A DNA stretch of 61,869 bases, the filler included. It is 5 parts of 5 records of this genome, joined end to end, with 100 filler letters (N's around TTAATTAATTAA, not from the genome) between each part and the next. Parts side by side here need not be neighbours in the genome. Positions count along the whole stretch, not along the records: positions 1 to 25,626 come from SRR2962707_1027; 4 more parts are not named here. One strand, written 5' to 3'. Numbering within the stretch: position 1 is the stretch's first letter; each line of letters starts with the position of its first letter. Positions 1 to 61,869 of the stretch are shown here, one piece after another. Both the position numbers and the translations under genes were made by a program. The notes beneath the pieces are model-generated. The model ran no database searches. It was given only the letters and a program-made list of their open reading frames with translations, and was not told where the DNA came from.

Positions 1-29
1 CGAGGGTTCGAATCCCTTCCTCTCCGCCA
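1..29 (+). tRNA. 3' end of tRNA-Ser (truncated by window start)
   Basis: T-arm GAGGG-TTCGAAT-CCCTT, acceptor 3' strand CCTCTCC, discriminator G, encoded CCA. Confidence 0.85.
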
Positions 30-36
30 TCCACCC
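13..36 (+). repeat. attL core TCCCTTCCTCTCCGCCATCCACCC
   Basis: Identical to 18294-18317; overlaps tRNA 3' end. Confidence 0.92.
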
Positions 37-83
37 CCTAAGTCATTGAAGTCCCAGAAAGTCCTTGCATTGCAAGGGTTTCA

Positions 84-116
84 GTCACAAATTTGGTGAC
101 AAAACTGGTGACAAAA
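84..116 (+). promoter_or_regulatory. Putative integrase arm-type sites (GTCACAAA, GGTGACAAAA x2)
   Basis: Same motifs recur at 18210-18243 just inside attR. Confidence 0.65.
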
Positions 117-120
117 TCAC

Positions 121-1755
121 ATGGCCAAGGTCAAGCACCTCCACGAAATCAAAGGTCGTTTCGCAGTTCGCGTGGGTGTGCCCGCAGCGTTGCGTGGAAT
201 CGTATTTGGTGGCGATCCCGGTTCTGAGCTCCGCGAATGGCTGGGCACTGATAGAAAAGTTGCAGAGCGTGCAGCGCCGGAAGTAGTCGCGCGGTTCTAT
301 CGGCGCATTGATGAGGCGAAGGCCCAGCTCACCGCAGTTACGCCGACGCTGGGCACCGCAGCAAAGCATCACTACGCCGCTGAGCTAGTTCATGACGACC
401 GGGAGCGCATGAGCGGTGGCACGGCGACGCTCCGGAAGCACACGACACCGCACCGTGCCACCTTGCTCCGCATGCTTGTCAGCGGCGCGCTGCCACCCGA
501 TGAGGCCGAAGCTGTTATGGGCGATGCTGCTGATGCAGTTCTGGCCGTTGGTGCAGCGGACAAGGCGCTGCCGCGCATGGATTTGCTCAAGGCGCTCGCA
601 GAGGCACAGCTAGAGGCCATGGCGGGCGCTGAGCAGCGTGATGCAGGTAAAGTGGCACTTGCGCCCCCAGCCAGCCCTCTGTTGCAGCCAGAGGAGCCCG
701 CAACGCCCGCGCCGGTGAAACCACGCGCCACTGAGCACTCTGGGGAGACGATAGGTGAGGTTCTGGACCTATTCCATCGTGAGCGCACCGCAGGTGGACG
801 CAGCCTATCTGAGAAAACCATGCACGAGCACAAGGTTGCTATCCGCATGTTGCAGGAGTTCTTGGGGCAGGGGATCGCGGCCAGCTCAATCACGACCGCA
901 GACATGCGCAATTACAAGAATGCGCTTATCGAGACGCCAGCGAACTATGCGCTGCGCTTCCCTGGCATGACGTTGCCGAAGGCCATCGCCGCTAACAAGA
1001 AGCTGGCCAAGCCATTCCCCACACTCAACGCCAACACGATCAATGAGAAGTGGCTATCGCACGTCAGCACCATTCTTGGCTGGGCGATGAAGAACGGCTT
1101 TGTCGAATACAACCCGGCACGCGGCATCAAGATCGACCGGGGCAGGGGATATGAAGAACCTAGCCGCGTTGGTTTCAGTGGCGACGACCTCAAGCGCCTG
1201 TTTGGCACGACGCTGTTTGCTGACCCGGCCAAATACGAAACCCAGCAATGGGCGCTGCTCATAGCGCTCTTCACCGGCGCGCGCTCATCGAGCGAGATTG
1301 CGCGCATCAAGCTCAGTGACATCTATCAGGAGCAGGGTGTCTGGGTCTTTGATCTTGAAGAGGCCACCAAGAACGTCCACTCAAAGCGGCTGGTGCCAAT
1401 TCACAAGAAGCTCATTGAGCTGGGTATTCTAGAATACGTTGAGCGCTTGAAAAAGAAGGGCAAGACCAAGTTATTTTGGGATTGGGAGCCCGAAGACAAG
1501 ATCAACCGCTGGTTCCTGCGCACCTACAGGGCCCAGGTCGGCATCACGGATTCCCGCAAGGTCTTCCATAGCTTCCGGCATACGCTCAAGACGGCGCTGG
1601 CACGGCACGGCATCAATCGGGACGTATCGGACCTGATCACCGGCCACAAAGATCAGTCGGTCGGCGGCATCTATATCGGTGATGCTAGTGTCACGATGAT
1701 TGAGGCGATGCGCGACGGGCTGAACCGGTTGGAGTTCAGCCTTCGCAATGACTAG
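121..1755 (+). CDS. int: Tyrosine recombinase/integrase with extended (DUF6538-like) N-terminus
   Basis: ALFTGAR, HSFRH, ITGH and GGIY catalytic motifs; adjacent to att/tRNA. Confidence 0.93.
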   Translation: MAKVKHLHEIKGRFAVRVGVPAALRGIVFGGDPGSELREWLGTDRKVAERAAPEVVARFYRRIDEAKAQLTAVTPTLGTAAKHHYAAELVHDDRERMSGGTATLRKHTTPHRATLLRMLVSGALPPDEAEAVMGDAADAVLAVGAADKALPRMDLLKALAEAQLEAMAGAEQRDAGKVALAPPASPLLQPEEPATPAPVKPRATEHSGETIGEVLDLFHRERTAGGRSLSEKTMHEHKVAIRMLQEFLGQGIAASSITTADMRNYKNALIETPANYALRFPGMTLPKAIAANKKLAKPFPTLNANTINEKWLSHVSTILGWAMKNGFVEYNPARGIKIDRGRGYEEPSRVGFSGDDLKRLFGTTLFADPAKYETQQWALLIALFTGARSSSEIARIKLSDIYQEQGVWVFDLEEATKNVHSKRLVPIHKKLIELGILEYVERLKKKGKTKLFWDWEPEDKINRWFLRTYRAQVGITDSRKVFHSFRHTLKTALARHGINRDVSDLITGHKDQSVGGIYIGDASVTMIEAMRDGLNRLEFSLRND

Positions 1756-2002
1756 CCTGCTGGCGAAACTGGACACTCCCAATGTCGAGAGTAGTATAGT
1801 CCTTTCAATAGTTTAGCAAGATAAGCAGTCAAAAAGTGGGCCAAAGTGGATCACCATCTTGGACTCGGAACGGCACTGTTGCCGGTCATATATGTAGGGC
1901 GCTCGCCCATGGGCAGAGATGTAAGAACTGGACATTTGCAGACTCGCCCCTCTATCTGAGTGCCAAGCGCCATAGGGGCCAACGGTGGGGATTCTGCGCA
2001 AA

Positions 2003-3145
2003 ATGGCCAACAACCGAACTGTGTCGAAGGCAAGAGCCAACAAGCAGGATGAGTTTTACACCCAGCTTAGCGATATCAGCAACGAGCTCAGACACTATAG
2101 ATCGCAGCTTCGTGGAAAGACTATATTATGTAACTGTGACGATCCCTACGAGAGTAATTTCTTTAGATACTTTGCGCTCAACTTCAACGCTCTGGGCCTT
2201 AAAAAGCTGATCGCAACCAGTTACGATAAATCTGCCATTGCCGGTGGGCACCTGCCACTTCTTGACATCGAGGGTTTGAAGCCAGAGGGTCAGCAACCTT
2301 ACGCTATTGAAATCAATGAAGTCCCTGATCATAACGGCGATGGTGCGATTGACCTCAGTGATGTCGAGTATCTTCTTAAGCACGATGCAAATACCGCGCG
2401 GCCATTGAAGGGCGATTCCGAATGGGCGGCGGGCGACTTCCGAAGCTTCGAGTGCGTAAACTATCTATCTCAGGCAGATGTGGTAGTGACCAACCCGCCA
2501 TTCTCTCTATTCCGAGAATACATCGCTCAAATCGCGGCGCACGAAAAAAGCTTCCTAGTTATCGGCAACCAAAACGCGATTGACTACCGCGTCGTGTTTG
2601 ATCTCATCATACAGGACAAGCTTTGGCTCGGCGTCGATAATGGCGGGACGAAGTGGTTCCGGGTGCCCAACGACTACGAGATTGCGACAGAGTCTCGCAT
2701 AAAAGTAGAAGATGGCGTCAAATACTTCAGCATGGGCAGTATCATGTGGTTCACCAACATGGACAACCCCAAACGACACGACACCATCCCCCTCTACAAG
2801 GAATACAGTAAGAAAGAATACCCTACATACGATAATTATGATGCCATCGAGGTAAGCAGAGTCGCAGAAATTCCCATCGACTATGAGGGTGTCATGGGAG
2901 TCCCCATCACGTTCTTGGACAAATACAATCCAGCGCAATTCAAGATAGTGGGAATGTGCGAGAATCGAGATTTGTTCGGGTTGAAGACGCGCCTCTACAC
3001 AACAACGGAATGCCAAGATGCCTATTTCAGCATCTTCGGCAAAAAGGGGACATACGACCTGAACGCGGCTGCCGTGGTTCGTGGTCGAAAAGTCTACAAA
3101 CGGCTTCTCATCAGGAGGAAGAGCTCGAATGGAAATCTCGCATAA
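2003..3145 (+). CDS. EcoRI-family adenine-specific DNA methyltransferase
   Basis: KQDEFYT, ILCNCDDP, GDFRS and VVTNPPFSLFREY (motif IV NPPF). Confidence 0.88.
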   Translation: MANNRTVSKARANKQDEFYTQLSDISNELRHYRSQLRGKTILCNCDDPYESNFFRYFALNFNALGLKKLIATSYDKSAIAGGHLPLLDIEGLKPEGQQPYAIEINEVPDHNGDGAIDLSDVEYLLKHDANTARPLKGDSEWAAGDFRSFECVNYLSQADVVVTNPPFSLFREYIAQIAAHEKSFLVIGNQNAIDYRVVFDLIIQDKLWLGVDNGGTKWFRVPNDYEIATESRIKVEDGVKYFSMGSIMWFTNMDNPKRHDTIPLYKEYSKKEYPTYDNYDAIEVSRVAEIPIDYEGVMGVPITFLDKYNPAQFKIVGMCENRDLFGLKTRLYTTTECQDAYFSIFGKKGTYDLNAAAVVRGRKVYKRLLIRRKSSNGNLA

Positions 3146-4229
3146 GAGCGTCACTGTAGCTGACCTTTTCGAGGGTTACCTCGATAGCGGCGAGCTTGGC
3201 GTTCGAGGCTTCGGCGGTCTTCTGGATATTCGCCCCGCGTATCAGCGCGAGTTCGTTTACGATGACAAACTCAAGAAAGCAGTGATCGGCACGCTTCGCC
3301 GAGATTTCCCACTGAACACAATGTATTGGGCTGTATCTGGTGACGCTTTTGAGTTGATGGATGGCCAGCAGCGGACCATCAGTATTTGCCAGTATGTCAA
3401 CGGCGACTTTGCGGTTGATATTGATAGCTCACCAATGTTCTTCACGAATTTGACCGCCGAACGGCAGAAACAAATTCTCGAATACAAGTTGTCTGTTTAT
3501 GTGTGCGAAGGCTCGGATGGAGACAAACTTGAATGGTTTAAAATAATAAACATAGCGGGTCTAAAACTGGAGCCGCAGGAGCTCCGGAATGCAATTTACA
3601 CTGGCCCCTGGCTTTCAGACGCAAAAAGGTGGTTTTCCAAGACCGGTGCGCCTGCGGTCGCCATAGGCGCCAAGCTTTTGACCGGAACTCCCAATCGACA
3701 GGCCTATTTGGAAACCGCGCTCGACTGGATTTCTAAGGGTCACATCGAACAGTATATGGCCGAGCATCAGCGAGACCCTAACGCCAACCCACTTTGGACC
3801 TACTTCAAAAACGTCATCGATTGGGTGGATTTAACGTTTCCCAAGCATCGCAGGGAAATGAAAGGCGTGTCGTGGGGGCCGCTCTACGACCAGTATGGCA
3901 ATCAGCCGCTTGATCCGGTGGTGTTGGAGGCGCAGGTTAGCCAATTAATGACCGATAATGACGTGACTAAGAAGTCGGGTGTCTACGATTTTGTTTTGAG
4001 TGGAAGGGAAAGCGCCCTCTCGATCCGAGCCTTCGACGACAACATGAAGAGGGAGGCTTACGAAACACAGGCGGGACTTTGCCCTGCTTGTCCCCCTGAT
4101 AGAGGCCCGTGGGCGCTGAGCGAGATGGAGGCAGATCACATCACGCCTTGGAGCAAGAACGGGAAAACGACTGCGGAAAACTGTCAGATGCTCTGCAAAC
4201 CACACAACCGCACCAAGAGCGGGAAATAG
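3129..4229 (+). CDS. DUF262 (GmrSD-like) domain + C-terminal HNH endonuclease
   Basis: PAYQREFVY, MDGQQRT, WFKIIN; HNH EADHITPWSKNG...NCQMLCKPHN; overlaps MTase stop. Confidence 0.88.
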   Translation: MEISHKSVTVADLFEGYLDSGELGVRGFGGLLDIRPAYQREFVYDDKLKKAVIGTLRRDFPLNTMYWAVSGDAFELMDGQQRTISICQYVNGDFAVDIDSSPMFFTNLTAERQKQILEYKLSVYVCEGSDGDKLEWFKIINIAGLKLEPQELRNAIYTGPWLSDAKRWFSKTGAPAVAIGAKLLTGTPNRQAYLETALDWISKGHIEQYMAEHQRDPNANPLWTYFKNVIDWVDLTFPKHRREMKGVSWGPLYDQYGNQPLDPVVLEAQVSQLMTDNDVTKKSGVYDFVLSGRESALSIRAFDDNMKREAYETQAGLCPACPPDRGPWALSEMEADHITPWSKNGKTTAENCQMLCKPHNRTKSGK

Positions 4230-4266
4230 GATGCTTCGGGCTTGAAAATTTTCCTATTTAGGAATA

Positions 4267-5541
4267 TTGTCTGCTTTCGATCTACCGCGAGCAGAGCTAT
4301 TGCCCATCACCGACTACCTTACCGCCGTATTCCGCAAAGCCGATCCTGAGCCCACACCCGAGCCGGTGACGCTCACCGACCCGCTGGCGTCTTGGCTGTT
4401 CGGTGCGATGCCGACCCACTCCAATGTGTCCGTCAATCCAAAGTCGGCGATGCAGGTGCCAGCCGTATCGTCTGCAGTGGAATTGATTGCCGAGGCAGTC
4501 AGCACACTCCCTGTCAAACTCTTCGTGCGTAATGCCAAGGGCAAGGAAGCCGACCCGGCACACCCTGCCTTTCGCCTTGCGCATGATGAGTCCAACGATT
4601 GGACAAGCGCTGCTGAGCTGCGCACCCAGCTCACCCACGATGCCCTGTTGCACGATCATGGCGGCTTCGCACTCGCCAACCGCGTCAATGGCCGCGTTGT
4701 CGAGTTCATCCGCCTCGAGCCCACCAGCGTTGAGCCCAAGACCGACGACCGCACTGGCGAGCCCTACTACCTGATTAAGCAGGGCCGCAAAAATGTGCGC
4801 CATGAATACCGCGACGTGCTGCATATTCAGGCGTTCGGCGGCTCAGCACCCATCAATCGCGCCCGCAACGCAATCGCCCTGGCTATCGATCTTGAGCGCC
4901 ACGCGGCCAAACTGTTTGCCAATGGCGCGCGTCCATCTGGCATCCTGAGTTCTGACAACGACCTAAAGGACACCACACTCAAGAACATCATCGATATGTG
5001 GACCGCCACCCACGGTGGTGCCGCCAATTCTGGCAAGCCCGCCATCCTGCCCAACGGCATGAAGTGGCAGGCACTGGCATTGTCGAGCGTCGACGCTCAG
5101 TTCCTTGAGCAGTGCCGTTTTCAGAATGAACAGATCGCCCGCGCCTTCCGGGTGCCGCCGACCATGCTCTTCGATCTTGAGCGTGGCACGTGGTCCAACA
5201 CCGAGGAAATGCGCCAGCAGTTCCTTGAGCAGACTTTGCGCCCATGGCTGGACGCTTGGGAGTGGGCATACGCCCGCGTGCTGCTCAACCCCGAAGAACG
5301 CACCAGCCGCTTCTTTGAGTTCATCACCGACGACTTGATGACGGTCAACCACGCCGCACGCGCTGAGATTTACGGCAAGTATGTCGCCATGCGCGCCATG
5401 ACACCCAATGAGGTGCGCGCCGGGCTCAACCTTGCACCGTTGCCCGGTGGAGATGATCTGGCCAACCCCTACACCACCAGCGCCGCACCAGCGCAGGCCA
5501 ACAACGACAACCCACCTGATACCCAGAAAGACGCCGCTTAA
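4267..5541 (+). CDS. HK97-family phage portal protein
   Basis: VPAVSSAVELIAEAVSTLP, FANGARPSGIL, QIARAFRVPP, MTPNEVRA; TTG start uncertain. Confidence 0.92.
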   Translation: MSAFDLPRAELLPITDYLTAVFRKADPEPTPEPVTLTDPLASWLFGAMPTHSNVSVNPKSAMQVPAVSSAVELIAEAVSTLPVKLFVRNAKGKEADPAHPAFRLAHDESNDWTSAAELRTQLTHDALLHDHGGFALANRVNGRVVEFIRLEPTSVEPKTDDRTGEPYYLIKQGRKNVRHEYRDVLHIQAFGGSAPINRARNAIALAIDLERHAAKLFANGARPSGILSSDNDLKDTTLKNIIDMWTATHGGAANSGKPAILPNGMKWQALALSSVDAQFLEQCRFQNEQIARAFRVPPTMLFDLERGTWSNTEEMRQQFLEQTLRPWLDAWEWAYARVLLNPEERTSRFFEFITDDLMTVNHAARAEIYGKYVAMRAMTPNEVRAGLNLAPLPGGDDLANPYTTSAAPAQANNDNPPDTQKDAA

Positions 5542-5858
5542 TGCACAAGGCATTCTTTGGTGACCGTGAGCGAGAATTCGCGCTCACGCCGCACCTGATT
5601 CCAGAACTGGAACACAAGACTGGCAAGGGCATTGCCGCACTCATCGCTGGCTTCCGACACGCAACCTATGCCGACATTGCCGAAACCATCCGACTGGGTC
5701 TCATTGGTGCTGGCGAAAGTCCGCAGGAAGCCCACCGGCTGACTGGGATCTATGTGCCCATGCGCGCACTTGGCGAAGCCCATCTGTTGGCCTTGGATAT
5801 TCTCACCGATCTTTGGACCGGCCCGGAAGAGCAGCCCACTGATGAGGCAGCTTCCTGA
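5541..5858 (+). CDS. GTA-gp10-like tail assembly chaperone
   Basis: FFGDREREFAL...ELE, DIAETIRLGLIGAG pattern; TAATG coupling to portal. Confidence 0.65.
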   Translation: MHKAFFGDREREFALTPHLIPELEHKTGKGIAALIAGFRHATYADIAETIRLGLIGAGESPQEAHRLTGIYVPMRALGEAHLLALDILTDLWTGPEEQPTDEAAS

Positions 5859-7369
5859 TGGAAAAACTCGAAATCAAGGCTGAGGTCAGCATCGATGACG
5901 CTGGCACGATCACCGGCATGGCGTGGCCGTTCGGTGATGCCGATAGCGTTGGCGACATCATTGAAAAAGGTGCTTTTGCCCTTCCACCCGCGCTGCCTAT
6001 CGTGATGGAGCATGACCAGTCACAGGTTGTCGGCGTCTGGGAACAGGCCGCCGAGACCGACGCCGGGCTTGAGGTTAAGGGCCGTCTGTTCGTGGAAGGT
6101 ATCGGCCCGGCGCGTAAGGCCCGCGACGACATGCGCAGCAAGCGCATCACCGGCTTGTCCATCGGCTTCAAGGCCAATGGCTTCGACCCGCTACCCAGCG
6201 GCGGCCGCAAGTTCAACGCCCTTACAATCACCGAAATCTCTCTTTGTCGCCGCCCGGTTCACCCCGGCGCGCGGATTACCTCTGTCAAATCCATCAATCA
6301 GGAAAACCGTATGGACCCCGAGACTAACGACGAAAATGCTGCCCTCGAATTGAAGGCAGCAAACGACAACATCGCCAAGCTGACTGCCCGGCTGGACAAG
6401 GTTGAGGCCAAGGCCAATCGCCCTGTAGCAGCCAATGACAACCGGCCCGCGGCAAACGATAATACCGAGCGCAAGGCATTCGCCGACTTCATGCGCAACG
6501 GCGACACCAGCGAAGTGAAGTCGCTGGGTTATGGCTCGCCATCGAGCGGCGGCATTCTGGCACCCGAGCAGGTGGCAACGTCCATTCTGGAAAAGGTCGC
6601 TGAGTTCTCGCCAGTGCGCAGCCTTGCCCAGACCATCAGTATGTCCGGCCCGCTCTTGCAGCTCCCGCGCCTGGTGGATGAAGTTGAGCCAGTTCCGGTA
6701 GCTGAAACCGCTGCCCGCACAGAAGATGAGCCCAGCTTTGACCAGATCGACCTCAAGCCCTTCGAAATGGCCGTCATCGTCCCGGTGACCCGCATCCTGC
6801 TCGAAGATGCCCAGATCGACCTCACCAGCTATCTGAGCAACCACGTTGCCCGTCGCTTCGGCCAGAAAGAGGCCACTTGGTTCGTCAACGGCAATGGCAC
6901 CACCCAGGCAGAAGGTGTTCTCACGTCCACTGCCGTCGCTGATCATGAAGTTGAAGCCATCACTGGCGACGACCTCATTGACCTCTTCTATTCGATCAAG
7001 ACGGCCTATTCGTCCAATGGCGCTTGGCTGATGAACCGCAAGACCATGGCGGTCGTTCGCAAGCTCAAGGACACTGATGGTTCTTACATCTGGGAACGCG
7101 GCATTGCAGGTGGTCAGCCGCCCCAGCTGCTTGGCCGCCCGGTCTATGAAGCGGTGGACATGCCCGACATTGCAGCCGAGGCCACGCCTATCGTCTTTGG
7201 TGATTTCGCAACTGGTTATGCCATCGCAGACCGGACCGGTTTCGAAATCATCCGCGACGACCTGACCGGCGCTGGCAATGGCATTGTGAAGCTGCATGCC
7301 CGCCGTCGCGTGGGTGGCCGCATTATCATGGGTGAGGCACTGACCAAGCTCAAGCTGGCCGCAGCCTAA
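5858..7369 (+). CDS. Fused prohead protease (S78-like) + HK97 major capsid protein
   Basis: N-term GDIIEKGAF, EHD, GLSIGF, EISL; C-term GGILAPE, NGNGT, AWLMN, KLKDTDGSYIW, LLGRPV, IVFGDF. Confidence 0.92.
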   Translation: MEKLEIKAEVSIDDAGTITGMAWPFGDADSVGDIIEKGAFALPPALPIVMEHDQSQVVGVWEQAAETDAGLEVKGRLFVEGIGPARKARDDMRSKRITGLSIGFKANGFDPLPSGGRKFNALTITEISLCRRPVHPGARITSVKSINQENRMDPETNDENAALELKAANDNIAKLTARLDKVEAKANRPVAANDNRPAANDNTERKAFADFMRNGDTSEVKSLGYGSPSSGGILAPEQVATSILEKVAEFSPVRSLAQTISMSGPLLQLPRLVDEVEPVPVAETAARTEDEPSFDQIDLKPFEMAVIVPVTRILLEDAQIDLTSYLSNHVARRFGQKEATWFVNGNGTTQAEGVLTSTAVADHEVEAITGDDLIDLFYSIKTAYSSNGAWLMNRKTMAVVRKLKDTDGSYIWERGIAGGQPPQLLGRPVYEAVDMPDIAAEATPIVFGDFATGYAIADRTGFEIIRDDLTGAGNGIVKLHARRRVGGRIIMGEALTKLKLAAA

Positions 7370-7372
7370 GCC

Positions 7373-7993
7373 ATGAAGCTTGGCGCGGACGGCATATATG
7401 TCGAGTTGGCAGGCGAGGCTTTCGAGCTTCGCCCGTCTCTTCGCGCCAGCATGCGCCTTGTGCGACGGCATGGGCTCACAGGCCTACTTGCAGCCGCACA
7501 AGACTTCAATGTCACCGTCATCATGGACGTGTTGAGGGAAGCCGCCTTCAAGCCCAGCGTGTTGCTGGTAGAGATCGCGGCGATTGGCCTTGGCCCAGTC
7601 CGCAATCGTCTCAGCGGGCCGCTGGCAGACTTCGTCCTGGCTGTTGCTGGCATTGATCCCGACGACGCCGCGCCGAAAGTGCCAGCGCCCGGCAAGCAGA
7701 TGACCCCGCTCGAATACCACACCCGGCTCTTCGCGGTTGCCACTGGCTGGCTGGGCTGGACACCAGAGGAAGCATGGAACGCGACCCCCGCCGAAATCAT
7801 CGCCGCCAAGGCTGGCCGCACGGACCTCATCACCGACGTGTTGAAGGCCGTGTTTGGAAGCCCAGACGCCCCCGGCCAGACCGCCGATCACTACACGACC
7901 GAACAGCTCAGACAGATCGAAGCGGCTGGCCACGACCCGGCGTTCAATCGGGCTGGCCTTCATGCACTCAAGGGTAAGGAACGCGTTACCTGA
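7373..7993 (+). CDS. Putative tail assembly chaperone (G-T-like)
   Basis: N-term LAGEAFELRPSL and C-term GWLGWTPEEAWNATPAEI resembling gpT-type chaperones. Confidence 0.55.
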   Translation: MKLGADGIYVELAGEAFELRPSLRASMRLVRRHGLTGLLAAAQDFNVTVIMDVLREAAFKPSVLLVEIAAIGLGPVRNRLSGPLADFVLAVAGIDPDDAAPKVPAPGKQMTPLEYHTRLFAVATGWLGWTPEEAWNATPAEIIAAKAGRTDLITDVLKAVFGSPDAPGQTADHYTTEQLRQIEAAGHDPAFNRAGLHALKGKERVT

Positions 7994-8349
7994 TGCCCGT
8001 CGCGCCACCCCGTCTTTGCAGTTGCGGTAACATCGTGCCGTCCGGTGAGCGCTGCGCTTGCCAGATCGCAGGTGATCGCGCTCGCAAGGCCCGCTATGAC
8101 CGCCGCCGCCCGTCAGCGCGTGAGCGCGGCTATAACCATGAATGGCGCAAGGCCCGCGCCGCCTACCTTGCCGCGCACCCTCAATGCACCCATCCCGACT
8201 GCAATGCACTGGCCACCCACGTGGACCACATCATCCCCCACAAGGGTGATGACAGGCTGTTCTGGGACCGCACCAATTGGCAGAGCCTATGCGCCCATCA
8301 TCACAACAGCACCAAGCAGCGCGAAGAGCGCAAGCCGGTGCAGCCATGA
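7993..8349 (+). CDS. Terminase-associated HNH endonuclease (HK97 gp74-like)
   Basis: RGYNHEWRKAR, C..PDC, VDHIIPHKGD..LFWDRTNWQSLCAHHHN. Confidence 0.88.
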   Translation: MPVAPPRLCSCGNIVPSGERCACQIAGDRARKARYDRRRPSARERGYNHEWRKARAAYLAAHPQCTHPDCNALATHVDHIIPHKGDDRLFWDRTNWQSLCAHHHNSTKQREERKPVQP

Positions 8350-8834
8350 CACCAAAAGAAGCCCGCGAGATCGAACGGCTTGAGTTCGAAGCCGATTGCC
8401 GCGCTGCCCGTGAGCGTGCCTATGCGCTCATTGCAGCGCGCCACGGTGCCGAGCGTGCCCGCGTGCTGCGGTGGATTAATGACGAACGCCCTAAGCCCGC
8501 AGTTCGGTTTAAGCCCAAGCCGACACCGGTCCGCAAGGAATCTACGTTGCCGACCGCGACGCCGAAACGTGCACGCCTTCCGTCCGGCAAGCCACAGTAT
8601 GCACGCGGCTTGAGAATGACCTTGAGAGAGTGGGCTGACTATCTCGGTATCAGCCTGAACACCCTCTACCAGCGCATGCACAAGACGCGCTCTCTGGAAG
8701 GTGCCATCGCCATCGGTGACTTGAAGCCGAGCGGCAGACGAAAGGCGGGGGTGGTTGCGAACTTGCCAGCGTCTGAGGGGACCGGCGGGGGGACCGTCGC
8801 GCAAGATATTCCGCAAATAGAGTTTTTACATTGA
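8346..8834 (+). CDS. Hypothetical protein with HTH-like segment
   Basis: MTLREWADYLGISLNTLYQRM; ATGA overlap with HNH gene. Confidence 0.6.
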   Translation: MTPKEAREIERLEFEADCRAARERAYALIAARHGAERARVLRWINDERPKPAVRFKPKPTPVRKESTLPTATPKRARLPSGKPQYARGLRMTLREWADYLGISLNTLYQRMHKTRSLEGAIAIGDLKPSGRRKAGVVANLPASEGTGGGTVAQDIPQIEFLH

Positions 8835-9121
8835 CAGCACTTACCGACCTAAAAGGCCAGCTCAACATCATCGATGACGAGACTGACGACGACCTGCTCA
8901 CGCGCAAGATTGGCGCTGCCGAGGCGTCCGTCACAGCAGACATTGGCGCTGTAACGCCCGTCACCTATGACGATGCGCCTGCTGACCTGCGCGAAGCTAT
9001 TCTCATGAAAGCCGCCCATCTCTTCGAGAACCGGGAGGCCGTTCTGGTCGGCATCAGCGCTCAAGAGCTGCCGCTTGGCTATGCCGACCTTATAGCGCCG
9101 CACCGAAAGTGGGTGTTCTAG
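8831..9121 (+). CDS. Head-tail connector (gp6-like)
   Basis: LKGQLNI..DDDLL, PADLREAILMKAAHLFENRE. Confidence 0.85.
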   Translation: MTALTDLKGQLNIIDDETDDDLLTRKIGAAEASVTADIGAVTPVTYDDAPADLREAILMKAAHLFENREAVLVGISAQELPLGYADLIAPHRKWVF

Positions 9122-9546
9122 TGGCCTATTCCGCCCAATTGCAGCGAGTTTTGGCCCGCATTGAAGGCATTCCGCAGGCCATCCGTGCCGATATCCAGCC
9201 CAGCATCATCAAATCTGGCGAAGAGCTAGCGGGCATGATGGCCCATCTTGCCGAACCATCGCGCGACACCGGCGCACTTATCGAGAGCATTGAGGTGACA
9301 CTGCCCGGAGGCACCACGCCTGCCTACAGCCAGCCGGGTGGCGCTCGCACCGCGCATGAGCTTGAGGCCATTGTCACGGTCGGTAGTAGCGATGTCCGCT
9401 ATCCGCACCTTGTTGAATACGGCACCGCGCTGGCACCGGCCCAGCCCTTCTTCTGGTCTGCCGTGCGCAGCCTTCAGAAGCGCATCAACAATCGACTTAA
9501 CCGCACCGCCCGGAAGGCCGTGCGTGAATGGTGGAGTAAACAGTGA
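9121..9546 (+). CDS. HK97-gp10-like neck/tail completion protein
   Basis: DTGALIESI, YPHLVEYGT, AQPFFWSA. Confidence 0.82.
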   Translation: MAYSAQLQRVLARIEGIPQAIRADIQPSIIKSGEELAGMMAHLAEPSRDTGALIESIEVTLPGGTTPAYSQPGGARTAHELEAIVTVGSSDVRYPHLVEYGTALAPAQPFFWSAVRSLQKRINNRLNRTARKAVREWWSKQ

Positions 9547-9953
9547 CCGAACCTAGCCTTGCCTTACAGACAGCCATCCGGGCGCATCTGATCGCCTCAC
9601 CGCATGTCATGGAGCTGGTGGAGCCTAACGAGATCCGCGACGGCGACACCCGGCCCGAAGCCTTCCCCAGCATTATCCTGGGCACTGGGCAGGTCGAGAT
9701 AGCCGGTCATTACTCCAACTATCGGATCGTGACCGCCTATCTGGACCTGCACATTTGGGCAGCAGGGGAAGGGCTAGAAAACGCCAAGGCTATTGGCAGT
9801 GCCGTTTGGAACGCTATCGGTCGTGACCTTGAGGTGCCTAGCTTCGATCTAACTGACGGCATCCATGTGGAGCGCAGCATGTATTTGCGCGACCCTTCCG
9901 GTTGCTCGCATGGGGTGGTCAGCCTGCGTGCCAAGATGGGGTGTTTCCTTTGA
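9543..9953 (+). CDS. DUF3168 tail terminator-like protein
   Basis: PSLALQTAIRAHL, FPSIILG, LDLHIW, HGVVSL. Confidence 0.78.
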   Translation: MTEPSLALQTAIRAHLIASPHVMELVEPNEIRDGDTRPEAFPSIILGTGQVEIAGHYSNYRIVTAYLDLHIWAAGEGLENAKAIGSAVWNAIGRDLEVPSFDLTDGIHVERSMYLRDPSGCSHGVVSLRAKMGCFL

Positions 9954-10267
9954 TGCGCGCCGGGCGGTTGGACCGCACCATCACCTTGCAGCGTGAGACC
10001 GAAAGCGTGTCACCGGCTGGCACTGTCAGGTCCGCCTGGACGGATTTTGCCATCCTGCGTGCAGAGCAGATCAGCAGCACATTTGCCGAAGTGGCGCGAG
10101 CCTATGGCGAGGGAGACGGTGCCGACTTGGTGCTGCGCATCCGCCACTATCACGGCCTCACGACCAAGGACCGGCTTGTTTATGCAGGCCGCCCCTATGG
10201 CATCACCGGCATTGTCGAACTTGGCCGTCGCCGCGCCATGGAATTGCGTTGCGAGGCGGCATCATGA
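9953..10267 (+). CDS. Head closure / head-tail adaptor
   Basis: MRAGRLDRTITLQ, IRHY..LTTKDRLVY..Y.I, ELRC. Confidence 0.85.
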   Translation: MRAGRLDRTITLQRETESVSPAGTVRSAWTDFAILRAEQISSTFAEVARAYGEGDGADLVLRIRHYHGLTTKDRLVYAGRPYGITGIVELGRRRAMELRCEAAS

Positions 10268-10659
10268 GGGGACGTAAGCCTGCGACCGTCATAACAGGTA
10301 GCAATCCTGTTACGGTTGTGCCATCGCCACCCAGCTATTTCCCCAAGGATGCCAAGGCCGAATGGCGCAAGATTGCGCCCATCCTGATCAAAGAGCGAAA
10401 GACGCTCACCGAGGCCGATCTGGGCACGCTGGAAAGCTACTGCCTTGCCACCGGCAACATGCGCTCTGCCCAGCGCATCATCAATGTTGAGGGGCTGGTG
10501 ACGACAGACGGCAAGCGGCATCCCGCCTTCGGCATCATGAACGCCGCCCAGACCACCCAGCGCTTGTGCGCCGCTGAGCTTGGATTGACGCCAGTGAGCC
10601 GGTCGCGCCCTGCCGTGCGTAGCGAAGGGAACGATGACGACAACCCCTTCGCCATCTAG
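10264..10659 (+). CDS. terS: Terminase small subunit (P27 family)
   Basis: MRGRKP, AKAEWRKI, LESYC, HPA, ELGLTPVSR. Confidence 0.88.
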   Translation: MRGRKPATVITGSNPVTVVPSPPSYFPKDAKAEWRKIAPILIKERKTLTEADLGTLESYCLATGNMRSAQRIINVEGLVTTDGKRHPAFGIMNAAQTTQRLCAAELGLTPVSRSRPAVRSEGNDDDNPFAI

Positions 10660-12253
10660 CACCTATCCGGCTTGGATTTACGACGGCACGCCCATCGAAG
10701 ACACCTTCGGTGATGGCGAGCGCGCCGTTGCGTTCTTGCGTTGGCTTAAGCACCCAAAGAGCACGCTGCCCGGCAAGGGCTTTCAGCTTGACCCTTGGCT
10801 TGAGCGCATCGTGCGCCGCATCTATGGGCCGCGCCATCCGAACGGCAACCGCGTCGTCAAGACGGTGGTGCTGTTGTTGCCGCGCGGCAACCGCAAGACC
10901 AGCACCGCAGCCGCCCTGGCGTTGCTGCACACCATCGGCCCAGAACGGGTGCCGCACGGTGAGGCCATCTTTGCCGCCGCCGACCGCAAGCAGGCCAGCA
11001 TCGCCTTTAAGGAAGCGCTGGGCATCGTGCAGGCGCGCAGCCAGGTCAGCAGCGCGGTGAAGGTCTATGATGCCCACAACAGCGCGAAAAAGATCGTCTA
11101 TGCCAAAGAGCGGGTAACGCTTGAAGTGATCTCTGGCGATGCTGGCACCCAGCATGGTCGGACGCCCAATTTTGTGTTGGCCGATGAGTTGCACGTCTGG
11201 CCCAACTTTTACCTCTGGGAAGCCCTGCAGTCCGGCTTGGACAAGTCCGACAATACTCTCATGGTCGTGGCGACGACTGCCGGGCGCGGGCAAGAAAACG
11301 TTGCCTGGGAGCAGATTGAAGACGCCCGCAAGGTGGCGCGCGGTGAGGTTGATGACCCATCCATCCTGCCCATCTTGTTCGAAGCCGACCGCGACGCCGA
11401 TTGGCGCGATGAGGCGGTTTGGTATCTGACCAATCCCGGCCTTGCTCATGGCTATCCCAGCCTTGACGGCTTCCGCCGCGCCGCCGCCAAGGCGGAGCGC
11501 AGCATGCGTGAACGCCAGAGCTTCAAGCAGCTCAAGCTCAATATCTGGCTGGACCATTCCACCGACCCGTTCATTGACATGGACGTCTATGACCGCTGCG
11601 CTGGTGACGTCGAGCCGATGGACAATGCGCCGTGCTGGGTTGGCGTAGACATGTCCACCACCAGCGATCTCACCGCCGTTGTTGCTGCCTTCCGTGATGA
11701 AGACGGCCTCATCAGCGTGCAGCCGCATTTCTTTGTGCCCGGCGATGTGCTGCGCGATCGGGCTGACCGCGATGGCGTGCCCTATCCGGAATGGGCTGAG
11801 CAGGGCTTTCTCACCGCAACGCCCGGCAACGTCATCGATTTCGGTGCCGTCACGGAATATTTGGCTGAGCTGTGCGCCCGCTATGACGTGCAGGAACTGA
11901 ACTTCGATCCGCACTATGCCCAGCCCGTCATGGCGCCGCTACTTGCCGATGGCCTGCCGGTGCTGACCATGCGGCAGGGATGGGTAACGCAGTCGCCGGC
12001 GCTCAATGAGCTTGAGCGCGTCATTGTTGGCGGGCAGTTCCGCCATGGCGGGCACCCGCTGTTGCGCTGGTGCTTCTCCAACGTCGCCATCCACACCGAC
12101 AGCGCAGGCAACCGCACGATGCACAAGGGCAAGAGCACCGGGCGCATTGATGGTGCCGTTGCCACGTGGATGGCCGTCTCCCGCGCTGCTGCCAATGACA
12201 ACACCCCGTCCGCCTGGGACGATCCCGAATTTATGCAGAAGGTATATGGATGA
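10634..12253 (+). CDS. terL: Terminase large subunit (cos-type, HK97-like)
   Basis: Walker A PRGNRKT, Walker B VLADELH, TTAG, GVDMSTTSDLTA, GRIDGAVA. Confidence 0.92.
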   Translation: MTTTPSPSSTYPAWIYDGTPIEDTFGDGERAVAFLRWLKHPKSTLPGKGFQLDPWLERIVRRIYGPRHPNGNRVVKTVVLLLPRGNRKTSTAAALALLHTIGPERVPHGEAIFAAADRKQASIAFKEALGIVQARSQVSSAVKVYDAHNSAKKIVYAKERVTLEVISGDAGTQHGRTPNFVLADELHVWPNFYLWEALQSGLDKSDNTLMVVATTAGRGQENVAWEQIEDARKVARGEVDDPSILPILFEADRDADWRDEAVWYLTNPGLAHGYPSLDGFRRAAAKAERSMRERQSFKQLKLNIWLDHSTDPFIDMDVYDRCAGDVEPMDNAPCWVGVDMSTTSDLTAVVAAFRDEDGLISVQPHFFVPGDVLRDRADRDGVPYPEWAEQGFLTATPGNVIDFGAVTEYLAELCARYDVQELNFDPHYAQPVMAPLLADGLPVLTMRQGWVTQSPALNELERVIVGGQFRHGGHPLLRWCFSNVAIHTDSAGNRTMHKGKSTGRIDGAVATWMAVSRAAANDNTPSAWDDPEFMQKVYG

Positions 12254-14340
12254 ACGACCAGATTTTGGCCGTCTCAATTGAGGCGCGCATCAACAAGCTC
12301 GAAAAAGAAATGAAGAAGGCCAGCACCATTGTTGGCCGGAACTTCGACGGCATGGAGAAACGCAGCAAGCGCGCTGCCTCCGGCATCGAAAAGCACTTCG
12401 CTGGCATCGGTGATCGTATCGGCGGGATCGGTAAGAATATCGCAGCCGGGTTCATTGGTGGCCTTGTCGCGGGTGGTGTTACCGGCATCGCAGCCAAGTT
12501 TGGCGATGTCGCCAAGTCGGTTGCCCAGATCGGCGATGAGGCCAAGCGAGCCGGGCTTGGTGTCGAAGAGTTTCAAGAGCTAAAATATGTCGCTGAGCAG
12601 AACCGCATCGGCGTGGAGTCGCTGACGGACGGCATCAAGGAACTCAACTTGCGCGCCGATGAGTTTGTTGTGACCGGTAAGGGCAGTGCAGCTGAGGCAT
12701 TCACCCGGCTTGGTTATGATGCCGAGACCCTCAAGGAAAAGCTCAAGAACCCATCGGCTCTGTTCACCGAAATCATCGGCAAGCTGGGCAAGTTGGATAA
12801 AGCAGCACAAATCCGTATCGCCGATGAGATCTTCGGCGGCACGGGCGGTGAGCGCTTCGTGCAGCTTATCGAGCAGGGCGAAGCCGCGTTGAACCGAACC
12901 CGGCAGGAAGCGCATGCCCTTGGCCTTGTGATGAGCGCCGAGACAATCGCCAAAGCAGACGAGCTGGACCGGAAGTTCAACGCCATCGCCAACACGGTGG
13001 GCACCAAACTCAAGCAGGCCATTGTTGACGCTACCGGTGCGCTGGTGGACTTCATGAACAGCCTGCCGAAGTCTGACACTGAAGTCCTGGGCGATATGCA
13101 GGCTCGTGTTGCTGGTGTGCAAACTGAGCTTGAAGAGCTCACCCGGCACGCTGACGCTGCGTTCCCAGCACTGACCGGTAAGCTCTATGACCTCGTTGCG
13201 GGTTTCCTTGCTGGTAAGGAGAGCGCCGAAAACGCAAAGAATGCCATTCTGGATATGGCGCGTGCCGATCCTGACTTCGCGCCCATCGCTGGCGACATTA
13301 ATGGCCTGATTTCCCTGTTCACACTGCTCACCGGACAAGCACGTGAGGCCGCTGCAGCAATCGCAGCTGCTACCACTGACCCCGTAGGCACTATGCCTAG
13401 CTTCGGTGAAATCGGCACCACGTTCGCGCCGCCAGTTCCCGCCGCGCCGCTAAACACCGGTGGGCGTTCGGCTGGTGCTATGCGCGAGGAACGCGACGCG
13501 GCGAAGGAATTGATTGCCGAACTTGAGGCAGAGCTACGCGCCATAAGCATGTCCGAAGTAGAGAAACGGGTTGATGCTGAGCTGCGTAAGGCTGGTGCCA
13601 GCGCCACCGACGCGCAGAAGCAGTCAATCCGTGAACTGGTGATGGTCATTGAGACCGAAAGTGCCGCCATGGACCAGATGCAATCTGCCATGGAGAACGC
13701 CAAGGGTATGGCTAAAGACTTCTTGGGCGGTTTGCTGGGCGACCTGCGCAGCGGTGTTGATGGTGCCACGGCGCTCGCCAACGCTTTTGGCCGTCTCGCC
13801 GACCGCCTGCTCGATATGGCGCTCGACGGGCTGATCAACAGCCTGTTTTCGAACATGATGGGTGGCGCTGGCGGTGGTCTGCTTGGTGGTCTGTTTGGCT
13901 TTAGCCAGGGTGGCGTGGTGAAGGCCGCGACCGGTGGCTACATTCGAGGGCCCGGCACCGGCACCAGCGACAGCATTCCGGCCCGGCTGAGCGACGGTGA
14001 GTTTGTCGTCAACGCTGCTGCGACGAAGCGAAACTTGGACATCCTGCACGCCATCAATCGCGGTGAGGTTTCGGCCTTTGCCACTGGTGGCCTTGTCGGT
14101 GATGGTCCGGCGATCCGCGCGGCGAATGACAATATTGGGCACACCAATGACAACGCCGCGCCGGTGGTGACGATCAGCGCGCCGATCACCGTGAACGGTT
14201 CATCTGGGACGCCCGAGCAGAACGATGACCTCGCCAAGAAGATGCGCCGCGAAATGGAGAGTGGTATGCGATCAATCGTGACCGATGAGCTGCGTAAGCA
14301 GTCCAAGGTTGGAAACACACTCAACACCCGGAGCCGGTGA
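12250..14340 (+). CDS. Tail tape measure-like protein (696 aa)
   Basis: Long Ala/Gly-rich helical ORF with C-terminal ATGGYIRGPGTGTSDSIPARLSDGEFVVNA motif. Confidence 0.8.
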   Translation: MNDQILAVSIEARINKLEKEMKKASTIVGRNFDGMEKRSKRAASGIEKHFAGIGDRIGGIGKNIAAGFIGGLVAGGVTGIAAKFGDVAKSVAQIGDEAKRAGLGVEEFQELKYVAEQNRIGVESLTDGIKELNLRADEFVVTGKGSAAEAFTRLGYDAETLKEKLKNPSALFTEIIGKLGKLDKAAQIRIADEIFGGTGGERFVQLIEQGEAALNRTRQEAHALGLVMSAETIAKADELDRKFNAIANTVGTKLKQAIVDATGALVDFMNSLPKSDTEVLGDMQARVAGVQTELEELTRHADAAFPALTGKLYDLVAGFLAGKESAENAKNAILDMARADPDFAPIAGDINGLISLFTLLTGQAREAAAAIAAATTDPVGTMPSFGEIGTTFAPPVPAAPLNTGGRSAGAMREERDAAKELIAELEAELRAISMSEVEKRVDAELRKAGASATDAQKQSIRELVMVIETESAAMDQMQSAMENAKGMAKDFLGGLLGDLRSGVDGATALANAFGRLADRLLDMALDGLINSLFSNMMGGAGGGLLGGLFGFSQGGVVKAATGGYIRGPGTGTSDSIPARLSDGEFVVNAAATKRNLDILHAINRGEVSAFATGGLVGDGPAIRAANDNIGHTNDNAAPVVTISAPITVNGSSGTPEQNDDLAKKMRREMESGMRSIVTDELRKQSKVGNTLNTRSR

Positions 14341-14487
14341 GGGCGCAAAGCCGCAGCGGTGACCCAGGGCGGCAGGAACGCATGCCGGACGACCGCATGC
14401 CGCAAGAAAATGAGTTCGCCTGCAGGTGAGTCTCTAAGCCAGTTTCTGGTGACGTGCCGAGAACCAACTTGCCGGAAGCGCTTGATT

Positions 14488-14581
14488 TGTCCGTGCCAAA
14501 CTAGTCGAATGTCTGTCTATATATATCCTCTCGTTAGAAAATAACTAAGTAGACAGACAATCGACAAGTTTAGCACGGACA
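14488..14581. repeat. 32-bp imperfect inverted repeat with 30-nt AT-rich loop
   Basis: 14488-14519 matches the reverse complement of 14550-14581 at 29/32 positions. Confidence 0.9.
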
Positions 14582-14598
14582 CGCAACTCCGGCACGGC

Positions 14599-14627
14599 TT
14601 GACTATACACATACACGTGTGTATATG
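14599..14627 (+). promoter_or_regulatory. Putative sigma70 promoter overlapped by palindromic operator
   Basis: TTGACT-17bp-TATATG; TATACAC-N8-GTGTATA inverted repeat inside. Confidence 0.5.
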
Positions 14628-14658
14628 TTACGGCATCATAAACGCCTGTGGAGACCAC

Positions 14659-15090
14659 ATGACTGCCGCCCCCGTTACCGTCCGGCTTGACCCCCGCCGC
14701 CTTGAACAGCTCAAGGCTATTGCCACCGCGACCAGCTCGACCAGCGCCGGTGTCATCGCCCAGTTCATCCGCGACAAGATTGAACAGGGTGTTATCCCGC
14801 AAGATATCCCCGGCATCGTGGTGCATAAGGTGGGTGAGATTGTCCAAATCGACCTGAGCAAGGGCTACGGCAAGGCGTATTCACTTGCCGCTGCCTTGCA
14901 ATTGGCTAGCACCATTCGCAGCGTTGTTGAAGGTGGTGAGCCCTCGGCGGTAAACTTGGACTTTGGCTTCGCTGTGCTCAAGCAGGGCACCGGCTTCAAG
15001 ATCGCCGCGCCGTTCCCCGGGCCGGAAGTGAGCTTCCCCGGCGATCTCGCGATTGATCTTGCTGACCTGATCGAAGCGGCCGCAAAATAG
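14659..15090 (+). CDS. Ribbon-helix-helix (CopG-like) DNA-binding protein with extra C-terminal domain
   Basis: PVTVRLDPRRLEQLKAIA...SAGVIAQFI; GGAG SD upstream. Confidence 0.6.
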   Translation: MTAAPVTVRLDPRRLEQLKAIATATSSTSAGVIAQFIRDKIEQGVIPQDIPGIVVHKVGEIVQIDLSKGYGKAYSLAAALQLASTIRSVVEGGEPSAVNLDFGFAVLKQGTGFKIAAPFPGPEVSFPGDLAIDLADLIEAAAK

Positions 15091-15091
15091 A

Positions 15092-15122
15092 AACGCCACC
15101 GGTGGCTGATGCCGGTGGCGTT
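15092..15122. terminator. GC-rich hairpin after RHH gene
   Basis: AACGCCACCGG / CCGGTGGCGTT perfect 11-bp stem; U-tract weak. Confidence 0.5.
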
Positions 15123-15158
15123 GAATCTCTGCCATTGCCTTGAGAGGCGCCTAAAAAT

Positions 15159-15749
15159 ATGACAAACAAAAAAGACTGTCAACATATAACGAACAATGAA
15201 GGATCACCAGCCGATGAGGCTTTAGCGCTTGAACTGCTTGCCGACTTGGACATTGGCGAGAGTGCTCCCGTGGCGAATTTCATAGCGACCACCCCAGCAT
15301 TGCGGGCCGTCGCAGCGAAGCAGAACGAACGGACGGTCGGTAAGGGCGCAAAGCAGTCAAAACCCTCCTCGAATCCTTCAGCAATTAAAGAGCGTGAGCG
15401 CTATGCGCAGCATAAGGGTGGCGACGTCCGCACCTACTCCTGGAACAACATTGAGCCGCGGCGAATGTTTCCATACGAGTCCGAAGAAGACTACCAGCGC
15501 CGGTATAAGCGCGAGTATGCCCAGATCACGCGCGGGGTCACAGCTGAAGACATTGAAGCCAACGCACTCAATAGGGAGCTGACGACCCAAGAAGAGCGGA
15601 AGCAGGATAAGGCGAAGGCCGAGGCAAATAGGCGCGCCAACATTCCCACGTCTGAGCAGTCCGCCGCGCGCAAAGCTCGCCGCCATCGGGCGAAGGAACG
15701 CGCCAATGAGGAAGCTACAGCTACCCTCGCTGCCAGGAGCATAGTCTGA
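15159..15749 (+). CDS. Hypothetical basic, helical protein
   Basis: 196-aa ORF with GAGG SD; no recognised motif. Confidence 0.55.
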   Translation: MTNKKDCQHITNNEGSPADEALALELLADLDIGESAPVANFIATTPALRAVAAKQNERTVGKGAKQSKPSSNPSAIKERERYAQHKGGDVRTYSWNNIEPRRMFPYESEEDYQRRYKREYAQITRGVTAEDIEANALNRELTTQEERKQDKAKAEANRRANIPTSEQSAARKARRHRAKERANEEATATLAARSIV

Positions 15750-15881
15750 CTAACTCTAGCTCAATAGCTATCTATCTATAGAGCTATATAGCGCAATATT
15801 ATCAATGGCTTAAATCACTTTCTGTCTTGACGATGATTCATCCGGCATGGGAGTCTTCTGGTATCAAAACCGGAGCCATCC

Positions 15882-16097
15882 ATGACCGATCAACCCACCT
15901 ACCTGAGCAACACCACCTGGGTGGAACTACTCGACACCCTCAATATCAACGAAGCCCTCAGGATCCAGATGGACGTCAAGCTCTGCCCGTTCACCGGCGT
16001 GGTCGAGGAATATACGATGGCGGATCAGTTGGGCGGGATGCTCAACGTCTGGCCTGAGAAGTGGCAAAGCATGATAGAGGAGGGCAGGGCAGACTAA
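15882..16097 (+). CDS. Small hypothetical protein
   Basis: 71-aa ORF with GGAG SD. Confidence 0.5.
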   Translation: MTDQPTYLSNTTWVELLDTLNINEALRIQMDVKLCPFTGVVEEYTMADQLGGMLNVWPEKWQSMIEEGRAD

Positions 16098-16262
16098 GTC
16101 TTTGATTAAAATAAGGAAACACAATCGCCTCTTTTTACCTCAAGACTTCCAACCATTTATGTGAGTAATACGACATCCCGACATCGATGATGAAACCAGC
16201 ACGGCCAACTGCCGGGCGACTTTCTGCTTGTCCAACCATTAGACACGACAAAGGAACATGCT

Positions 16263-17201
16263 TTGATCCCGGCACTTTCTGACGAACTTACTGACCTTGA
16301 CCTGAGCGCGGCCCTGGAACCTGTGCAGCCTGTTCCCGAACCGCGTCCGGCCTTTCCTGCTGAAGCTGGAAACCTGATTGTAAACGCAGTTGATGCCCCA
16401 ACGACCACGGCTATGACCAATGCCGTGGATGAGCGCGAGGCCTTTTACTCGACACTGGGCATCGAGGATGCGGCCAAACTCCGGCGGTCGGCAACGCGCG
16501 TCAATGCCTCGATGGGAGCAATGGCTAAGAATATTCTCGAGATTGGCCGCGAACTGATCGGGATCAGCGCAGATCTTACCGGCCATTTTGAGATGTGGCT
16601 CCAGCTCGAATTCGCTATGTCCAAGGCAACTGCTTACAACTACATTAATGCCGCCAAGCAGTTCGGTGACGTGCCTCAGGTTGTCGAAATCTTGCCGCCG
16701 TCAACGGTCTACCGCCTCGCCGCCAAGGCCACTCCTGAGGAAGTCCGTAGCACGATTGTAAGTGAGATCACCGCCGGTGAGGTAGTGTCGGCAAAGGATG
16801 TCGAAGCCCGCATCGCTATTGCGAAGAGGCAGGCTGCCAAGGCCAAGCAGGACGATGCCGAGCGGAAGAAGCGGGTAGACCAGCAGGCCGCGCGCGAAAA
16901 AAAATGGCAGCGGAAGGCCAACGAACTTGCTGATGCTGGTATGGGCGAAAAGGAGATCGAGAGGGCGCGCAAGGCTTGGGACAGTGGTGAGGCGCGGCGG
17001 GAACGTGCCCGCCAGGAGAAAGAGGCGACAGCAGCGCGTGAAAATGAAAAATTGCAGCATGCCCGCGAGCGTGCCAAGCAGACCGCTCAGGAACTGGCGG
17101 CCCTTCTGCACGAGAACCTTCCCCCTGAATTGTTTGAGACGCTTAAGCAGCGCAGTAAGGAGGATTGGGTGTGGAGTGAGTTAGGCTGTATCCTTACCTA
17201 G
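16263..17201 (+). CDS. DUF3102-like protein with coiled-coil C-terminus
   Basis: ILEIGRELI...GHFEMWL..EFAMSKATAYNYINAAKQF; AAGGA SD before TTG. Confidence 0.65.
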   Translation: MIPALSDELTDLDLSAALEPVQPVPEPRPAFPAEAGNLIVNAVDAPTTTAMTNAVDEREAFYSTLGIEDAAKLRRSATRVNASMGAMAKNILEIGRELIGISADLTGHFEMWLQLEFAMSKATAYNYINAAKQFGDVPQVVEILPPSTVYRLAAKATPEEVRSTIVSEITAGEVVSAKDVEARIAIAKRQAAKAKQDDAERKKRVDQQAAREKKWQRKANELADAGMGEKEIERARKAWDSGEARRERARQEKEATAARENEKLQHARERAKQTAQELAALLHENLPPELFETLKQRSKEDWVWSELGCILT

Positions 17202-17255
17202 CCCAACCCAACTGAATACCGCCTCGCGACCTTGTTGGTTAGGCGGCGCACACAT

Positions 17256-17280
17256 AAAAAAGCTGGGCATTGAGCCCAGC
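17256..17280 (-). terminator. Intrinsic terminator for the minus-strand cassette
   Basis: GCTGGGC/GCCCAGC stem followed by T6 on minus strand. Confidence 0.7.
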
Positions 17281-17285
17281 CTTCA

Positions 17286-17489
17286 TCATTTCAATTTTAA
17301 AGCAAAGTCGACAGTGCCATGACTTATGCTGCCTTTGTAAGCGCCAGCGCGCCGGCGCATTTCCGGAGACAGTTTTAGCCCAGTCATCGGGCGGCTTTTA
17401 CCGTAGGCGGGCTCAGGCTCAGGCAATGGCTTGCCGGAGTGCGTAAGCCGATACGACGCCTCCTTAACCCATTTCGCTAACTGTTCCAT
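17286..17489 (-). CDS. Small basic hypothetical protein (67 aa)
   Basis: ATG 2 nt after upstream stop, AAGGTG SD. Confidence 0.55.
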   Translation of the reverse strand: MEQLAKWVKEASYRLTHSGKPLPEPEPAYGKSRPMTGLKLSPEMRRRAGAYKGSISHGTVDFALKLK

Positions 17490-17491
17490 TT

Positions 17492-17995
17492 TCACACCTT
17501 TAAGCACCAGTAAGAGGGGCTATCACGGACATCTACCCGCTTAAAGCCATATACCTCTTCATAGTGAACAACTAATTCTTCGTTCTTAGGTTGCAAGTGC
17601 AACTCGTTCTTACCGCGCACTTGCGCATAATTTGCGCACGTATCAAGTAAAATTTCAAGGCGTCCGCCGCGAAAAGGACAATCCGTCGCTCTGTCGCCTT
17701 CAACCACTTGAACGTAAACAGCTCGGTTCTTTGTGGTAGCCAGACACATAGCAACTAATCTCTCGCCTGCCCACATGGCAATAGTGAGGCGATCTGGTTC
17801 GGAGGAAAATTTGCGATTGATGTCTGTCCAGTCATAGTGACCACCTTTCCAGCTTTGGCTGGCCTCATAGGCGCGACCACTCCATTCGGTCAGTGTAAAT
17901 GTCATTCCATCATAAGGGCACAACTTCTCAACCGTGGCCTGACGCGCCTCGTGGCAAAGTTGGATGTAACGCTGTTTATGTGATGCGAGTGACAC
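17492..17995 (-). CDS. GNAT-fold acetyltransferase-like protein
   Basis: YDW, IAMWAGERLVAMCLA, VYVQVVEG, PFRG, ELHLQPKNEELVVHYEEVYGF; start GTG 17995 or ATG 18025. Confidence 0.6.
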   Translation of the reverse strand: MSLASHKQRYIQLCHEARQATVEKLCPYDGMTFTLTEWSGRAYEASQSWKGGHYDWTDINRKFSSEPDRLTIAMWAGERLVAMCLATTKNRAVYVQVVEGDRATDCPFRGGRLEILLDTCANYAQVRGKNELHLQPKNEELVVHYEEVYGFKRVDVRDSPSYWCLKV

Positions 17996-18209
17996 TAAAA
18001 GTCCGCCGGAAGATGTAGACGGCATGATAAACTGCCCGCACCAAGTCAACATCTCGTGAGGCGAACTTTCAAATTCTTGTGGACAGCGCAGGGATTTCGT
18101 CAAAGCGAATAATATTGAAGCTCTTCTATGAGCTCTACCCGCTTCTGCAACGTGCCCTGAGGTATCTGCCCACAGCGGGCGGTCATGCTGGACTTGCAGT
18201 GGCCCACTG

Positions 18210-18275
18210 GGTGACAAAAATGCAGTCACAAAAGGTGACAAAATCGACCGATTGTGACGGTCTAAGTTATTGATT
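18210..18275. promoter_or_regulatory. Right-end arm-type sites and IHF-like site
   Basis: GGTGACAAAA x2 plus GTCACAAAA; minus-strand AATCAATAACTTA fits IHF consensus WATCAANNNNTTR. Confidence 0.6.
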
Positions 18276-18293
18276 TTATTGGAAGTTGCCGTT

Positions 18294-18317
18294 TCCCTTC
18301 CTCTCCGCCATCCACCC
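18294..18317 (+). repeat. attR core (duplicated tRNA 3' end)
   Basis: Identical to 13-36. Confidence 0.92.
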
Positions 18318-18380
18318 ATCTTTTGCACGACGAGCGCAGCACGTGGCCGGCCAAGGCGCGCTCGCTAATGCGGCGTGTTG

Positions 18381-19211
18381 CTAGAACGCAAAGCGGCGCG
18401 CAAGGCCCAGGCCCGCGGTGAATTGATGTTGGCTGCCCGATGTAACGATCGGCGAGGCCAGAGCATCACCGACAAAGCCGGAATAGGACCCCTTGGCGCT
18501 CAGGAAGGTGTCCGGGACTATTTCATAGCGAGCGGCCAGTTGCACACCGACTGATTTGACGCCGCCATTCGGGTTGTACGCGCCAAGACGTCCTCCGGTT
18601 GCGGCCGCTTCGCCTGCCGTTACGCCAAAATAGGTGTCCATGTAGTTTTCGGAAGCAAAGCTGATCAACGGGCCGCCGACAACTTCCAACTGCGGTGTCA
18701 GCTTCGCGGTGATGTCCACACCCGCTTCGCCAATGAACCCCTCTGCGCCGCCAACAGCATATCGCGCCGCCCCGTAGAGTTCACCGCGGAGCACGTCGTT
18801 CAATACCAGTTCATAGCCGATCCGCGCGCCCAAGGCATAAGTCGCCTCAACGTCATTCAGGCCCACCAAAGCGGTGTGCTCGGCGCTCACGCGCTTGCTG
18901 GCAATCGAAAAGGACGGTGCAAAACTCAAGCCGCCGACGTCCTCACGCCCACCGATATCGATCAGGCCCGGAATACGAAACCGCTCGACCTCGATGATCG
19001 GACTAAAGGCCATTCCATATTCGGCTGCGCCCTCGTAGACCGGCGCTGTGCCGATGCCGACGCCAAGGACGAAAGCGAAATCTGAAGCGGGTTGGATCGC
19101 CACCAGATCCGGCGCAGCGCCGCCATAGCGATCGAATTCCGCGGCACCGACTGAAGTCGACAGGACAGCGAAAACAGCTGCGTTGGCAACGAGGCTTACT
19201 GGAATGCGCAT
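18381..19211 (-). CDS. MipA/OmpV family outer membrane protein
   Basis: Signal peptide, LGVGIGTAPVYEGA, YMDTYFGV, SPIV, C-terminal F. Confidence 0.82.
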   Translation of the reverse strand: MRIPVSLVANAAVFAVLSTSVGAAEFDRYGGAAPDLVAIQPASDFAFVLGVGIGTAPVYEGAAEYGMAFSPIIEVERFRIPGLIDIGGREDVGGLSFAPSFSIASKRVSAEHTALVGLNDVEATYALGARIGYELVLNDVLRGELYGAARYAVGGAEGFIGEAGVDITAKLTPQLEVVGGPLISFASENYMDTYFGVTAGEAAATGGRLGAYNPNGGVKSVGVQLAARYEIVPDTFLSAKGSYSGFVGDALASPIVTSGSQHQFTAGLGLARRFAF

Positions 19212-19496
19212 GGAGACTCCGCGGGCTGTGGGGGCCCCATTCCACCAATCAGGATTGCCCTGCGAAATGCATAGACAATGACATTTTGCACGACCGTCCG
19301 GGGAGACTTGCATGCTCAGGCATGTGGCGCCCCGTGCATTTGTAGGGGGCATGCGTTGTGCGGACAATGCACTGATTTCTGATACTTGTTACGCCGCCAT
19401 GCGCGTTCCGGATCAATCCCTGTCTGCGTCAATCAGGAAGTGTCGTGGAATCCGCTAAACTGTCCGGTCAGACAGGGTGGGTCGCGACTTGGCCGT

Positions 19497-20402
19497 TCAG
19501 GACAACTTGGCGCCGAGGGTTTTCAGAGCGGGACGCAGTTGGCCGTTGTGCAACTCAAGCAATCGGCGTGCTGCCTCTATACCATCAGCGCCGGCCGCGA
19601 GCACGATTGCGGGTTTCACCGCGCCATCTGCGAGCGCAAGCCAGTGCGCCGCTTGCGCGTCGGTCACCCCGGTGACGTCCATCACAATGCGTCGGGCGCG
19701 GTCGCGCAGTTTGGCATTATCCGCGACCACATTGACCATGTAGCCGTCATGCACATGACCCAGATGCACAGCAACCATGGTCGAGAACATGTTGAGTGCA
19801 ATCTTCTGCGCCGTGCCCGCGCCCATGCGGGTCGATCCGGCAATCACTTCGGGGGGCGTGCTCAGGCATATGGCAACGTCGACACGGTCAAACAGAGCAG
19901 CGCCGGCATTATTGGCAATGCCGATGGTGCGCGCCCCGGCCTGACGTGCGGCTTCTGCCGCGGCCATAGGGTAAGGGGTATAACCGCTGGCGGTCAGGGC
20001 GATCAGGCAATCATGGGCTCCGACCCCTGCCTTCGCAATGCCTTGGCGCGCGGCATCTGCATCATCCTCGGGCCCGCCTGGCATATCGGGCAGGGCGTCA
20101 ATGCCCCCGGCAAACAGGATAACGATGCGGTCGCGGTCAATGCCAAACGTGCCGGGCAACTCAACGGCGTCGGCCATCGCCATCAGGCCCGAACTGCCTG
20201 CTGCAGCATAGATCAGTCGCCCGCCGGCGTTCAGACTGTCGGCCGCCATTCTCGCAGCCGCCGCAATCTCGTGCACGGCGTCCTGGGTCGCAGTGGCTGC
20301 TGCTACCTGCGCCGCGGCGAGAATCGATAATGCGTCGCTGGCGTCGCGGGTGTCGAAGCCCTTCGCGCTCGCATGCGTCATCTCGGTTTGCGGTGCACTC
20401 AT
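19497..20402 (-). CDS. murQ: N-acetylmuramic acid 6-phosphate etherase-like SIS protein
   Basis: GGRLIYAAAGSSG, ASGYTPY, PEVIAGSTRMGAGTAQK, YMVNV..N.KL. Confidence 0.85.
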   Translation of the reverse strand: MSAPQTEMTHASAKGFDTRDASDALSILAAAQVAAATATQDAVHEIAAAARMAADSLNAGGRLIYAAAGSSGLMAMADAVELPGTFGIDRDRIVILFAGGIDALPDMPGGPEDDADAARQGIAKAGVGAHDCLIALTASGYTPYPMAAAEAARQAGARTIGIANNAGAALFDRVDVAICLSTPPEVIAGSTRMGAGTAQKIALNMFSTMVAVHLGHVHDGYMVNVVADNAKLRDRARRIVMDVTGVTDAQAAHWLALADGAVKPAIVLAAGADGIEAARRLLELHNGQLRPALKTLGAKLS

Positions 20403-20424
20403 GTCAGTCTCCAGTTGACGTGAT

Positions 20425-20578
20425 AATGCCAAAAAAATACCACTTGTCCACATAGCGTTCCCGCTGGGAGTGCCATTGCCAGCGCAATTGCAGCCGAAAG
20501 GCCAATTGCTTCAGGACGTCCCAGTAATTTTCCAGCAATTCCGCATTGCCTGTTGGAAAATGGTATTTTATTGGTATT
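20425..20578. promoter_or_regulatory. Putative NagQ-type operator repeats in the divergent promoter
   Basis: TGGTATT at 20561 and 20572; minus-strand TGGTATT/TGGCATT at 20436-20442 and 20425-20431. Confidence 0.6.
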
Positions 20579-20665
20579 GTTACGGCGCTCGGTCTGCACT
20601 AGTCAAAGTTGCGCGGGATCAGTGTTATGCAATGTCGCGCAATGCGCCAACGGGTGAGGGGATAA

Positions 20666-21454
20666 GTGACAGATTTGTCGAACGGTTTCTTTGCCGATGG
20701 TCCGGTGGCGCTGCCCAGCGGGGGACCGCTCTATCTGCAACTCAAGCGCTGGATTGAGGATGCGATCCATCGCGGGGACATCAATCCCGGCGATGCTTTG
20801 CCTTCCGAACGTGACCTCGCTGCCAAGGTCGACGTGTCCCGCGTCACCGTGCGTAAAGCCGTGCTGCAATTGGTGCAGGACGGTGTGCTGGTGCAGCGCC
20901 ATGGTTCGGGCACCTTCGTTGCGCCGCCAACCCAGCGCGTCGAGCAGTCGCTGTCCCAGCTGACCTCGTTTACCGAAGACATGGCGCGGCGTGGCATGGA
21001 AGTGCACGCGCAATGGCTGGAACGGGGGCTCTACCTGCCATCGCCCGAAGAAACCATCATTCTGGGGCTGTCATCTGGCGACCAGGTGGCGCGAATCTCT
21101 CGGCTGCGGCTCACCGGGGAAACCCCATTGGCAATCGAGCGTGCCAGTCTGTCGGCGCGGGTGCTGCCCGACCCCACAGCCATTGGCAATTCGCTCTACA
21201 AGCATCTCGACAAAACCGGCAACCGGCCTATTCGTGCCATCCAGCGCATTCGGGCTGCCAATCTTGATGAAGAGAATGCCCACCTGCTGCAGGTGCCGGT
21301 CGGCTCCGCCGGCCTGAATATTGAGCGCACCTCTTATCTCGCCTCCGGGCGCGTCATCGAATTCACCCGCTCCATTTATCGGGGCGACACCTATGACTTT
21401 GTTGCCGAACTGCGGATCGGTGATTCCCCCAGCAATGGAGGCAATAAGCCGTGA
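20666..21454 (+). CDS. GntR/HutC-family regulator of GlcNAc use (NagQ-like)
   Basis: LPSERDLA..VSRVTVRKA, GSGTFV, UTRA domain. Confidence 0.9.
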   Translation: MTDLSNGFFADGPVALPSGGPLYLQLKRWIEDAIHRGDINPGDALPSERDLAAKVDVSRVTVRKAVLQLVQDGVLVQRHGSGTFVAPPTQRVEQSLSQLTSFTEDMARRGMEVHAQWLERGLYLPSPEETIILGLSSGDQVARISRLRLTGETPLAIERASLSARVLPDPTAIGNSLYKHLDKTGNRPIRAIQRIRAANLDEENAHLLQVPVGSAGLNIERTSYLASGRVIEFTRSIYRGDTYDFVAELRIGDSPSNGGNKP

Positions 21455-22485
21455 CCATGCCTGATCAGACCCATATGCGCCGCGAAATCTCGGAAATTCC
21501 CGGCGTCGTCGCCAACTTCCTCGACAAGAGTGGCCCGGTGCTCGATGCAGCTGCTGCTGCCCTGCGCCAACGCGACCCTTCGCTGGTTGCCACGGTGGCG
21601 CGCGGATCTTCCGATCACGCTTCGGCCTATCTCAAATACGCCATTGAACTGACGCTGGGCCTCCCGGTTGCCTCTATCGGTCCCTCGATTGCATCGATCT
21701 ATGGCAAGGATCTCAAACTGGCCAACAGTGCTGCCATCGCCATTTCCCAATCTGGCAAATCGCCTGACATCGTGGGTATGGCAGAGTCGGCGCGCCGCTC
21801 GGGCGCTATCTCCATTGCCATTACCAATACGGCCGGCTCGCCCCTCGCAGCCGCTTCCGACTTCACCATCGATCTGCATGCCGGTGTCGAACAGAGTGTG
21901 GCCGCCACCAAGACCTTCGTAACGTCGGTGGTAGCCGGCCTGGCGCTGATTGCACGCTGGAGCGGCGATACAACCTTGAACGCAGCCGTCAACGAGCTGC
22001 CCGAGGCGCTCTCGCGGGCCGTCTCCTGCGACTGGTCCGGCATGGCTTCGGCGCTCGACGGACACAATGCTCTCTATGTCCTGGGCCGTGGCCCCGGATT
22101 TGCTATCGCCAATGAGGCCGCACTGAAATTCAAGGAGACCTGCAACATCCAGGCCGAATCCTACAGTGCTGCTGAAGTGATGCATGGTCCTGTCGCGATC
22201 GTTAAACCGGGCTATCCCGTATTGGGGCTTGCCGCGCGCGATGCAGCCGAAGGCTCGGTCGTTGACATGACACACAAGCTGGCCGGGCAGGGTGCGCTGG
22301 CCTTCCTCACCAGCGACCGCCCGGGCCAAGCGCGCCCATTGCCGTTCGCGGCGACAGGGCACCCCATCACCGATCCGCTGGCGTTGATTGTCTCTTTCTA
22401 TGGCTTTGTCGAAGCGCTTTCGCGCCATCGCGGCTTCAATCCCGATCTGCCCGTAGCGCTCAACAAGGTCACCGAGACGGTATGA
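21451..22485 (+). CDS. SIS-domain glucosamine-6-phosphate deaminase (NagB-II type)
   Basis: ARGSSDHA, SQSGKSPD, VAATKT, EAALKFKE, HGP, LNKVTET. Confidence 0.88.
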   Translation: MTMPDQTHMRREISEIPGVVANFLDKSGPVLDAAAAALRQRDPSLVATVARGSSDHASAYLKYAIELTLGLPVASIGPSIASIYGKDLKLANSAAIAISQSGKSPDIVGMAESARRSGAISIAITNTAGSPLAAASDFTIDLHAGVEQSVAATKTFVTSVVAGLALIARWSGDTTLNAAVNELPEALSRAVSCDWSGMASALDGHNALYVLGRGPGFAIANEAALKFKETCNIQAESYSAAEVMHGPVAIVKPGYPVLGLAARDAAEGSVVDMTHKLAGQGALAFLTSDRPGQARPLPFAATGHPITDPLALIVSFYGFVEALSRHRGFNPDLPVALNKVTETV

Positions 22486-23642
22486 GCGACCTTCTGGCAA
22501 TTGCCGGGGTGCCCATTTTTGACGGGCAGGCCTGGCACAAGGACGCAGCGCTGCTGATTGAGTTTGGTATGGTGTCCGCGATCGTCCCAAGCGGCGATGT
22601 CCCTGCGCGCGCCGAGCGGGTCCACCTCGACGGCGGCAGCATCGTGCCTGGCTTCGTTGACCTCCAGGTCAATGGCGGCGGTGGCGTGTTGTTCAACAAT
22701 GATCCGTCTGTCGGCGCTATTCGCACGATCTGCGCGGCTCATGCGCGGTTCGGCACCACAGCGCTTTTGCCGACGCTGATTACCGATACGGTGGCGATCA
22801 ACATCGCCGCCATTGCTGCAGGCCATGCTGCGGCGCAGCAAGCAGTGCCCGGTTTTCTCGGTTTGCACCTTGAGGGACCGCATCTGTCACTGGCGCGCAA
22901 GGGGACCCACGATCCTGCCTTGATCCGACCCATGGATGACAGCGATCTGGCGCGCCTGGTCGCCGCAGCAACCGATTTGCCCAACCTGTTGCTGACCGTC
23001 GCTGCAGAGACGGTAACGCCGCAACAGATCACGACCTTGGCCCGAGCGGGCATTACCGTCAGTCTCGGCCATTCAGATGCCAGCTTTGCCGATGCGTCCG
23101 CCGCTTACGCAGCCGGCGCCTCCATGGCGACGCACCTGTTCAATGCGATGAGCCAGTTGGGCAATCGCGAACCTGGCATGGTGGGCGCCTTGCTGAGCAC
23201 CCCGGGAGCGCATGCGGGCCTGATCGCTGACGGTATTCACGTTCACCCTGCTGCGATCGAACTCGCCTTGCGCGCCAAAACAGGACCCGGACATATCTTT
23301 TTGGTGACCGACGCCATGTCGCAAACCGGGACGGAGTTGACCGAACTCACCCTTAATGGCCGCACTATTACGCGGGCCAATGGTGCCCTGCGGCTGGCTG
23401 ACGGTACATTGGCAGGCGCCGACCTCGATATGATCGACGCGGTCGAGTTCATGCATACCAGGATCGGTTTGCCGTTCGAAGAAGCCCTGCGTATGGCATC
23501 ACTTTATCCAGCACGGGCCTTGGGCGTTGAAGGTGACCACGGCCATCTTTCCCCTGGGGCGATCGCCAACTTCGTTCATCTTTCCCATAGCAGGAAAGTC
23601 CAGGCGACCTGGATCGCAGGCACCGAAGCTTACCGCGCCTGA
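22482..23642 (+). CDS. nagA: N-acetylglucosamine-6-phosphate deacetylase
   Basis: PGFVDLQVNG, HLEGP, THLFNAM, DGIHV, LVTDAM, GTLAG. Confidence 0.93.
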   Translation: MSDLLAIAGVPIFDGQAWHKDAALLIEFGMVSAIVPSGDVPARAERVHLDGGSIVPGFVDLQVNGGGGVLFNNDPSVGAIRTICAAHARFGTTALLPTLITDTVAINIAAIAAGHAAAQQAVPGFLGLHLEGPHLSLARKGTHDPALIRPMDDSDLARLVAAATDLPNLLLTVAAETVTPQQITTLARAGITVSLGHSDASFADASAAYAAGASMATHLFNAMSQLGNREPGMVGALLSTPGAHAGLIADGIHVHPAAIELALRAKTGPGHIFLVTDAMSQTGTELTELTLNGRTITRANGALRLADGTLAGADLDMIDAVEFMHTRIGLPFEEALRMASLYPARALGVEGDHGHLSPGAIANFVHLSHSRKVQATWIAGTEAYRA

Positions 23643-23751
23643 CGTGATTACACTGTCTCGCCGCAGGATTTGAGGGTTCAGGTCACACGCAATTTACGTG
23701 TCCGCCCTATTGTCCTGGCGCTCCCTCGCATGCGCTTGATAGGGCTCAGCA

Positions 23752-24558
23752 GTGTTTCAGATTATTCGGATCAGTATCCTGACGGCCATCCTTATCGGCC
23801 TCGTCGTGTCTGTGCCTTCGCTGAACAAGCCCGCCATGCGCGCAATACAGGACGTCGGGGATCTTTTTGACGCGCGGCCTGAACGCCAAATTCTGTTCGT
23901 GGGCAACAGCCGTACCTATTTCAACGACATGCCTGCAATGGTCCGCAGCATGGCCGACTCTGCGAACGCACCTGAGAAATATCGTATCCAGATGCATGCA
24001 CCGGCTGGCAGGGCTTTGGCGGATCATTGGGCAAATCCGCAAGTGCATGATTTGCTGGCGCAGCAATGGCACCACGTCGTGATTCAGGCTCAGAGTGGGG
24101 AACAATATGATCGATCACTGTCAGCGCAGATGCTGGGTACCGCCAGAAAGCTGATCAGTGAAGCCAGGCTGGGTGGCGCCGCGCCCGCGATGTTTGTGAC
24201 ATGGCGGTATACGACCGACTGCCCTGAAGCGGCTGGATCTGACACCACCGGATATCGCCAAATGCATGCCAACATTCAGGCCATGCACCGGCAACTCAAT
24301 CGTGAGACCGGCGTCGACCTGGTCAATGTCGGTCGCGTTTGGGAGGTCATTCTCAAATACTCTGCGGAGATCCCACTCTACCTCGACTGCAACCACCCCT
24401 CCATATACGGCAGTTACCTATCCGCTCTGGCGTTCTACGACTACTTCTCGGGTGGCGACGTATTGGCTGTGACCTACGTGCCCGATGGCATGCCGCAAGA
24501 CCAGGCCAAATTGCTGCGCGAGGCGGTCTCAAGGTATTCCAGCGCCGCAGCGCAATGA
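23752..24558 (+). CDS. SGNH/GDSL-like hydrolase
   Basis: ILFVGNSRTY, DCNHPSIYGSYL. Confidence 0.7.
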   Translation: MFQIIRISILTAILIGLVVSVPSLNKPAMRAIQDVGDLFDARPERQILFVGNSRTYFNDMPAMVRSMADSANAPEKYRIQMHAPAGRALADHWANPQVHDLLAQQWHHVVIQAQSGEQYDRSLSAQMLGTARKLISEARLGGAAPAMFVTWRYTTDCPEAAGSDTTGYRQMHANIQAMHRQLNRETGVDLVNVGRVWEVILKYSAEIPLYLDCNHPSIYGSYLSALAFYDYFSGGDVLAVTYVPDGMPQDQAKLLREAVSRYSSAAAQ

Positions 24559-24567
24559 CCCCTGTCC

Positions 24568-25311
24568 TCACCCGCGGCCGATATAGGGCATGTTGGTGGC
24601 CATCACGGTCATGAACTGAACATTCGCGCTCAGGGGAAGCGCAGACATATAGAGCAGGGCGTCCACCACGTGCTGAACATCAAATGTCGGCTCGGGTGCC
24701 ATTGTGCCGTTGGCCTGTAAGGATCCGCTATTCATTGTGCTGGTCATGTCGGTGGCGGCGTTGCCGATGTCGATCTGCCCGCAAGCGATGCCGAATGCCC
24801 GCCCATCGAGCGCTATCGACTTGGTCAGCCCCGTGATCGCATGCTTGGAGGTTGTATAGGATGCCGCCTGAGGCCGCGGCACATGCGCTGAGATGGAGCC
24901 ATTGTTGATGATGCGCCCACCCTGGGGTGTCTGATCGCGCATGATCCGGAAGGCTTCGCGCGCAACATAGAAGGCACCGTTGAGATTGGTATTGATCATC
25001 TCTTGCCACGTCTGCACGTCCAGATCGCCAAACGACGTGGCTGGTGCAAAGCGACCGGCATTGTTGAACACCACGTCGACACGCCCGTACCGCTCGTGCA
25101 CGCCGCCGAAAAATGCAGCGACCGCATCGGGGTCGCCGACATCGCACGCGCCGGCATAACCACCAATTGCCTCGCGCACTGGCTCAAGTGCATCGCGCCG
25201 GCGTCCACATATGGCAACTTCATAGCCCTTTGTAGCGAAACCGAGTGCTGCCGCTTTGCCAATGCCCGATCCGCCGCCGGTTATAACGGCTACCTTCTTG
25301 TCCTGATTCAT
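24568..25311 (-). CDS. SDR family oxidoreductase
   Basis: [17 protein letters not shown]. Confidence 0.9.
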
Positions 25312-25626
25312 GGTCCCCCCAATTGTGGTGGCGCCGACCGTTTCGCCACGTCTGCTGCCGATTCCGCGCACATTGCCGCCACATAAGCGGACCGCGCCCT
25401 CGGTCCATTTGATGCCCCTAAATGCGACTTCGCGCCAGTCACCTCGCGTCAAAGCCCAGCAAAACCGCCAATTTTAACGCTTCGTTCAGTCCGGTTAACA
25501 GTTGGTTTCCAAGTGTGTGCTGAATCTGCAACATCCAGATCGCAACCACCCTGTGCGGCCGCAAAACGGCCTTTGCGTGATTGCGTCGGCCTTCGCCATG
25601 CGTAGAGTGGGTCTTGCGAATCCATG

Positions 25627-25726
25627 NNNNNNNNNNNNNNNNNNNNNNNNNNNNNNNNNNNNNNNNNNNNTTAATTAATTAANNNNNNNNNNNNNNNNNN
25701 NNNNNNNNNNNNNNNNNNNNNNNNNN
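25627..25726. other. Artificial contig linker
   Basis: N-run, TTAATTAATTAA, N-run. Confidence 0.98.
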
Positions 25727-28700
25727 CGTTGTCGTCGTTGTTGTTGTCGTTGTTGTAGTTGTTGTAGTTGTCGTCGTGGTGGTTATACATAGCCGATTAT
25801 ACGCACTGTATGTCAAAAAATTTGGATTTGAGTCAACCGCGATGTCTTCGAAACAAAATCGGTACTTCGAGTTGGCTGCATCAGTGGTCGTTGTCAACTG
25901 CGCGTTGTGAAAGAGTACAGCGTAACAAATGCCGCTGGGCTCACTTAGTGCACTTGAAACACACAAATCTTTAGCTGCTTGCAAATCGGCTAAGCCATTT
26001 GATTGGACCTGATTCGTACACGAGCTATATCGGACAACAGAAACTGACGTGTCGAATTCAAGCGTGCCCGTGCAAGTGGAGAGGTCAGCGAGCTGACGTC
26101 GTGGAGGTATTTCCGTGGCCCGAAGTTCCCGTCGTCGACGTGAAGCCGGGAAAAGCCCCGCGACCCCGACCTGCTTCCGTTGGCACCCAGCAAGTTCAAA
26201 CATTGCTCCAGATTTGGGACATGTGAGGATGGGAGTTCCAGTAAATCCATTGTCTGAATCGCAACTCACGGCAGAAGCGCAGCCCGCAGGCGTACCCGCG
26301 CAGGTCGCGTCGGCAATGACGTAGCCAGGCGGGTAGCAGAATTCCGCTGTCGCACATTCTGATCCGTAGGTTTGCCGATCTGTGCAGTTTGCCCACCCGT
26401 AGGCAAGCCCAAACGACCCATCACAAACGGATTGGTTCGACTCGCAGGAGCAGCAGGGGTAGTCATACGGGATTCCATCAAGGCCGCAAACACATGCTGC
26501 GCTAGAATTGACAAAACCAGCACATTCATTGTTTGCGTTGCAGTCCCATCCAGATTCACCGCAGGTATGGGCCGCAGTGTCGACACATGTAGCCGGGCAA
26601 CAGTCACCGCCATCCCAGCCACACGCAAAGGAGTTGTATGCGTACGTATCACCTGCATCACAGTTTCCGTCACCAACTCTCGATACATTGTACACCCTGC
26701 ACCCCCCGTCTTCATAAAACCCAGCGCACGTGCAGTGACAATCGTAACCTGCATCAATGAGGGCTAGGCACGTGCTCCCACCAACTTGGTCGGAACAATA
26801 GTCCGAGTTTATGGGGTGAATGTCCTCCTCACACTCGCCGCAGCTAACTTCACAGTCTCTGTCAATGGAGTTGGCACGAGCAGAACAAGACTCGCCATTA
26901 GCACTGACGCACAAGCTACACTGCTGCTCGACGGTACCAAAGTAATCGGACACATTTGCACAATAGAATGAAACAGTTGGATCACTTGCAAATACACAGT
27001 CGCCGTGGCTCGAGCATGGAACTCCGCAAAGCTGAGAACTCGGCACTGCCTGAGAACCGTTCACGAGACATACCCACGTGACTGCTCGAGCATTGGCGGT
27101 TGTGCCCTCTGTATTGTGCGGGCAATTTCGAATGAAGAGTTCGTTGACCGGTTCATCGTGAAACGGCATTTCTTGGTATCCCATGATTGTGTACCCGGCA
27201 GAGTTTCGAAAAACAGGTGCATATGCACCGCCATTGTTCAGCGCAGAAGTCACATTTGTTGTCTCGCACATGTTGGGGCTGCAAATTGACTGTGCCGCAA
27301 TTGCGATGCCACCCGTCGTCGAACAGACATATCCAATCTGACTTACGTTCAAATTTTCGTAGTAGCCAGCGCTGCAAACAATTCGCGATGCGTTTACTGG
27401 GTCCCCGTGCGTGAACACAGCCAAGTCGTCATCGGCATACCAGTCCGCACCATCGAACTCATCGTTGAAGCTTGTACACTGCTTGGGTGTGCATACAGTT
27501 CCAGAAGCAGTTGCGACTCCACCAGAGGAACTGCAAGCCCATGTTTGGGTTCCGTCGACTTCGAATCCACTTGGGCATACAACTTGCAGCGAATATTCGT
27601 TGTTGCCGGTGTACAAAGCAGTGCCGTGCACAAAGGATGACGCTGACCCAAGGCTGCCCCCGTTTACTGTGTTTCCCGCTAGAGATGCAGACCCACATAT
27701 GTTCGGCGTGCACAGTGAGCGGCTTGGTTCGGCGACTCCCGCACTAACACCGCATACGACGGTCACGTCGGCATCCCTAGCCTGTGAACCAGTACTGTGG
27801 TAGCCGACTTCACACGATGAAATATCTCCGGGTGCTACAGCGTCGCCATGGGCCACGGGAGTCGTCCCAGTGTACACACCGCCATGGTGAGCAATGGCCC
27901 CGTCCGATGAGTTGAATGAGGCACACGAATTCGGAATGCAATAAGAGTCGTGCGTGACGTTGCACGCGGAAAAAGTGAAACCCGTCGTGCAGTCGGGGTT
28001 GGAGCACGGAGCACATGGGGAACCCTGATTTGCGAAGGTAACTCCATGCTCACACGGAGCGCACAGCTGCCCCGTCGGTGTTGCAGTTCCACCATCGCTT
28101 GGGCAGAGCCATACAACTGATGCGTTGCTCGCAAATCCTGGATCACAGTCCGAAACGTTTGCAGGGTTCACAAACTCGCCGGAGCTCACAAGTATCGGGC
28201 CAGAGTAGGTGCCTCCAAAATCGACTGCCCCACTCACATCCACAGCTGCGCATTGGAACCCAATGCATCGAGCGTCCGCCGCTAGCGTGCAAACGCTCAG
28301 ACTGTAGCCCGCGTCGCAAGAGCTAGTGCATGCTACACAGCTAGCGCCGTCAAGAGAAAAAGTTGAACCATCTACGCATGCCTCACAAAGCGGTGAGTCT
28401 GGGACCGCAGTGCCTCCAGGAATATCGCAAGACCATTTGACATCACTTGCGGGCTGAGTGCCAGCGTTGCACTTAGATATGCCAGTGAGCGAGTCTCCAG
28501 AAGCCACAGGAACTTGCCCGTTCCACTCGCCTCCATTCACTTCGGCAGTGAAAGTATCCACACTCGAACACTCAAACGGGGCACAGAAAGCGTCAGCAGT
28601 GCGGGTGCAGTTCGCTGGATAGAACCCAGAACTACAGCTTCCTGGAATCACGGAACACAGCGAACATCCGAGGCCGTCTGCGGAAAAGCTCGTCGCGTTG

Positions 28701-31700
28701 CATGCAAGGCAAGCGTCTGCGTTTGGAGTTGCAACACCGCCGGCGATCCCACACTCCCAGTACAGCAGACCAGAAGAATCCGGCTCAAAGCCTGGAAAAC
28801 ATACAAAGTCTGACTGTGAAATTGCATCGAAGTCAAAGACTGGAAACGTGCCATTGAAGCTCTGCATCGATGACGTTTGGCTGTAGCAATCGCAGTACGG
28901 CACAAATGCGGTTACATCACCGCCTGCGTCCGCCAGTGGACGGTCATCCATGCAGACAGCAAACGAGCTATTAGACAAAAATTGAACGACAGCTACGCAG
29001 CCGGACATTTTGTCGCAAACCGCTTTCGCGCCAGAGTAAGAACTCGCATTCAATGCGTAAGCTTCGACGATGTGTTCAGGGAGTGCGGCGATTGCCAAAC
29101 AAGTTGCCGGGTTGAGTGTCTCCAACTGCGAATCCCAGCACTTAGGGTACGAACAAGGGTCGCAAAGACCAAGGCCGACGTCATCGCAATCAATATCGGT
29201 TTCAAAACCATTTTGCAAGCCGTCTGAACACGTTGCGTACATACACACATCGGTGTCTGCATGCCCGATACCCCCTTCGTCAGTGCATATCCACCGTGCA
29301 AACAGACTTGGACCGAAATGATCAGCGCAGTTGACAATATTTTGGTACGGAATTCTATCACCGTCAGCCACAGGAAACGCCCCATTGTAGGCGCCGCTGT
29401 TGGCACCACCTTCTTCGGTCAAGCCAAAGTCAAATGAATTACACGTGCAGCGGGCAACGTAGGCAGTATTGCCACTTCCCGGAAGCTCCGAAGGTGCAGA
29501 GGTACACAAGTAATATGTTGAAGCGACCTCGATAACGCCCAAGCAGGTATTGTCTGCCTGGCACGTGTCGAAAATGGTTGAGACATCTTCGGCCGAACCA
29601 AGATCGAACGAGCAATCGGCGTCTGCAACTTCCGTCGGATCGACGAACCCGCACGTGCAGGCGGTCCCGCAGGCCTCAAGACCGCAGTCAACACCATATT
29701 CATCACCGTTCTGCACTCCATCCGAGCATGTAGGGCAGACTCCGCAGGTTGTCCCCCCGCAATCGACTCCTGTTTCGTCGCCGCCCTGGACGCCGTCTGA
29801 GCAGGTGTTAAACGTGCACAGCTCTTCCGATGGGTAAGCGGGTCCATCCTGAGAGGTACAAATCCACGTGAGGCCAGTTTTCGGCGTTTGGTTTGGATTG
29901 CAGTTCGTTGTGCTAAAGGTGTCGCCGTGCGCAACTGGAAACGTCACACCAGATGCTTCGCCTCCATTCGCATTTGTGCCATTGTAGTCTGGATATGCGC
30001 AAGTGCAGACTCCGGTGCACGCGCAAGTGTTATTGCACGCGTAAGGCCCACAGTCTACCCCGTCTTCCCGAAACGCGTTGGGCCTGTTCTGCTCACCGTC
30101 CGAGCAGGAGTCATCGCACGGCCCACAATGTATCCCGCCGCAGTCAATAAACGCTTCACCTTGGTCCCGCAGGCCATTACTGCACGTTGCAGCGGAACAC
30201 AGCGCATGTTCGGGCGTCGCAAATCCGGTGGAAGGGTCGCAATGCAGAAAGTTGTTCACCGTGGGGGATATCACAGCATTGACCCCGGTGAGGCCGAAAA
30301 ATGTGTTGCAATTCTCGACGTCGCTTTGGGCGAGGGGGACAGTGCCGTTGTCGAGCGGGAGAACCCCAACGTACTCGCCACCCATGGCTGGGTTCTCGCC
30401 CTGAACATTGGTCGACGAATCGACGCAGTTGCATTGATCCACGAAATCAAGACAGTCATTGGTCGTGGTCGTTGAAGTTGTGGTTGTAGTGGTGGGGGTT
30501 GTGGTTGTCGTGGTCGTTGGGCACTGATTCAAAAATGCCATGTACGTCCCGACCCCAATATCTGTGATTTCAGATGTGCAAATGCGGAAAGTCAATGAGC
30601 TCGGTTTCACGAGCACCCCCGTGCACTTTTCCCCCGGGTTCATGGTCGTCCCTGTCAAGTCATCATAACCCGTTTCACAGAAAGCAAACGCTGGTTCATA
30701 AGACCCGAATACGTTGGTATAGTCGGTGAAGGTGGTGCATCCAGCTTTCGTGCTGATGTCCGCAGTGGGGGAGAGCGTGCTCCCAGACCAAGTGCACTCC
30801 AGACACCACTTCTGAAAGCCATTGTAGTTCGTGCTCGCTCCGTTGTCAAACAGTCCGGTCCCAGCGGATACGTCTGTCTCGTAGCAAAAACGGTACCGTC
30901 CTGCAGTAAAACCGTGCTCGAGCACTGCAACGCAGCCAGTACTTCCCGTGCTTGCTTTGTTGTCTGCTTGGAAGGTGGCGTGATCGTCACAATAGGCTGT
31001 TGCGTCGACGAGGTTTGAGTACACACCGTTGACCTGCACAAAGTTGTCGCAGCCGGCATTCGTAGTCACGTCGGGGTATGCATCGTCGGCGTAGCCGCAG
31101 TCGCGTGTTTCGGGCAGGGTGGTCGTTGTAGTCGTGGTCGTGGTCGTCGACGTTGTGATGCACTCCCGGGTGTAGCCTTCGAAAAGTCCGATACCCTCGT
31201 ACGGCGCGCTGTCGGTGCAGAACCGAAAGCGAAAATCTTTGGTCGTGTGGTGCAAGAAGCCGGTGCAGGGAGAGACGTGGACCCCTGTCTGGCAAGCAGT
31301 GGCGGCAGAAGTGATGCTGGCCGAGTCGTACACGTTGTCGATTTCGACGTACGTGTTGCACGTTGCTGAGTTCGGTACAGTGACGACATAGTGCGACCCT
31401 GTTGGCCCGCAAGGATCCGTTGTGGTGGTGGTGGTGGTGGTAGTTGTCGTGGTCGTTGTGGTCGTTGTCGTTGTCACGCATGTTGCAATGTACGCACCGT
31501 ACGACTGGGTTCCCAGCCCGCTGTCTGGTTCTTGCGAGGCGATGCCAGAGTTTGCAATAGGGCCGCAAATGCGATACTTGTTATTGGCAGGAGTTGTGAG
31601 GGCGTAGCCGGACCCAGCACCGCCGTTGTGAAAACCAACCGAGTAGCACTCAGCTGCTGCAGAGCAGTAAGCCTGAGCTGCAGCAACCCCCCCTGAGATG

Positions 31701-32179
31701 GTTTGTTGGTCGTGGTTGGGGCAGTACATCCAGTCTTGGAAGTCGGGCGATGCCGCGAACGTGTGCGAGGAGCACGGGGCCAAGACGCACTGGGCGTCGA
31801 AACCTTCCCAGTTGGCGTTCGACGAGCCGTGCTGGTAAATGTACGACGTGCAAAGCCGCCAGCGGCCGTTGCCCGCTGTGTTGTGAGTCACGCCGGTACA
31901 AAACTCGCCCTGAGCAGCGCAGGCTGCCTGGGCTGTCTCGTAGTCCGCTTGCGTATCCCCGAGTGTCAGGACACCTGAAAATGTGCATGTGGCCCGTTGG
32001 ATGATGCCGGCGCTGGCAAGACTTGGCCACGTGTAGCTCGTGCACAGCGGCCCGTCCGCGCCGACGGTGGGGGATTCGGCAACGAGCCCTACCGCCGACA
32101 CAATGGCCCACCTAGCTGTAGCATAGCGGCTGCATGTTTTCCTGCTGCGAGAGCACTTTCTATTCCGCGTGGGCCTCAT
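25727..32179 (-). CDS. Giant eukaryotic secreted/surface Cys-rich repeat protein (>2150 aa, 3'-truncated)
   Basis: Uninterrupted ORF; hydrophobic N-terminal segment; poly-Thr tracts; CSDGVQNGDE.GVDCG repeats; LNR-like GDGNCD...CGWDGGDCC. Confidence 0.8.
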
Positions 32180-32561
32180 TGCACTCGGCGGTGGCGTGTA
32201 TGTGTATATGAGTGTGTGTGTGTGTGTGTGTTCGTGCGCGGCGCGCCACGAGAGCGTGTGTGTACCGGTGGCACCGAGTGGCCAGATACGTCACGACCCG
32301 TGCACGCTGGCACCTGAGCGCGCCATGCCGACTCACCTACCGTGGCCCTTCTGTGTGTAAGAACACCAGCAAAAGCGATTGGTGGAGCGTTCAAGACGTG
32401 CGTGGGGTACTACCTGCAAAAAGCAAGCAGTACTGAAGAAGTGCATTGCAGCCCCTTGCCGAGGACGGGTAATCCAACCGCAGCCGAAGCAGCAACAGAG
32501 CACAAAAAACAACAAACGGAAAAACAACGCGCAAACACAGAAACGCCACGGTCGAGGGAGT

Positions 32562-32955
32562 CTCGAGAGAGAGAGAGAGAAAGAGAGAGAGGAGAGAGAG
32601 TTCTAAAGAGTTCTAGAGAGAGAGCTCTAGCGAGAGAGTGAGAGACGCGTTCGTTCACCTGCACGAAGAACACGATCTGACGGTGCTCTTAATCGTGAGG
32701 GAGTGAGCGAGTTGCTTGTGCGCGGGCGAGCGAGCGCGCGAGTTGGGTAACGAACGTTCGGGAGGCAACACGAACGAGCGAGCGAGCGAGCGAGCGAGCA
32801 AGCGAGTGAGCCAGTGAGCCAGTGAGCCAATTCAATTCGTGAGTTCGTGAGTGAGTGAGTGAGCAAGAGAGTGATTGAGTGAGGTCGTGAGCGAAAGCGG
32901 TGAGCAAGAGAGTGCGAGAGGCAGGGAGCGAGCGAGTGAGTGAGCGAGTGAGTGA
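32562..32955. repeat. Microsatellite-rich region (GA, GAGC, GAGT)
   Basis: Tandem short repeats visible directly. Confidence 0.9.
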
Positions 32956-33055
32956 NNNNNNNNNNNNNNNNNNNNNNNNNNNNNNNNNNNNNNNNNNNNT
33001 TAATTAATTAANNNNNNNNNNNNNNNNNNNNNNNNNNNNNNNNNNNNNNNNNNNN
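32956..33055. other. Artificial contig linker
   Basis: N-run, TTAATTAATTAA, N-run. Confidence 0.98.
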
Positions 33056-33103
33056 CCTTGCCTTGCCTTGCCTTGCCTTGCCTTTACCTTTGCCTTTGCC
33101 TAG

Positions 33104-35515
33104 GTCAAGCAGCGCAAGCTGGAGCGCAGCTGCAGGTGCTTATTGCCAAATACTCGCCGCAATAGTGTGTTTTCCTCGTGCCAGTGTAGGCAGCTGACTT
33201 TCTCTTGCACCGTGTCTTCGGGATGACAGGCTTACATTGATCGGTATAAAACTAGATTTTCTCCAGGAAATGCGCAGCGACTGCGCCAGCTTCGGCTGTG
33301 CATTGGGCAGCTCGTCAATGTAAATGTGTTTGCACGCAGATTCTCACGGAGTTGGTCGCTCCGACAAACCCGTCTTGGCCCCGAACCTCGCACTCACGCC
33401 CATCAATGTTTGCCAGGTACTGAGAGGACCTCCAGCCACGCTCGCAGACTCGCTGACTAAGACAACTGTCAGCAATAGCCAGCATGCGCCGCGAGGTGCC
33501 GTGAAACCTGCAGCCACAGTTGAACTGCAAGTGGGAATGATGAAGATTAACCAATTTTTGCAAATGGCTCGGCTTGACAATGTGCGTTCGAGATTCGTTT
33601 GCTGTTGCCAGCAGCCTTTGTGCATGATTCTGCAGCTTGAGGTCAGTTATGTAATGATTGTGCACAATGACAGATAAACTTGTTCGAGCTCGACGACTAC
33701 ATGGAGACGAGTGAATTGTGCAACAAACTTCAAGGGTTCCACGAAAAGTTTTTTGGCGAAGGCGTCCAAGTCAACAATATCAAGGGCATTGCTGCTGCAG
33801 CAGCCGCGCGCGACCAAAGTTCTGCGAGCATCGGCTCAGGTTCTGCTTCAAATGACAAGTCACCACTCCGTATGGTCAAAACGGTTCTTCACGCACTGAC
33901 TCAACAAAACGCCGATGGGCGATTGAAGCTGTCGTACATTGGTTCAGCAGGCTGTGACTACAATCAAAATGAGCTGCGGTTTGTCATGCTCAACCCCGGG
34001 CGGCATTTTCAAGAAATTGTTGAAGTAAGTGAATCAAGTTTTACGATTCATTGATGCTTGAGGACTTTTTTTCGTCCAAATTAATCATCCTGTTGGCGGC
34101 TGTTCCGCGTGGCTCAGGCTGCCAGGAGCACCATTTTGCTTGGTGGGACAATGGAGCCCATTCCATTTGTGGCACGTGCCAGATATTCGCGAATGTTTAT
34201 TTGCCGAGTATATTGAAAGCGCGTGCCGTCGCTCTCTCTTAAAAACTTCGCCTGGGTGTTTAGGTGAACCAGCTGTTTGGATCTTACCTGCCGAGCAGCC
34301 AGGTATGTGTTCATGATCAACTGGGAATGCAGCTCGCGTGCCGACGCAGTCAACGTGTGCTAAGTGTGCAATGGGTTTTGGTGATAGGTGCAAACGCTAG
34401 CGTGCGGTCATGTCGTGCCAGATGAACATCTGCGTGCCGTAGTGGTAGCACGAGGTCCCAGCGGTTGGTTCCACGAGCACTGCTTGCGCATTGTGCGTCA
34501 GCTTTCGTGTGGCATGCAATGCACTGTCGTTTCACTGTGTGGGCTTGTTTGCCTTGGCTAAAAGGCAAAAATCTTCGTTTCAGCTTCGACCGACGAACTG
34601 ACCCAGCACAAATGCGGGAGCTCGGACGGGTGCTGTGCAACGCAGCTTCTGTGGTGCCGCAAGGAATGGTGGTTTTTCTGCCGTCGTTTGCTTATGCGTC
34701 CCAGCTTCGGCAGTTCTGGTCCACGGACGAGCATGGCCAGGTGCAAGTTGTTTTTTTCTGGATCCTGGTGTTTGCATCATTTATTGCCGGCCGCCCAGTC
34801 ACTTGCCATTCGACTCCCATTGCGCTAGGTCATAGCTCGACTGGCGCAGCGGAAACGACTATTCTGGGAAGAACAATCCGGGGCAGGCGGTGGGGCGGGA
34901 CAAGTTGGGGCTGCAACTGTACTGCAACGTTTCGCTGCTGCCATTCCAACCGATGGCAAAGGTGGAGCGATGCTGTTCTGTGTTGTTGGAGCCAAAATGT
35001 CTGAAGGCATTAATTTTTCTGATGGCTTGGCTCGCTGTGTGGTGATGGTCGGACTTCCATTTCCAAACCCAAGCGACCCGGAGCTGCGAGAGAGAATGGC
35101 CTACTTTGACAGAACAGCTGTCGCAACCGATTCGCCTGCCGCGGGGACCTCGAAGTCGCCAGGCTTAACTGCTGCAGCCGGAGGCCAGGAATACTATGAA
35201 AATATCTGTATGCGCGCTGTGAACCAATCGATTGGGCGTGCTATCCGCCACCGACTGGATCATGCAACAATTTTGTTGGTAGATGAACGATACGGTTCAA
35301 CCCGCATTCGGCGCAAACTGCCAAGGTGGATTGACCGGCGCGTTACGGTGCGTAGTGCCGCTGCTCCGCTCCCCCGCTGCAGTTGGCTTTCTTGTTTGGC
35401 TTTTGAGTGCACGGATGCCTCTGTGCCCTAGGCTCCACAATCTTTCGGACTAGTTGTCCGAGAATTGGCCACGTTCTTCCGGTTCCACCGCAGTCGCGTC
35501 CAAGGCGAAAAGTAG
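33104..35515 (+). CDS. DDX11: DDX11/Chl1-like XPD-family DNA helicase, 3' part, multi-exon
   Basis: Spliced motifs INQFL..LDN|INLF, MLNP, LLGGTMEP, CGHVVP, GMVVFLPSF, VVGAKMSEGINFSD, MRAVNQSIGRAIRH, LLVDERY; introns e.g. 33582-33673, 34025-34117, 34303-34387, 34464-34564, 34741-34828, 35348-35431. Confidence 0.88.
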
Positions 35516-35761
35516 TCTCCAAAGGGGCTTCGTGCAGAAGCGCATTTGGTTACGTACATGCCCCAGTCTGCGCAATTCGGCAGGTGTTGAATAAATTTCC
35601 TTGGCAATGAATTGGTTTTCAGAAAAACCTTTGGACCTTTTTGATTGCGAGGTCATGATAATTGTAATTGTCCACGGCATTTCCGTCGAGCGACTGTTTT
35701 TTTTCCATTTCGTTCAATGCCTTGCGGTGACGATGGCAGATAGCGCACCGACACTTGTACC

Positions 35762-38700
35762 CTAGTTCAGTCGCACCTCTTGCCGTGTGTTTGAAGCGAC
35801 GACACTCGGCGCTTCCACACGCCCCCTTCTCATTTTCAGCAGAAACGGAATGAGGGCCAGCGGCAGGAGTGCACAGGCACTTTCAAGATCGAGGAGGAAC
35901 CCCAACTGCGCGTAAAAGACAAAGTACAAAGTCAGTCAGTCAAATGCGCGAGCAGAAATCTCGAACGTCTGTGCGAGACGAGGCGTCTTCACAAGATGGA
36001 TATTACTCCCGCGTATAATGGTACTAGTACTGGGCAACCAGCCCACAAATAAGGAAGTTCGATTCTTGCCCACAGTTGGAATACCACAGCACGAAAAAGT
36101 CTGTGATACTCTTTAAATGGGCGTAGTGGTTGAATGCAGCGAGTGGACAGTAGAGCGGGTGTTGACAAAGGCGTCGATGGGTGAAACACTTCACAAAGCA
36201 AAATACGCACGCTGCTGAAGTTGTCCCACGTCAACCCAAGAAACTGCACGATTGGTGCAGTGATCCAATCGCTGACAGAATCGCCGATATCAAGAAACGA
36301 CAAAAAAACAGCGTAGTAGATCCCACGGTTACGGGCTTCAACTTCTGGCGAGGAGGACGACATGGATGTAGCTGTGCTGCCTCCAGGCACCATTTGGGTG
36401 GCAAACACCAACAGCGATACCGTCGCTAGCTCGCTACAGAGCTGGCCAACAAACCTACGAAGACAACACACGCAAGCAACGATCAGTGCAATGCCCAAGC
36501 TCAGACCACCCAAAGCTGCCCCACCCAAATTTATGTGTGCATGTAAGATCACCCTGGCGCAATGAGGGGCCACCAAGAGTTCATAGCTCCCGCCCCCTTG
36601 CGTGAAAAAGCGATCGAGTGGTGGGTTTGGAACATCAACCAAAGCATCGACGGCAGTTCTCCCACCGGCGAACCCCAGCCAACAGCCACCATGCTCTCGC
36701 GGACGTATCTGGCCGAAACTTGCTTCATTGGGAGAAGCAGTGGCAAAGCATATTTGTCGCTGCTGGCGTATGACGATCGTGTGCGCGTACTGTGCGTGAG
36801 TGAGCGGTTCAAAATGGAAGGCGGGTGTGTGCATCGAATGTGAGTGTGGGTCAGTGCGACGAAACGTACCCATAGCCGGCAAAAAGGGCGAATGTGGCGG
36901 CGTTTGACAACGCCGATTCGTTGGTGCCAATCGAAACGCCAGAAGTGCTGCCAAAATCGCCCAGCAGCGCCATAACCAACGGCAGTCGCAGCATTGCCAC
37001 TGCTGCAGCCAATGATGAAAGTGTCATGATCAGTGGAAGCGTAGGGCACGTCACCAGGCAGCGCGCAAAGATCACTGACGCAATGACACTTGCAGCACTC
37101 CCCACGACACTGATGTATTGAACTTCACAGGGCTCGGTTGGAAAGTTGGCGTACTGAAAGCTGTACCTGAAACCAAGCGACGCAGCGCAGGGAAAAGTAA
37201 GCTCAAAGCACGCAGGCGAAACACCAAGTTACGCAAATGTCTATCAAGCGTGGCGGTACGGGTTTAAAAACGGAGAAATGTAGGTGTGGAATGTTGCGCA
37301 GTTATGACTCGGTTGCTTTCAATGCCTAGCGCTGGTAAGCGGTCGGTCGCTCGAGGCTGACACCGGACTTGCTCAAGAAGAACAAGCACGGAGCTCGCAC
37401 GACATGAAAGTTGCCTTAAGGACCACGCGGAAATTGAACGTCAATGCATCGCCAGCGTGGCAAAACGCCACAACCAGCAACACCGTTCGGATTATATACC
37501 AGAGTGTCTGGACCCCGGGCCACAGGTCGCCAGGAACACGCCAGCTGCCGAAGCAGGCCGGCAGTTCAACTAAGCAGACCGGCCTCTGAGAGTGATAATT
37601 CTCTGGAGCGTGTATGAGTGGGAGTGGCGAAGTCGTGCTTTGCGTGCGCTGCTCGTGTGCTCATCAGTCAATCAATGGCCAGGACGTGCTGAGAATGACA
37701 TGTGCGGACTCACCATTGAGTGCTTGCCGTGGGCATTGCATTGCTGAGAAATATGAAGCTGGCAGCAAGAATAAAGTGCTTGGACTGCCAAAAGGCAGTA
37801 GCGGGCTTGCCATCGTCAGCTCCGCCGCTGGCGGCCGCTGTGTTGCAGGCGGCATCAGGTTGAAGTTCATCTTCACTGCTCGAGAGTAGGCCCACGGATA
37901 GAGCCTCGCTGCCTGGAGCAAGCCCAGGCTCAGCGTCGGCAACGACGTGGTGCAAGGATTTTGTCTTCGCACCTTGATCGCTGGGGCATGCTTTTTTCAC
38001 GGCAGCAGCGCCAACTTCAAAGGCTAAAAGAAGAACCATGGCTGCGAGGAACGTCCAAAATGATACGGTAAGCGCCAAGATTGCATTTGGGGAGAAGGCC
38101 GGGCCAGAACCACCAGCAGCGGTAGTGGCATTGCTGCTATGGTTGCTAAGCTGTGTGGACAAAGCGGCAGAGCTACTCGTGTCATCTTCCAGCGCTGAAC
38201 TGCGCAAAATCGTCACCACGACCAAAAATTGCAACAGCACGAAAAGCGACAGGGACACCAGTCCTTTTCTGGTGCAACGGCATGGTTTTTTTTTCCGGGA
38301 CGGGCGTGCACTGCGGCAACACGTCGAGTCACAGGCGGAATCGGTGCGATCCTTCGAAGTGTCGATTCCACGAGATGAATCGAGGGAAGAGTTTCGGCGT
38401 TGCGAAGCTTGATTCGCGGGGCCATCTTGAAGGAAGAACGCACAAATGCCAGCGATGACAGAAAAAGCGGCTGTCCCCCCGATAATAAGTCTCGCATTGA
38501 GACCGACAAACGCCCCGCACTGATAGACAGCCAGGCCCACGACAAGCGAGGCCAGCGTCCCAACATTGCGCGCTCCTGTGGCAGCTGCCTGCAGCAGTCC
38601 AATATTTGACGTCACGCGTGCGTCACGCTCAGTTTGGGCTTCGTTTGCTTCGCCACTGTCCGCGTCGCGCGCACTCTCCATCGCGTGATCCACCAGCACT

Positions 38701-39653
38701 AGACTGAGGAGCAGTTCCGCAAACGCGTTGCAGATGGCACGTAGCGTTGTCACCTGCAAAGGAAGCATCATACGCGCACAACATCAGATCCGGCAACAGC
38801 AGCACAGGCAACGAAATTCAAAGGTGACACGGCAGCGCAGCGGGGACAACACCCAAGCAACTGAAATGTTCGAAGTCTGATTCCACGGCACCAACAAATA
38901 ACAGTGCCATGGCGCCCAGATATCACAGCAGCGCCAGGGTCCGATTGCTCGAGTCGCTTCTACGCCGAGACTGACAGGACCCTGCCGGTGAGCCGTACTC
39001 TCCGCACACTTTGGAAGGCTCACGACCGCCATGGGAGGGCGGTGCGAGCGGCAAAAGAGGGCGGTGCAAGGCGAGGGCGCTCGCGTGAGACCACTCGCGC
39101 CTGCTTGCTTGCTTGCAGGGTCGACGAGACGAGTGTGTGAACGCGGCATTGACGATGCGGCTGTGTGGTGGTGGAGGTGGTGTGGGCGAATGACACAATG
39201 CAGCTACGCAGCAGCGCAATCTATGTGTACGCGGTTGCACGCACCAGGAAGGCCGACGCGTAAGTATCCACGAGCGTGGCCGTCACGACGTACATGACCG
39301 CGGAGCCGAGGGAGCATATAATGATATAAGGCCGCTTGCCCTGGCCGCGGATCGGGTAGTTGACCGACACCCAGCCGTAGAGCGGCTTGAGGCACCAGGG
39401 GAGGAAGATGCAGGCGTAGAACCGGCTCTGCATGTCCAGCGGCATCTTGATCTCCTCGTTCAGCCACACCCCGTAGGCGGTCAGCGGGAACGACTCGATG
39501 AACGAGTTGAGGCAGTAGAGGACGAACAGCAGCGGCGGGCAGCCGCGCAGCACTCGAGACAGCCTCGACGAGCAACTCGCGCACCACGTGGCGCAACACC
39601 CTTGAGCCGCTGAGGAAGAGGAAGAGGGCGAGGGCGAGGGCGAGGGCGAGGGC
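35762..39653 (-). CDS. BT1/folate-biopterin transporter-like MFS protein, multi-exon, 5'-truncated
   Basis: LPWCLKPLYGWVS..YPIRG..KRPY motif; further hydrophobic exons at about 37710-38755 and 36215-37165. Confidence 0.72.
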
Positions 39654-39753
39654 NNNNNNNNNNNNNNNNNNNNNNNNNNNNNNNNNNNNNNNNNNNNTTA
39701 ATTAATTAANNNNNNNNNNNNNNNNNNNNNNNNNNNNNNNNNNNNNNNNNNNN
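39654..39753. other. Artificial contig linker
   Basis: N-run, TTAATTAATTAA, N-run. Confidence 0.98.
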
Positions 39754-39841
39754 ATGGCGCGACCGAGCCCTACATGGACGTATCTACGGGCGTGTTTTGA
39801 ACAGGGGTGTGCCAGCCGACCCACCCGCCAAGCTTGAAATG

Positions 39842-40012
39842 CTACTCCTTGTCCATCTTCTGCAACTCCGCATAAATCTTCTCCGCCTCCTCCATCAACG
39901 TGCCATGGGTACGTAAGTCACCATTGCGCTGTGCATGCAGCGCCTTCTGAAGCTTGGCTTCGTATTCCTTCTGCAGTTTCTTCTTTGGATCGCCCTTCAG
40001 GAATCCCAGCAT
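39842..40012 (-). CDS. Small conserved protein (DUF6435-like)
   Basis: MLGFLKGDPKKKLQKEY..A..AQRNGD. Confidence 0.7.
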   Translation of the reverse strand: MLGFLKGDPKKKLQKEYEAKLQKALHAQRNGDLRTHGTLMEEAEKIYAELQKMDKE

Positions 40013-40272
40013 TTTTTCACCTGTTTTCATTGATGTGTCTGGGAGCTTACGCCAATTGGGCACGAAAGTTCACAAACGAGTCCCCGTCATACTAACGGTA
40101 CTCGTCTGCCGGATTCTCAGTTTCAAAGAATTTCACCGGGCCGTTACAAAATCCGTACATGATTGCGTCACTCCGTGGTCCGGGTTTTGCTCTATAGTCA
40201 ATCATAAGTCTGGACGGGCAGGCCGAGCCCTGCCGCCGGAATGTGTGATTCACACGTGTTGATGGAGCCCGT

Positions 40273-42213
40273 ATGACCCCTCGTTTTCTGAAGGCGCTGG
40301 TAACAAGCCGCTTGCTGCGACCTGTTTTCCTGATTCTGATCATTGCCGGTGTGGTGCAGGTTGCCATGAGCCAGTGGCTGATATCCAATCAGGTGGACAG
40401 CCTGGTGGAGACCGCCGGTTCGGCGCTTGAGGCCAGCAGCCATGAAGTCAGTGGGTCGTTTGGTGACACGCGTGAAGACGTTCGAAATCGCCTGCAGCTC
40501 ATGCAGCAGAGGACCACGGAAGAGTTGGCGGGTGAATTGACGCGCCAGCAGACGGCTCAGCAGGAGAGGGTGGCGAACAACGTTCGGTCGGCAGTGATGT
40601 CTGAAGCGCAGGGGCTGGCGGAGGTGCTGGCCGCGGTTGCCGCGCCGCTGATCTGGGATCGGGACGTGCCGCGGTTGACGGATCTCATTGAGTTGGCGGA
40701 TGCCCGGGAGTCGGTTCTTTTTGCAGTCTATTACGATCAGTACGGGGAAAGGCTGACCCGTTATGTCGATCGCACCGATGATCGCGTACGCACCTTAATG
40801 GAGCAGGGGGAGGGCCGTGGTGCGGCAAATAAGGTCCTGGATGCGGCAAGCCGCGACCCCAACGTGGTGATTATCACCGCCGATATCAAACCTCAGGGCA
40901 CAGCGATTGGTCAGCTGAAAATGGGGCTCTCACTGGAAGGGATCAACCGTGATCTCGCTGCTCTGGAAGAAGAATTCAGTGAGACCATCACCGGCAGTAT
41001 CGACGCGCTGCGCCAGACATTGGAGGCTGAGACCGGGGAGGTCAACCAGCGCCTGCAGCAACAGCTTGCCACCATGGGTGGAGACACGCAGGCACGTATT
41101 GATAGCACCGTGGGGGCACTGGACCGTGAGGCGGGCAGCCTTGCCTCCAATCTCTCATTCCTTGCCATCGGTTCTGTGGTTGTGCTGATCGTTCTGGTGG
41201 CGGCCGTGCTCGGCGGCGGCCTTCTTCCCCGTGTGCTCCGGTTGAGTTCGGCTATCTGGCAGATAGCCGACGGTGAGGCCGATCTGACCCGACGGGTATC
41301 CCTCAAGGGCCGCGACGAACTGACGGAAATGGCACGGGGCATGAACCAGTTCATTGCGCGCATCCAGGAGTTGGTGTCAGAGGTAAAGTCCTCCGCCGAA
41401 TCAGCCGCTGAGAGAGCCAGAGAACAAGGTCAGATAAGCCGCGATGCGGTATCGGCCGTTAATCGCCAGCAGCAGGAAGTGGCGGAGGTGTCGGATACCA
41501 TGTCGGCAATGTCGGGCAGCATTGCCGAAGTGGCTGACAGCGTCCAGGAAATAGCCGGTTCCGTCCAGAACGTAAACGCGGAGAGTGAGGCAACGGCATC
41601 GATTTCCCGTGATGTAAGAGGGCGTCTGGATCAGGTTGTTGCTAACGTGGAGCAGGCCGTCGCGGCGGTCAATGAACTGAACAGCCAGAGTACGGAAATT
41701 GATTCCGTACTGTCAGTAATCGGAGCCATTGCTGAGCAGACCAACCTGTTGGCGCTCAACGCTGCCATTGAAGCGGCGAGGGCGGGCGAATCCGGGCGCG
41801 GCTTTGCGGTCGTGGCCGATGAAGTGCGTACCCTGGCCAGCCGCACCCAGGAATCCACTACGGAAATTCAGGGCATTATTGATCGCCTTCAGCAGGGCAG
41901 CCGCCAGGCCGTGACCGTGATTGATCAGGTTTCGGGGCAGGTGGCGGAATCGTCCGCCGAATTCCGTCGAGCCGACGAGCACTTCGACCAGATCAACCAA
42001 ATGCTGGGTAGTCTGCAGAAGCGCGCGCTTGAGATTTCGGCGGTTGCGGAAGAGCAGAGCAGGAATGCGGGGGAAGTCAGCGTCAGCGTGACGGACATTG
42101 CCCGCCTGTCCGGTGAAACCGTTGACGCCATTGAGCGCTCAGATCAGGCCAGCGGGCAGATCGGGGAACTACTGGACACCCTGCAGGGCAAGGCATCCCA
42201 GTTCCGGGTATAA
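40273..42213 (+). CDS. Methyl-accepting chemotaxis protein
   Basis: Two TM segments, [38 protein letters not shown]. Confidence 0.93.
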
Positions 42214-42228
42214 GTGCGCTCGGCGGCT

Positions 42229-43194
42229 CTACTCACAGAGCCGCGCACGGGCACGTCGATATTCATCACCAATTCGCCCGACAAGATCGCTGACCGATAC
42301 AACATCGGTGATCTGGCTGACGCCCTGGCCGGCGGACCAGACGGTTTTCCAGGCTTTGGCTTCGTCGTCCACGGGCTTGAGCTTATCGCCGTAATTCAGC
42401 TCACCGGCCTGGTTCAGCTTATCCATGGGATAGCCGGCGGCTTCCAGACTCTGACGCATAAAGTTTGCAGGAATCCCTGACACCGCCGGTGTGTGGATAA
42501 TGTCGCCGGATACCGCCTCGATGATCATGTTCTGATAGGCTGCTTCCGCCCGCGATTCGGTGGTATTGATAAACCGTGTGCCCAGATAGCACAGGTCCGC
42601 GCCCATGGCTTGAGCCGCCAGGAGGTCTTCGCCGTTGGAAAGCCCGCCGGCGAGCAGGATCACGCCATCGAACACCTCGCGGATTTCGTGCACCAGCACG
42701 AATGGATTAATGGTGCCAGCGTGGCCGCCGGCACCGGCAGACACCGCGATAATGCCATCCACGCCTGCTTCGGCCGCTTTGCGGGCGTGTTTCTGGTTGG
42801 TGACATCGTGGAAGACCAGGCCGCCGTAACTGTGCACTGCTTCAGTCACCTTGGTGGCGGCTCCCAGGGAGGTGATCACTATGGGCACCTGGTGTTTGAC
42901 GCACAGGTCCAGATCGGCCTCCCAGCGCGGGTTCGTGCGATGAACGATGAGATTCACGGCGTAAGGCGCGGCTGTCTGGCCCGGATGGGTTTCCCGGAAG
43001 TCCTTCAGGCCTTCGTTCATCTGAATCACCCATTCCTCGAAGCCTTCGCTGGTGCGCTGGTTCAGGGCCGGGAAGCTGCCAACGATGCCCTGCTTGCAGC
43101 AGGCCAGCGCCATCTCCGGTCCGGAGATCAGAAACATGGGTGCCGCCACCAGCGGGAGACTCAGCGATGTCTTCAGGGATTCAGGTAAGGCCAT
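42229..43194 (-). CDS. Nitronate monooxygenase family flavin oxidoreductase
   Basis: VAAPMF, AGAGGHAG, YLGTRFI, VWSAGQG. Confidence 0.88.
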   Translation of the reverse strand: MALPESLKTSLSLPLVAAPMFLISGPEMALACCKQGIVGSFPALNQRTSEGFEEWVIQMNEGLKDFRETHPGQTAAPYAVNLIVHRTNPRWEADLDLCVKHQVPIVITSLGAATKVTEAVHSYGGLVFHDVTNQKHARKAAEAGVDGIIAVSAGAGGHAGTINPFVLVHEIREVFDGVILLAGGLSNGEDLLAAQAMGADLCYLGTRFINTTESRAEAAYQNMIIEAVSGDIIHTPAVSGIPANFMRQSLEAAGYPMDKLNQAGELNYGDKLKPVDDEAKAWKTVWSAGQGVSQITDVVSVSDLVGRIGDEYRRARARLCE

Positions 43195-43301
43195 GAGAAT
43201 TCCTTAATTTTTGTTGGAACTTATGTAATGTATAAAGATCTTAGCGTGCTCATTACCGCATGAAAACGTCCACGAATGAATAAACAATAAGGAGCTCTAC
43301 C

Positions 43302-44033
43302 ATGGGCGAGGCAAAAAGAAGAAAAGAGACCGGCACACCGCCGCCCAACAGGAAGAAAGATCGTAAATCGTTGTATATCGGCATCAGTGTCATCGTTCTT
43401 GTTTTTGTTGCGGTGGGCGTCTTTTTCCTGACCGCGAGCCCGGCCCCCACCTCGGATGAGTTGCCGGTTGCCGGCCCCAATGCCGACCCGTTTCCTGCCC
43501 AGCTGGATCGCTTCGGCGTCTCCGTTGGTGACGAAGACGCACCCGTGGTGGTGCGGGAGTTCGCAGACTACCAGTGCCCCGCCTGCGCGCGTTTTTCGGA
43601 CGCCAGCCAGCAGTTGAAACAGGAATACGTGGAGTCCGGCAAGGTGCGGTTTGTGTACTTTGATCTGCCACTCCAGCAACACGACAACGCCATGCCTGCC
43701 GCCCAGGCAGCGCGCTGTGCGGGTGACCAGGACAGCTACTGGGCCATGCACGACAAGTTGTTCGACATGCAGACCGAATGGAGTGGTTCCAGCAGCCCGG
43801 TTGATACCTTTAGCCGCTACGCTGAGGACCTGGGGCTCGATGAGCGCCGTTTCAGCCGGTGCATGACGACAGATCTTCACGTCGAAGAAATCGAACAGAG
43901 CCGTCGAGTGGCCATGCAGCTTCGCGTTACCAGTACTCCAACCGTGTTGGTGGACAATATCCGCCTGACCCGCCCCGGATGGGGGCAGTTGTCGGCGGTG
44001 GTTGAGCGGGAGTTGGCCGGTTCCCAGCAATAA
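43302..44033 (+). CDS. DsbA/BdbD-like thioredoxin-fold protein
   Basis: EFADYQCPAC, VTSTPT, N-terminal TM. Confidence 0.88.
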   Translation: MGEAKRRKETGTPPPNRKKDRKSLYIGISVIVLVFVAVGVFFLTASPAPTSDELPVAGPNADPFPAQLDRFGVSVGDEDAPVVVREFADYQCPACARFSDASQQLKQEYVESGKVRFVYFDLPLQQHDNAMPAAQAARCAGDQDSYWAMHDKLFDMQTEWSGSSSPVDTFSRYAEDLGLDERRFSRCMTTDLHVEEIEQSRRVAMQLRVTSTPTVLVDNIRLTRPGWGQLSAVVERELAGSQQ

Positions 44034-44055
44034 TACGGCGACCGGTTCTCCCTGG

Positions 44056-44083
44056 AAAACTCCCGTACGGCGGGAGTTTTTTT
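44056..44083 (+). terminator. Intrinsic terminator
   Basis: AAAACTCCCG/CGGGAGTTTT stem plus T-run. Confidence 0.8.
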
Positions 44084-44200
44084 AGTTGGGGTCGGGGAAT
44101 TTCTCACAAAATGAATTATCATTCATGTGCCCTCAAAATCGACGGATAAACGCAAGAAGTTGAGGCTCTGGGGCAAGCCTTCATCAAGGAGCAAGTAGTG

Positions 44201-44758
44201 ATGAATAAGATTGTTTTGGGTTCGGCCTTTGCCGTAATGGCTTCTTTTGCATCCGGTGCGGCTGCACAGGATTCCCTGGAAGGTGGCTATGTGGGCCTCA
44301 ACTACGCCTTCGTAACCTACGAAGAAGATGGCATTTCTGAAGACTTTGACCTGGGCGCCCTGGTGGGCAAGGCCGGTGCGCAAATCAACCCGTACCTGGC
44401 AGCCGAGTTCCGTGCCGGTTTCGGCGCCAAAGACGACTCGACCAGTTTTAACGGTGTATCCCTGGATCTTGAACTGGATTACCTGGTGGGTGGTTACATG
44501 GTTCTGGGCCTTCCCAACGAAAGCCCCGTATACCCCTATGCCATTGTTGGCGTCACCAAGGGTGAACTGACGGCCTCCGCGAGCGGGTTTGGTAACTCTT
44601 TCAGTGACTCGGAGTCTGAGTCCGATATCTCCTACGGCGTGGGCGCCAACCTGAACATCAACAAGGATTTTCAGGTCAACGGCGAGTACATGCAGTACAT
44701 CGATAAGGATGGCGCAGAAATTTCCGGCGTCTCCGTGGGTTTTGCTGTTCTGTTCTGA
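44201..44758 (+). CDS. Small outer-membrane beta-barrel protein
   Basis: Signal peptide, alternating beta strands, SYGVG, C-terminal F. Confidence 0.8.
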   Translation: MNKIVLGSAFAVMASFASGAAAQDSLEGGYVGLNYAFVTYEEDGISEDFDLGALVGKAGAQINPYLAAEFRAGFGAKDDSTSFNGVSLDLELDYLVGGYMVLGLPNESPVYPYAIVGVTKGELTASASGFGNSFSDSESESDISYGVGANLNINKDFQVNGEYMQYIDKDGAEISGVSVGFAVLF

Positions 44759-44935
44759 GCATAGCCTGATCACCCGGTGCCGCCTTTGGGGCGCCGGGCA
44801 TTGTTAATGACGTCCCTGTAACCCCCCGTAATACTCTCCCTCGCCCGTATTCGTTAGAATGGCACCCTCACGCCCGTTGGCGATTATCAACCATGCTCCG
44901 GATTTACGGTCCGGCCCGCAGGAGAAACCAGACTC

Positions 44936-45946
44936 ATGAGCCAGGATGTTGTTGTCTGTGCGCTTTATAAGTTCGCAGTCCTGAATGATTACAAAACCCT
45001 TCGTCAGCCATTGCTGGATCTGATGTTGGAGAAAGAGGTACACGGCACATTGCTGCTGGCCCGTGAGGGCATTAACGGCACCATAGCCGGCAGTCGTGAA
45101 GGTGTGGATGCCATTCGCGGCTGGTTGGAGGCTGATCAGCGGTTCGAAGGCATCGACTACAAAGAATCGTTCGTCGACATCCAGCCCTTCAAGCGAACCA
45201 AAGTGAAGCTCAAGAAAGAGATCGTCACCATGGGTGTGGAGGGCATCGACCCGAAACGGATCGTCGGCACCTATGTAGACCCGAAAGAATGGAATGATCT
45301 CATCTCCGATCCGGACGTATTGGTGGTGGACACACGCAATCAGTACGAAGTGGAGATTGGGACTTTCCAGAACGCCAGGAACCCGGCCACGGATACGTTT
45401 CGTGAGTTCCCGGAGTATGTCAAAGAGAACCTGGACCCTTCGAAACACAAGAAGGTGGCCATGTTCTGCACCGGCGGCATCCGTTGTGAAAAGTCCACGG
45501 CGTTCCTGAAGGAGCAGGGGTTTGATGAGGTCTACCACCTGAAGGGAGGTATTCTCCGGTACCTCGAAGAAGTCCCGGAATCACAAAGCCTGTGGCAAGG
45601 GGAGTGCTTTGTATTCGATGACCGGGTAACGGTGAACCACAAGCTGGAACGGGGTGAGTTCGATCAGTGCCACGCCTGCCGCCGGCCGATCACCGAGGAA
45701 GACAAGCAGCGCCCGGAGTATGAGCAGGGCGTGAGTTGCCACCGTTGCATCGATTCGTTGACGGAGGAGCAGAAAGCCCGTTTTGCCGAGCGTGAGCGGC
45801 AAATGCGACTGGCGGAACAGCGGGGTGAAACCCATGTGGGCGGCGAAGCGGCACGTCTCATTGCGGAGCGCAAGGCCCGTAAAAAGGCAGAACGTGAGGA
45901 GCAGGCCCGCAAAAGTGCTATGGGGGAGCGCCGCGCGAAATCCTGA
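44936..45946 (+). CDS. trhO: Rhodanese-domain tRNA uridine hydroxylase (YceA/TrhO)
   Basis: [43 protein letters not shown]. Confidence 0.88.
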
Positions 45947-45965
45947 CAGGAAACAAGGAGATTCC

Positions 45966-46697
45966 ATGCAGTTCAGAGCAACCCTGGCGGTCGTCACACT
46001 GGCGGCATCGCCCATGGTTTTCGGCCAAGAGTTTGAAGAGTGGGAAGGCGAAGGGGAAGTCGGTGTGCTGATCACCTCCGGCAACACGGAGGAAACCAAC
46101 GTCAACGGTCGTCTCGGGCTGAAACATGAGATCGCGGACTGGCGGAATACCGGTGATTTCCGTTCAACCTATTCAGAGACGGATGACACCACGACGGCCG
46201 AAAAATACAGCGCTGAAGTGCAGTCTGATTACAAGTTCGAGGGCAGCCAGTACCTGTTCGTACGCGGAGCGTATGAAGACGACCGATTTTCCGGGTATGA
46301 CTTCCAGTCCTCGTTGACCACCGGTTACGGTAACCGGGTCTGGCAACGTGGCAAACGTTCTTTTCTTGACCTGTCTGTCGGTGGCGGTTACCGGTTTAAC
46401 CGGCTCGAGGAACCGGAAGCAGACGGCAATCAGGAGGAAGAAGAAGCCATCGCCCGGTTGGCAGGCAAGTTCGATTACGCTCTGTCCGATACGGCGTTGT
46501 TTCGTCAGAAGCTGAGTACCGAAATCGGTCTGTCAGAGAACAACACCATCAGCGAATCGGAAACATCCATACAGGCAACCGTTGTGGGTAACCTGTCCAT
46601 GAAGGCCGCGTATCTGGTCCAGCATGTTTCCGACGAGCCGGAAGGGGCCGACGACACCGACACCCAGGTGTCTGTGTCACTGCTCTACGGATTCTGA
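45966..46697 (+). CDS. DUF481 outer-membrane protein
   Basis: Signal peptide, TSGNT, YEDDRFSG, C-terminal LLYGF. Confidence 0.8.
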   Translation: MQFRATLAVVTLAASPMVFGQEFEEWEGEGEVGVLITSGNTEETNVNGRLGLKHEIADWRNTGDFRSTYSETDDTTTAEKYSAEVQSDYKFEGSQYLFVRGAYEDDRFSGYDFQSSLTTGYGNRVWQRGKRSFLDLSVGGGYRFNRLEEPEADGNQEEEEAIARLAGKFDYALSDTALFRQKLSTEIGLSENNTISESETSIQATVVGNLSMKAAYLVQHVSDEPEGADDTDTQVSVSLLYGF

Positions 46698-46704
46698 CCA
46701 GGCG

Positions 46705-47652
46705 TTATACCCGATTCCTGAGCCCCAGCTCATCCGGGTAGGGGGTCAGGTACTTCTGGCTGCTGAGGTAGTCCACCGGCTCCCGCCGCTGGGCCATCCG
46801 CAGCAGGGTCATCGGCACCACCAACGGTACTTCGCCCCGGTGGTAGGCGTCTACCTGCTCCATCAGTACCTGCCGGTCCTCCTCCGCCATGGAATCCCGC
46901 AGATAACCCATCAGGTGCTGCATGGCGTTCACGTGGGAACCCCGGCTGACCCGCTGGGTCATCGCTTCCATGAACGACGCGATGTATCGGTCAGCAATGT
47001 CTTTCAACGGCTCTGATTTCAGGTCGCCGAGCATTGGCCCCAACTGCCGATAGATCTTCTCGGAATGAGCCAGTAGCTGGAACTTGTGGCGGGTGTGGAA
47101 CTCGATCAGTGCACGGGCGGTGAGGTTGTCGCCAGCCACGTTCTGCATCCAGTCATCGTAGGCAAATACTCGCTCTATAAAGTTTTCCCTCAACATGTCG
47201 TCGTTCAGGCGGCCCTCTTCTTCCACCGGCATCAGCGGGTAGCGACGAATCAGTGCCTCAGCAAACAGTCCCCGGCCATCCCTGCGGGTGACATTGCCAT
47301 CTTCATTGTGCACCTTGATGCGCTCCATGCCGCAGCTGGGAGACTTGGCCATCAGGATGTAGCCCCGCAAATCCGCCAGAGTCGGTAGAACCTGGTCGAT
47401 AAATCCCTGCATGGCATCCGTATGGTCCGCCGTGCCTTTGGTTTCGATCAGCTTCAGTCCGTCGTGATATTCACGCAGGTGAATGGCGGGCCGGGGCACA
47501 CCGAGGCCCGCTTCCAGCTCCGGACAGATGGAACGAAACTCGAAATGGCGGGAAAGTACCTGGGTGCAGAAGCGGGAATGCTTGTGGCCGCCATCATGGC
47601 GAACTTCCTTGCCCAGCAGGCAGGTGCTGATACCAACGGGAATGCCTGTCAC
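46705..47652 (-). CDS. ybgA: YbgA family (DUF523/DUF1722) protein
   Basis: GISTCLLG..VRHDGG, CPE, KSPSCG, EEEGRL, YL.PYP. Confidence 0.88.
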   Translation of the reverse strand: MTGIPVGISTCLLGKEVRHDGGHKHSRFCTQVLSRHFEFRSICPELEAGLGVPRPAIHLREYHDGLKLIETKGTADHTDAMQGFIDQVLPTLADLRGYILMAKSPSCGMERIKVHNEDGNVTRRDGRGLFAEALIRRYPLMPVEEEGRLNDDMLRENFIERVFAYDDWMQNVAGDNLTARALIEFHTRHKFQLLAHSEKIYRQLGPMLGDLKSEPLKDIADRYIASFMEAMTQRVSRGSHVNAMQHLMGYLRDSMAEEDRQVLMEQVDAYHRGEVPLVVPMTLLRMAQRREPVDYLSSQKYLTPYPDELGLRNRV

Positions 47653-47744
47653 TGTCAGTCTCCGAATCGAAAAAGGTCCTTTAAAGTACGCTTTTCCAGT
47701 CTAGACCGATCATCTCCAAAGTTAAAAGCGGCGTGATGAATCAC

Positions 47745-48063
47745 TCAGCGGGAGGCTGATCGCGCCAGGGTCAGGGCATAGATTTCCCGCATATCACGGG
47801 CAAACTGCTCGACGGAATAGTCCGCCGCGAACGCCAGTGCGTGCTCGGCCAGTTCCTGGCGCAGGGTGTCGTCTTCCAACAGTTGTTGCACATGGTCACA
47901 CCACTGGTCCTGCTTTTCCGGCGTCTTGAAGCCGTTGTAGCCGTGGCGCACTACGTCTTCAATGCCACTGGAACGCACCGCCACCACTGGTAACCCGGCG
48001 GCCATGGCTTCCAGGATCACCATGCCCTGGGTTTCGGATTTGGAGGCGAACAGGAAGGCATCG
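47745..48063 (-). CDS. GT4 glycosyltransferase, C-terminal fragment
   Basis: FASKSETQGMVILEAMAAGLPVV. Confidence 0.85.
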
Positions 48064-48163
48064 NNNNNNNNNNNNNNNNNNNNNNNNNNNNNNNNNNNNN
48101 NNNNNNNTTAATTAATTAANNNNNNNNNNNNNNNNNNNNNNNNNNNNNNNNNNNNNNNNNNNN
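48064..48163. other. Artificial contig linker
   Basis: N-run, TTAATTAATTAA, N-run. Confidence 0.98.
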
Positions 48164-49126
48164 CATGCAGGCGCCGCAGCGGATGCAGCGCAGCATGTCC
48201 TGATATTCTGTGCCGAGCATGGCGGAGCGGCCATTGTCCAGCAGAACCACGTGATATTCATCCGGCCCATCCGGATCTTCTTCACGCTTCGGACCCGTGG
48301 AAAACGTCGTGTAGACGCTCATGTCCTGTCCGGTGGCCGAACGCGCAAGCACCCGCAGGATCTGCGAGGTGTCCTCAAGCGTTGGCACGATCTTCTCGAT
48401 CGAGGCGACAACCACATGCACCTTGCCCAGGGTCTGGGTCAGATCGCCATTGCCCTCGTTGGTGACGATCACCGAGGTGCCGGTCTCGGCGATGAGAAAA
48501 TTCGCGCCGGTGATGCCGACGTCTGCAGCAAAATATCGCTGGCGCAGCACTTCACGGGCTTCGCTGAGCAGTGACACCGGCTCGGAGAGATCACGATCCT
48601 TGTCCAGATGCGTGTGCACCCGGCGGAAGTCGCCCTCGACCTGTTCCTTGTTGAGATGCACCGCAGGCGCAATGATGTGGCTCGGGTGCTCGCCGCGCAG
48701 CTGGATGATGTATTCGCCCAGGTCGGTTTCCACCGGCTCGATGCCGTTGGCTTCGAGGTGATCGTTGAGCGCGATCTCCTCGGTGATCATCGACTTGCCC
48801 TTGGTGACCGTGCGGGCATTGGCGTTTTTGCAGATGTCGAGCACGATGCGGCGCGCGTCTTCCGCTGTTTCGGCCCAGTGAACATGCCCGCCTGCGGCGG
48901 TCACCTTGCGTTCGTATTCTTCGAGGTAAAGGTCGAGGTGCGCGAGAACGTGGTTCTTGATGTCGCGGGCATTGTCGCGAAGCGCGTCAAACTCCGGCAG
49001 GGCATCGGCGGCCTTCTGGCGTTTGCCGATAAAGCCTTTTTCGACATTGCCGAGTGCCTTTTGCAGCTGCGCGTCGACAAGCGCCTTTGAGGCGTTGGCC
49101 TTGAATTTGTTGGCGGTAAGTTCCAT
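48164..49126 (-). CDS. lutB: LutB/LldF lactate utilisation Fe-S protein (3'-truncated)
   Basis: KGKSMITEE, ETDLGEYIIQL, PSHIIAPA, CIRCGAC. Confidence 0.92.
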
Positions 49127-49145
49127 CGGGTGTCTCCTGTTCCGC

Positions 49146-49931
49146 CTATTTGCCGGAGCCGGCGATCGGTGGCTGACTGGTCATGCCCGCAAGCACCTCT
49201 GCGACATGGCGAACCTCGACAGCTGATCCCTGGCGTTTGAGTTTTCCGGCCATGTTCATCAGGCAGCCGAGATCTCCAGCCAGCAGCATGTCGGCACCCG
49301 AGGCGTCAATATTGCCGACCTTCTTGGTGACGATGGCGTTGGAGATATCGGAATACTTCACGCAGAAAGTGCCGCCGAAACCGCAGCAGACGTGCGAATC
49401 CGTCATCTCCTTGACTTCAAGGCCGCTGACATTGCCCAGAAGCTTGCGCGGTTGTTCGCTGATGTTGAGCTCACGCAAGCCCGAACAGGAATCATGATAG
49501 GTGATCTTGGCGTTGAGCTGCGCACCGGTGTCGCGCACCATCATCACGTCGGTGAGAAACGAAATCAGCTCGTGGCACTTGGCCGAGAACGCCTTGGAGC
49601 GCTCTTCCCAGGCGGCATTGCCTTCAAACAGGCCGGGATAGTGCTTCTTCAGCATCGAGGCGCAGGACCCCGAGGGCGCCACGATGAAGTCGAACTCCTC
49701 GAAGGCTTCGATCACCTGTTCGGCGATCTCCCGCGTGTCGGCTCTGTCGCCGGTGTTGTAGGCGGGCTGGCCGCAGCAGGTCTGCGCCACCGGCACATGT
49801 ACCTCGCAGCCGGCGTCCTGCAGCAGCTTGACGCTGGCAAATCCGACGGATGGCCGGAACAGATCGACCAGACAGGTCGCAAAAAGTCCCACACGCGGCT
49901 GCCTGGCAACCTTCGTTTCACTCGACGTCAC
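49146..49931 (-). CDS. lutA: LutA/LldE CCG-domain protein
   Basis: FATCLVD, QTCCGQP, YHDSC, CCGFGGTF, DLGCL. Confidence 0.9.
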   Translation of the reverse strand: MTSSETKVARQPRVGLFATCLVDLFRPSVGFASVKLLQDAGCEVHVPVAQTCCGQPAYNTGDRADTREIAEQVIEAFEEFDFIVAPSGSCASMLKKHYPGLFEGNAAWEERSKAFSAKCHELISFLTDVMMVRDTGAQLNAKITYHDSCSGLRELNISEQPRKLLGNVSGLEVKEMTDSHVCCGFGGTFCVKYSDISNAIVTKKVGNIDASGADMLLAGDLGCLMNMAGKLKRQGSAVEVRHVAEVLAGMTSQPPIAGSGK

Positions 49932-50755
49932 TCTGCCGCCTCCGATTGTTTGTGCTTGGCTGTTTGGTTGGTGTCCGAAAGATCAGGTGCCCGTTGCTGG
50001 AGACGGAGTTTTGACACTCGCTCCCAGTCGCCGGATCTTTCTGCGTCTTTCATCGCCCTTGAGACGAAATCGATGTGCGCCTGTGCGGCACGCCGGGCGG
50101 CGTCAGGGTTGGCCGCCATCACTGCATCATAGATCGCCACATGCTGGGCCAATAACTGTTCGCGTGCGCCCGGCAAATTGTAAACCATGGCGCGATTGTA
50201 AAACACGCCCTCGGTCAGCAGTCTGTAGCAGGAGCGCAAGGTGTGCAGCAGAATGATGTTGTGCGCGCACTCGCCGATCGCGCTGTGAAACTCGACGTCG
50301 ATTGCGGCTTCTTCCTCGAAATCGTCTTTCTGGTGAGCGGCTTTCATCGACGTGACAATTCGGGTCAGCAGCGCCTTGTCAGCTTCCGTGGCCCGCCGAG
50401 CCGCAAATTCAGCGGTTATGCCTTCAATCTCGCGCCGGTACTCAAGGTAATCCAGCGTCGCTTTCTGGTGCCGTGCGATCAGCTCCATCACCGGCCGGGT
50501 GAACACCTGGCCGATCACGTCGGCGACAAAGGTTCCACCGCCATGCTGTGTGTTGAGCAGGCCACGGCCCTCCAGAACCTTGAGAGCCTCACGCAGAATC
50601 GGCCTCGAAACGTCGAATTGCTTGGCAAGTTCGCGCTCGCCCGGAAGCCGATCGCCAACGCGCAGGATGCCCTCGAGCACCAATACCTCGATCTGATGAA
50701 CAACTTCATCAGCCGTCCGGCTATGCTCGATACGTGCAAAAATGTCCGTGGCCAT
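49928..50755 (-). CDS. FadR/GntR regulator (GlcC/LldR-like)
   Basis: LPGERELA..VSRPILREA, FCD domain. Confidence 0.88.
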   Translation of the reverse strand: MATDIFARIEHSRTADEVVHQIEVLVLEGILRVGDRLPGERELAKQFDVSRPILREALKVLEGRGLLNTQHGGGTFVADVIGQVFTRPVMELIARHQKATLDYLEYRREIEGITAEFAARRATEADKALLTRIVTSMKAAHQKDDFEEEAAIDVEFHSAIGECAHNIILLHTLRSCYRLLTEGVFYNRAMVYNLPGAREQLLAQHVAIYDAVMAANPDAARRAAQAHIDFVSRAMKDAERSGDWERVSKLRLQQRAPDLSDTNQTAKHKQSEAAE

Positions 50756-50806
50756 TGCCGCTTCCCGCTAAGTCCTCGGCAAGAGCGTACCAAGGGTCGG
50801 GAAAGG

Positions 50807-50825
50807 TGGTCAATATTTTTATCCA
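50807..50825. promoter_or_regulatory. Putative FadR-type operator
   Basis: TGGT-N11-TCCA; similar box at 52085-52103. Confidence 0.5.
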
Positions 50826-51014
50826 CTTTATGGCAAGTTTCGTCCGGTGACGTCTTGCAAGATTGCAGGGAAACGCGCCTGCTGCACGCAAAAACAGCGC
50901 CAGGAGGCGGTTTCCTGTCGGATGCTTCGCGTCGCTTTTTCAGCCTGAAAGCGCAAGGTTCTGCCCGCTGTCCTGATGGCGGGTGGTGAGCGTCTCACAG
51001 TGTGTACGGCTGCG

Positions 51015-51926
51015 TTATCGGCCGCCACCCTCGGTGTCCCAGTAGGGTGTCGGGCCATAGAGTTCAGCCAGATAATCAATGAACAGACGGACCTTGGCCG
51101 GCAGAAATCTTCGGCTCGCATAGACAGCGTGAATGGCCACATTGCGGGAACCTTCGTAGGCCGGAAGCACCTGAACCAGCCTGCCATCGGCAAGCTCCGC
51201 GCCGATGTCCCACGTCGATCGCAAGGCAATGCCGATGCCGCCGATCACCGCTTCGCGTACCACTTCACTTGAGTTGGTTTGCAGCGGCCCGATCGGGCGG
51301 TGGATCACCTCGCCCTGCGGGCCTTCGAGTTTCCAGGTGTCATTGTTGTGAGGTGCCAGGCAGATGTGATCCTCAAGACCATCGAGAGTGTCCGGTGTCC
51401 CATGCCGCTTGATGTAATCCGGAGAAGCCACCAAAACGCGCCGCACAGGCGCAAGTTTTCGCGCAACGAGACTGGAATCACTCAATTCTGCAATGCGAAT
51501 GGCCAGATCGTAGCCATCTCCAACGATATCGACAAATTCGTCCCGGAGCATCAGATTGACCCCCAGGTCCGGGTTGGCTTGCATGAAGGTGTTGATATGC
51601 GGCGCAATGTGCATGCGCCCGAAGGATGTCGGTGCGGAAACTTTCAACACGCCATGGGCCAGCGCCGAACGGCGCGACACAAATGCTTCGGCCTCCTCGA
51701 TGCCGGCCAGGATTGCCACCACGCGTTCATAAAAGCCCTGTCCCGCTTCGGTCAGGGAGATCTGCCGGGTTGTGCGCTGCATCAGCCTGGTGCCGAGCCT
51801 GTCCTCAAGCCGCCGAAGCCGCTTGGACACCACGGCAGGAGACAAACCAAGTTCGCGCCCGGCCGCCGACATCGATCCGGCGGCCACCACGCGGGCGAAA
51901 ATTTCCAGGTCTCCCAAATTGTTCAT
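51015..51926 (-). CDS. LysR family regulator
   Basis: GSMSAAGREL, RTTRQISLTEAG, KVRLFID. Confidence 0.92.
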   Translation of the reverse strand: MNNLGDLEIFARVVAAGSMSAAGRELGLSPAVVSKRLRRLEDRLGTRLMQRTTRQISLTEAGQGFYERVVAILAGIEEAEAFVSRRSALAHGVLKVSAPTSFGRMHIAPHINTFMQANPDLGVNLMLRDEFVDIVGDGYDLAIRIAELSDSSLVARKLAPVRRVLVASPDYIKRHGTPDTLDGLEDHICLAPHNNDTWKLEGPQGEVIHRPIGPLQTNSSEVVREAVIGGIGIALRSTWDIGAELADGRLVQVLPAYEGSRNVAIHAVYASRRFLPAKVRLFIDYLAELYGPTPYWDTEGGGR

Positions 51927-52084
51927 GCTGGGTGGTCTCTCCCTCTGTTGACTGCCATTATAATCATACGCATGGATCGTGGCTGTAGATCATTTACACG
52001 AAATCCGGACGTAAGGCCGAGCGTACCTAACTCAATCTATGCTCGCCGTGAAATCAGATCTGGATTGCCCAGCGGCAAATTAAG

Positions 52085-52103
52085 TGGTAAATAAAAAGTA
52101 CCA
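52085..52103. promoter_or_regulatory. Putative FadR-type operator upstream of glcD
   Basis: TGGTAAATAAAAAGTACCA. Confidence 0.55.
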
Positions 52104-52159
52104 GTTGCGCGCCACTCGCTGTGTAAGGAGCGGTGTGAAGAAATATCAGGGAGGAAGCC

Positions 52160-53644
52160 ATGTCCGAATTGATCGCTTTTCGTGAGCCTGACCAGACAGT
52201 CATTCAGCGTCGCCCTGCAATCATTGCCGACCTGGCAGGTTTGCTTCCCGAAAGCTGCTTGATCACCGAAGAGCGAGAGCTGGTGCCGTTTGATACTGAT
52301 GCTTTCGTGTCTTACCGGCGCATGCCTCTGGCCGTGGTCCTGCCCGAAACCACCGCCCAGGTCGCAGCTGTTCTGAAATACTGCAATGACAACGCCATTC
52401 CGGTGATCCCGCGCGGCGCTGGCACCTCGCTCTCCGGCGGAGCAATCCCCCAGGAAGATGCCATCGTCATCGGCGTGTCCAAGATGAATCGCATCCTCGA
52501 GGTTGATTTTCCCAACCGGGCCGCGGTCGTCCAGGCCGGTGTGACCAATATCTCGATCAGCGATGCTGTGGGTGCGGATGGCTTCTTTTATGCGCCCGAT
52601 CCCAGTTCGCAGCTCGCCTGCACCATCGGCGGCAATATCGGGATGAACTCCGGCGGCGCGCATTGCCTCAAATACGGCGTGACCACCAACAATCTGATGG
52701 GCGTCAGGATGGTGATGTTCGACGGCTCCATCGTCGACATTGGTGGCAAGGCACTGGATGCGGCCGGCTACGATCTGCTCGGCCTGATCTGCGGCTCCGA
52801 AGGCCAGCTGGGGATCGTCACCGAGGCAACCGTCAGGTTGATAGCCAAACCGGAAGGCGCCCGCCCGGTGCTCTTCGGTTTCGACAGCTCGGTCGCCGCA
52901 GGCGCTTGCGTGACCGATATCATCGGTTCGGGCATCATCCCGGTCGCCATCGAGTTCATGGACAAGCCGGCCATCGAGATCTGCGAGGCTTTCGCCCATG
53001 CTGGATATCCGATGGATGTCGAGGCGCTTCTGATCGTCGAGGTCGAGGGATCTGATGCCGAGATGGACGCCATGCTTGAGCGCATCATAGAGATTGCCCG
53101 CAAGCATGATGTCAAGACCATCAAGGAAAGCCAGTCGGCGACGGAAGCCGCACTCATCTGGAAAGGCCGGAAGTCAGCCTTTGGCGCCACCGGACGGATC
53201 GCGGACTATATCTGCATGGATGGTACGGTGCCGCTTGGGCAACTCTCCCATGTGCTGGCCAAGACAAGCGAGATTATTGATCGCTACGGTCTGCGGGTCG
53301 CCAATGTGTTTCATGCCGGCGACGGCAACATGCATCCGCTCATTCTGTTTGATGCCAATGATCCCGAGGAAAGTCTGAAAGCCGAGATGGCCGGCAACGA
53401 CATTCTCAAGCTTTGCGTTGATGCCGGTGGTTGCCTGACCGGCGAACATGGTGTCGGCATCGAAAAGCGCGATCTGATGCGGCATCAATATTCCGATGCC
53501 GATCTGGCTCAGCAAATGCGGGTGCGCGCCGCCTTCGATCCGCAATGGATTCTCAATCCCTCCAAGGTGTTTCCGCTCGACCGACGAAACGGCAGTCAGC
53601 CCGGCAACCAGAGTGACCTTGAAGCAGGAAAGACAGCAGCATGA
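52160..53644 (+). CDS. glcD: Glycolate oxidase FAD subunit
   Basis: RGAGTSLSGG, PDPSS, NSGGAHCLKYG, HAGDGNMHP, GEHGVG. Confidence 0.92.
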   Translation: MSELIAFREPDQTVIQRRPAIIADLAGLLPESCLITEERELVPFDTDAFVSYRRMPLAVVLPETTAQVAAVLKYCNDNAIPVIPRGAGTSLSGGAIPQEDAIVIGVSKMNRILEVDFPNRAAVVQAGVTNISISDAVGADGFFYAPDPSSQLACTIGGNIGMNSGGAHCLKYGVTTNNLMGVRMVMFDGSIVDIGGKALDAAGYDLLGLICGSEGQLGIVTEATVRLIAKPEGARPVLFGFDSSVAAGACVTDIIGSGIIPVAIEFMDKPAIEICEAFAHAGYPMDVEALLIVEVEGSDAEMDAMLERIIEIARKHDVKTIKESQSATEAALIWKGRKSAFGATGRIADYICMDGTVPLGQLSHVLAKTSEIIDRYGLRVANVFHAGDGNMHPLILFDANDPEESLKAEMAGNDILKLCVDAGGCLTGEHGVGIEKRDLMRHQYSDADLAQQMRVRAAFDPQWILNPSKVFPLDRRNGSQPGNQSDLEAGKTAA

Positions 53645-54858
53645 GCGCGGTCGATATCAAGTACCCCGAGACCGAGGAAGAGGTCGCGCGCCTTGTCACC
53701 GAGGCAAACGCTTCCAGCCGACCGATCGAGGTGAGGGGCGGCGGCACCAAGCTGGGCCTCGGCCGGCCTTCGCAATCGGCTTCTGCGCTGTCAGTGGTGA
53801 AGCTGTCCGGAATCACCAACTACGACCCGTCAGAACTGGTAATGGCTGCGCGTGCAGGCACTCCGCTCGCCGAGATCGAGGCGGCGCTGGCCGCCAACAA
53901 TCAGATGCTGACCTTCGAGCCGATGGATCATCGTCCGCTCCTGGGGGCTGCCGGCGAACCAACCATCGGCGGCGTGTTCGCCGCAAACGCCTCGGGCCCG
54001 CGGCGAATATCAGCCGGGGCTGCGCGTGACAATTTGCTCGGCGTTCGCTTCGTCAACGGCTCGGGGGAAATCATCAAAAGCGGCGGCCGGGTGATGAAGA
54101 ATGTCACCGGCCTCGATCTGGTCAAACTGATGGCAGGTTCCTGGGGCACCCTCGGGATCATGTGCGAGGTCACTTTCAAGGTCCTGCCACGGCCGGAAAC
54201 GGCGGTGACAATTGTTGTCTCCGGACTCAATGATGCCGAGGCGGCCGAAGCGATGGCGGCAGCGCTTTCCATGTCGGTGGAAGTGTCGGGCGCGGCGCAT
54301 CTGCCCGAAAGTGTCATTCACAAATTTGCCGGCGGCAGCCTCAAGGGTGGCCCCGCGACAGTTCTAAGGCTCGAAGGCCTCAAGCCTTCCGTTGACGTTC
54401 GCACCGAGCGGCTGGTTGCGGAGATGAGCCGCCGCGGGACAGTGTCGATTCTGGACGGTCAGCAGTCAGCCGATCTCTGGCGCGATGTTCGCGACGTCGC
54501 ACCCTTTGCGGATGGAACCATGAAGCCAGTCTGGCGGGTGTCGGTCGCGCCATCGGCCGGCCATCAGTTGGTTGCCGCCTTGCGGCTCAAAACCGGTGTT
54601 GATGCCTTCTATGACTGGCAGGGCGGGTTGGTCTGGCTCCGTATGGAAGCCGATCCAGAGGCGGATCTTGTCCGTAAATACATCAAGGTGGTCGGCGGCG
54701 GCCATGCGACGCTGGTTAGGGCTGATGCGGCAACACGTGCATCCGTGCCGGTGTTCGAACCGCAGCCCATACCGCTGGAAGCCCTGTCACGCCGCATCAA
54801 GGATCAGTTTGATCCGTCAGGCGTGCTCAACCCGGGCCGCATGACCGCAGGAATGTGA
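53641..54858 (+). CDS. glcE: Glycolate oxidase FAD-binding subunit
   Basis: GGGTK, SGPRR, GGRVMKNVTGLD, FDP..LNPGR. Confidence 0.92.
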   Translation: MSAVDIKYPETEEEVARLVTEANASSRPIEVRGGGTKLGLGRPSQSASALSVVKLSGITNYDPSELVMAARAGTPLAEIEAALAANNQMLTFEPMDHRPLLGAAGEPTIGGVFAANASGPRRISAGAARDNLLGVRFVNGSGEIIKSGGRVMKNVTGLDLVKLMAGSWGTLGIMCEVTFKVLPRPETAVTIVVSGLNDAEAAEAMAAALSMSVEVSGAAHLPESVIHKFAGGSLKGGPATVLRLEGLKPSVDVRTERLVAEMSRRGTVSILDGQQSADLWRDVRDVAPFADGTMKPVWRVSVAPSAGHQLVAALRLKTGVDAFYDWQGGLVWLRMEADPEADLVRKYIKVVGGGHATLVRADAATRASVPVFEPQPIPLEALSRRIKDQFDPSGVLNPGRMTAGM

Positions 54859-54895
54859 ACCTATCGCAAATCTTTTCAAAATGAGGAGCAGGCAA

Positions 54896-55273
54896 ATGAG
54901 CAATCCGGATCAAGCCCCTGAACCGCGCCAGACCGACCGCTGGCTCGAACCCGGCAAGACCAATCTCCAGGTGATTTATGTCCTGTATCTGGCGAGCTTC
55001 GTCATCGGCATCACCGGCATTGTCGGCATCGTGCTGGCCCATCTCAACCGTGGCAAGTCGGACGCCTGGCTCGAAAGCCATTACACCTGGGCGATCCGCA
55101 CCTTCTGGCTCGGCCTGCTTGGCGCGCTTGTGAGCGGACTGTTGATGATTGTCATGATCGGCATGCTGCTGATGCCTCTGGTGGCCCTCTGGATCATCAT
55201 ACGCACCATCGTCGGGCTGCAGAAACTCGGCCGCAACGAGCCCATCGCCAATCCGCAAAGCTGGTTGCTCTGA
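54896..55273 (+). CDS. DUF4870-like small membrane protein
   Basis: IYVLYL, ESHY.W.IRTFW, W.I.R...G. Confidence 0.75.
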   Translation: MSNPDQAPEPRQTDRWLEPGKTNLQVIYVLYLASFVIGITGIVGIVLAHLNRGKSDAWLESHYTWAIRTFWLGLLGALVSGLLMIVMIGMLLMPLVALWIIIRTIVGLQKLGRNEPIANPQSWLL

Positions 55274-55358
55274 GAGCTTCCGGCCCAAGCCGCGCGACCG
55301 GTGTGCCGGGGCTCCACCTGGCTCACCACCTACCTGAGACTTCCGAGGACACCGCGAC

Positions 55359-56693
55359 ATGCAGACCAATTTCACCGCCGAGCAGCTCAAGGACCCCGGC
55401 GTCGCTGAATCCGAAAAGATTCTCAGAAAATGCGTGCATTGCGGCTTCTGCACCGCCACCTGTCCGACCTATGTGACGCTCGGCAATGAGCTCGACAGCC
55501 CGCGTGGCCGTATCTACCTGATCAAGGACATGCTGGAGAACAATCGCCCCGCCGATGAGAAGGTGGTCACCCATATCGACCGCTGCCTGTCGTGCCTGTC
55601 CTGCATGACCACTTGCCCCTCCGGCGTCAATTACATGCATCTGGTCGATCATGCCCGCGCCCATATCGAAAAGACCTACAAGCGGCCCTTGATGAACCGC
55701 ATCACCCGTGGCCTTCTGGCCATGGTGCTGCCCTATCCCGGACGCTTCCGCGCCTCGCTCTATGCAGCCCGCCTTGGCCGGCCCTTCGTGCCGCTGTTCA
55801 GGGCGCTGCCGGGAATGAAGCCGATGGCAGCGATGCTGGAGCTTGCTCCGGCCTCCGTGCCGGAGCCTTCAAAGTTCGCCAAACCCGGCTCACATCCCGG
55901 CAGCGGGCAAAAGCGGGGCCGCGTTGCCATTCTGACCGGATGCGCCCAGCCGGTGCTCAAGCCCGGCATCAACGAGGCGACAATCCGCCTGTTGAACCGC
56001 ATCGGGATCGAAGTGGTGGTGCCCGAAGGCGAGGGTTGTTGTGGCGCGCTGGTGCATCACATGGGCCGCGAGCACGATGCGCTTGATGCGGCGCGCAACA
56101 ATGTCGACGCCTGGACTCGGGCCATCGACAATGGCGGACTTGATGCGATCATCATCACCGCATCCGGTTGCGGCACGACGATCAAGGACTACGGTTACAT
56201 GCTGCGCGAAGATCCCGCCTATGCGCAAAAGGCTGCGCGTGTTTCGGAACTGGCCAAGGATATCACCGAATATCTCGCCAGCATCGAAATGCCGGCACCG
56301 GTCAATGGCGCCAACCTGGTCGTGGCCTATCATTCCGCCTGCTCAATGCAGCACGGCCAGAAGATCACCGTGCAGCCCAAGGCCTTGCTCAAGGCTGCCG
56401 GCTTTACGGTCAAGGATCCGCCCGAGGGGCACCTGTGCTGCGGCTCGGCCGGCACTTATAACATCATGCAGCCCGAGATCGCCCGCACGCTGCGCGACCG
56501 CAAGGTCAAGAACATCGAGCGCACCAGGCCGGACCTGATCGCCACCGGTAATATCGGCTGCATGACCCAGATCGCCGGCGGAACCGATATTCCGATCATC
56601 CACACGGTGGAATTGCTCGACTGGGTCTATGGCGGCGAAAAGCCTGCGGGGCTGCCCGCGGCCAAAGCCGTGAGGCTGGAAGCGGCCGAGTAA
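55359..56693 (+). CDS. glcF: Glycolate oxidase Fe-S subunit
   Basis: CVHCGFCTATCP, CLSCLSCMTTCP, CCG domains. Confidence 0.93.
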   Translation: MQTNFTAEQLKDPGVAESEKILRKCVHCGFCTATCPTYVTLGNELDSPRGRIYLIKDMLENNRPADEKVVTHIDRCLSCLSCMTTCPSGVNYMHLVDHARAHIEKTYKRPLMNRITRGLLAMVLPYPGRFRASLYAARLGRPFVPLFRALPGMKPMAAMLELAPASVPEPSKFAKPGSHPGSGQKRGRVAILTGCAQPVLKPGINEATIRLLNRIGIEVVVPEGEGCCGALVHHMGREHDALDAARNNVDAWTRAIDNGGLDAIIITASGCGTTIKDYGYMLREDPAYAQKAARVSELAKDITEYLASIEMPAPVNGANLVVAYHSACSMQHGQKITVQPKALLKAAGFTVKDPPEGHLCCGSAGTYNIMQPEIARTLRDRKVKNIERTRPDLIATGNIGCMTQIAGGTDIPIIHTVELLDWVYGGEKPAGLPAAKAVRLEAAE

Positions 56694-56711
56694 CCGCTGA
56701 TCCTTCGGCAG

Positions 56712-56744
56712 CAAAAAGGCAGCGCCTGAAAACGCTGCCTTTTG
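56712..56744. terminator. Bidirectional intrinsic terminator
   Basis: AAAAGGCAGCG/CGCTGCCTTTT stem between convergent genes. Confidence 0.75.
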
Positions 56745-56779
56745 ATATTTTTTCGGTTGGCGGACAATAAACCGTCTGC

Positions 56780-57493
56780 TCAGCCGCCGCCGAACAAGGT
56801 GCCGAAGAAGTCCATGCCGCGATCGGTGTAGAGCTTCTCGGAGCCCTTGCCCTTGGGGCCGATGACAATCACCTTGGAGCCGATATCGGCGCGGCTATAG
56901 AGGTGCTCGACATCCTTGTTCATCATCCGGATGCAGCCCGACGACATGTTCTGCCCGATGGTCCAGGGCTGTGTGGTGCCGTGAATGCGGAAGATCGTGT
57001 CGCGTCCGCCCTTGTAGAGATACAGCGCGCGTGCGCCCAGCGGATTGTTGGGGCCGCCTTTCATATAGGCCGGCAAATTGCGGCCTTTTCTGCGCTCACG
57101 CGCAATCATGCTGGCCGGTGGAGTCCAGCCCGGCCATTCGGCCTTGCGGCCCACTTTGACAGTGCCTGACCAGCCGAAACCATCGCGTCCGACGCCGACG
57201 CCATAGCGGGTCGCGCGGTTCTTGCCTTCGACGTAATAAAGATACTTGGTGTTGGTATCGACAATGATGGTGCCGGGCTTCTCATCCGTGTGGAGCCGCA
57301 CTTTCTTGCGCATGAATTCCGGTTTCGGCTTTTTCGATTGCGCGACCTGAACCACCGGCAATGCGGCTTGTGATGCCGCCGGCGTCGCCGAACGCGGCAT
57401 TGCGGATGCATCCGGCAGAGCTGGTGCAATCAGCAGCGCCAGTGCGCCGGCCGCGATGACGGCTAATCGGGTTGAAAAGCGTGGCAGTGTCAT
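56780..57493 (-). CDS. L,D-transpeptidase (YkuD family)
   Basis: NPLGARALYL, RIHGT, SSGCIRM. Confidence 0.92.
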   Translation of the reverse strand: MTLPRFSTRLAVIAAGALALLIAPALPDASAMPRSATPAASQAALPVVQVAQSKKPKPEFMRKKVRLHTDEKPGTIIVDTNTKYLYYVEGKNRATRYGVGVGRDGFGWSGTVKVGRKAEWPGWTPPASMIARERRKGRNLPAYMKGGPNNPLGARALYLYKGGRDTIFRIHGTTQPWTIGQNMSSGCIRMMNKDVEHLYSRADIGSKVIVIGPKGKGSEKLYTDRGMDFFGTLFGGG

Positions 57494-57773
57494 GGTGTCC
57501 CCTCGTTTTTGTTTCGGCCCTTGAGCGCAAAGGTACCATCGATTACGCGGTGATCAACCTTTCACACGGGAGAAAACAGGCCTTGGGGGCAGGGGTACGG
57601 TTCGGCGTTGTCGCATGAATATATGCGAACATTCATGTGTGTGAATCATATCAACGTCTTACAGGGTGGTGCCAGAGACTTTGGTCATGACTGCGGAACT
57701 GCAGAGACGAAAAACCCGGCGCAGGTGAGGCGCCGGGCCGGGTTCGCTGAGAGGCTGAAAAATCAACCTGTGA

Positions 57774-58541
57774 TTACATCACGATAACCTTGGCGCCAAC
57801 CTTGACGCGTTCATAGAGTTCGGTGACGTCTTCGTTGCGCATCCGGATACAGCCCGACGAGACCGCCTTGCCGATGGTCCAGGGCTGGTTGGTGCCGTGA
57901 ATCCGGTAAAGCGTCGAGCCCAGATAGAGCGCCCGCGCCCCGAGTGGATTTGCAGGCCCGCCTTCCATGTGTGCAGGCAGGATCCGGCCTTCCTTCTCAC
58001 GCACTCGCTTGATCATTTCCGCCGGCGGCGTCCAGCCCGGCCATTCGGCCTTTCTGGTGATTTTCTCGGTGCCTTTCCAGGCATGACCTTCCTTGCCGAC
58101 GCCAACGCCATAGCGGCGTGCCTGGCCATTGCCGAGGACAAAATAGAGATGCCGCTCGCTTGCGTTGATAATGATGGTGCCGGGCTTGTGGTTACCGTCA
58201 TAGGACACCGTTTGCGGCAGGAACCGCTGATCGATTTGAGGGGTGGGAGCCGCTTTCACGCGCGGTGCGGCGAGTGAAACATTGGTCACCTGGCGTCGCT
58301 GGGTACGCAGTGTGCGCGGTTGTGCAGCGACCGAACGCACGGCTCTCGGCTGGCTCCGGTACACAACGCCACCGCGGGGCGCCGCCTGGCCGCTGAGTTG
58401 CAACACCCAGGGAGCGGTCAGATCAGGGCTCAACACGACGGGCGGACGTTGCCCATAGCGGTCGCCGGCACTGGCCGGAGCGGAAAATGCGGCAAGGCTC
58501 ATCGCCGCGCCGGACATCAGAAGGAGAGCAAGTTGTTTCAT
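57774..58541 (-). CDS. L,D-transpeptidase (YkuD family)
   Basis: Signal peptide, NPLGARALYL, RIHGT, SSGCIRM. Confidence 0.92.
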   Translation of the reverse strand: MKQLALLLMSGAAMSLAAFSAPASAGDRYGQRPPVVLSPDLTAPWVLQLSGQAAPRGGVVYRSQPRAVRSVAAQPRTLRTQRRQVTNVSLAAPRVKAAPTPQIDQRFLPQTVSYDGNHKPGTIIINASERHLYFVLGNGQARRYGVGVGKEGHAWKGTEKITRKAEWPGWTPPAEMIKRVREKEGRILPAHMEGGPANPLGARALYLGSTLYRIHGTNQPWTIGKAVSSGCIRMRNEDVTELYERVKVGAKVIVM

Positions 58542-58781
58542 CGGACGCACCAAATACCTTTCGTCTGAACATGACAGTCCGCCATCGTGCGAAGTGCGCG
58601 GATGGATCTGTCTTCCTGGTTCCATGCTGCGGTACCGGTGCAATCAATTGGTGAATCCACGCCCGTAAAAAGCCGGTTTTGCCCGAAACCTCCTCTTAGG
58701 GTTATCGCCGCCTTGCCAAACGCGGTGAACGACCGCTTAATTGCCGCCGATTCCCGATTAACCATGACGAAGAGCAGCACA

Positions 58782-59417
58782 ATGGCGCATGAAAACGGCC
58801 TGATCACAGGTGAGGACGGCCGCACCCGCTGCTTCTGGCCGAGCAATCTGCCTGACTATCTGGCCTATCATGATGCCGAATGGGGCCGGCCGGTGACTGA
58901 TGATGTCCGGCTGTTCGAGAAGATTTGCCTGGAGGGTTTCCAGGCAGGGCTGTCGTGGCTGACCATCCTGCGCAAGCGCGAAAATTTCCGTGCCGGGTTC
59001 GCCGGTTTTGACTTCCGCAAGGTCGCGCTCTTCGATGACGCCGACATCGAGAGGCTGGTTGCTGACAAGGGCATCATCCGGCATCGTGGCAAGATTGTCT
59101 CGACCATCAACAATGCCAATCGCGCCATCGAGATGGTCAACGAATTCGGCTCGCTTGCCGCTTATTTCTGGGGCCATGAACCCTCAGCCGACGAACGTCC
59201 GGCAACAGTCGATTACACCACGTTGACCGCCAACCCGACGACAGCGGTGTCGACCCGCATCTCCAAGGATCTGAAAAAACGCGGCTGGAGTTTTGTTGGT
59301 CCGACCACCGTTTATGCCTTCATGCAGGCCATGGGGCTGGTCAATGATCATCTTGAAGGCTGTTGTTGCAGGCAAGAGGTCGAAGCCCTGCGCTCGGCGC
59401 TTGTGCGTCCGACATGA
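58782..59417 (+). CDS. tag: DNA-3-methyladenine glycosylase I
   Basis: YHDAEWG, LEGFQAGLSW, FVGPTTVYAFMQAMGLVNDH. Confidence 0.92.
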   Translation: MAHENGLITGEDGRTRCFWPSNLPDYLAYHDAEWGRPVTDDVRLFEKICLEGFQAGLSWLTILRKRENFRAGFAGFDFRKVALFDDADIERLVADKGIIRHRGKIVSTINNANRAIEMVNEFGSLAAYFWGHEPSADERPATVDYTTLTANPTTAVSTRISKDLKKRGWSFVGPTTVYAFMQAMGLVNDHLEGCCCRQEVEALRSALVRPT

Positions 59418-59758
59418 CGCCCGATCAGCTCAAGGCGCTGATCTGCCAGGTCGCCGCTGCCAAGCCGGAGATCGGCCCGCTTGAAGAGAGCCTGAAATGG
59501 GGTGAGCAGAGCTTCACCCCGGCCAAGCGCAATATCGGCAGTTCGGTGAGAATTCAGCCGCGTGCCGATGGCGATGCGGCACTGATGTTCATCTGTCACA
59601 CCAATCTGGTCGAAGAGTTCCGCGGGCTTTACCCGGATGCGCTGAGATATGAAGGCAACCGCGCCATCGTGCTGAGCGGAGAGGATGAGCCCGACCGCGA
59701 GGCGCTGTCCCACTGCATCGCGCTGGCGCTCACCTACAAATTGCGCAACAAGCGCTAA
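59414..59758 (+). CDS. DUF1801-like protein
   Basis: EESLKWGEQSF, FICHTNLVE.FR, GNRAI, ALALTY. Confidence 0.7.
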   Translation: MTPDQLKALICQVAAAKPEIGPLEESLKWGEQSFTPAKRNIGSSVRIQPRADGDAALMFICHTNLVEEFRGLYPDALRYEGNRAIVLSGEDEPDREALSHCIALALTYKLRNKR

Positions 59759-60639
59759 CCCAATTGCCTTCGCGTGCGGCGCTGCTTAGCGATGATGGCC
59801 ACGGCCACACCACCGAGGATAAACAGCGACGAGACGACCAGTCGCAACGTCCAGCCTTCAGCCAGAAACAGCGTGCCGCCGGCTGCTGCGATCACCGGCA
59901 CAGTCAATTGCACGATTGCGCCATGGGTGGCGCCGATCTGCTTGAGCACCCGATACCACAAGGCATAGCCGAGACCAGACGTAACAGCACCTGAAAGCAT
60001 GGCCAACACTAGGCCCCGGCCACTTGTGTGTGTGGTGTATCCCGCAGCCACGACAAGCAGTCCCAATGGAATGAGGAACACCAGCGATCGCATGAAATTG
60101 TCAGCCGTCGCCTTGAGCGGATCGGGCAGCCCCCGGCCGCGCAGTGAGTAGACACCCCAGGCGATGCCCGAAAGCGCCATCAGAGTTGCGGCCCACGGGT
60201 CGGGCGCTGACAGGCCGGGCGAGACCAGCCAGATGAATGCGCCGAACGCGGTAATCAGGCCGACCCATTCCAGTTCGGATGGCCGGTCCCCTTCCTTGAG
60301 CGCCCAGCCGATCATCGTGGCCTGTACGCAGGCAAACAGGATCAGCGCGCCAATGCCGGTGTCGAGCGCCACATAGGCGTAGGAAAACGCTACTGCATAG
60401 GCAAACAGCGCCAACGCTGATGTCCAGGAACCGGATTGAAACCTCGGTGAGCGGGTGCTGCCCGATCCGGTAAGCGCCACCATCAGCGCCAGCATCAGCG
60501 CGCCGCTCATCAGCCGCACCGCGGAATAGCTGGCCGGGTCGATCAACGGCAGCTCGCCTGATCCGATCGCCATGCGTCCGAGCACCGAATTGGCGGCAAA
60601 TGCGATCATGGTCAGGGTGGTTATCAGGATAAGGCGCAA
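59755..60639 (-). CDS. DMT/EamA family transporter
   Basis: AFAANS, about 10 TM segments, GYALWY, QLTVPV. Confidence 0.88.
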   Translation of the reverse strand: MRLILITTLTMIAFAANSVLGRMAIGSGELPLIDPASYSAVRLMSGALMLALMVALTGSGSTRSPRFQSGSWTSALALFAYAVAFSYAYVALDTGIGALILFACVQATMIGWALKEGDRPSELEWVGLITAFGAFIWLVSPGLSAPDPWAATLMALSGIAWGVYSLRGRGLPDPLKATADNFMRSLVFLIPLGLLVVAAGYTTHTSGRGLVLAMLSGAVTSGLGYALWYRVLKQIGATHGAIVQLTVPVIAAAGGTLFLAEGWTLRLVVSSLFILGGVAVAIIAKQRRTRRQLG

Positions 60640-60832
60640 GGGAGAGGGACTTTCATCAGGGTAAATGCAACCGTCGGTATTCCCACCCTATCGCCGGTCC
60701 TGTATGGTTTGTCGACTACCCCAGTCCCATCTGCCGGTCACACCTTCGCGAGTGGGAAGGTGCGGAACCATCCATGGCGCCCGGCGTTGAAGCACTGAAG
60801 GGACACTTTTGGTTCAACTTGAGGAGTAGCAA

Positions 60833-61336
60833 ATGCTGAAAACACTGATGAAGACCATGATATCGGCTTCGTTTTGCCTGGCTGCCATTGCACCGGCAAG
60901 CGCCGCGCCGATGATGCGTCAGATGCCTGCTGTTCAGATGTCGGGCTCGTCCAATTTGGTGGTGCCGGTTGAAAGCGGCAAGCACCGCAACCTGTTGGAC
61001 CGCGAATACAGGCGTGGTAAAATATACCCCGAAAACAGGCGCGGTTTCTACCGGCACAACAATCGCGGTTATTACAATGGTCACCGCGGGTTCCGCAACA
61101 AGCGTCCCGGCTACCGCCGCCACAATGGCTTGTGGTTTCCGCCTGCTGCCTTCGCGCTCGGCGTGATCATCGGCGGTGGACACAACAACTATAATTCCGG
61201 TGGTGTCCGTCCCGGCTACAGCAACCCGCAACATGTGCGCTGGTGTGACCGCAAATATCGCTCGTATCGTGCACGGGACAATTCGTTCCAGCCTTACCAC
61301 GGTCCGCGCCGGGAATGCCGTTCGCCTTACTATTGA
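60833..61336 (+). CDS. BA14K family protein
   Basis: Signal peptide, Arg/Gly-rich middle, [12 protein letters not shown]...[11 protein letters not shown]. Confidence 0.88.
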
Positions 61337-61461
61337 GGCGCGCGCACAAGCACAAGTTCGGGTGAGGGGCATGTCTGAACCTCACCCAAGCCTTGCAGCA
61401 AAAGGGCCTGTCGGTTAGGAGAAGCGCAACAAAACGTTTCTCCTTCCGCAGGCCCTTTTCA

Positions 61462-61869
61462 ATGTCCGACAAGAAGCAAAAGAAGCCCCAGAAACTCAAG
61501 GCCCGTCTGGCGCGCGGTTTTCCCGACCGCTCCTCGGCTGATATTCGCGCCACCGATCAGATGATGGCCAAGATCAGAACCGTCTACGAGCGCTTTGGCT
61601 TCGAGCCTGTGGAAACGCCATTCGTCGAATACACCGATGCGCTGGGCAAGTTCCTGCCCGATTCCGACCGCCCCAATGAGGGCGTGTTCTCGTTTCAGGA
61701 TGATGACGATCAGTGGCTGAGCCTGCGCTATGATCTGACGGCACCTTTGGCCCGTCATGTCGCCGAGAACTTCAACGACATCCAGCTGCCCTACCGCACC
61801 TATCGCGCCGGCTGGGTATTCCGCAACGAAAAGCCCGGTCCCGGCCGCTTCCGCCAGTTCATGCAGTTC
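61462..61869 (+). CDS. hisS: Histidine-tRNA ligase (3'-truncated)
   Basis: [39 protein letters not shown]. Confidence 0.93.

Follow-up and report, generated by a model that had tools for sequence, protein, structure and literature searches.

A probable capsid-forming phage satellite of a Devosia-like alphaproteobacterium that encodes its own tape measure

The 18.3-kb island that opens the window (the whole 61.9-kb stretch of DNA analysed here) is probably a capsid-forming phage satellite integrated in a tRNA-Ser gene of a Devosia-like alphaproteobacterium, and it would use its own tape measure in chimeric tails assembled together with a helper. Genes for a tail tube, a tail tip and lysis are all missing from the element, so it most likely depends on a helper phage.

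Results

The first-pass annotation of this DNA had proposed a complete element bounded by attachment sites, which was borne out by one exact pair of 24-nt direct repeats enclosing the island with a spacing of 18,281 (Table 1); the remainder of the window is chromosomal. The tRNA at the left edge was not called by ARAGORN because it is truncated there. In a relative (L030) whose integrase is 80.6% identical to that of the window, the tRNA-Ser(GCT) just upstream of int is complete and shares the 3' end and leader. All four exact copies of GGTGACAAAA in the window adjoin the att sites, and the repeats on the left are likely, if putative, integrase arm sites. In addition, a contig from run X1 shows the tRNA letters of window positions 1-12 fused straight to position 18294 onward, the pattern of an empty site. 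In a metagenome of the viral fraction, 8 of 12 contigs were at least 99% alike, with the listed pieces spread over the element, at a depth of about 2 and with contamination by host DNA possible. One relative (L116; 16,501 bp) has a 99-bp terminal repeat and a break within TerL, and is therefore a circular assembly.

Table 1. Predicted features of the element, in window coordinates
Position	Strand	Feature	Evidence
1..31	+	tRNA-Ser 3' end (cut by window edge), integration target	same 3' end and leader as complete tRNA-Ser(GCT) of L030
13..36	+	attL core, 24-nt direct repeat	family D9, 100% identical to 18294-18317
72..118	+	GGTGACAAAA repeats, 2 exact copies at 95 and 107	repeat search of window
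121..1755	+	tyrosine integrase	PF00589 (Phage_integrase) 2.5e-12; phrog_1 2.2e-36; weak N-terminal DUF6538
1985..3145	+	cargo, EcoRI-type adenine methyltransferase	PF13651 3.9e-131; MTase_II 2.7e-111
3081..4229	+	cargo, restriction enzyme (GmrSD_N + HNH)	Pfam; PADLOC REase_II 1.8e-125
4267..5541	+	portal	PF04860 1.2e-91
5541..5858	+	tail assembly chaperone, RcGTA g10 type (Phage_TAC_11)	PF11836 1.6e-16, above cut-off
5858..7369	+	prohead protease-major capsid fusion, HK97 type	PF04586 (Peptidase_S78) 5-146; PF05065 (Phage_capsid) 231-499
7373..7993	+	second chaperone-like protein, family marker	Phage_TAC_6 motif aa 117-146, 2.4e-5 (weak)
7993..8349	+	HNH endonuclease, packaging accessory	phrog_2323 1.2e-27
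8346..8834	+	basic protein, C-terminal helix-turn-helix	HTH_17 0.0067, weak
8831..9121	+	head-tail adaptor Ad1 (gp6-like; Phage_connect_1)	Pfam, PHROGs
9109..9546	+	Neck1 / HK97 gp10-like	phrog_5 3.6e-15; TIGR01725
9543..9953	+	tail terminator/completion protein (Tail_completion_gp17)	PF11367 3.5e-13; phrog_176
9902..10267	+	head closure Hc1 (Phage_HCP)	PF05521 1.3e-16
10249..10659	+	small terminase TerS (Terminase_4)	PF05119 2.5e-22
10634..12253	+	large terminase TerL	Pfam; phrog_9 3.5e-132
12250..14340	+	tape measure, 696 aa (PhageMin_Tail)	phrog_10574 2e-142
14659..15090	+	conserved DNA-binding-like protein: two N-terminal helices, then PUR-like beta/alpha domain	AF2 pLDDT 79.7
15159..15749	+	highly charged protein, low complexity	no match in Pfam, PHROGs, NCBIfam
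15882..16097	+	small conserved ORF	homologues in L004, L028, L032
16263..17201	+	DUF3102-like protein (regulatory region)	phrog_15609 1e-11; Atlas DUF3102 clusters 0.94
17492..18052	-	cargo, acetyltransferase-like protein (lead only)	Atlas 0.96, clusters named N-acetyltransferase; phrog_4350
18199..18245	+	GGTGACAAAA repeats, 2 exact copies at 18210 and 18234	repeat search of window
18294..18317	+	attR core	100% identical to 13-36

The gene content listed in that annotation (portal, protease-capsid, connector, closure, gp10, terminator, TerS/TerL/HNH, tape measure and chaperones) was reproduced, the second chaperone through a weak Phage_TAC_6 match. By sequence, the portal and the protease-capsid fusion give the element an HK97-type head of its own, HNH, TerS and TerL form its own cos-type packaging set, and Ad1, Hc1, Neck1 and the tail terminator make up a full neck of four proteins; Hc1 is likely to start at an ATG near 9953. 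TerS and TerL sit between the neck genes and the tape measure. No close full phage was found, with a best TerL match of 37% among 50,697 phage records and a capsid match of at most 36%. The integrase scores 20.5 bits for DUF6538 at its N-terminus against a Pfam cut-off of 27, and its counterparts in relatives lie above that cut-off. The type II restriction-modification cargo at 1985-4229 had not been mentioned in the first-pass annotation.

The tape measure is a bona fide one. It shares 38% identity over 494 aa with its counterpart in Sinorhizobium phage phi2LM21, where the gene comes downstream of those for tube and chaperone, and the tape measure in PDB 8zdo matches its residues 560-608. In Martelella radicis, the tape measure of a relative is 46% and 53% identical, in two regions, to the one encoded by a lambda-like prophage of that genome. 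Of the two chaperones, the first is of the type of RcGTA g10, which has been named "tail chaperone 1" (PMC11409702); hhalign against PF06199 tubes gave this product a probability of 0.2%. The second, which marks the family, was modelled with AF2 at pLDDT 86 as an N-terminal hairpin followed by helices throughout, and a PDB fold search with this model gave no match. In tube-bearing relatives such as L045 and L059, its gene lies directly 3' of the tube gene.

The tape measure and chaperones could instead serve a satellite as weapons against helper tail assembly, with finished helper tails being taken as in classical cf-PICIs. Interference with tail assembly by satellites or islands is on record (PMC11364771), Rta of PLE11 has been described (PMC12987554), and the classical cf-PICI EcCIEDL933 depends on the helper tape measure and major tail protein, as far as the accessible parts of these sources go. 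This reading is nevertheless unlikely, as a terminator and Neck1 make sense only if the element finishes the head-proximal end of the tail itself, relatives have full-length tape measures (658-950 aa) that are conserved over their whole extent, and the PLE satellite tape measure is described as structural in the accessible text of PMC12987554.

Searches of Pfam, PHROGs and NCBIfam gave zero matches in the element for a major tail protein, Dit/hub/RBP, holin/endolysin, primase/helicase or CI-type repressor, in agreement with the earlier annotation, and recognised no alpA-type regulator or replication gene. A hidden tube was also looked for. An HMM built on the tubes of related elements found nothing in the window (best E = 14), hhalign of element proteins against tubes gave probabilities below 1%, and the AF2 models of the ORFs starting at 7373 and 14659 were helical or PUR-like. 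The latter product is not tube-like; its best Foldseek matches, both weak, were hydroquinone 1,2-dioxygenase (E 0.02) and PUR-alpha (E 0.04). On the strength of these searches and models, none of the window ORFs appears to be a tail tube. That the island is a complete autonomous mini-phage, with tube, tip and lysis proteins among its unannotated ORFs, is scarcely credible: for five ORFs at 14.3-17.2 kb and the one at 8346 no family could be assigned with confidence, but they are short and mostly not conserved in relatives, the two ORFs modelled are helical or PUR-like, one ORF is DUF3102-like and one is charged and of low complexity, and about 3 kb is too little for tube, Dit, hub, fibre, holin and endolysin. 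A DUF3102 protein is also present in the circular relative.

A TerL search yielded 19 loci. The rearranged gene order, tape measure included, repeats in every near-complete relative examined, which upholds the view of a satellite-like element over that of a random deletion derivative, and the identical order with tape measure was found in 5/5 further Devosiaceae elements. Att-bounded relatives of 16-18.5 kb with this order occur in Devosiaceae, Martelella, Methylopila and Cypionkella; six relatives are flanked by repeats of 17-47 nt at a spacing of 15.9-18.5 kb, and the five scanned all have a tRNA-Gln at the repeat. The marker chaperone is present in 12 of 201 Devosiaceae genomes and encoded on at least 526 IMG/VR stretches. 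Among IMG/VR loci of at least 13 kb, portal, both chaperones, capsid fusion, HNH, terminator, Hc1 and TerL were found in 49/49, and a window-type tape measure in 41.

A lambda-like tube gene is present in 17/104 related loci, but a full tip or lysis module was found in none of the relatives examined. The lack of a tail tube is therefore not a rule of the family. With this tube gene and with a gpM-like gene in 14/104 loci, the lineage could be read as one of decaying phages, the island being the inert remnant of a lambda/HK97-like temperate phage that has lost its tube, tip, lysis and replication genes. Truncation is visible in one relative (L002), which has another TerL and a fragment of a portal alongside, and the failure of Pfam, PHROGs and NCBIfam to recognise a replication gene also fits such decay. 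However, all ORFs are intact, the compact layout is repeated in four host families with differing integrases and att sites, the whole head, neck and packaging set is kept in every one of the larger IMG/VR relatives, and one relative is a 16.5-kb circular assembly. Further, dN/dS lies well below 1 both in head and in tail genes. The tape measure gives 0.07-0.29, the chaperones 0.23-0.39, Neck1 0.12-0.35, the portal 0.17-0.25 and the terminator 0.17-0.28 in five pairs (0.38-0.60 in the two most divergent pairs), values that are rough because dS often exceeds 1. Purifying selection acts on the tail-related genes, and decay is an improbable account of this element.

The suggestion that a gene transfer agent (GTA) might act as helper was not sustained. 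Both chaperone families (PF11836, PF09550) were first defined on RcGTA-type clusters, and a PF06199 tube gene lies directly beside a PF11836 gene elsewhere in 4/5 host genomes. The tube retained by relatives is, however, lambda gpV-like (PF16460, PF08813, PF16461) and not PF06199, and one host genome (G001) showed no PF06199 gene. An integrase, att sites, tRNA targets that vary and a sequence-specific packaging set also speak against a GTA, and the element is very unlikely to be either a domesticated, GTA-like producer of particles or a satellite of the RcGTA-like agent in its host.

Discussion

For a satellite with its own tape measure, we infer a chimeric-tail mechanism in which the element would contribute tape measure, chaperones and terminator, and the helper tube and tip. 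Induction by a siphovirus helper, or co-infection with one, would lead to excision of the element at the 24-nt att core, and the 18.3-kb genome would be packed into the element's own small heads. The tape measure, held by its chaperones, would nucleate on the helper tip complex, helper tube protein would polymerise around it to give a chimeric tail with a predicted length of about 110 nm (696 residues x about 1.6 A), and the tube would be capped by the satellite terminator and Neck1. The head-tail interface would then be wholly satellite-encoded, which would reserve these tails for satellite heads, and lysis would be supplied by the helper. A lambda-like tube type was found elsewhere in just 1/5 Devosiaceae host genomes, in a prophage whose tape measure is only weakly alike, and no helper was found.

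The closest known systems include the cf-PICIs, with EcCIEDL933 as prototype (Alqurainy et al., bioRxiv 10.1101/2022.09.08.507074; He et al., bioRxiv 10.1101/2025.02.11.637232). To the extent covered by the accessible parts of these papers, the element resembles them in being an integrase-bearing island in the range of about 10-18 kb, with morphogenetic genes ahead of terS-terL, defence cargo at the island edges and neither lysis genes nor a complete tail. In contrast, it is set apart by gene content, with no alpA or pri-rep recognised, an integrase of another type (weak N-terminal DUF6538), and the addition of Neck1, tail terminator, two chaperones and a tape measure, which EcCIEDL933 requires from its helper. 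Its hosts are Alphaproteobacteria, whereas the published searches, in the same parts, named Enterobacteriaceae, Pasteurellaceae, Orbaceae and Firmicutes.

In gene content, the element is also like the Vibrio cholerae PLEs, which have their own tape measure and tail assembly chaperone and no tube of their own; the PLE tape measure enters virions, sets tail length and is needed for transfer (PMC12987554, Nature 2026). According to the accessible portion of that paper, PLEs take the helper capsid protein with the scaffold TcaP, whereas the element makes its own head and neck; the element adds a terminator, whereas some PLEs add a baseplate hub; and the PLE helper is a lytic myovirus, whereas that of the element is presumably a siphovirus. 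The Mycolicibacterium EPIPs are likewise small satellites, for which tape measure, adaptor, stopper, TerS and altered tail length have been reported (preprint PMC12822802). Going by the accessible text of that preprint, they are unrelated to the element by host and layout, with an actinobacterial host, a serine integrase and no TerL or portal listed. The same text is inconsistent on EPIP capsid genes. Finally, phi2LM21-type alphaproteobacterial siphophages and RcGTA-type clusters share with the element a homologous tape measure, g10-type chaperones and HK97-type head and neck families, but their tube, tip, fibre and lysis genes are present and canonically ordered, whereas the element lacks these and places TerS/TerL between neck genes and tape measure.

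The first-pass annotation had suggested a distinct alphaproteobacterial satellite class. The recurrence of a family in Alphaproteobacteria supports this in part, while the concept has precedents in PLEs and in cf-PICIs for which putative tmp genes are figured, and satellite tape measures with chimeric tails are already published for PLEs (PMC12987554, accessible parts). The element is a member of a large, little-described alphaproteobacterial branch of an already known kind of satellite.

Boundaries and gene content of the integrated element

The element is bounded by an exact 24-nt direct repeat whose two copies lie 18,281 bp apart, in agreement with the first-pass annotation, which had claimed that both att sites are present. 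The first letters of the window lie within the T-arm and acceptor end of a tRNA, and as this gene is cut by the window edge, ARAGORN made no tRNA call in the window; an Rfam scan of positions 1-20000 found no family. A related Devosiaceae element (L030), with an integrase 80.6% identical to that of the window, contains, ahead of a near-identical leader and integrase start, a full-length tRNA-Ser(GCT) whose 3' end is the same as that of the window. It follows that the left repeat is tRNA-Ser's own end and that the right one is the partial copy that integration left behind. The motif GGTGACAAAA occurs in four exact copies in the 61.9-kb window, all in one orientation and within approximately 100 nt of the two repeats, and these copies look like integrase arm sites.

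Pfam and PHROGs searches reproduced the gene list of the first-pass annotation in full, with an integrase/site-specific recombinase at one end of the element. The left-to-right order of the genes is given in the table.

Features of the element, of the rest of the window and of remnants near related loci, with positions along the window unless a locus is named
Position	Feature	Remark
13-36	Left repeat	
	Tyrosine integrase	
1985-4229	EcoRI-type methylase and GmrSD_N+HNH protein	Type II restriction-modification pair (REase_II score), between integrase and portal
	Portal	
5541-5858	Phage_TAC_11 protein	105 aa; g10-type chaperone
	Peptidase_S78-Phage_capsid fusion	
7373-7993	206-aa protein	Weak Phage_TAC_6 motif; second chaperone-like gene and family marker
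	HNH	
	Basic protein	Weak helix-turn-helix
	Adaptor Ad1	
	Neck1	HK97 gp10-like
	Terminator	Tail_completion_gp17
	Head closure Hc1	
	TerS	
	TerL	
	Tape measure	696 aa
14359-14544	ORF after the tape measure	Tried as a gpM remnant and dropped, no hit
14659-15090	Conserved ORF 3' of the tape measure	
15159	ORF	Charged, low complexity
16263	ORF	Similar to phage DUF3102 proteins
	Small ORFs at the right end	About 3 kb
	Acetyltransferase-like ORF	After the small ORFs, opposite strand; a lead only
18294-18317	Right repeat	
from 18381	Host genes (MipA, SIS, GntR, others)	Outside the element
25679-32179	2166-aa ORF	Minus strand; no Pfam match; lower G+C (0.49-0.55)
34970-35431	Fragment with helicase C-terminal domain only	Near the 2166-aa ORF
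L001 37-1176; L113 17611-19463	Two-gene remnant	ClpP-like protease and Phage_capsid protein
L002 11572-15170	Second TerL, truncated portal and Hc1 gene	After the TerL at which the element stops

By homology, the element encodes all that is needed for the head, DNA packaging and the head-tail joint, together with the three protein classes that organize a siphovirus tail from the inside, namely a tape measure, chaperones and a terminator. These last form a partial tail module; genes for lysis and a full tail module are absent. Of the pri-rep-type replication module of cf-PICIs, Pfam, PHROGs and NCBIfam found no primase, helicase or Rep domain in the element, some ORFs of which have no confident family assignment, and a distant relative (L013) carries an AAA_25 protein. 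The search for an alpA-type regulator returned a weak HTH_17 match alone, at 8346 (E 0.0067); a circular relative (L116, a 16,501-bp IMG/VR record) encodes a clear HTH_17 protein. On the naming of the chaperones, the Pfam text for PF11836 reads "tail tube protein", at odds with the passages of the RcGTA paper that call g10 "tail chaperone 1" and g10.5 "tail chaperone 2" (PMC11409702).

The GmrSD_N+HNH protein is a type II restriction enzyme by PADLOC score (1.8e-125). In a contig from one sequencing run (X1), the integrase end is joined to the portal start and 861 other letters replace the 2.5-kb restriction-modification cargo, and this slot is therefore a cargo hot spot.

A genuine tape measure and no recognizable tube

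As judged from sequence similarity, the tape measure is a genuine one. It is 38% identical over 494 residues to the tape measure of Sinorhizobium phage phi2LM21, whose gene comes after those for a TP901-1-type major tail protein and a chaperone and before those for tip and fibre, and its residues 560-608 match a solved tape measure (8zdo). In Martelella radicis, the tape measures of the related element (L006) and of a lambda-like prophage in the same genome share 46% identity in the N-terminal domain and 53% in the C-terminal region. In four related loci (L004, L028, L029, L032), the N-terminal third of the tape measure is swapped for another type (TMP_3 in L004), with the C-terminal two-thirds still 52-55% identical to those of the window's tape measure (12250-14340).

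The first-pass annotation recognized no tail tube, and this held in structure models, profile comparisons and a search of the window with a tube HMM built from related elements, for which the best score was E = 14. Of the ORFs it had singled out for a hidden tube or Rep fold (7373, 8346, 15159 and 16263), 15159 is a charged, low-complexity ORF and 16263 is DUF3102-like. The 206-aa 7373 protein, modelled from 37 homologues (pLDDT 86), has a short N-terminal hairpin followed by helices and no beta-sandwich. Foldseek of this model against the PDB gave no match at E <= 0.001, and VIA-align against 48,161 chains gave no convincing fold match, the best (Z 5.7) covering helix-loop-helix pieces only. 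In the model of the conserved ORF 3' of the tape measure (pLDDT 79.7), two helices at the N-terminus precede a beta-beta-beta-beta-alpha repeat domain; its top Foldseek matches, both weak, are to hydroquinone 1,2-dioxygenase (E 0.02) and PUR-alpha (E 0.04). Profile comparisons of this family, the 7373 family and the g10-type chaperone family with local PF06199 tubes stayed below 1% probability throughout, and PDB sequence searches with the 7373 family, the g10-type chaperone and the 16263 and 17492 ORFs returned nothing meaningful. Moreover, the unassigned ORFs total approximately 3 kb and are thus too small for a set of tube, tip and lysis genes. From these profiles and predicted structures, we conclude that no gene in the window encodes a tube.

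A family of elements with a shared gene order

A TerL search of species-representative genomes yielded 19 loci, in which gene order was compared as far as each contig extends. The window shares an unusual order with loci from Devosia (L001, L004), Cypionkella (L015, L019), Methylopila (L005) and Jiella (L003) and with two contig-end fragments (L017, L018): portal, chaperone, capsid fusion, chaperone, HNH, an unnamed gene, Ad1, Neck1, terminator, Hc1, TerS, TerL and tape measure. The M. radicis element has the same head, neck, packaging and tape-measure order with no match for either chaperone, and all five Devosiaceae elements retrieved through the 7373 marker have the window order. Six relatives are bounded by repeats of 17-47 nt lying 15.9-18.5 kb apart, with the integrase at the left or right end, and a tRNA-Gln lies at the repeat in all five bounded relatives that were scanned. 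TerL itself is mosaic, with 43-46% identity in L029-L031 versus 82-92% in others with similar neighboring genes.

The 7373 marker was found in 12 of 201 sampled Devosiaceae genomes and was absent from 400 other sampled Alphaproteobacteria genomes (the one positive among 401 being the center genome itself). In IMG/VR, at least 526 stretches encode it. Among the 49 best of these loci, each with at least 13 kb of sequence (records of 13.4-27.4 kb), portal, both chaperones, capsid fusion, HNH, terminator, Hc1 and TerL were present in every one, TerS in 45, Neck1 in 44 and Ad1 in 43. The tape measure is of the window type in 41, with the TMP_3 or TMP_2 type in others. These counts rest on tblastn and HMM searches; counts from ORF clusters are lower bounds, because the greedy ORF caller often took antisense ORFs in GC-rich DNA. 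The IMG/VR records behind L033-L111 (13-27 kb) have CheckV completeness of 19-48%, and most are classed as proviruses.

If the element were a simple deletion derivative, its close relatives should be full prophages, and this is not what was observed. No deposited phage has a TerL more than 37% or a capsid more than 36% identical to that of the element, and a megablast search of 50,697 phage records with 10 kb of the structural module found nothing. No tip or lysis module was seen in the relatives examined, and Pfam and PHROGs gave no tube, tip or lysis match in the accessory regions of eight relatives, which instead hold defense cargo such as AIPR and AbiJ. Two phage records, MW091529.1 (18,183 bp) and PQ793804.1 (16,506 bp), encode a protease and capsid 32-34% identical to those of the window and may themselves be capsid-forming satellites.

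Remnants were also seen beside some loci. The two-gene ClpP/capsid remnant lies approximately 2.5 kb left of the Devosia naphthalenivorans element (L001), amid ordinary chromosomal genes. The Devosia rhodophyticola locus (L002) stops after TerL, and the genes that follow are a tandem remnant of another element.

Graded tail-gene content across the family

A cluster of 150-245-aa proteins in related loci matches the lambda-type tube families PF16460, PF08813 and PF16461, some with a C-terminal Ig domain; in two loci (L045, L059) the tube gene is flanked by the capsid fusion and the 7373-type chaperone. Searching with an HMM of the cluster recovered a tube in 17 of 104 loci (the M. radicis element and 16 of 80 IMG/VR loci), including 8 of the 49 larger IMG/VR loci, and none in the window, all nine Devosiaceae loci or both Cypionkella loci. 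The window lacks a gpM-like minor tail gene (PF05939), which 14 of 104 loci have, L030 among them. Both counts are approximate, because the loci include fragments as well as duplicates of a single genome. Lack of a tube is thus not general across the family.

A quick portal tree of 83 rows (rooted arbitrarily, with SH-aLRT as its only support measure) splits into two halves. One contains all 12 rows with a tube, intermingled with rows that lack one; the other, devoid of tube-bearing rows, contains the window, in a well-supported 12-row clade of Devosiaceae elements and four IMG/VR contigs. Six Martelella loci (L007-L012) are sister to the tube-bearing L006 in this tree. They are head-and-packaging-only elements (portal, protease, capsid, HNH, Ad1, TerS, TerL) without tape measure, chaperones and most neck genes, with up to three copies per assembly and, in L007, a cargo of SMODS/CBASS-like and reverse transcriptase genes.

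One reading, which we hold tentatively and with rather less than even confidence, is that these loci form a large alphaproteobacterial satellite lineage whose living members record the stepwise reduction of a lambda-like siphophage to a tail-stealing satellite. Tip and lysis genes would have been lost in every member examined, gpM-like and tube genes would persist in some only, and tape measure, chaperones and terminator would be retained under selection in most. The Martelella sister elements would have shed even these three and come to resemble classical cf-PICIs. Tails would be chimeras built on helper tips, with a helper tube wherever the satellite has none of its own, and the swapped tape-measure N-terminal third and mosaic TerL may mark helper switches.

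Indications of activity

The circular relative carries the same module and tape measure, a gpM-like gene and DUF3102 and HTH_17 proteins. It is classed in IMG/VR as having direct terminal repeats, and as its 99-bp terminal repeat is exact and the break lies inside TerL, it is a circular assembly. The ORFs scanned include no integrase, and this relative may represent a version of the satellite that does not integrate or resembles a plasmid. In another X1 contig, the twelve tRNA letters of window positions 1-12 directly precede position 18294, as in an unoccupied site. In a run labelled as a viral metagenome (X4), 8 of 12 contigs are at least 99% alike to the element; the eight pieces listed (152-300 nt, depth of about 2, spread between 3643 and 17740) only hint at packaging, because they were compared with the element alone. 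None of the sequencing runs listed contained over 0.11 of the sampled words, and no RNA run was among them. Together, the circular relative, the empty site and the virome pieces would be only indirect hints of the helper-induced excision, small capsids and transfer with helper tails that mark cf-PICIs.

Pairwise dN/dS against seven Devosiaceae elements was below 1 for every gene tested, with the estimates rough and dS often saturated: 0.07-0.29 for the tape measure, 0.23-0.39 for the chaperones, 0.12-0.35 for Neck1, 0.17-0.25 for the portal, and for the terminator 0.17-0.28 in five pairs and 0.38-0.60 in the two most divergent.

Comparison with known systems and the search for a helper

As an att-bounded island with its own head, neck and packaging genes, the element is, on the evidence of its genes, a real satellite of the capsid-forming kind, as had been proposed. 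Its repeat spacing and the sizes of its relatives fit the approximately 10-18 kb of cf-PICIs, with which it also shares an integrase at one end and the lack of genes for lysis and of a full tail module. This likeness is one of size and gene content; passages of Alqurainy et al. describe cf-PICI packaging genes as a single family 50-90% similar to EcCIEDL933, place the morphogenetic genes of Proteobacteria cf-PICIs before hnh-terS-terL, and report that EcCIEDL933 depends on the helper's major tail and tape measure genes. An intact temperate siphophage has tube, tip/receptor-binding, lysis, replication and repressor genes, a set that the element does not carry. RcGTA-like agents have a complete tail (tube, distal tail, hub, megatron) and no integrase or att site, whereas the element has both of the latter, and no tube or tip homologue was found in it by Pfam, PHROGs or the tube HMM.

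The PLEs offer a parallel. In passages of a recent paper (Nature 2026, PMC12987554), these satellites are reported to carry genes for a tape measure and a chaperone and to form chimeric tails whose length follows the satellite tape measure, and tmp mutants lose transfer. The element matches this set, with tape measure and chaperone present and tube absent, by homology only. A figure legend in the same paper (Extended Data Fig. 10b) refers to "a sampling of cf-PICIs encoding putative tmp genes", and part of the EPIP preprint (PMC12822802) describes Mycolicibacterium satellites bearing a tape measure. Among the paper titles listed in literature searches, none describes an alphaproteobacterial family of this kind, and marine VEIMEs may overlap with it. 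The suggestion of a distinct satellite class is upheld as an alphaproteobacterial variant and not as a new category, because a private tail ruler has published precedent in the PLE passages (PMC12987554).

The search for a helper, in the left flank of L001 and in host genomes, identified none. That flank contains only the ClpP-like protease and capsid remnant. PF06199 tube genes lie beside PF11836 in 4 of 5 host genomes, and the lambda-like tube type was found elsewhere in the genome in 1 of 5 Devosiaceae hosts, in a prophage whose tape measure is just 30-33% alike over 129-165 aa. A gene transfer agent had also been put forward as a possible lender of tube and tip; it is weakly disfavored, as the tubes of relatives are lambda-type.

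The lambda/SPP1 tail pathway is textbook knowledge, and the following steps are inferred from it and from the PLE precedent. The tape measure, held by its chaperones, would dock on the tip complex of the helper, and the helper's tube protein would polymerize around it. The satellite terminator and Neck1 would close the tube, and the tail would join satellite heads via an interface encoded wholly by the satellite. Lysis would have to come from the helper. By analogy with these systems, a private tail ruler is a plausible reading of the element.

Implications

The long-held view was that satellites steal tails ready-made. In the passages cited, the PLE work describes one satellite family that rebuilds the tail from the inside (PMC12987554). 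The element suggests that such a strategy is widespread among environmental Alphaproteobacteria and taken further there, with head, neck, terminator, ruler and chaperones all satellite-owned and only tube, tip and lysis borrowed. These elements also carry defense cargo, with restriction-modification in the window and AIPR, AbiJ, CBASS-like and reverse transcriptase genes in relatives. Many 14-20 kb IMG/VR "proviruses" may be whole satellites, in which case CheckV completeness wrongly marks them as partial. Of the new points, the most interesting is the graded tail-gene content of the family, with members that have a tube, a gpM-like gene, neither of these, or no tail gene at all. This natural series can be used to ask which of the tail interfaces a satellite has to own if it is to switch helpers, and how phages give rise to satellites.

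What the first reader, a model, noticed from the sequence alone, without database searches (positions are those of the whole stretch)
5497..5541. Portal C-terminus is a length-matched SsrA tag mimic (ANNDNPPDTQKDAA)
Seen: the last 14 residues are ANNDN-x7-AA-stop, the same length and layout as AANDNFAEEFAVAA. The capsid ends in LKLAAA-stop. Known: C-terminal Ala-Ala is the ClpX-recognised end of SsrA tags. Inference: a hard-coded degron could keep portal, the first gene of the operon but needed in only 12 copies per head, and unassembled capsid at low levels until a helper arrives.
Basis: partly seen in the sequence, partly recalled or inferred. Interest (0 to 1): 0.7.

Follow-up and report, generated by a model that had tools for sequence, protein, structure and literature searches.

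The report
Portal tail mimics host SsrA tag
A phage-like island in a Devosia-type bacterium ends its portal protein with a conserved copy of the layout of the host's "destroy-me" tag, which probably lets the host protease remove portal that has not been built into a capsid, though nobody has tested this.

Summary
The HK97-type portal (4267/4300..5541) ends ANNDNPPDTQKDAA.

This is far from chance:
- 94 of 120 close homologs end in AA, and 64 of 120 carry NDN-x(3-12)-AA. In 332 background genes, 10 end in AA and none has NDN near its end.
- In 10 of 10 motif-bearing loci (9 genomes, about 3 lineages) the NDN-to-AA spacer equals that of the host tmRNA tag: 7 for Devosia-type tags (ANDNHKAPVALAA) and 6 for ANDNYAEARLAA or ANDNYAPVAQAA.
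- The Ala codons vary synonymously and the overlap with the next gene differs between clades, so the SD/overlap rival explains only positions -5 to -3.
- The tail is predicted to be disordered.
- The relatives' hosts that were searched encode SspB (4 of 4) and ClpX (5 of 5).
- An SspB-tail co-fold gave only weak support.

AANDN also recurs in the capsid linker (three times), the TerL tail and the tape-measure-like protein, at positions kept in relatives.

Best reading (about 0.55): a genome-encoded SsrA-tag mimic read by SspB-ClpXP. Degradation itself is untested. The main rival is an element-internal cleavage or assembly motif.

This scan has noted ANDN mimicry before in other phages, mostly in non-virion proteins. 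My literature searches found nothing in print.

The parts
4267..5541 (+). HK97-family portal gene. The longest ORF starts at TTG 4267; the likely true start is TTG 4300.
   Evidence: Pfam PF04860 E 1.2e-91. PDB 8cez E 5.8e-30. Homologs of 411-414 aa begin MPIT... AF2 model mean pLDDT 86.3.
5497..5541 (+). The 14-residue C-terminal tail ANNDNPPDTQKDAA plus the stop codon: the SsrA-tag-like segment.
   Evidence: Residues 387-424 have no predicted secondary structure, and the last three pLDDT blocks (two of ten residues, then four) read 55, 56 and 47.
5503..5511 (+). NDN core, matching positions 3-5 of the host tag (the presumed SspB-binding head).
   Evidence: In 57 Devosia-clade tails, N is kept in 45, D in 47 and N in 44, while positions -13, -7 and -6 vary. 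Host tags begin ANDN.
5524..5532 (+). Codons Q-K-D (E-K-D in relatives). They are purine-rich and Shine-Dalgarno-like for the next gene.
   Evidence: GAGAAAGAC, AAGGAC, GAGGTG or GAGGAA lie 6-9 nt before the downstream start in relatives. That this is the SD is an inference.
5533..5538 (+). Terminal Ala-Ala (the presumed ClpX-binding end).
   Evidence: 57 of 57 Devosia-clade tails end in AA. At least four synonymous codons are used at each position across loci.
5541..5858 (+). Small downstream gene (105 aa) translationally coupled to the portal (TAATG overlap).
   Evidence: Pfam PF11836 Phage_TAC_11, E 1.6e-16. phrog_8985. Overlap forms TAATG/TGATG or ATGA/GTGA in relatives.
5858..7369 (+). 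Prohead protease (S78) fused to an HK97 major capsid protein. It ends LKLAAA.
   Evidence: Pfam PF04586 and PF05065. 97 of 120 homologs end in AA.
6356..6463 (+). Scaffold-like linker of the capsid fusion with three AANDN copies (NDN at 6362-6370, 6434-6442 and 6455-6463), just before ERKAF.
   Evidence: 88 of 120 capsid homologs have at least one NDN in residues 131-260. The position is kept in both clades.
10634..12253 (+). Large terminase. AAANDN lies 17 residues before its C-terminus (NDN at 12194-12202).
   Evidence: Pfam PF20441 and PF03354.. NDN sits at the same place in L001, L002, L026 and L006.
12250..14340 (+). Tape-measure-like protein with AANDN and TNDN near its C-terminal region (14125-14154).
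   Evidence: phrog_10574 E 2e-142.. ANDN lies about 60-68 residues from the end in relatives.
13..36 (+). attL: a 24-nt exact direct repeat inside the 3' end of a tRNA-like gene that is cut by the window edge.
   Evidence: Repeat D8. GGTTCGAATCC..CCGCCA context.
121..1755 (+). Tyrosine integrase of the island.
   Evidence: Pfam PF00589 E 2.5e-12.
18294..18317 (+). attR: the second copy of the 24-nt repeat. The island is therefore about 18.3 kb.
   Evidence: GTGACAAAA-type repeats lie next to both ends (family D1).

Best explanation
The portal's disordered C-terminal tail is a genome-encoded mimic of the host tmRNA (SsrA) tag. It has an (A)xNDN head placed like the tag's SspB-binding head and a terminal Ala-Ala placed like the tag's ClpX-binding end, and the spacer has the length of the host's own tag. 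The inferred mechanism has three steps. (1) In free portal subunits or rings the tail is exposed. (2) SspB(alpha) binds the NDN head, tethers the protein to ClpX, and the AA-COOH end enters the ClpX pore, so ClpXP degrades portal that is not assembled. (3) Once the portal sits in a procapsid, its C-terminal crown points into the shell and the tail is out of reach. Asp at -3 replaces the Leu/Val of native tags. This probably makes the ClpX site weak, and degradation adaptor-dependent, in the manner of engineered SspB-dependent tags. Shown here: the motif, its conservation, the spacer match to host tags, selection at the protein level, predicted disorder, and SspB and ClpX in the relatives' hosts that were searched. 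Inferred, not shown: binding, degradation, protection by assembly, and the physiological purpose.
For: Conservation:
- 94 of 120 homologs end in AA and 64 of 120 have NDN-x-AA (43 with 7 residues, 13 with 6).
- Background: 10 of 332 genes end in AA and 0 of 332 have NDN near the end.
- In 57 Devosia-clade tails, AA is kept in 57 and N, D, N in 45, 47 and 44, while neighbouring positions vary.

Spacer match to host tags:
- Devosia-type tags ANDNHKAPVALAA (G001, G002, G735) go with portal NDN-7-AA.
- ANDNYAEARLAA (G003-G007) and ANDNYAPVAQAA (G670) go with NDN-6-AA.
- The match holds in 10 of 10 motif-bearing loci in 9 genomes.

Selection at the protein level:
- The Ala codons vary synonymously.
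- The overlap with the next gene is TAATG in one clade and ATGA/GTGA in the other.
- Relatives with the same ATGA overlap end in EPA.
- The tail DNA is not a copy of the tmRNA template.

Phylogeny: on a tree built from the portal without its tail, the motif needs at least 19 changes (16 forced by well-supported branches). These include single motif-bearing rows inside distant motif-less clades.

Accessibility: the tail is predicted to be disordered.

Host machinery: the SspB family was found in 4 of 4 host genomes and clpX in 5 of 5. Devosia SspB matches the Caulobacter SspB structures 2qas and 2qaz at about 1e-34.

Co-fold of Devosia SspB (residues 1-125) with the last 40 residues of the same genome's portal:
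- Score 0.49; best of 3 controls 0.01; verdict 'weak support'.
- The mark was reached by 51 of 78 solved complexes and 2 of 108 mismatched pairs. At 0.60 or under it was reached by only 5 of those 78 and by all 4 mismatches that passed (of 180).
- The runs agree in at least 84% of their contacts, and the partner's pLDDT is at least 48.
- A like complex (SspB with an ssrA peptide) has, as I recall, been solved, so the pass may come from memory.

Modular logic of the tag in E. coli: AANDENY binds SspB and ALAA binds ClpX, and tags with weakened ends become SspB-dependent (PMC8512704, passages read). In Caulobacter, a fused AANDNFAEEFAVAA tag causes rapid proteolysis that is slowed by deleting sspB (PMC9393093, passages read).
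Against: - No binding or degradation was measured, and the co-fold pass is in the weak zone.
- Position -3 is Asp, not the hydrophobic residue of native tags. The window's head is ANNDN, not AANDN.
- The motif is missing from many related portals. None of the 35 rows of one clade, which includes the Rhodobacterales-named rows, has it (22 have neither NDN nor AA; 13 end in AA only). Only 2 of 23 readable tails in an even sample of the order have it. I did not check whether those hosts have SspB.
- NDN also sits just before the presumed mature N-terminus of the capsid, in the TerL tail and in the tape-measure-like protein. This also fits a motif read by the element's own proteins.
- Loci whose portals lack NDN still keep NDN in the capsid linker.
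- The E-K-D codons are explained by the downstream SD.
- The window's own genome is not held, so its tag, SspB and ClpX are inferred from relatives.
- The spacer match rests on only two spacer lengths and about three independent lineages.
Confidence: 0.55

Rival explanations
1. NDN (AANxN) is a motif read by the element's own machinery, for example a cleavage site of the fused S78 prohead protease or a contact motif shared by proteins that meet at the portal vertex (scaffold linker, TerL tail, tape measure, portal tail). On this view the likeness to the SsrA tag is coincidental and the AA ending is incidental.
For: NDN lies directly before ERKAF, where the mature capsid is expected to begin, in both clades. 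All four carriers are virion-module proteins. The linker also holds AANTN and AANSN variants. Loci without NDN in the portal tail keep it in the capsid.
Against: It does not explain the invariant terminal AA (57 of 57). It does not explain the spacer that equals the host tag's in 10 of 10 loci. It does not explain the exact AANDN identity with the first five tag residues: 5 copies in 4,756 island residues against 0 in 123,222 background residues. TerL and the tape measure are not known prohead-protease substrates (general knowledge). Earlier notes of this scan report ANDN in many non-virion proteins of other phages; I did not check those notes.
Confidence: 0.2
2. The tail and the other AANDN sites do engage SspB or ClpX, but not to destroy portal. 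They may soak up SspB (a decoy that spares other ClpXP substrates). Or they may recruit ClpX as an unfoldase or chaperone for head assembly or packaging.
For: Most AANDN sites in the island have no nearby AA end. In E. coli, a head motif alone gives SspB binding without degradation (PMC8512704, passages). The abundant capsid protein carries three copies. In a different, distantly related system, deleting clpX leaves tailless immature RcGTA particles (PMC9638019, passage read). The original paper, PMC5960961, is not held.
Against: The portal tail keeps both halves of the tag at the native distance, which is what delivery into the ClpX pore needs. This portal is only distantly related to the RcGTA portal (6tba, E 8e-13), so that phenotype is an analogy only.
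Confidence: 0.15
3. The tail is shaped by DNA-level constraints only: the Shine-Dalgarno sequence, spacer and overlapping start of the next gene. It has no function as a peptide.
For: Codons -5 to -3 are SD-like (GAGAAAGAC, AAGGAC, GAGGTG, GAGGAA). In one clade the last Ala codon supplies the first base of the downstream ATG or GTG.
Against: NDN lies 10 codons upstream of the stop, outside any ribosome-binding site. Both Ala codons vary at the third position while the residue is kept. Two different overlap geometries keep AA. Relatives with the same ATGA overlap and SD end in EPA. The motif also appears in distant portal clades.
Confidence: 0.05

Closest known systems
Native alphaproteobacterial tmRNA (SsrA) tag with its adaptor SspB(alpha) and ClpXP (Caulobacter tag AANDNFAEEFAVAA; Devosia-type tag read here as (A)ANDNHKAPVALAA)
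   Same: A 14-residue C-terminal peptide with an NDN core at positions 3-5, Ala-Ala at the very end and the same spacer length as the host's tag. It sits on a disordered tail. The relatives' hosts that were searched encode SspB and ClpX.
   Different: It is encoded in the gene and not added by trans-translation. The spacer sequence is unrelated (PPDTQKD against HKAPVAL). Asp replaces Leu/Val at -3. In the window, position 2 is Asn, not Ala. The DNA is not derived from the tmRNA gene.
Natural C-terminal ClpX degrons of the ssrA-like class (C-motif 1) and engineered SspB-dependent tags such as AANDENY...ADAS in E. coli
   Same: A weak ClpX end combined with an intact adaptor-binding head, a design that makes degradation depend on SspB (PMC8512704, passages read).
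   Different: Those tags are laboratory constructs, or natural proteins that carry only the LAA-like end (recalled, not checked). Here both halves occur naturally, in a virion protein, and track the host tag.
ANDN motifs noted earlier by this scan in temperate rhizobial phages (16-3 group) and a Pseudomonas phage (e1-5981085, e1-5892034, e1-3273728, e1-7277808, e1-1993188)
   Same: The tag head (A)ANDN, often with an AA ending, written into loose ends of unrelated phage proteins (unchecked AI notes).
   Different: Two of those notes (e1-5981085, e1-5892034) say non-virion proteins. Here the carriers are the portal, capsid linker, large terminase and tape-measure-like protein of a small head-and-neck island. 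The portal spacer was also compared with host tags genome by genome.
HK97 portal (PDB 8cez/8fql)
   Same: The same fold family. The conserved ..LPGGD.. segment near the C-terminus aligns.
   Different: Only a moderate sequence match (E 5.8e-30). The alignment ends at that segment, so it says nothing about whether HK97's own tail has a tag-like motif; I did not examine that tail.

Membership tests
SsrA-tag-type bipartite degron (SspB head plus ClpX end) | Ala-Ala with a free carboxylate at the extreme C-terminus | tested here: met
   The tail ends ..DAA before the stop. AA is kept in 57 of 57 Devosia-clade tails.
SsrA-tag-type bipartite degron (SspB head plus ClpX end) | Adaptor-binding head identical to the host tag's head (AANDN) | tested here: inconclusive
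   The NDN core is present and conserved. The window has ANNDN, most relatives have ADNDN, and a few have AANDN. Which head residues SspB(alpha) needs could not be checked, because Chien 2007 and Lessner 2007 are not held.
SsrA-tag-type bipartite degron (SspB head plus ClpX end) | Distance between head and end as in the host's own tag | tested here: met
   10 of 10 motif-bearing loci in 9 genomes match (7 with 7, 6 with 6). The window's own tag is unknown.
SsrA-tag-type bipartite degron (SspB head plus ClpX end) | Hydrophobic residue (Leu/Val) at position -3 | tested here: not met
   Asp at -3 in the window, and in 48 of 57 Devosia-clade tails.
SsrA-tag-type bipartite degron (SspB head plus ClpX end) | Added co-translationally by tmRNA | tested here: not met
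   The tail is read from the portal ORF itself, and its DNA does not resemble the tmRNA template. It is therefore a mimic and not a member.
SsrA-tag-type bipartite degron (SspB head plus ClpX end) | Sits on an exposed, unstructured segment | tested here: met
   In the AF2 model, residues 387-424 have no secondary structure and the last three pLDDT blocks read 55, 56 and 47.
SsrA-tag-type bipartite degron (SspB head plus ClpX end) | Host has SspB and ClpX | tested here: met
   PF04386 was over its cut-off in 4 of 4 host genomes of relatives, and TIGR00382 in 5 of 5. This could not be tested for the window's own genome.
SsrA-tag-type bipartite degron (SspB head plus ClpX end) | Bound by SspB and degraded by ClpXP | not testable with these tools
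   There is only a co-fold: score 0.49, best control 0.01, verdict weak support.
HK97-family portal protein (PF04860) | Full-length match to the family profile and to solved portals | tested here: met
   E 1.2e-91 over profile positions 1-321 of 321. 8cez E 5.8e-30.
Capsid-forming satellite of the cf-PICI kind (considered; the family's features are recalled, not checked) | Integrative island with its own head, connector and terminase genes but no tail tube, baseplate or lysis genes | tested here: inconclusive
   Found: integrase and 24-nt att repeats; portal, protease-capsid, adaptor, neck, tail terminator, head closure, HNH, TerS and TerL. No tail tube or lysis match was found among the ORFs I scanned. 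However, a 696-aa tape-measure-like gene is present, and several ORFs are unassigned.
Capsid-forming satellite of the cf-PICI kind (considered; the family's features are recalled, not checked) | Dependence on a helper phage | not testable with these tools
   No experiment was possible, and no helper was identified.

The most novel reading that the evidence does not exclude
The island wires its whole virion module to the host's SspB-ClpX system, not only the portal. The dimeric adaptor would read AANDN on the portal tail, the scaffold-like capsid linker, the terminase tail and the tape-measure-like protein. It would act as a checkpoint or hub that clears, holds or brings together unassembled parts. 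The portal tail co-evolves with the host tmRNA tag, spacer length included. If general, phages and satellites of alphaproteobacteria would use the trans-translation tag as a programmable address label, and tag-spacer matching would be a new marker of host range.
Probability: 0.2. Interest if true: 0.85.

Novelty: new variant of a known kind. Interest (0 to 1): 0.68.

Why it matters
SsrA tags are known as marks added to failed translation products. Natural proteins are known to borrow only the ClpX-binding end.

A structural virion protein that carries both halves of the tag, at the spacing of its host's own tag, would be different. It would show that mobile elements copy the complete address label of a host quality-control pathway to regulate their own assembly.

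The hypothesis is directly testable with a short transferable peptide. It offers a natural example of an adaptor-dependent degron. If the spacer match holds widely, it also links a phage protein feature to host identity.

Tried and rejected
- **Integration next to tmRNA and sspB.** I first thought the relative L001 lay next to the tmRNA and sspB genes, because the coordinates looked alike. The contig lengths differ (887,085 against 811,797), so I dropped this.
- **A close link to the Rhodobacter capsulatus GTA.** The RcGTA portal is only a distant match (E 8e-13), so the clpX phenotype of RcGTA is kept only as an analogy.
- **Capture of the tag DNA from the tmRNA gene.** There is no nucleotide likeness beyond the motif codons.
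- **Cultured phage relatives.** None is above 40% identity among 1,922 matching records.
- **A class-wide sample with the portal.** It gave 7 of 401 genomes at E <= 1e-60. The 6 new tails lack NDN.
- **A class-wide sample with a Rhodobacter capsid, to reach Rhodobacterales hosts.** It found only G001 (1 of 401). Whether hosts of motif-less portals lack SspB stays untested.
- **A profile scan of viral contigs.** It added 80 loci. I read the first 24, which gave 23 usable tails (one ORF was cut). Only the known relative had NDN-x-AA.
- **Papers not held.** Lessner 2007, Chien 2007, Westbye 2018 and Flynn 2001.
- **Literature searches.** Searches for portal plus ClpX or ssrA, ssrA-like plus phage, ANDN or AANDN plus phage, and RcGTA plus ClpXP found nothing on a portal tag mimic. 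I judged the hits from listings, abstracts and the passages shown.
Full report
**What is there**

Window 5497..5541 encodes the last 14 residues, ANNDNPPDTQKDAA, and the stop of an ORF at 4267..5541.
- The ORF is a full-length HK97-family portal (PF04860, E 1.2e-91; best solved match 8cez, E 5.8e-30).
- Homologs of 411-414 residues begin MPIT.., so the real start is probably the TTG at 4300.
- The stop TAA overlaps the ATG of a 105-residue gene as TAATG.
- Next comes a prohead-protease/major-capsid fusion that ends LKLAAA.
- The AF2 model of the portal is confident (mean pLDDT 86.3). It leaves residues 387-424 without secondary structure, and the last three pLDDT blocks read 55, 56 and 47.

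**Setting**

The portal lies in an island of about 18.3 kb bounded by a 24-nt exact direct repeat (13-36 and 18294-18317). The left copy lies inside the 3' end of a tRNA-like gene that is cut by the window edge. In order, the island holds:
- an integrase;
- an EcoRI-type methylase and a GmrSD/HNH protein, in a segment of lower G+C;
- portal, the small gene and protease-capsid;
- an HNH protein, head-tail adaptor, neck, tail terminator and head-closure proteins;
- TerS and TerL;
- a 696-residue tape-measure-like protein.

I found no tail tube or lysis gene among the ORFs scanned. Close relatives are in Devosia. More distant ones, about 50% identical, are in Mesorhizobium, Rhizobiaceae and Rhodobacterales. 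No cultured phage is above 40% identity. The window's own genome is not held.

**Is it more than chance?**

- Of the best 120 portal homologs (out of 1,389 hits), 94 end in AA and 64 match NDN-x(3-12)-AA. The spacer is 7 in 43, 6 in 13, 5 in 4, 8 in 2 and 11 in 2.
- Among 148 further, more distant cluster representatives, 26 end in AA and 6 carry the motif.
- In 332 ORF-derived genes from 400 kb of a Devosia-like genome, 10 end in AA and none has NDN in the last 20 residues. In the window outside the island the counts are 2 of 41 and 0 of 41.
- I right-justified 57 Devosia-clade tails. Four of the 61 rows were dropped because they were truncated or unmatched by my tail filter. AA is kept in 57 of 57. 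N, D and N are kept in 45, 47 and 44, and the Ala at -14 in 46. Positions -13, -7 and -6 vary.

**Match to the host tag**

ARAGORN read these tags:

| Tag | Spacer | Genomes |
|---|---|---|
| ANDNHKAPVALAA | NDN-7-AA | G001, G002, G735 |
| ANDNYAEARLAA | NDN-6-AA | G003-G007 |
| ANDNYAPVAQAA | NDN-6-AA | G670 |

- The portals in those genomes have NDN-7-AA in the first group and NDN-6-AA in the other two. The G670 portal is only 42% identical and ends AANDNNDSRNAAA.
- All 10 motif-bearing loci in 9 genomes therefore match their host's spacer. These amount to about three independent lineages and only two spacer lengths, so the result is suggestive and not conclusive.
- Three other genomes have portals without NDN: G761, G626 and G711.
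- In an even sample of the order, 21 of 401 genomes had a portal at E <= 1e-80. Of 23 readable tails, 2 had the motif and 8 ended in AA.

**DNA or protein constraint?**

- The two Ala codons use at least four synonymous codons each across loci.
- The Devosia clade overlaps the next gene as TAATG or TGATG. The other clade overlaps it as ATGA or GTGA.
- Relatives with the same ATGA overlap and an SD-like AAGGAA end in EPA.
- So the overlap does not force AA, and NDN lies ten codons upstream of the stop.
- Codons -5 to -3 do look like the downstream Shine-Dalgarno sequence, so that part of the tail is explained by the rival.
- The tail DNA is not a copy of the tmRNA template.

**Phylogeny**

On a FastTree tree of 215 portals built without the last 32 residues, the motif is held by 68 rows.
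- It needs at least 19 changes, 16 of them forced by well-supported branches. The shuffled mean is 58.
- It fills the Devosia clade and a second clade that includes a Mesorhizobium-named row.
- It is absent from a 35-row clade that includes the Rhodobacterales-named rows.
- It appears as single rows inside distant motif-less clades (P0141, P0155, P0158, P0167, P0191). This looks like repeated gain, although the tree is unrooted and quickly built.

**A wider pattern in the island**

- In all six frames of the window, NDN occurs 11 times. Seven of these are in island genes: the portal tail, three AANDN copies in the capsid linker, AAANDN 17 residues from the TerL end, and AANDN plus TNDN in the tape-measure-like protein.
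- The island ORFs hold 7 NDN and 5 AANDN in 4,756 residues. The background holds 3 NDN and no ANDN in 123,222 residues (Poisson p about 5e-11).
- The same four positions keep NDN in relatives of both clades.
- Of 120 capsid homologs, 88 have NDN in residues 131-260 and 97 end in AA.
- Loci whose portals lack NDN still have it in the capsid linker.
- Earlier notes of this scan describe ANDN motifs in many proteins of other phages, mostly non-virion ones. I did not check those notes.

**Host machinery**

- The SspB family was found in 4 of 4 host genomes of relatives and clpX in 5 of 5.
- Devosia SspB matches the Caulobacter SspB structures 2qas and 2qaz (about 1e-34) and the Agrobacterium structure 2nys.
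- I co-folded Devosia SspB residues 1-125 with the last 40 residues of the portal from the same genome.
  - Score 0.49; best of three controls 0.01; verdict weak support.
  - The mark was reached by 51 of 78 solved complexes and 2 of 108 mismatched pairs. At 0.60 or under it was reached by only 5 of those 78 and by all 4 passing mismatches (of 180).
  - The runs agree in at least 84% of contacts, and the partner's pLDDT is at least 48.
  - As I recall, a like complex has been solved, so the pass may reflect memory of it.

**Interpretation**

The best-supported reading is a genome-encoded mimic of the host SsrA tag, read by SspB and ClpXP, that marks unassembled portal.
- The modular logic is established in E. 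coli: the head binds SspB, the end binds ClpX, and tags with weakened ends become adaptor-dependent (PMC8512704, passages).
- In Caulobacter, a fused AANDNFAEEFAVAA tag causes rapid, sspB-sensitive proteolysis (PMC9393093, passages).
- Protection by assembly is inferred from the general position of portal C-termini inside the capsid.
- The main rival is a motif read by the element's own protease or assembly partners. It fits the capsid site, but not the AA end, the spacer match or the AANDN identity.
- A second rival keeps the SspB/ClpX contact but proposes titration or remodelling instead of degradation. A passage in PMC9638019 says that clpX deletion leaves tailless immature RcGTA particles, but that portal is only distantly related.

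**Novelty**

Searches of the held library found no report of a tag mimic on a portal or other virion protein. The key SspB(alpha) papers could not be read. I class the finding as a new variant of a known kind: a natural, complete, host-matched copy of the tag layout on a structural protein.

Noticed in passing
window 13-36 and 18294-18317; also 72-118 and 18199-18245: An exact 24-nt direct repeat bounds an island of about 18.3 kb. The left copy lies in the 3' end of a tRNA-like gene cut by the window edge. GTGACAAAA-type short repeats sit just inside both ends and look like integrase arm sites.
   Followed up: partly
window 121-15749: The island has integrase, portal, protease-capsid, connectors, HNH, TerS, TerL and a tape-measure-like gene. 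No tail tube, baseplate, lysis or replication gene was recognised. Related predicted proviruses in IMG/VR are 15-18 kb long. It may be a capsid-forming satellite or a defective prophage.
   Followed up: partly
window 1985-4229: An EcoRI-type adenine methylase and a GmrSD-N/HNH protein sit between the integrase and the portal, in a segment of lower G+C (0.50 against about 0.60). They look like inserted defence cargo.
   Followed up: no
window 6356-6463, 12185-12202, 14116-14154: AANDN, the first five residues of the host tag, recurs in the capsid linker (three times), the TerL tail and the tape-measure-like protein. It sits at positions conserved in relatives. Some relatives' TerL proteins also end in AA, 16 residues after NDN (L026, L006).
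   Followed up: partly
L012/L015 (G001), L011/L016 (G002), L009/L013 (G003), L010/L014 (G004): In all four genomes sspB lies close to the tmRNA gene: about 140 bases apart in the two Devosia-type genomes and about 3 kb apart in the two Mesorhizobium genomes.
   Followed up: no
window 25679-32179 (- strand): A 2,166-residue ORF with Asn/Asp/His-rich low-complexity stretches lies in the host part of the window. I did not examine it.
   Followed up: no
L008, L007, L003 capsid linkers; G761 portal tail (L066): Variants AANTN and AANSN occur next to NDN in capsid linkers and in some portal tails. The motif may therefore be AANxN, with D preferred at x.
   Followed up: no

What the first reader, a model, noticed from the sequence alone, without database searches (positions are those of the whole stretch)
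6356..14154. Recurrent AANDN peptide (start of the alphaproteobacterial SsrA tag) in capsid, terminase and tape measure
Seen: exact AANDN at 6356-6370, 6428-6442 and 6449-6463 (capsid scaffold-like region), 12188-12202 (TerL tail) and 14119-14133 (tape measure). Variants: ANNDN (portal, 5497), TNDEN (6323) and TNDN (14143). Codons differ between copies (GCA/GCC/GCG/GCT, AAC/AAT, GAC/GAT), so the peptide, not the DNA, is conserved. All copies lie in linker-like segments, and I saw none in the host genes of this window. Known: the Caulobacter tmRNA tag is AANDNFAEEFAVAA and its N-terminal part is bound by the adaptor SspB for delivery to ClpXP. Inference: the element mimics the SspB-binding motif to recruit, titrate or be timed by host ClpXP during assembly. 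It could instead be a recognition site for the element's own prohead protease.
Basis: partly seen in the sequence, partly recalled or inferred. Interest (0 to 1): 0.85.

Follow-up and report, generated by a model that had tools for sequence, protein, structure and literature searches.

The report
Phage proteins copy host tmRNA tag
A prophage-like element in a Devosia-type bacterium carries the first five residues of the host's tmRNA degradation tag (AANDN) in flexible parts of four proteins, and the same motif recurs in many phage protein families, which suggests these phages tap the host's SspB/ClpXP protein-degradation route.

Summary
Exact AANDN stands at all five stated places, and the variants are where stated. 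About 0.004 copies are expected by composition.

The peptide, not the DNA, is conserved at the same places in Hyphomicrobiales relatives.

In the nearest genome, 4 of the 5 AANDN-coding sites lie in this element.

The Devosia tmRNA tag is (A)ANDNHKAPVALAA. The sspB gene lies beside the tmRNA gene.

The motif reaches far beyond this element. In IMG/VR, PVAANDN and AAANDNxP greatly outnumber permuted controls. They occur in primases, exonucleases, methyltransferases, helicases, SSB, TerL and capsid proteins. Many instances form 11-13-residue C-terminal tails ending in Ala-Ala, like a tag encoded in cis. The portal tail here (ANNDNPPDTQKDAA) matches the host tag in length and at both ends.

This argues against a prohead-protease site and favours an SspB/ClpXP-directed motif.

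Binding is unproven: the complex prediction gave only weak support. Rhodobacterales relatives lack the motif although their hosts have the same tag start and, in the two tested, SspB. AANDENY is not enriched in viral contigs.

The parts
4267..5541 (+). Portal protein (424 aa)
   Evidence: PF04860 E=1.2e-91; phrog_12.
5497..5538 (+). Portal C-terminal tail ANNDNPPDTQKDAA. It has 14 residues, as does the Devosia tag AANDNHKAPVALAA, the same xxNDN start and the same Ala-Ala end.
   Evidence: Relatives in Devosia-type hosts have 14-residue tails. Relatives in Bosea and Nitratireductor have 13-residue tails that match their 13-residue tags.
5858..7369 (+). Fusion of S78 prohead protease (residues 5-146), scaffold/delta linker, and HK97-type capsid domain (residues 231-499)
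   Evidence: PF04586 and PF05065; AlphaFold2 model.
6323..6337 (+). TNDEN variant in the low-confidence segment before the scaffold helix
6356..6370 (+). AANDN copy 1 (residues 167-171), inside predicted scaffold helix 159-186
   Evidence: Exact AANDN is kept in L002 and L024; L001 has GANDN.
6428..6442 (+). AANDN copy 2 (residues 191-195), in context RPVAANDNRP, in the low-confidence coil after the scaffold helix
   Evidence: It matches the consensus P-V-A-A-N-D-N-x-P found in IMG/VR.
6449..6463 (+). AANDN copy 3 (residues 198-202), just before the conserved ERK-AF..F.R.G block
7355..7366 (+). Capsid C-terminus ...KLAAA. Most relatives end in an ...KLK/S-x-AA-type sequence (about 25 of 36 end in Ala-Ala).
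   Evidence: This includes relatives that lack the motif.
10634..12253 (+). Large terminase (539 aa)
   Evidence: PF20441, PF03354, phrog_9.
12188..12202 (+). AANDN directly after the last conserved TerL block (IDGAVATWMAVSRA), with 16 residues left to the C-terminus
   Evidence: 11 of 30 TerLs have NDN here.
12250..14340 (+). Tape measure protein (696 aa)
   Evidence: phrog_10574 E=2e-142; PF10145.
14119..14154 (+). AANDNIGHTNDN in the variable stretch between the conserved GGLVG and ISAPITVNG blocks of the tape measure protein

Best explanation
AANDN, with wider consensus P-V-A-A-N-D-N-x-P, is a short linear motif under selection in flexible tails and linkers of phage proteins. It copies the nearly invariant start of the alphaproteobacterial tmRNA (SsrA) tag.

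Inferred mechanism: the exposed motif docks in the peptide groove of the host adaptor SspB. SspB tethers the protein to ClpX. Where a C-terminal Ala-Ala lies a tag's length away, as in the portal tail here, the pair acts as an SspB-dependent degron encoded in cis. Free, unassembled or mistimed copies would then be removed by ClpXP, while assembled copies would be hidden from it.

The internal copies (three in the scaffold linker, two in the tape measure protein, one in the TerL tail) would either tether those proteins in the same way or, for the abundant scaffold, compete for SspB.

Shown: the motif, its conservation, its enrichment, its placement, and its pairing with Ala-Ala ends.
Inferred: SspB binding and ClpXP dependence.
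For: 1. Non-random and order-specific. There are 5 copies against 0.004 expected, and 99 of 20,000 shuffles give one or more. AANDN occurs 22 times against 0-2 for each of 29 permutations in 191 proteins of 36 loci.

2. Peptide-level conservation. The same sites are kept in relatives of 50-94% identity, with synonymous codon changes. All four Pro, Val and Ala codons and both Asn and Asp codons are used among 78 viral instances.

3. Concentration in the element. 4 of 5 AANDN-coding sites of genome G001 and 4 of 8 of G002 lie in it. Across 31 further genomes there are 96 sites, against 15 for the reversed pattern.

4. Host side. The Devosia tag is ANDNHKAPVALAA. 26 of 29 other host tags read start ANDN. 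SspB was found in 5 of 5 genomes tested, beside the tmRNA gene, and is homologous to solved SspB-alpha chains.

5. Generality. In contigs of GC 0.5 or more and ORFs of 100 aa or more the counts are:
   - all: 78 against 9 and 9
   - within 30 aa of the C-terminus: 33 against 2 and 0
   - ending in AA: 19 against 0 and 0
   The second probe, AAANDNxP, gives 93 against 12, 49 against 2, and 29 against 0.

6. Diversity. The 78 ORFs fall into 28 BLAST families, including primase, exonuclease, TerL, SSB, helicase, three methyltransferase families and a late activator.

7. Tag-like tails. 18 of 33 C-terminal tails are 11-13 residues long from AANDN to the end. 16 of those 18 end in AA or VA, for example AANDNQMSLALAA and AANDNHPKRAAA. 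In ORFs with AANDN within 30 aa of the end, 58 of 106 end in AA, against 196 of 1,636 other ORFs of the same loci (odds ratio 8.9; the rows are not independent).

8. Portal tails. They match the host tag length in all 7 cases, which represent about 3 lineages.

9. Complex prediction: weak support.
   - SspB residues 1-118 with capsid residues 158-226 scored 0.42; the best of 3 controls scored 0.01.
   - The mark was reached by 51 of 78 solved complexes and by 2 of 108 mismatched pairs.
   - At 0.60 or under it was reached by only 5 of those 78, and by all 4 mismatches that passed (of 180).
   - The runs agree in at least 45% of contacts; the partner's pLDDT is at least 53.
   - A like complex is solved, so the pass may come from memory.

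10. Papers.
   - In Caulobacter, deleting sspB slows loss of an ssrA-tagged protein (PMC9393093, passages seen).
   - Mycobacteriophage Int and Rep carry ssrA-like tags (PMC9635641, one passage seen).
Against: - No binding or turnover data exist. The only structural test is weak and may reflect memory of solved SspB-tag complexes.
- All 14 relatives in Rhodobacterales genomes lack NDN in these proteins. Yet their hosts' tags start ANDN (three start ANNN or ANTN), and the two tested encode SspB.
- The E. coli-type SspB-binding heptad AANDENY is not enriched in viral contigs: 8 hits against 6 for a permuted control.
- Part of the wider consensus is not part of any tag: the Pro two residues after the motif was unforced in the PVAANDN probe (47 of 78). 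The Pro-Val prefix was imposed by that probe, so its frequency is not established.
- In this window only the portal tail has the full bipartite form. TerL ends in VYG, and the scaffold and tape measure copies are far from a C-terminus.
- The portal ends [DE]-A-A, not L-A-A.
- Ala-Ala ends are already common (12%) in these viral loci without the motif.
- PVAANDN was found in only 1 of 121 genomes sampled from the host's order, so the motif belongs to particular phage lineages.
- Some host proteins carry AANDN in folded contexts. FabD does so 15 times (2 confirmed by Pfam, the rest judged by identical sequence context).
Confidence: 0.45

Rival explanations
1. The motif binds some other common partner, either a host hub protein or a phage-encoded factor. 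Its identity with the tag start is then a coincidence or reflects a shared third partner.
For: - The consensus extends beyond the tag, with Pro at +2 after the motif in 47 of 78 instances.
- In C-terminal tails it stands next to other short motifs. Examples are QADLF-like and DDDIPF-like ends, read from memory as clamp-binding and SSB-tip types.
- It is absent from Rhodobacterales relatives despite the same tag start and SspB.
- AANDENY is not enriched in viral contigs.
Against: - The five residues are exactly the nearly invariant start of the hosts' tags.
- The strong pairing with Ala-Ala ends at a tag's length is hard to explain otherwise.
- No candidate partner was identified.
Confidence: 0.25
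2. The motif binds SspB but works mainly as a decoy. Abundant late proteins, such as the scaffold with three copies, would soak up SspB and so spare other substrates, rather than being degraded themselves.
For: - Three copies sit in the capsid scaffold linker, presumably the most abundant protein of the element.
- The internal copies lack a nearby C-terminal degron.
- SspB is dispensable for tag degradation but speeds it (PMC8138137 and PMC9393093, passages seen).
Against: - Most C-terminal instances elsewhere pair with Ala-Ala, which points to degradation.
- No expression or stoichiometry data exist.
Confidence: 0.15
3. The motif is a neutral or merely structural linker element. On this view it is a favoured flexible spacer inherited and shuffled among related phages, with no specific partner.
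For: - It sits in variable, low-confidence segments.
- Neighbouring variants such as AANNN, AANTN, AANSN and AANGN occur.
- It is confined to certain phage lineages: 1 of 121 sampled genomes has PVAANDN.
Against: - It is order-specific: 22 copies against 0-2 for each permutation, and 78 against 9 and 9 in viral contigs.
- It is kept through synonymous change.
- It is present in 28 unrelated families.
- The TerL-tail state needs at least 4 changes on the tree.
- It is biased towards C-terminal tails with Ala-Ala ends.
Confidence: 0.1
4. The motif is the recognition or cleavage site of the element's own S78 prohead protease.
For: - Within this window the copies lie in the scaffold linker, the portal tail and the tape measure protein. 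These are regions trimmed in some phages (recalled).
- A ClpP-type head protease and a scaffold protein elsewhere also carry the motif.
Against: - The motif is frequent in primases, exonucleases, methyltransferases, helicases, SSB-like proteins and a late activator, which are not head proteins.
- Rhodobacterales relatives keep a homologous protease domain but lack the motif.
- The invariant E219-x-K221 and L223 before SLGYGSPSSGG fit the HK97-type K|S maturation site instead (the HK97 site is recalled).
Confidence: 0.04

Closest known systems
tmRNA (SsrA) tag with the SspB adaptor and ClpXP (E. coli AANDENYALAA; Caulobacter AANDNFAEEFAVAA)
   Same: - The same five starting residues as the hosts' tags.
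- Many phage tails also share the tag's length and Ala-Ala end.
- SspB is present and lies next to the tmRNA gene.
   Different: - The motif is encoded in the gene, not added by trans-translation.
- It is often internal.
- The middle of the tail is unrelated to the tag.
- The portal ends [DE]AA, not LAA.
- That SspB reads the tag's start in alphaproteobacteria is recalled (Chien 2007, Lessner 2007). Those papers are not held and were seen only as references in PMC8138137 and PMC3985003.
ssrA-like C-terminal tags on Int and Rep of mycobacteriophages with integration-dependent immunity
   Same: Phage genes that encode a tag-like degron in cis, so that a host Clp protease sets protein levels (PMC9635641, one introduction passage seen; Broussard 2013 recalled).
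   Different: - Those tags copy the ClpX-binding end and sit on two regulators in actinobacteria, which lack SspB (PMC8138137, passage seen).
- Here the adaptor-binding start is copied, and it occurs in dozens of structural and replication protein families.
RseA(1-108) and the engineered DAS+4 tags, both SspB-dependent ClpXP substrates
   Same: A weak C-terminal ClpX signal combined with an upstream SspB-binding stretch gives adaptor-dependent degradation (PMC8138137, passages seen). The portal tail ANNDN...DAA has this layout.
   Different: RseA's SspB-binding stretch is unrelated to AANDN (recalled). DAS+4 is man-made. Nothing has been measured here.
Prohead protease cleavage motifs (HK97 K|S; T4 gp21 L/I-x-E)
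   Same: A short motif recurring in several head proteins of one phage.
   Different: The motif is also common in non-head proteins. A separate conserved E-x-K|S-L fits the maturation site. The named cleavage motifs are recalled.

Membership tests
Cis-encoded ssrA-like, SspB-dependent ClpXP degron | A stretch identical to the SspB-binding start of the host's tmRNA tag | tested here: met
   AANDN equals the first five residues of tagged proteins in Devosia, whose tag is ANDNHKAPVALAA plus the Ala carried by the tmRNA. That this part is what SspB-alpha reads is recalled, not tested.
Cis-encoded ssrA-like, SspB-dependent ClpXP degron | A ClpX-recognised C-terminus (x-Ala-Ala-COOH) a short spacer downstream | tested here: inconclusive
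   - Met for the portal tail (ANNDN + 7 residues + AA) and for 19 of 33 and 29 of 49 C-terminal viral instances.
- Not met for the TerL tail (ends VYG), the scaffold copies or the tape measure copies in this window.
Cis-encoded ssrA-like, SspB-dependent ClpXP degron | The motif lies in an exposed, unstructured segment | tested here: met
   - Scaffold copies 2 and 3 lie mostly in coil within a segment of pLDDT below 50. Copy 1 is in a low-confidence helix.
- The TerL and portal copies lie beyond the last conserved blocks.
- Viral tails lie beyond the PHROG profile ends.
Cis-encoded ssrA-like, SspB-dependent ClpXP degron | Physical binding to the host's SspB | tested here: inconclusive
   Complex prediction gave weak support: score 0.42 against a best control of 0.01. 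A like complex is solved, so the pass may come from memory.
Cis-encoded ssrA-like, SspB-dependent ClpXP degron | Turnover that depends on sspB and clpX | not testable with these tools
   This needs reporter half-lives in wild-type, sspB-deletion and ClpX-depleted cells.
Prohead (S78/HK97-type) protease cleavage site | Confined to proteins that enter the prohead | tested here: not met
   The motif is found in primase (15), exonuclease (14), methyltransferases, helicase, SSB-like proteins, HNH endonucleases and a late activator.
Prohead (S78/HK97-type) protease cleavage site | Conserved wherever the homologous protease and capsid are conserved, and placed at the delta-capsid boundary | tested here: not met
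   14 of 14 Rhodobacterales relatives keep the fused protease-capsid but lack the motif. The boundary carries the invariant E219, K221 and L223 instead.
Capsid-forming phage satellite (cf-PICI-like), as the carrier element | A small integrated element with integrase, head, connector and packaging genes but no tail tube or baseplate genes | tested here: inconclusive
   - Integrase, portal, protease-capsid, connectors, HNH, TerS and TerL are present. No tail tube or baseplate family was found up to the host gene mipA at 18381.
- It does carry a tape measure protein and two chaperone-like ORFs.
- Only portal to tape measure (4289-14194) is shared at DNA level with relatives.
- Ends and helper dependence were not determined.

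The most novel reading that the evidence does not exclude
Phages and satellites of Hyphomicrobiales use a portable copy of the host's tmRNA tag, AANDNxP followed by a short spacer and Ala-Ala-COOH. It would act as a general, adaptor-gated proteolytic switch across dozens of protein families, from replication enzymes to portal and terminase. The abundant capsid scaffold carries several decoy copies. When late genes fire, these would saturate SspB and stabilise the tagged proteins. That would make a proteolytic timer built from host quality-control parts.
Probability: 0.15. Interest if true: 0.85.

Novelty: new variant of a known kind. Interest (0 to 1): 0.72.

Why it matters
If the motif does bind SspB, this would be, as far as my searches show, the first case in which a virus copies the adaptor-binding half of the tmRNA tag, and does so across many protein families.

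- It would show that a bacterial quality-control adaptor is routinely used, or jammed, by phages. That bears on how prophage and satellite proteins are kept low or timed.
- It would give a simple sequence mark for proteins under such control.
- It would offer natural, host-matched SspB-dependent degrons for alphaproteobacterial genetics, in genera such as Agrobacterium and Sinorhizobium.
- It would supply a possible host-range determinant, because the motif follows host order, not phage gene phylogeny.

Searches of the held literature for AANDN, for ANDN with tmRNA and phage, and for ssrA-like tags with SspB and phage found no description of it.

Tried and rejected
- Whole genome of the window: none is held. 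I used the nearest relatives, G001 and G002, instead.
- Primary papers on SspB-alpha (Chien 2007 in Structure and in PNAS; Lessner 2007; Chowdhury 2010): not held. What SspB-alpha reads in the tag therefore rests on recall.
- tRNA or tmRNA in the window: none. I could not test whether the element sits at ssrA. In the L024 relative the tmRNA gene is not inside the locus.
- DNA-level explanation (a binding site or a mobile mini-insert): rejected. 78 of 85 high-GC viral hits lie in the frame of ORFs of 100 aa or more, and every synonymous position varies.
- Composition bias: rejected by the permutation counts.
- Host-tag variation as the cause of the motif's patchy spread: rejected. 26 of 29 tags start ANDN, including those of hosts whose elements lack the motif.
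- SspB presence as that cause: rejected for the five genomes tested.
- Generalisation to the gammaproteobacterial tag: AANDENY gave 8 hits against 6 for the control, so no enrichment.
- Cultured phage relatives: the best capsid match among 50,697 records is under 37% identical, and there the protease and capsid are separate genes. No characterised phage is available for comparison.
I used PVAANDN and AAANDNxP instead, so plain AANDN could not be counted there.
- A sample of 121 genomes of the host's order gave a single PVAANDN. The motif is therefore not a general feature of the order's genomes.


Full report
**Observation.** A six-frame search of the window finds exact AANDN at 6356, 6428, 6449, 12188 and 14119, and nowhere else. 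It also finds ANNDN at 5497, TNDEN at 6323 and TNDN at 14143. The window holds 352 masked bases in eight 44-base runs. Pfam and PHROGs confirm the carriers:
- portal (4267-5541)
- a fusion of an S78 prohead protease with an HK97-type capsid protein (5858-7369)
- TerL (10634-12253)
- tape measure protein (12250-14340)

Codons differ between copies. Composition predicts 0.0043 copies in the 2,403 residues of the six proteins tested. Only 99 of 20,000 within-protein shuffles give even one. Each of the other 29 orderings of the same five residues occurs 0-1 times in those proteins. An AlphaFold2 model (31-row alignment, mean pLDDT 72) places copy 1 inside the scaffold helix 159-186. Copies 2 and 3 lie mostly in the coil after it, within the segment 187-239 of pLDDT below 50.

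**Carrier element.**
- An integrase (121-1755), an EcoRI-type methyltransferase and a GmrSD/HNH protein come first. Then follow portal, a GTA-gp10-like ORF, protease-capsid, HNH, connector and completion proteins, TerS, TerL and the tape measure protein. Host genes start at about 18.4 kb.
- No tail tube or baseplate family was detected.
- The portal-to-tape-measure order recurs in 36 loci of alphaproteobacterial genomes. The closest are Devosia naphthalenivorans (93% capsid identity) and D. riboflavina (88%).
- Only 4289-14194 is shared with them at DNA level.
- Among 50,697 cultured phage records, no capsid match reaches 37% identity.

**Conservation.**
- 11 of the 36 loci carry exact AANDN, 23 copies in all. 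22 of these lie in the six protein classes, against 0-2 for each of the other permutations.
- The sites are orthologous. In the capsid linker the pattern is RP-x-AAN[DN]N-x-P ... NDN before the conserved E-x-K-AF block. In TerL the motif follows the last conserved block. In the tape measure protein it lies in the variable stretch before ISAPVTVNG. In the portal it is in the C-terminal tail.
- Orthologous copies differ by synonymous changes.
- Further TerL lineages carry AANDN at two other internal positions.
- On a TerL tree of 30 rows, with fragments and L016 left out, the tail NDN state needs 6 changes. At least 4 are forced by well-supported branches.
- None of the 14 loci from Rhodobacterales genomes has NDN in these proteins. 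Order membership is read from record titles and from the families shown.

**Background.**
- The pattern GCNGCNAAYGAYAAY occurs 5 times in genome G001, 4 of them in the element. It occurs 8 times in G002, 4 of them in the element.
- In 31 further genomes there are 96 sites, against 15 for the reversed pattern.
- I fetched the sites outside the element family and read them.
- Many are out of frame. The recurrent host case is FabD (15 times, in the folded context CQAANDNDPxQVV). Two were confirmed by Pfam and the rest judged by context.
- Other host cases are single folded proteins, plus DUF6101 in both Devosia genomes.

**Host side.**
- The Devosia tmRNA tag is ANDNHKAPVALAA, so tagged proteins carry AANDN.
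- 26 of 29 further host tags start ANDN. Three Rhodobacterales tags start ANNN or ANTN.
- SspB (PF04386) is present in 5 of 5 genomes tested, including Rhodobacter and Sulfitobacter. It lies beside the tmRNA gene. The Devosia protein matches solved SspB-alpha chains.

**Beyond this element.**
- Two clusters of AANDN in other genomes proved to be unrelated prophages. In a Rhizobium the carriers are a tape measure protein, a phrog_36072 protein and an 82-aa protein ending AANDNRSAKKENAA.
- In an Ochrobactrum they are a methyltransferase ending AAANDNQDLLGRVA, a helicase tail and an exonuclease ending VAANDNNPERAAA.
- Single sites in other genomes lie in a ClpP-type head protease, three more tape measure proteins and a tail fibre.
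About 27 of the 119 belong to one low-GC family (WTPVAANDNDWT) and were set aside by the GC filter.
- In contigs of GC 0.5 or more and ORFs of 100 aa or more, the counts are 78 against 9 and 9. Within 30 residues of the C-terminus they are 33 against 2 and 0. Ending in Ala-Ala they are 19 against 0 and 0.
- A second probe without the Pro-Val prefix, AAANDNxP, gives 120 or more against 66 stretches. After the same filters it gives 93 against 12, 49 against 2, and 29 against 0.
- The 78 ORFs form 28 BLAST families. Representatives are primase (15), DNA repair exonuclease (14), TerL (5), protease-capsid (5), SSB-like proteins, helicase, three methyltransferase families, HNH endonucleases, a late activator, a scaffold protein and nucleotide phosphatases.
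- All synonymous codons are used. Pro stands two residues after the motif in 47 of 78.
- 18 of 33 C-terminal tails are 11-13 residues long from AANDN to the end. 16 of those 18 end in AA or VA, for example AANDNQMSLALAA, AANDNAEHKAIAA and AANDNHPKRAAA.
- In the same loci, 58 of 106 ORFs with AANDN near the end finish in Ala-Ala, against 196 of 1,636 ORFs without it (odds ratio 8.9; the rows are not independent).

**Portal tail.** From two residues before NDN to the end, the tails compare with the host tags as follows:

| Host | Portal tail | Tail length | Host tag | Tag length |
|---|---|---|---|---|
| Window | ANNDNPPDTQKDAA | 14 | AANDNHKAPVALAA (tag of the nearest Devosia relatives) | 14 |
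| L001, L002 (Devosia) | ADNDNPPDTEKDAA | 14 | AANDNHKAPVALAA | 14 |
| L024 | AGNDNPPNTEKDAA | 14 | AANDNHKAPVALAA | 14 |
| Bosea | GANDNPSTDKEAA | 13 | AANDNNARVAVAA | 13 |
| Nitratireductor luteus | GDNDNAKPAKEAA | 13 | AANDNYAEARLAA | 13 |

These are about three lineages, so the match is suggestive only.

**Direct test.**
- A complex prediction of Devosia SspB residues 1-118 with capsid residues 158-226 gave weak support. The score was 0.42 and the best of 3 controls was 0.01.
- The mark was reached by 51 of 78 solved complexes and by 2 of 108 mismatched pairs.
- At 0.60 or under it was reached by only 5 of those 78, and by all 4 mismatches that passed (of 180).
- The runs agree in at least 45% of contacts, and the partner's pLDDT is at least 53.
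- A like complex is solved, so the pass may reflect memory.

**Against the SspB reading.**
- Nothing has been measured.
- The motif is absent from the Rhodobacterales relatives.
- AANDENY shows no enrichment in viral contigs, 8 against 6.
- Part of the consensus, the Pro at +2, lies outside the tag.
- In this window only the portal has the full two-part form.
- Ala-Ala ends are already frequent in these viral loci.
- PVAANDN occurs in only 1 of 121 genomes sampled from the host's order.

**Against the prohead-protease reading.**
- The motif occurs in many proteins that are not head proteins.
- Rhodobacterales relatives keep the protease but lack the motif.
- An invariant E219-x-K221 and L223 stand before SLGYGSPSSGG. 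This resembles the HK97 K|S maturation site (recalled).

**Conclusion.** The motif is real, selected at peptide level, and general to a set of phages of Hyphomicrobiales.
- The best-supported mechanism is mimicry of the SspB-binding start of the tmRNA tag (0.45).
- Paired with a C-terminal Ala-Ala, this would form a cis-encoded, adaptor-dependent ClpXP degron.
- A decoy role (0.15) and an unrelated partner (0.25) remain open.
- The known parallels are the tag system itself, the ssrA-like tags on mycobacteriophage Int and Rep (PMC9635641, one passage seen), and SspB-dependent substrates such as RseA and the DAS+4 tags (PMC8138137, passages seen).
- PMC9393093 (passages seen) gives the Caulobacter tag and shows that deleting sspB slows loss of a tagged protein.
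- My literature searches found no description of the motif in phage proteins.
- No supplementary files were needed for any claim.

Noticed in passing
window 4267-14340; loci L001-L036: A conserved gene order recurs in 36 alphaproteobacterial genomes: portal, gp10-like ORF, fused protease-capsid, HNH, connectors, TerS, TerL, tape measure protein. No tail tube or baseplate genes are recognisable here, and no close cultured phage exists (best capsid match under 37% identity). It may be a capsid-forming satellite that unusually carries a tape measure protein.
   Followed up: partly
window 1985-4229: An EcoRI-type adenine methyltransferase and a GmrSD-N/HNH protein sit between the integrase and the portal. 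GC drops to 0.50 here. This stretch is not shared at DNA level with the Devosia relatives, so it looks like swapped cargo.
   Followed up: no
window 7355-7366; capsid C-termini of L001-L036: The capsid protein ends ...KLAAA. Most relatives end in an ...KLK/S-x-AA-type sequence (about 25 of 36 in Ala-Ala), including those without AANDN. This is the same final residues as the tmRNA tag.
   Followed up: partly
IMG/VR loci L156-L274 and L362-L472 (GC 0.5 or more): Ala-Ala is by far the commonest C-terminal dipeptide of ORFs of 100 aa or more even without the motif: 196 of 1,636 (12%), with the next commonest at 32. This suggests wide use of C-terminal Ala-Ala in these phages.
   Followed up: partly
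IMG/VR loci, e.g. L219, L384, L422, L380, L212, L372, L404: Some tails place AANDNxP just before other short C-terminal motifs. Examples are Q-A-D-L-F-G...AA (clamp-binding-like, recalled) and D-D-D-I-P-F or D-S-I-P-F (SSB-tip-like, recalled).
   Followed up: no
L038, L047 (G001:C54) and tmRNA loci L037-L077: The sspB gene lies within about 150 bases downstream of the permuted tmRNA gene in Devosia, and next to it in many other alphaproteobacteria.
   Followed up: partly
L039 and L041 (two Devosia genomes): A host DUF6101 protein keeps RRFVAANDNGP near its N-terminus in both species. It could be a host protein that uses the same motif.
   Followed up: no
IMG/VR loci with GC about 0.44 (e.g. 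L156, L158, L167): An unrelated low-GC phage protein family of 222-302 aa has WTPVAANDNDWT 16 residues from its end. About 27 copies appear among the 119 hits, probably as part of a folded repeat.
   Followed up: no
window 25627-25726, 32956-33055, 39654-39753, 48064-48163: Four pairs of 44-base masked runs (N), each pair 12 bases apart. They create false long ORFs such as 25679-32179.
   Followed up: no
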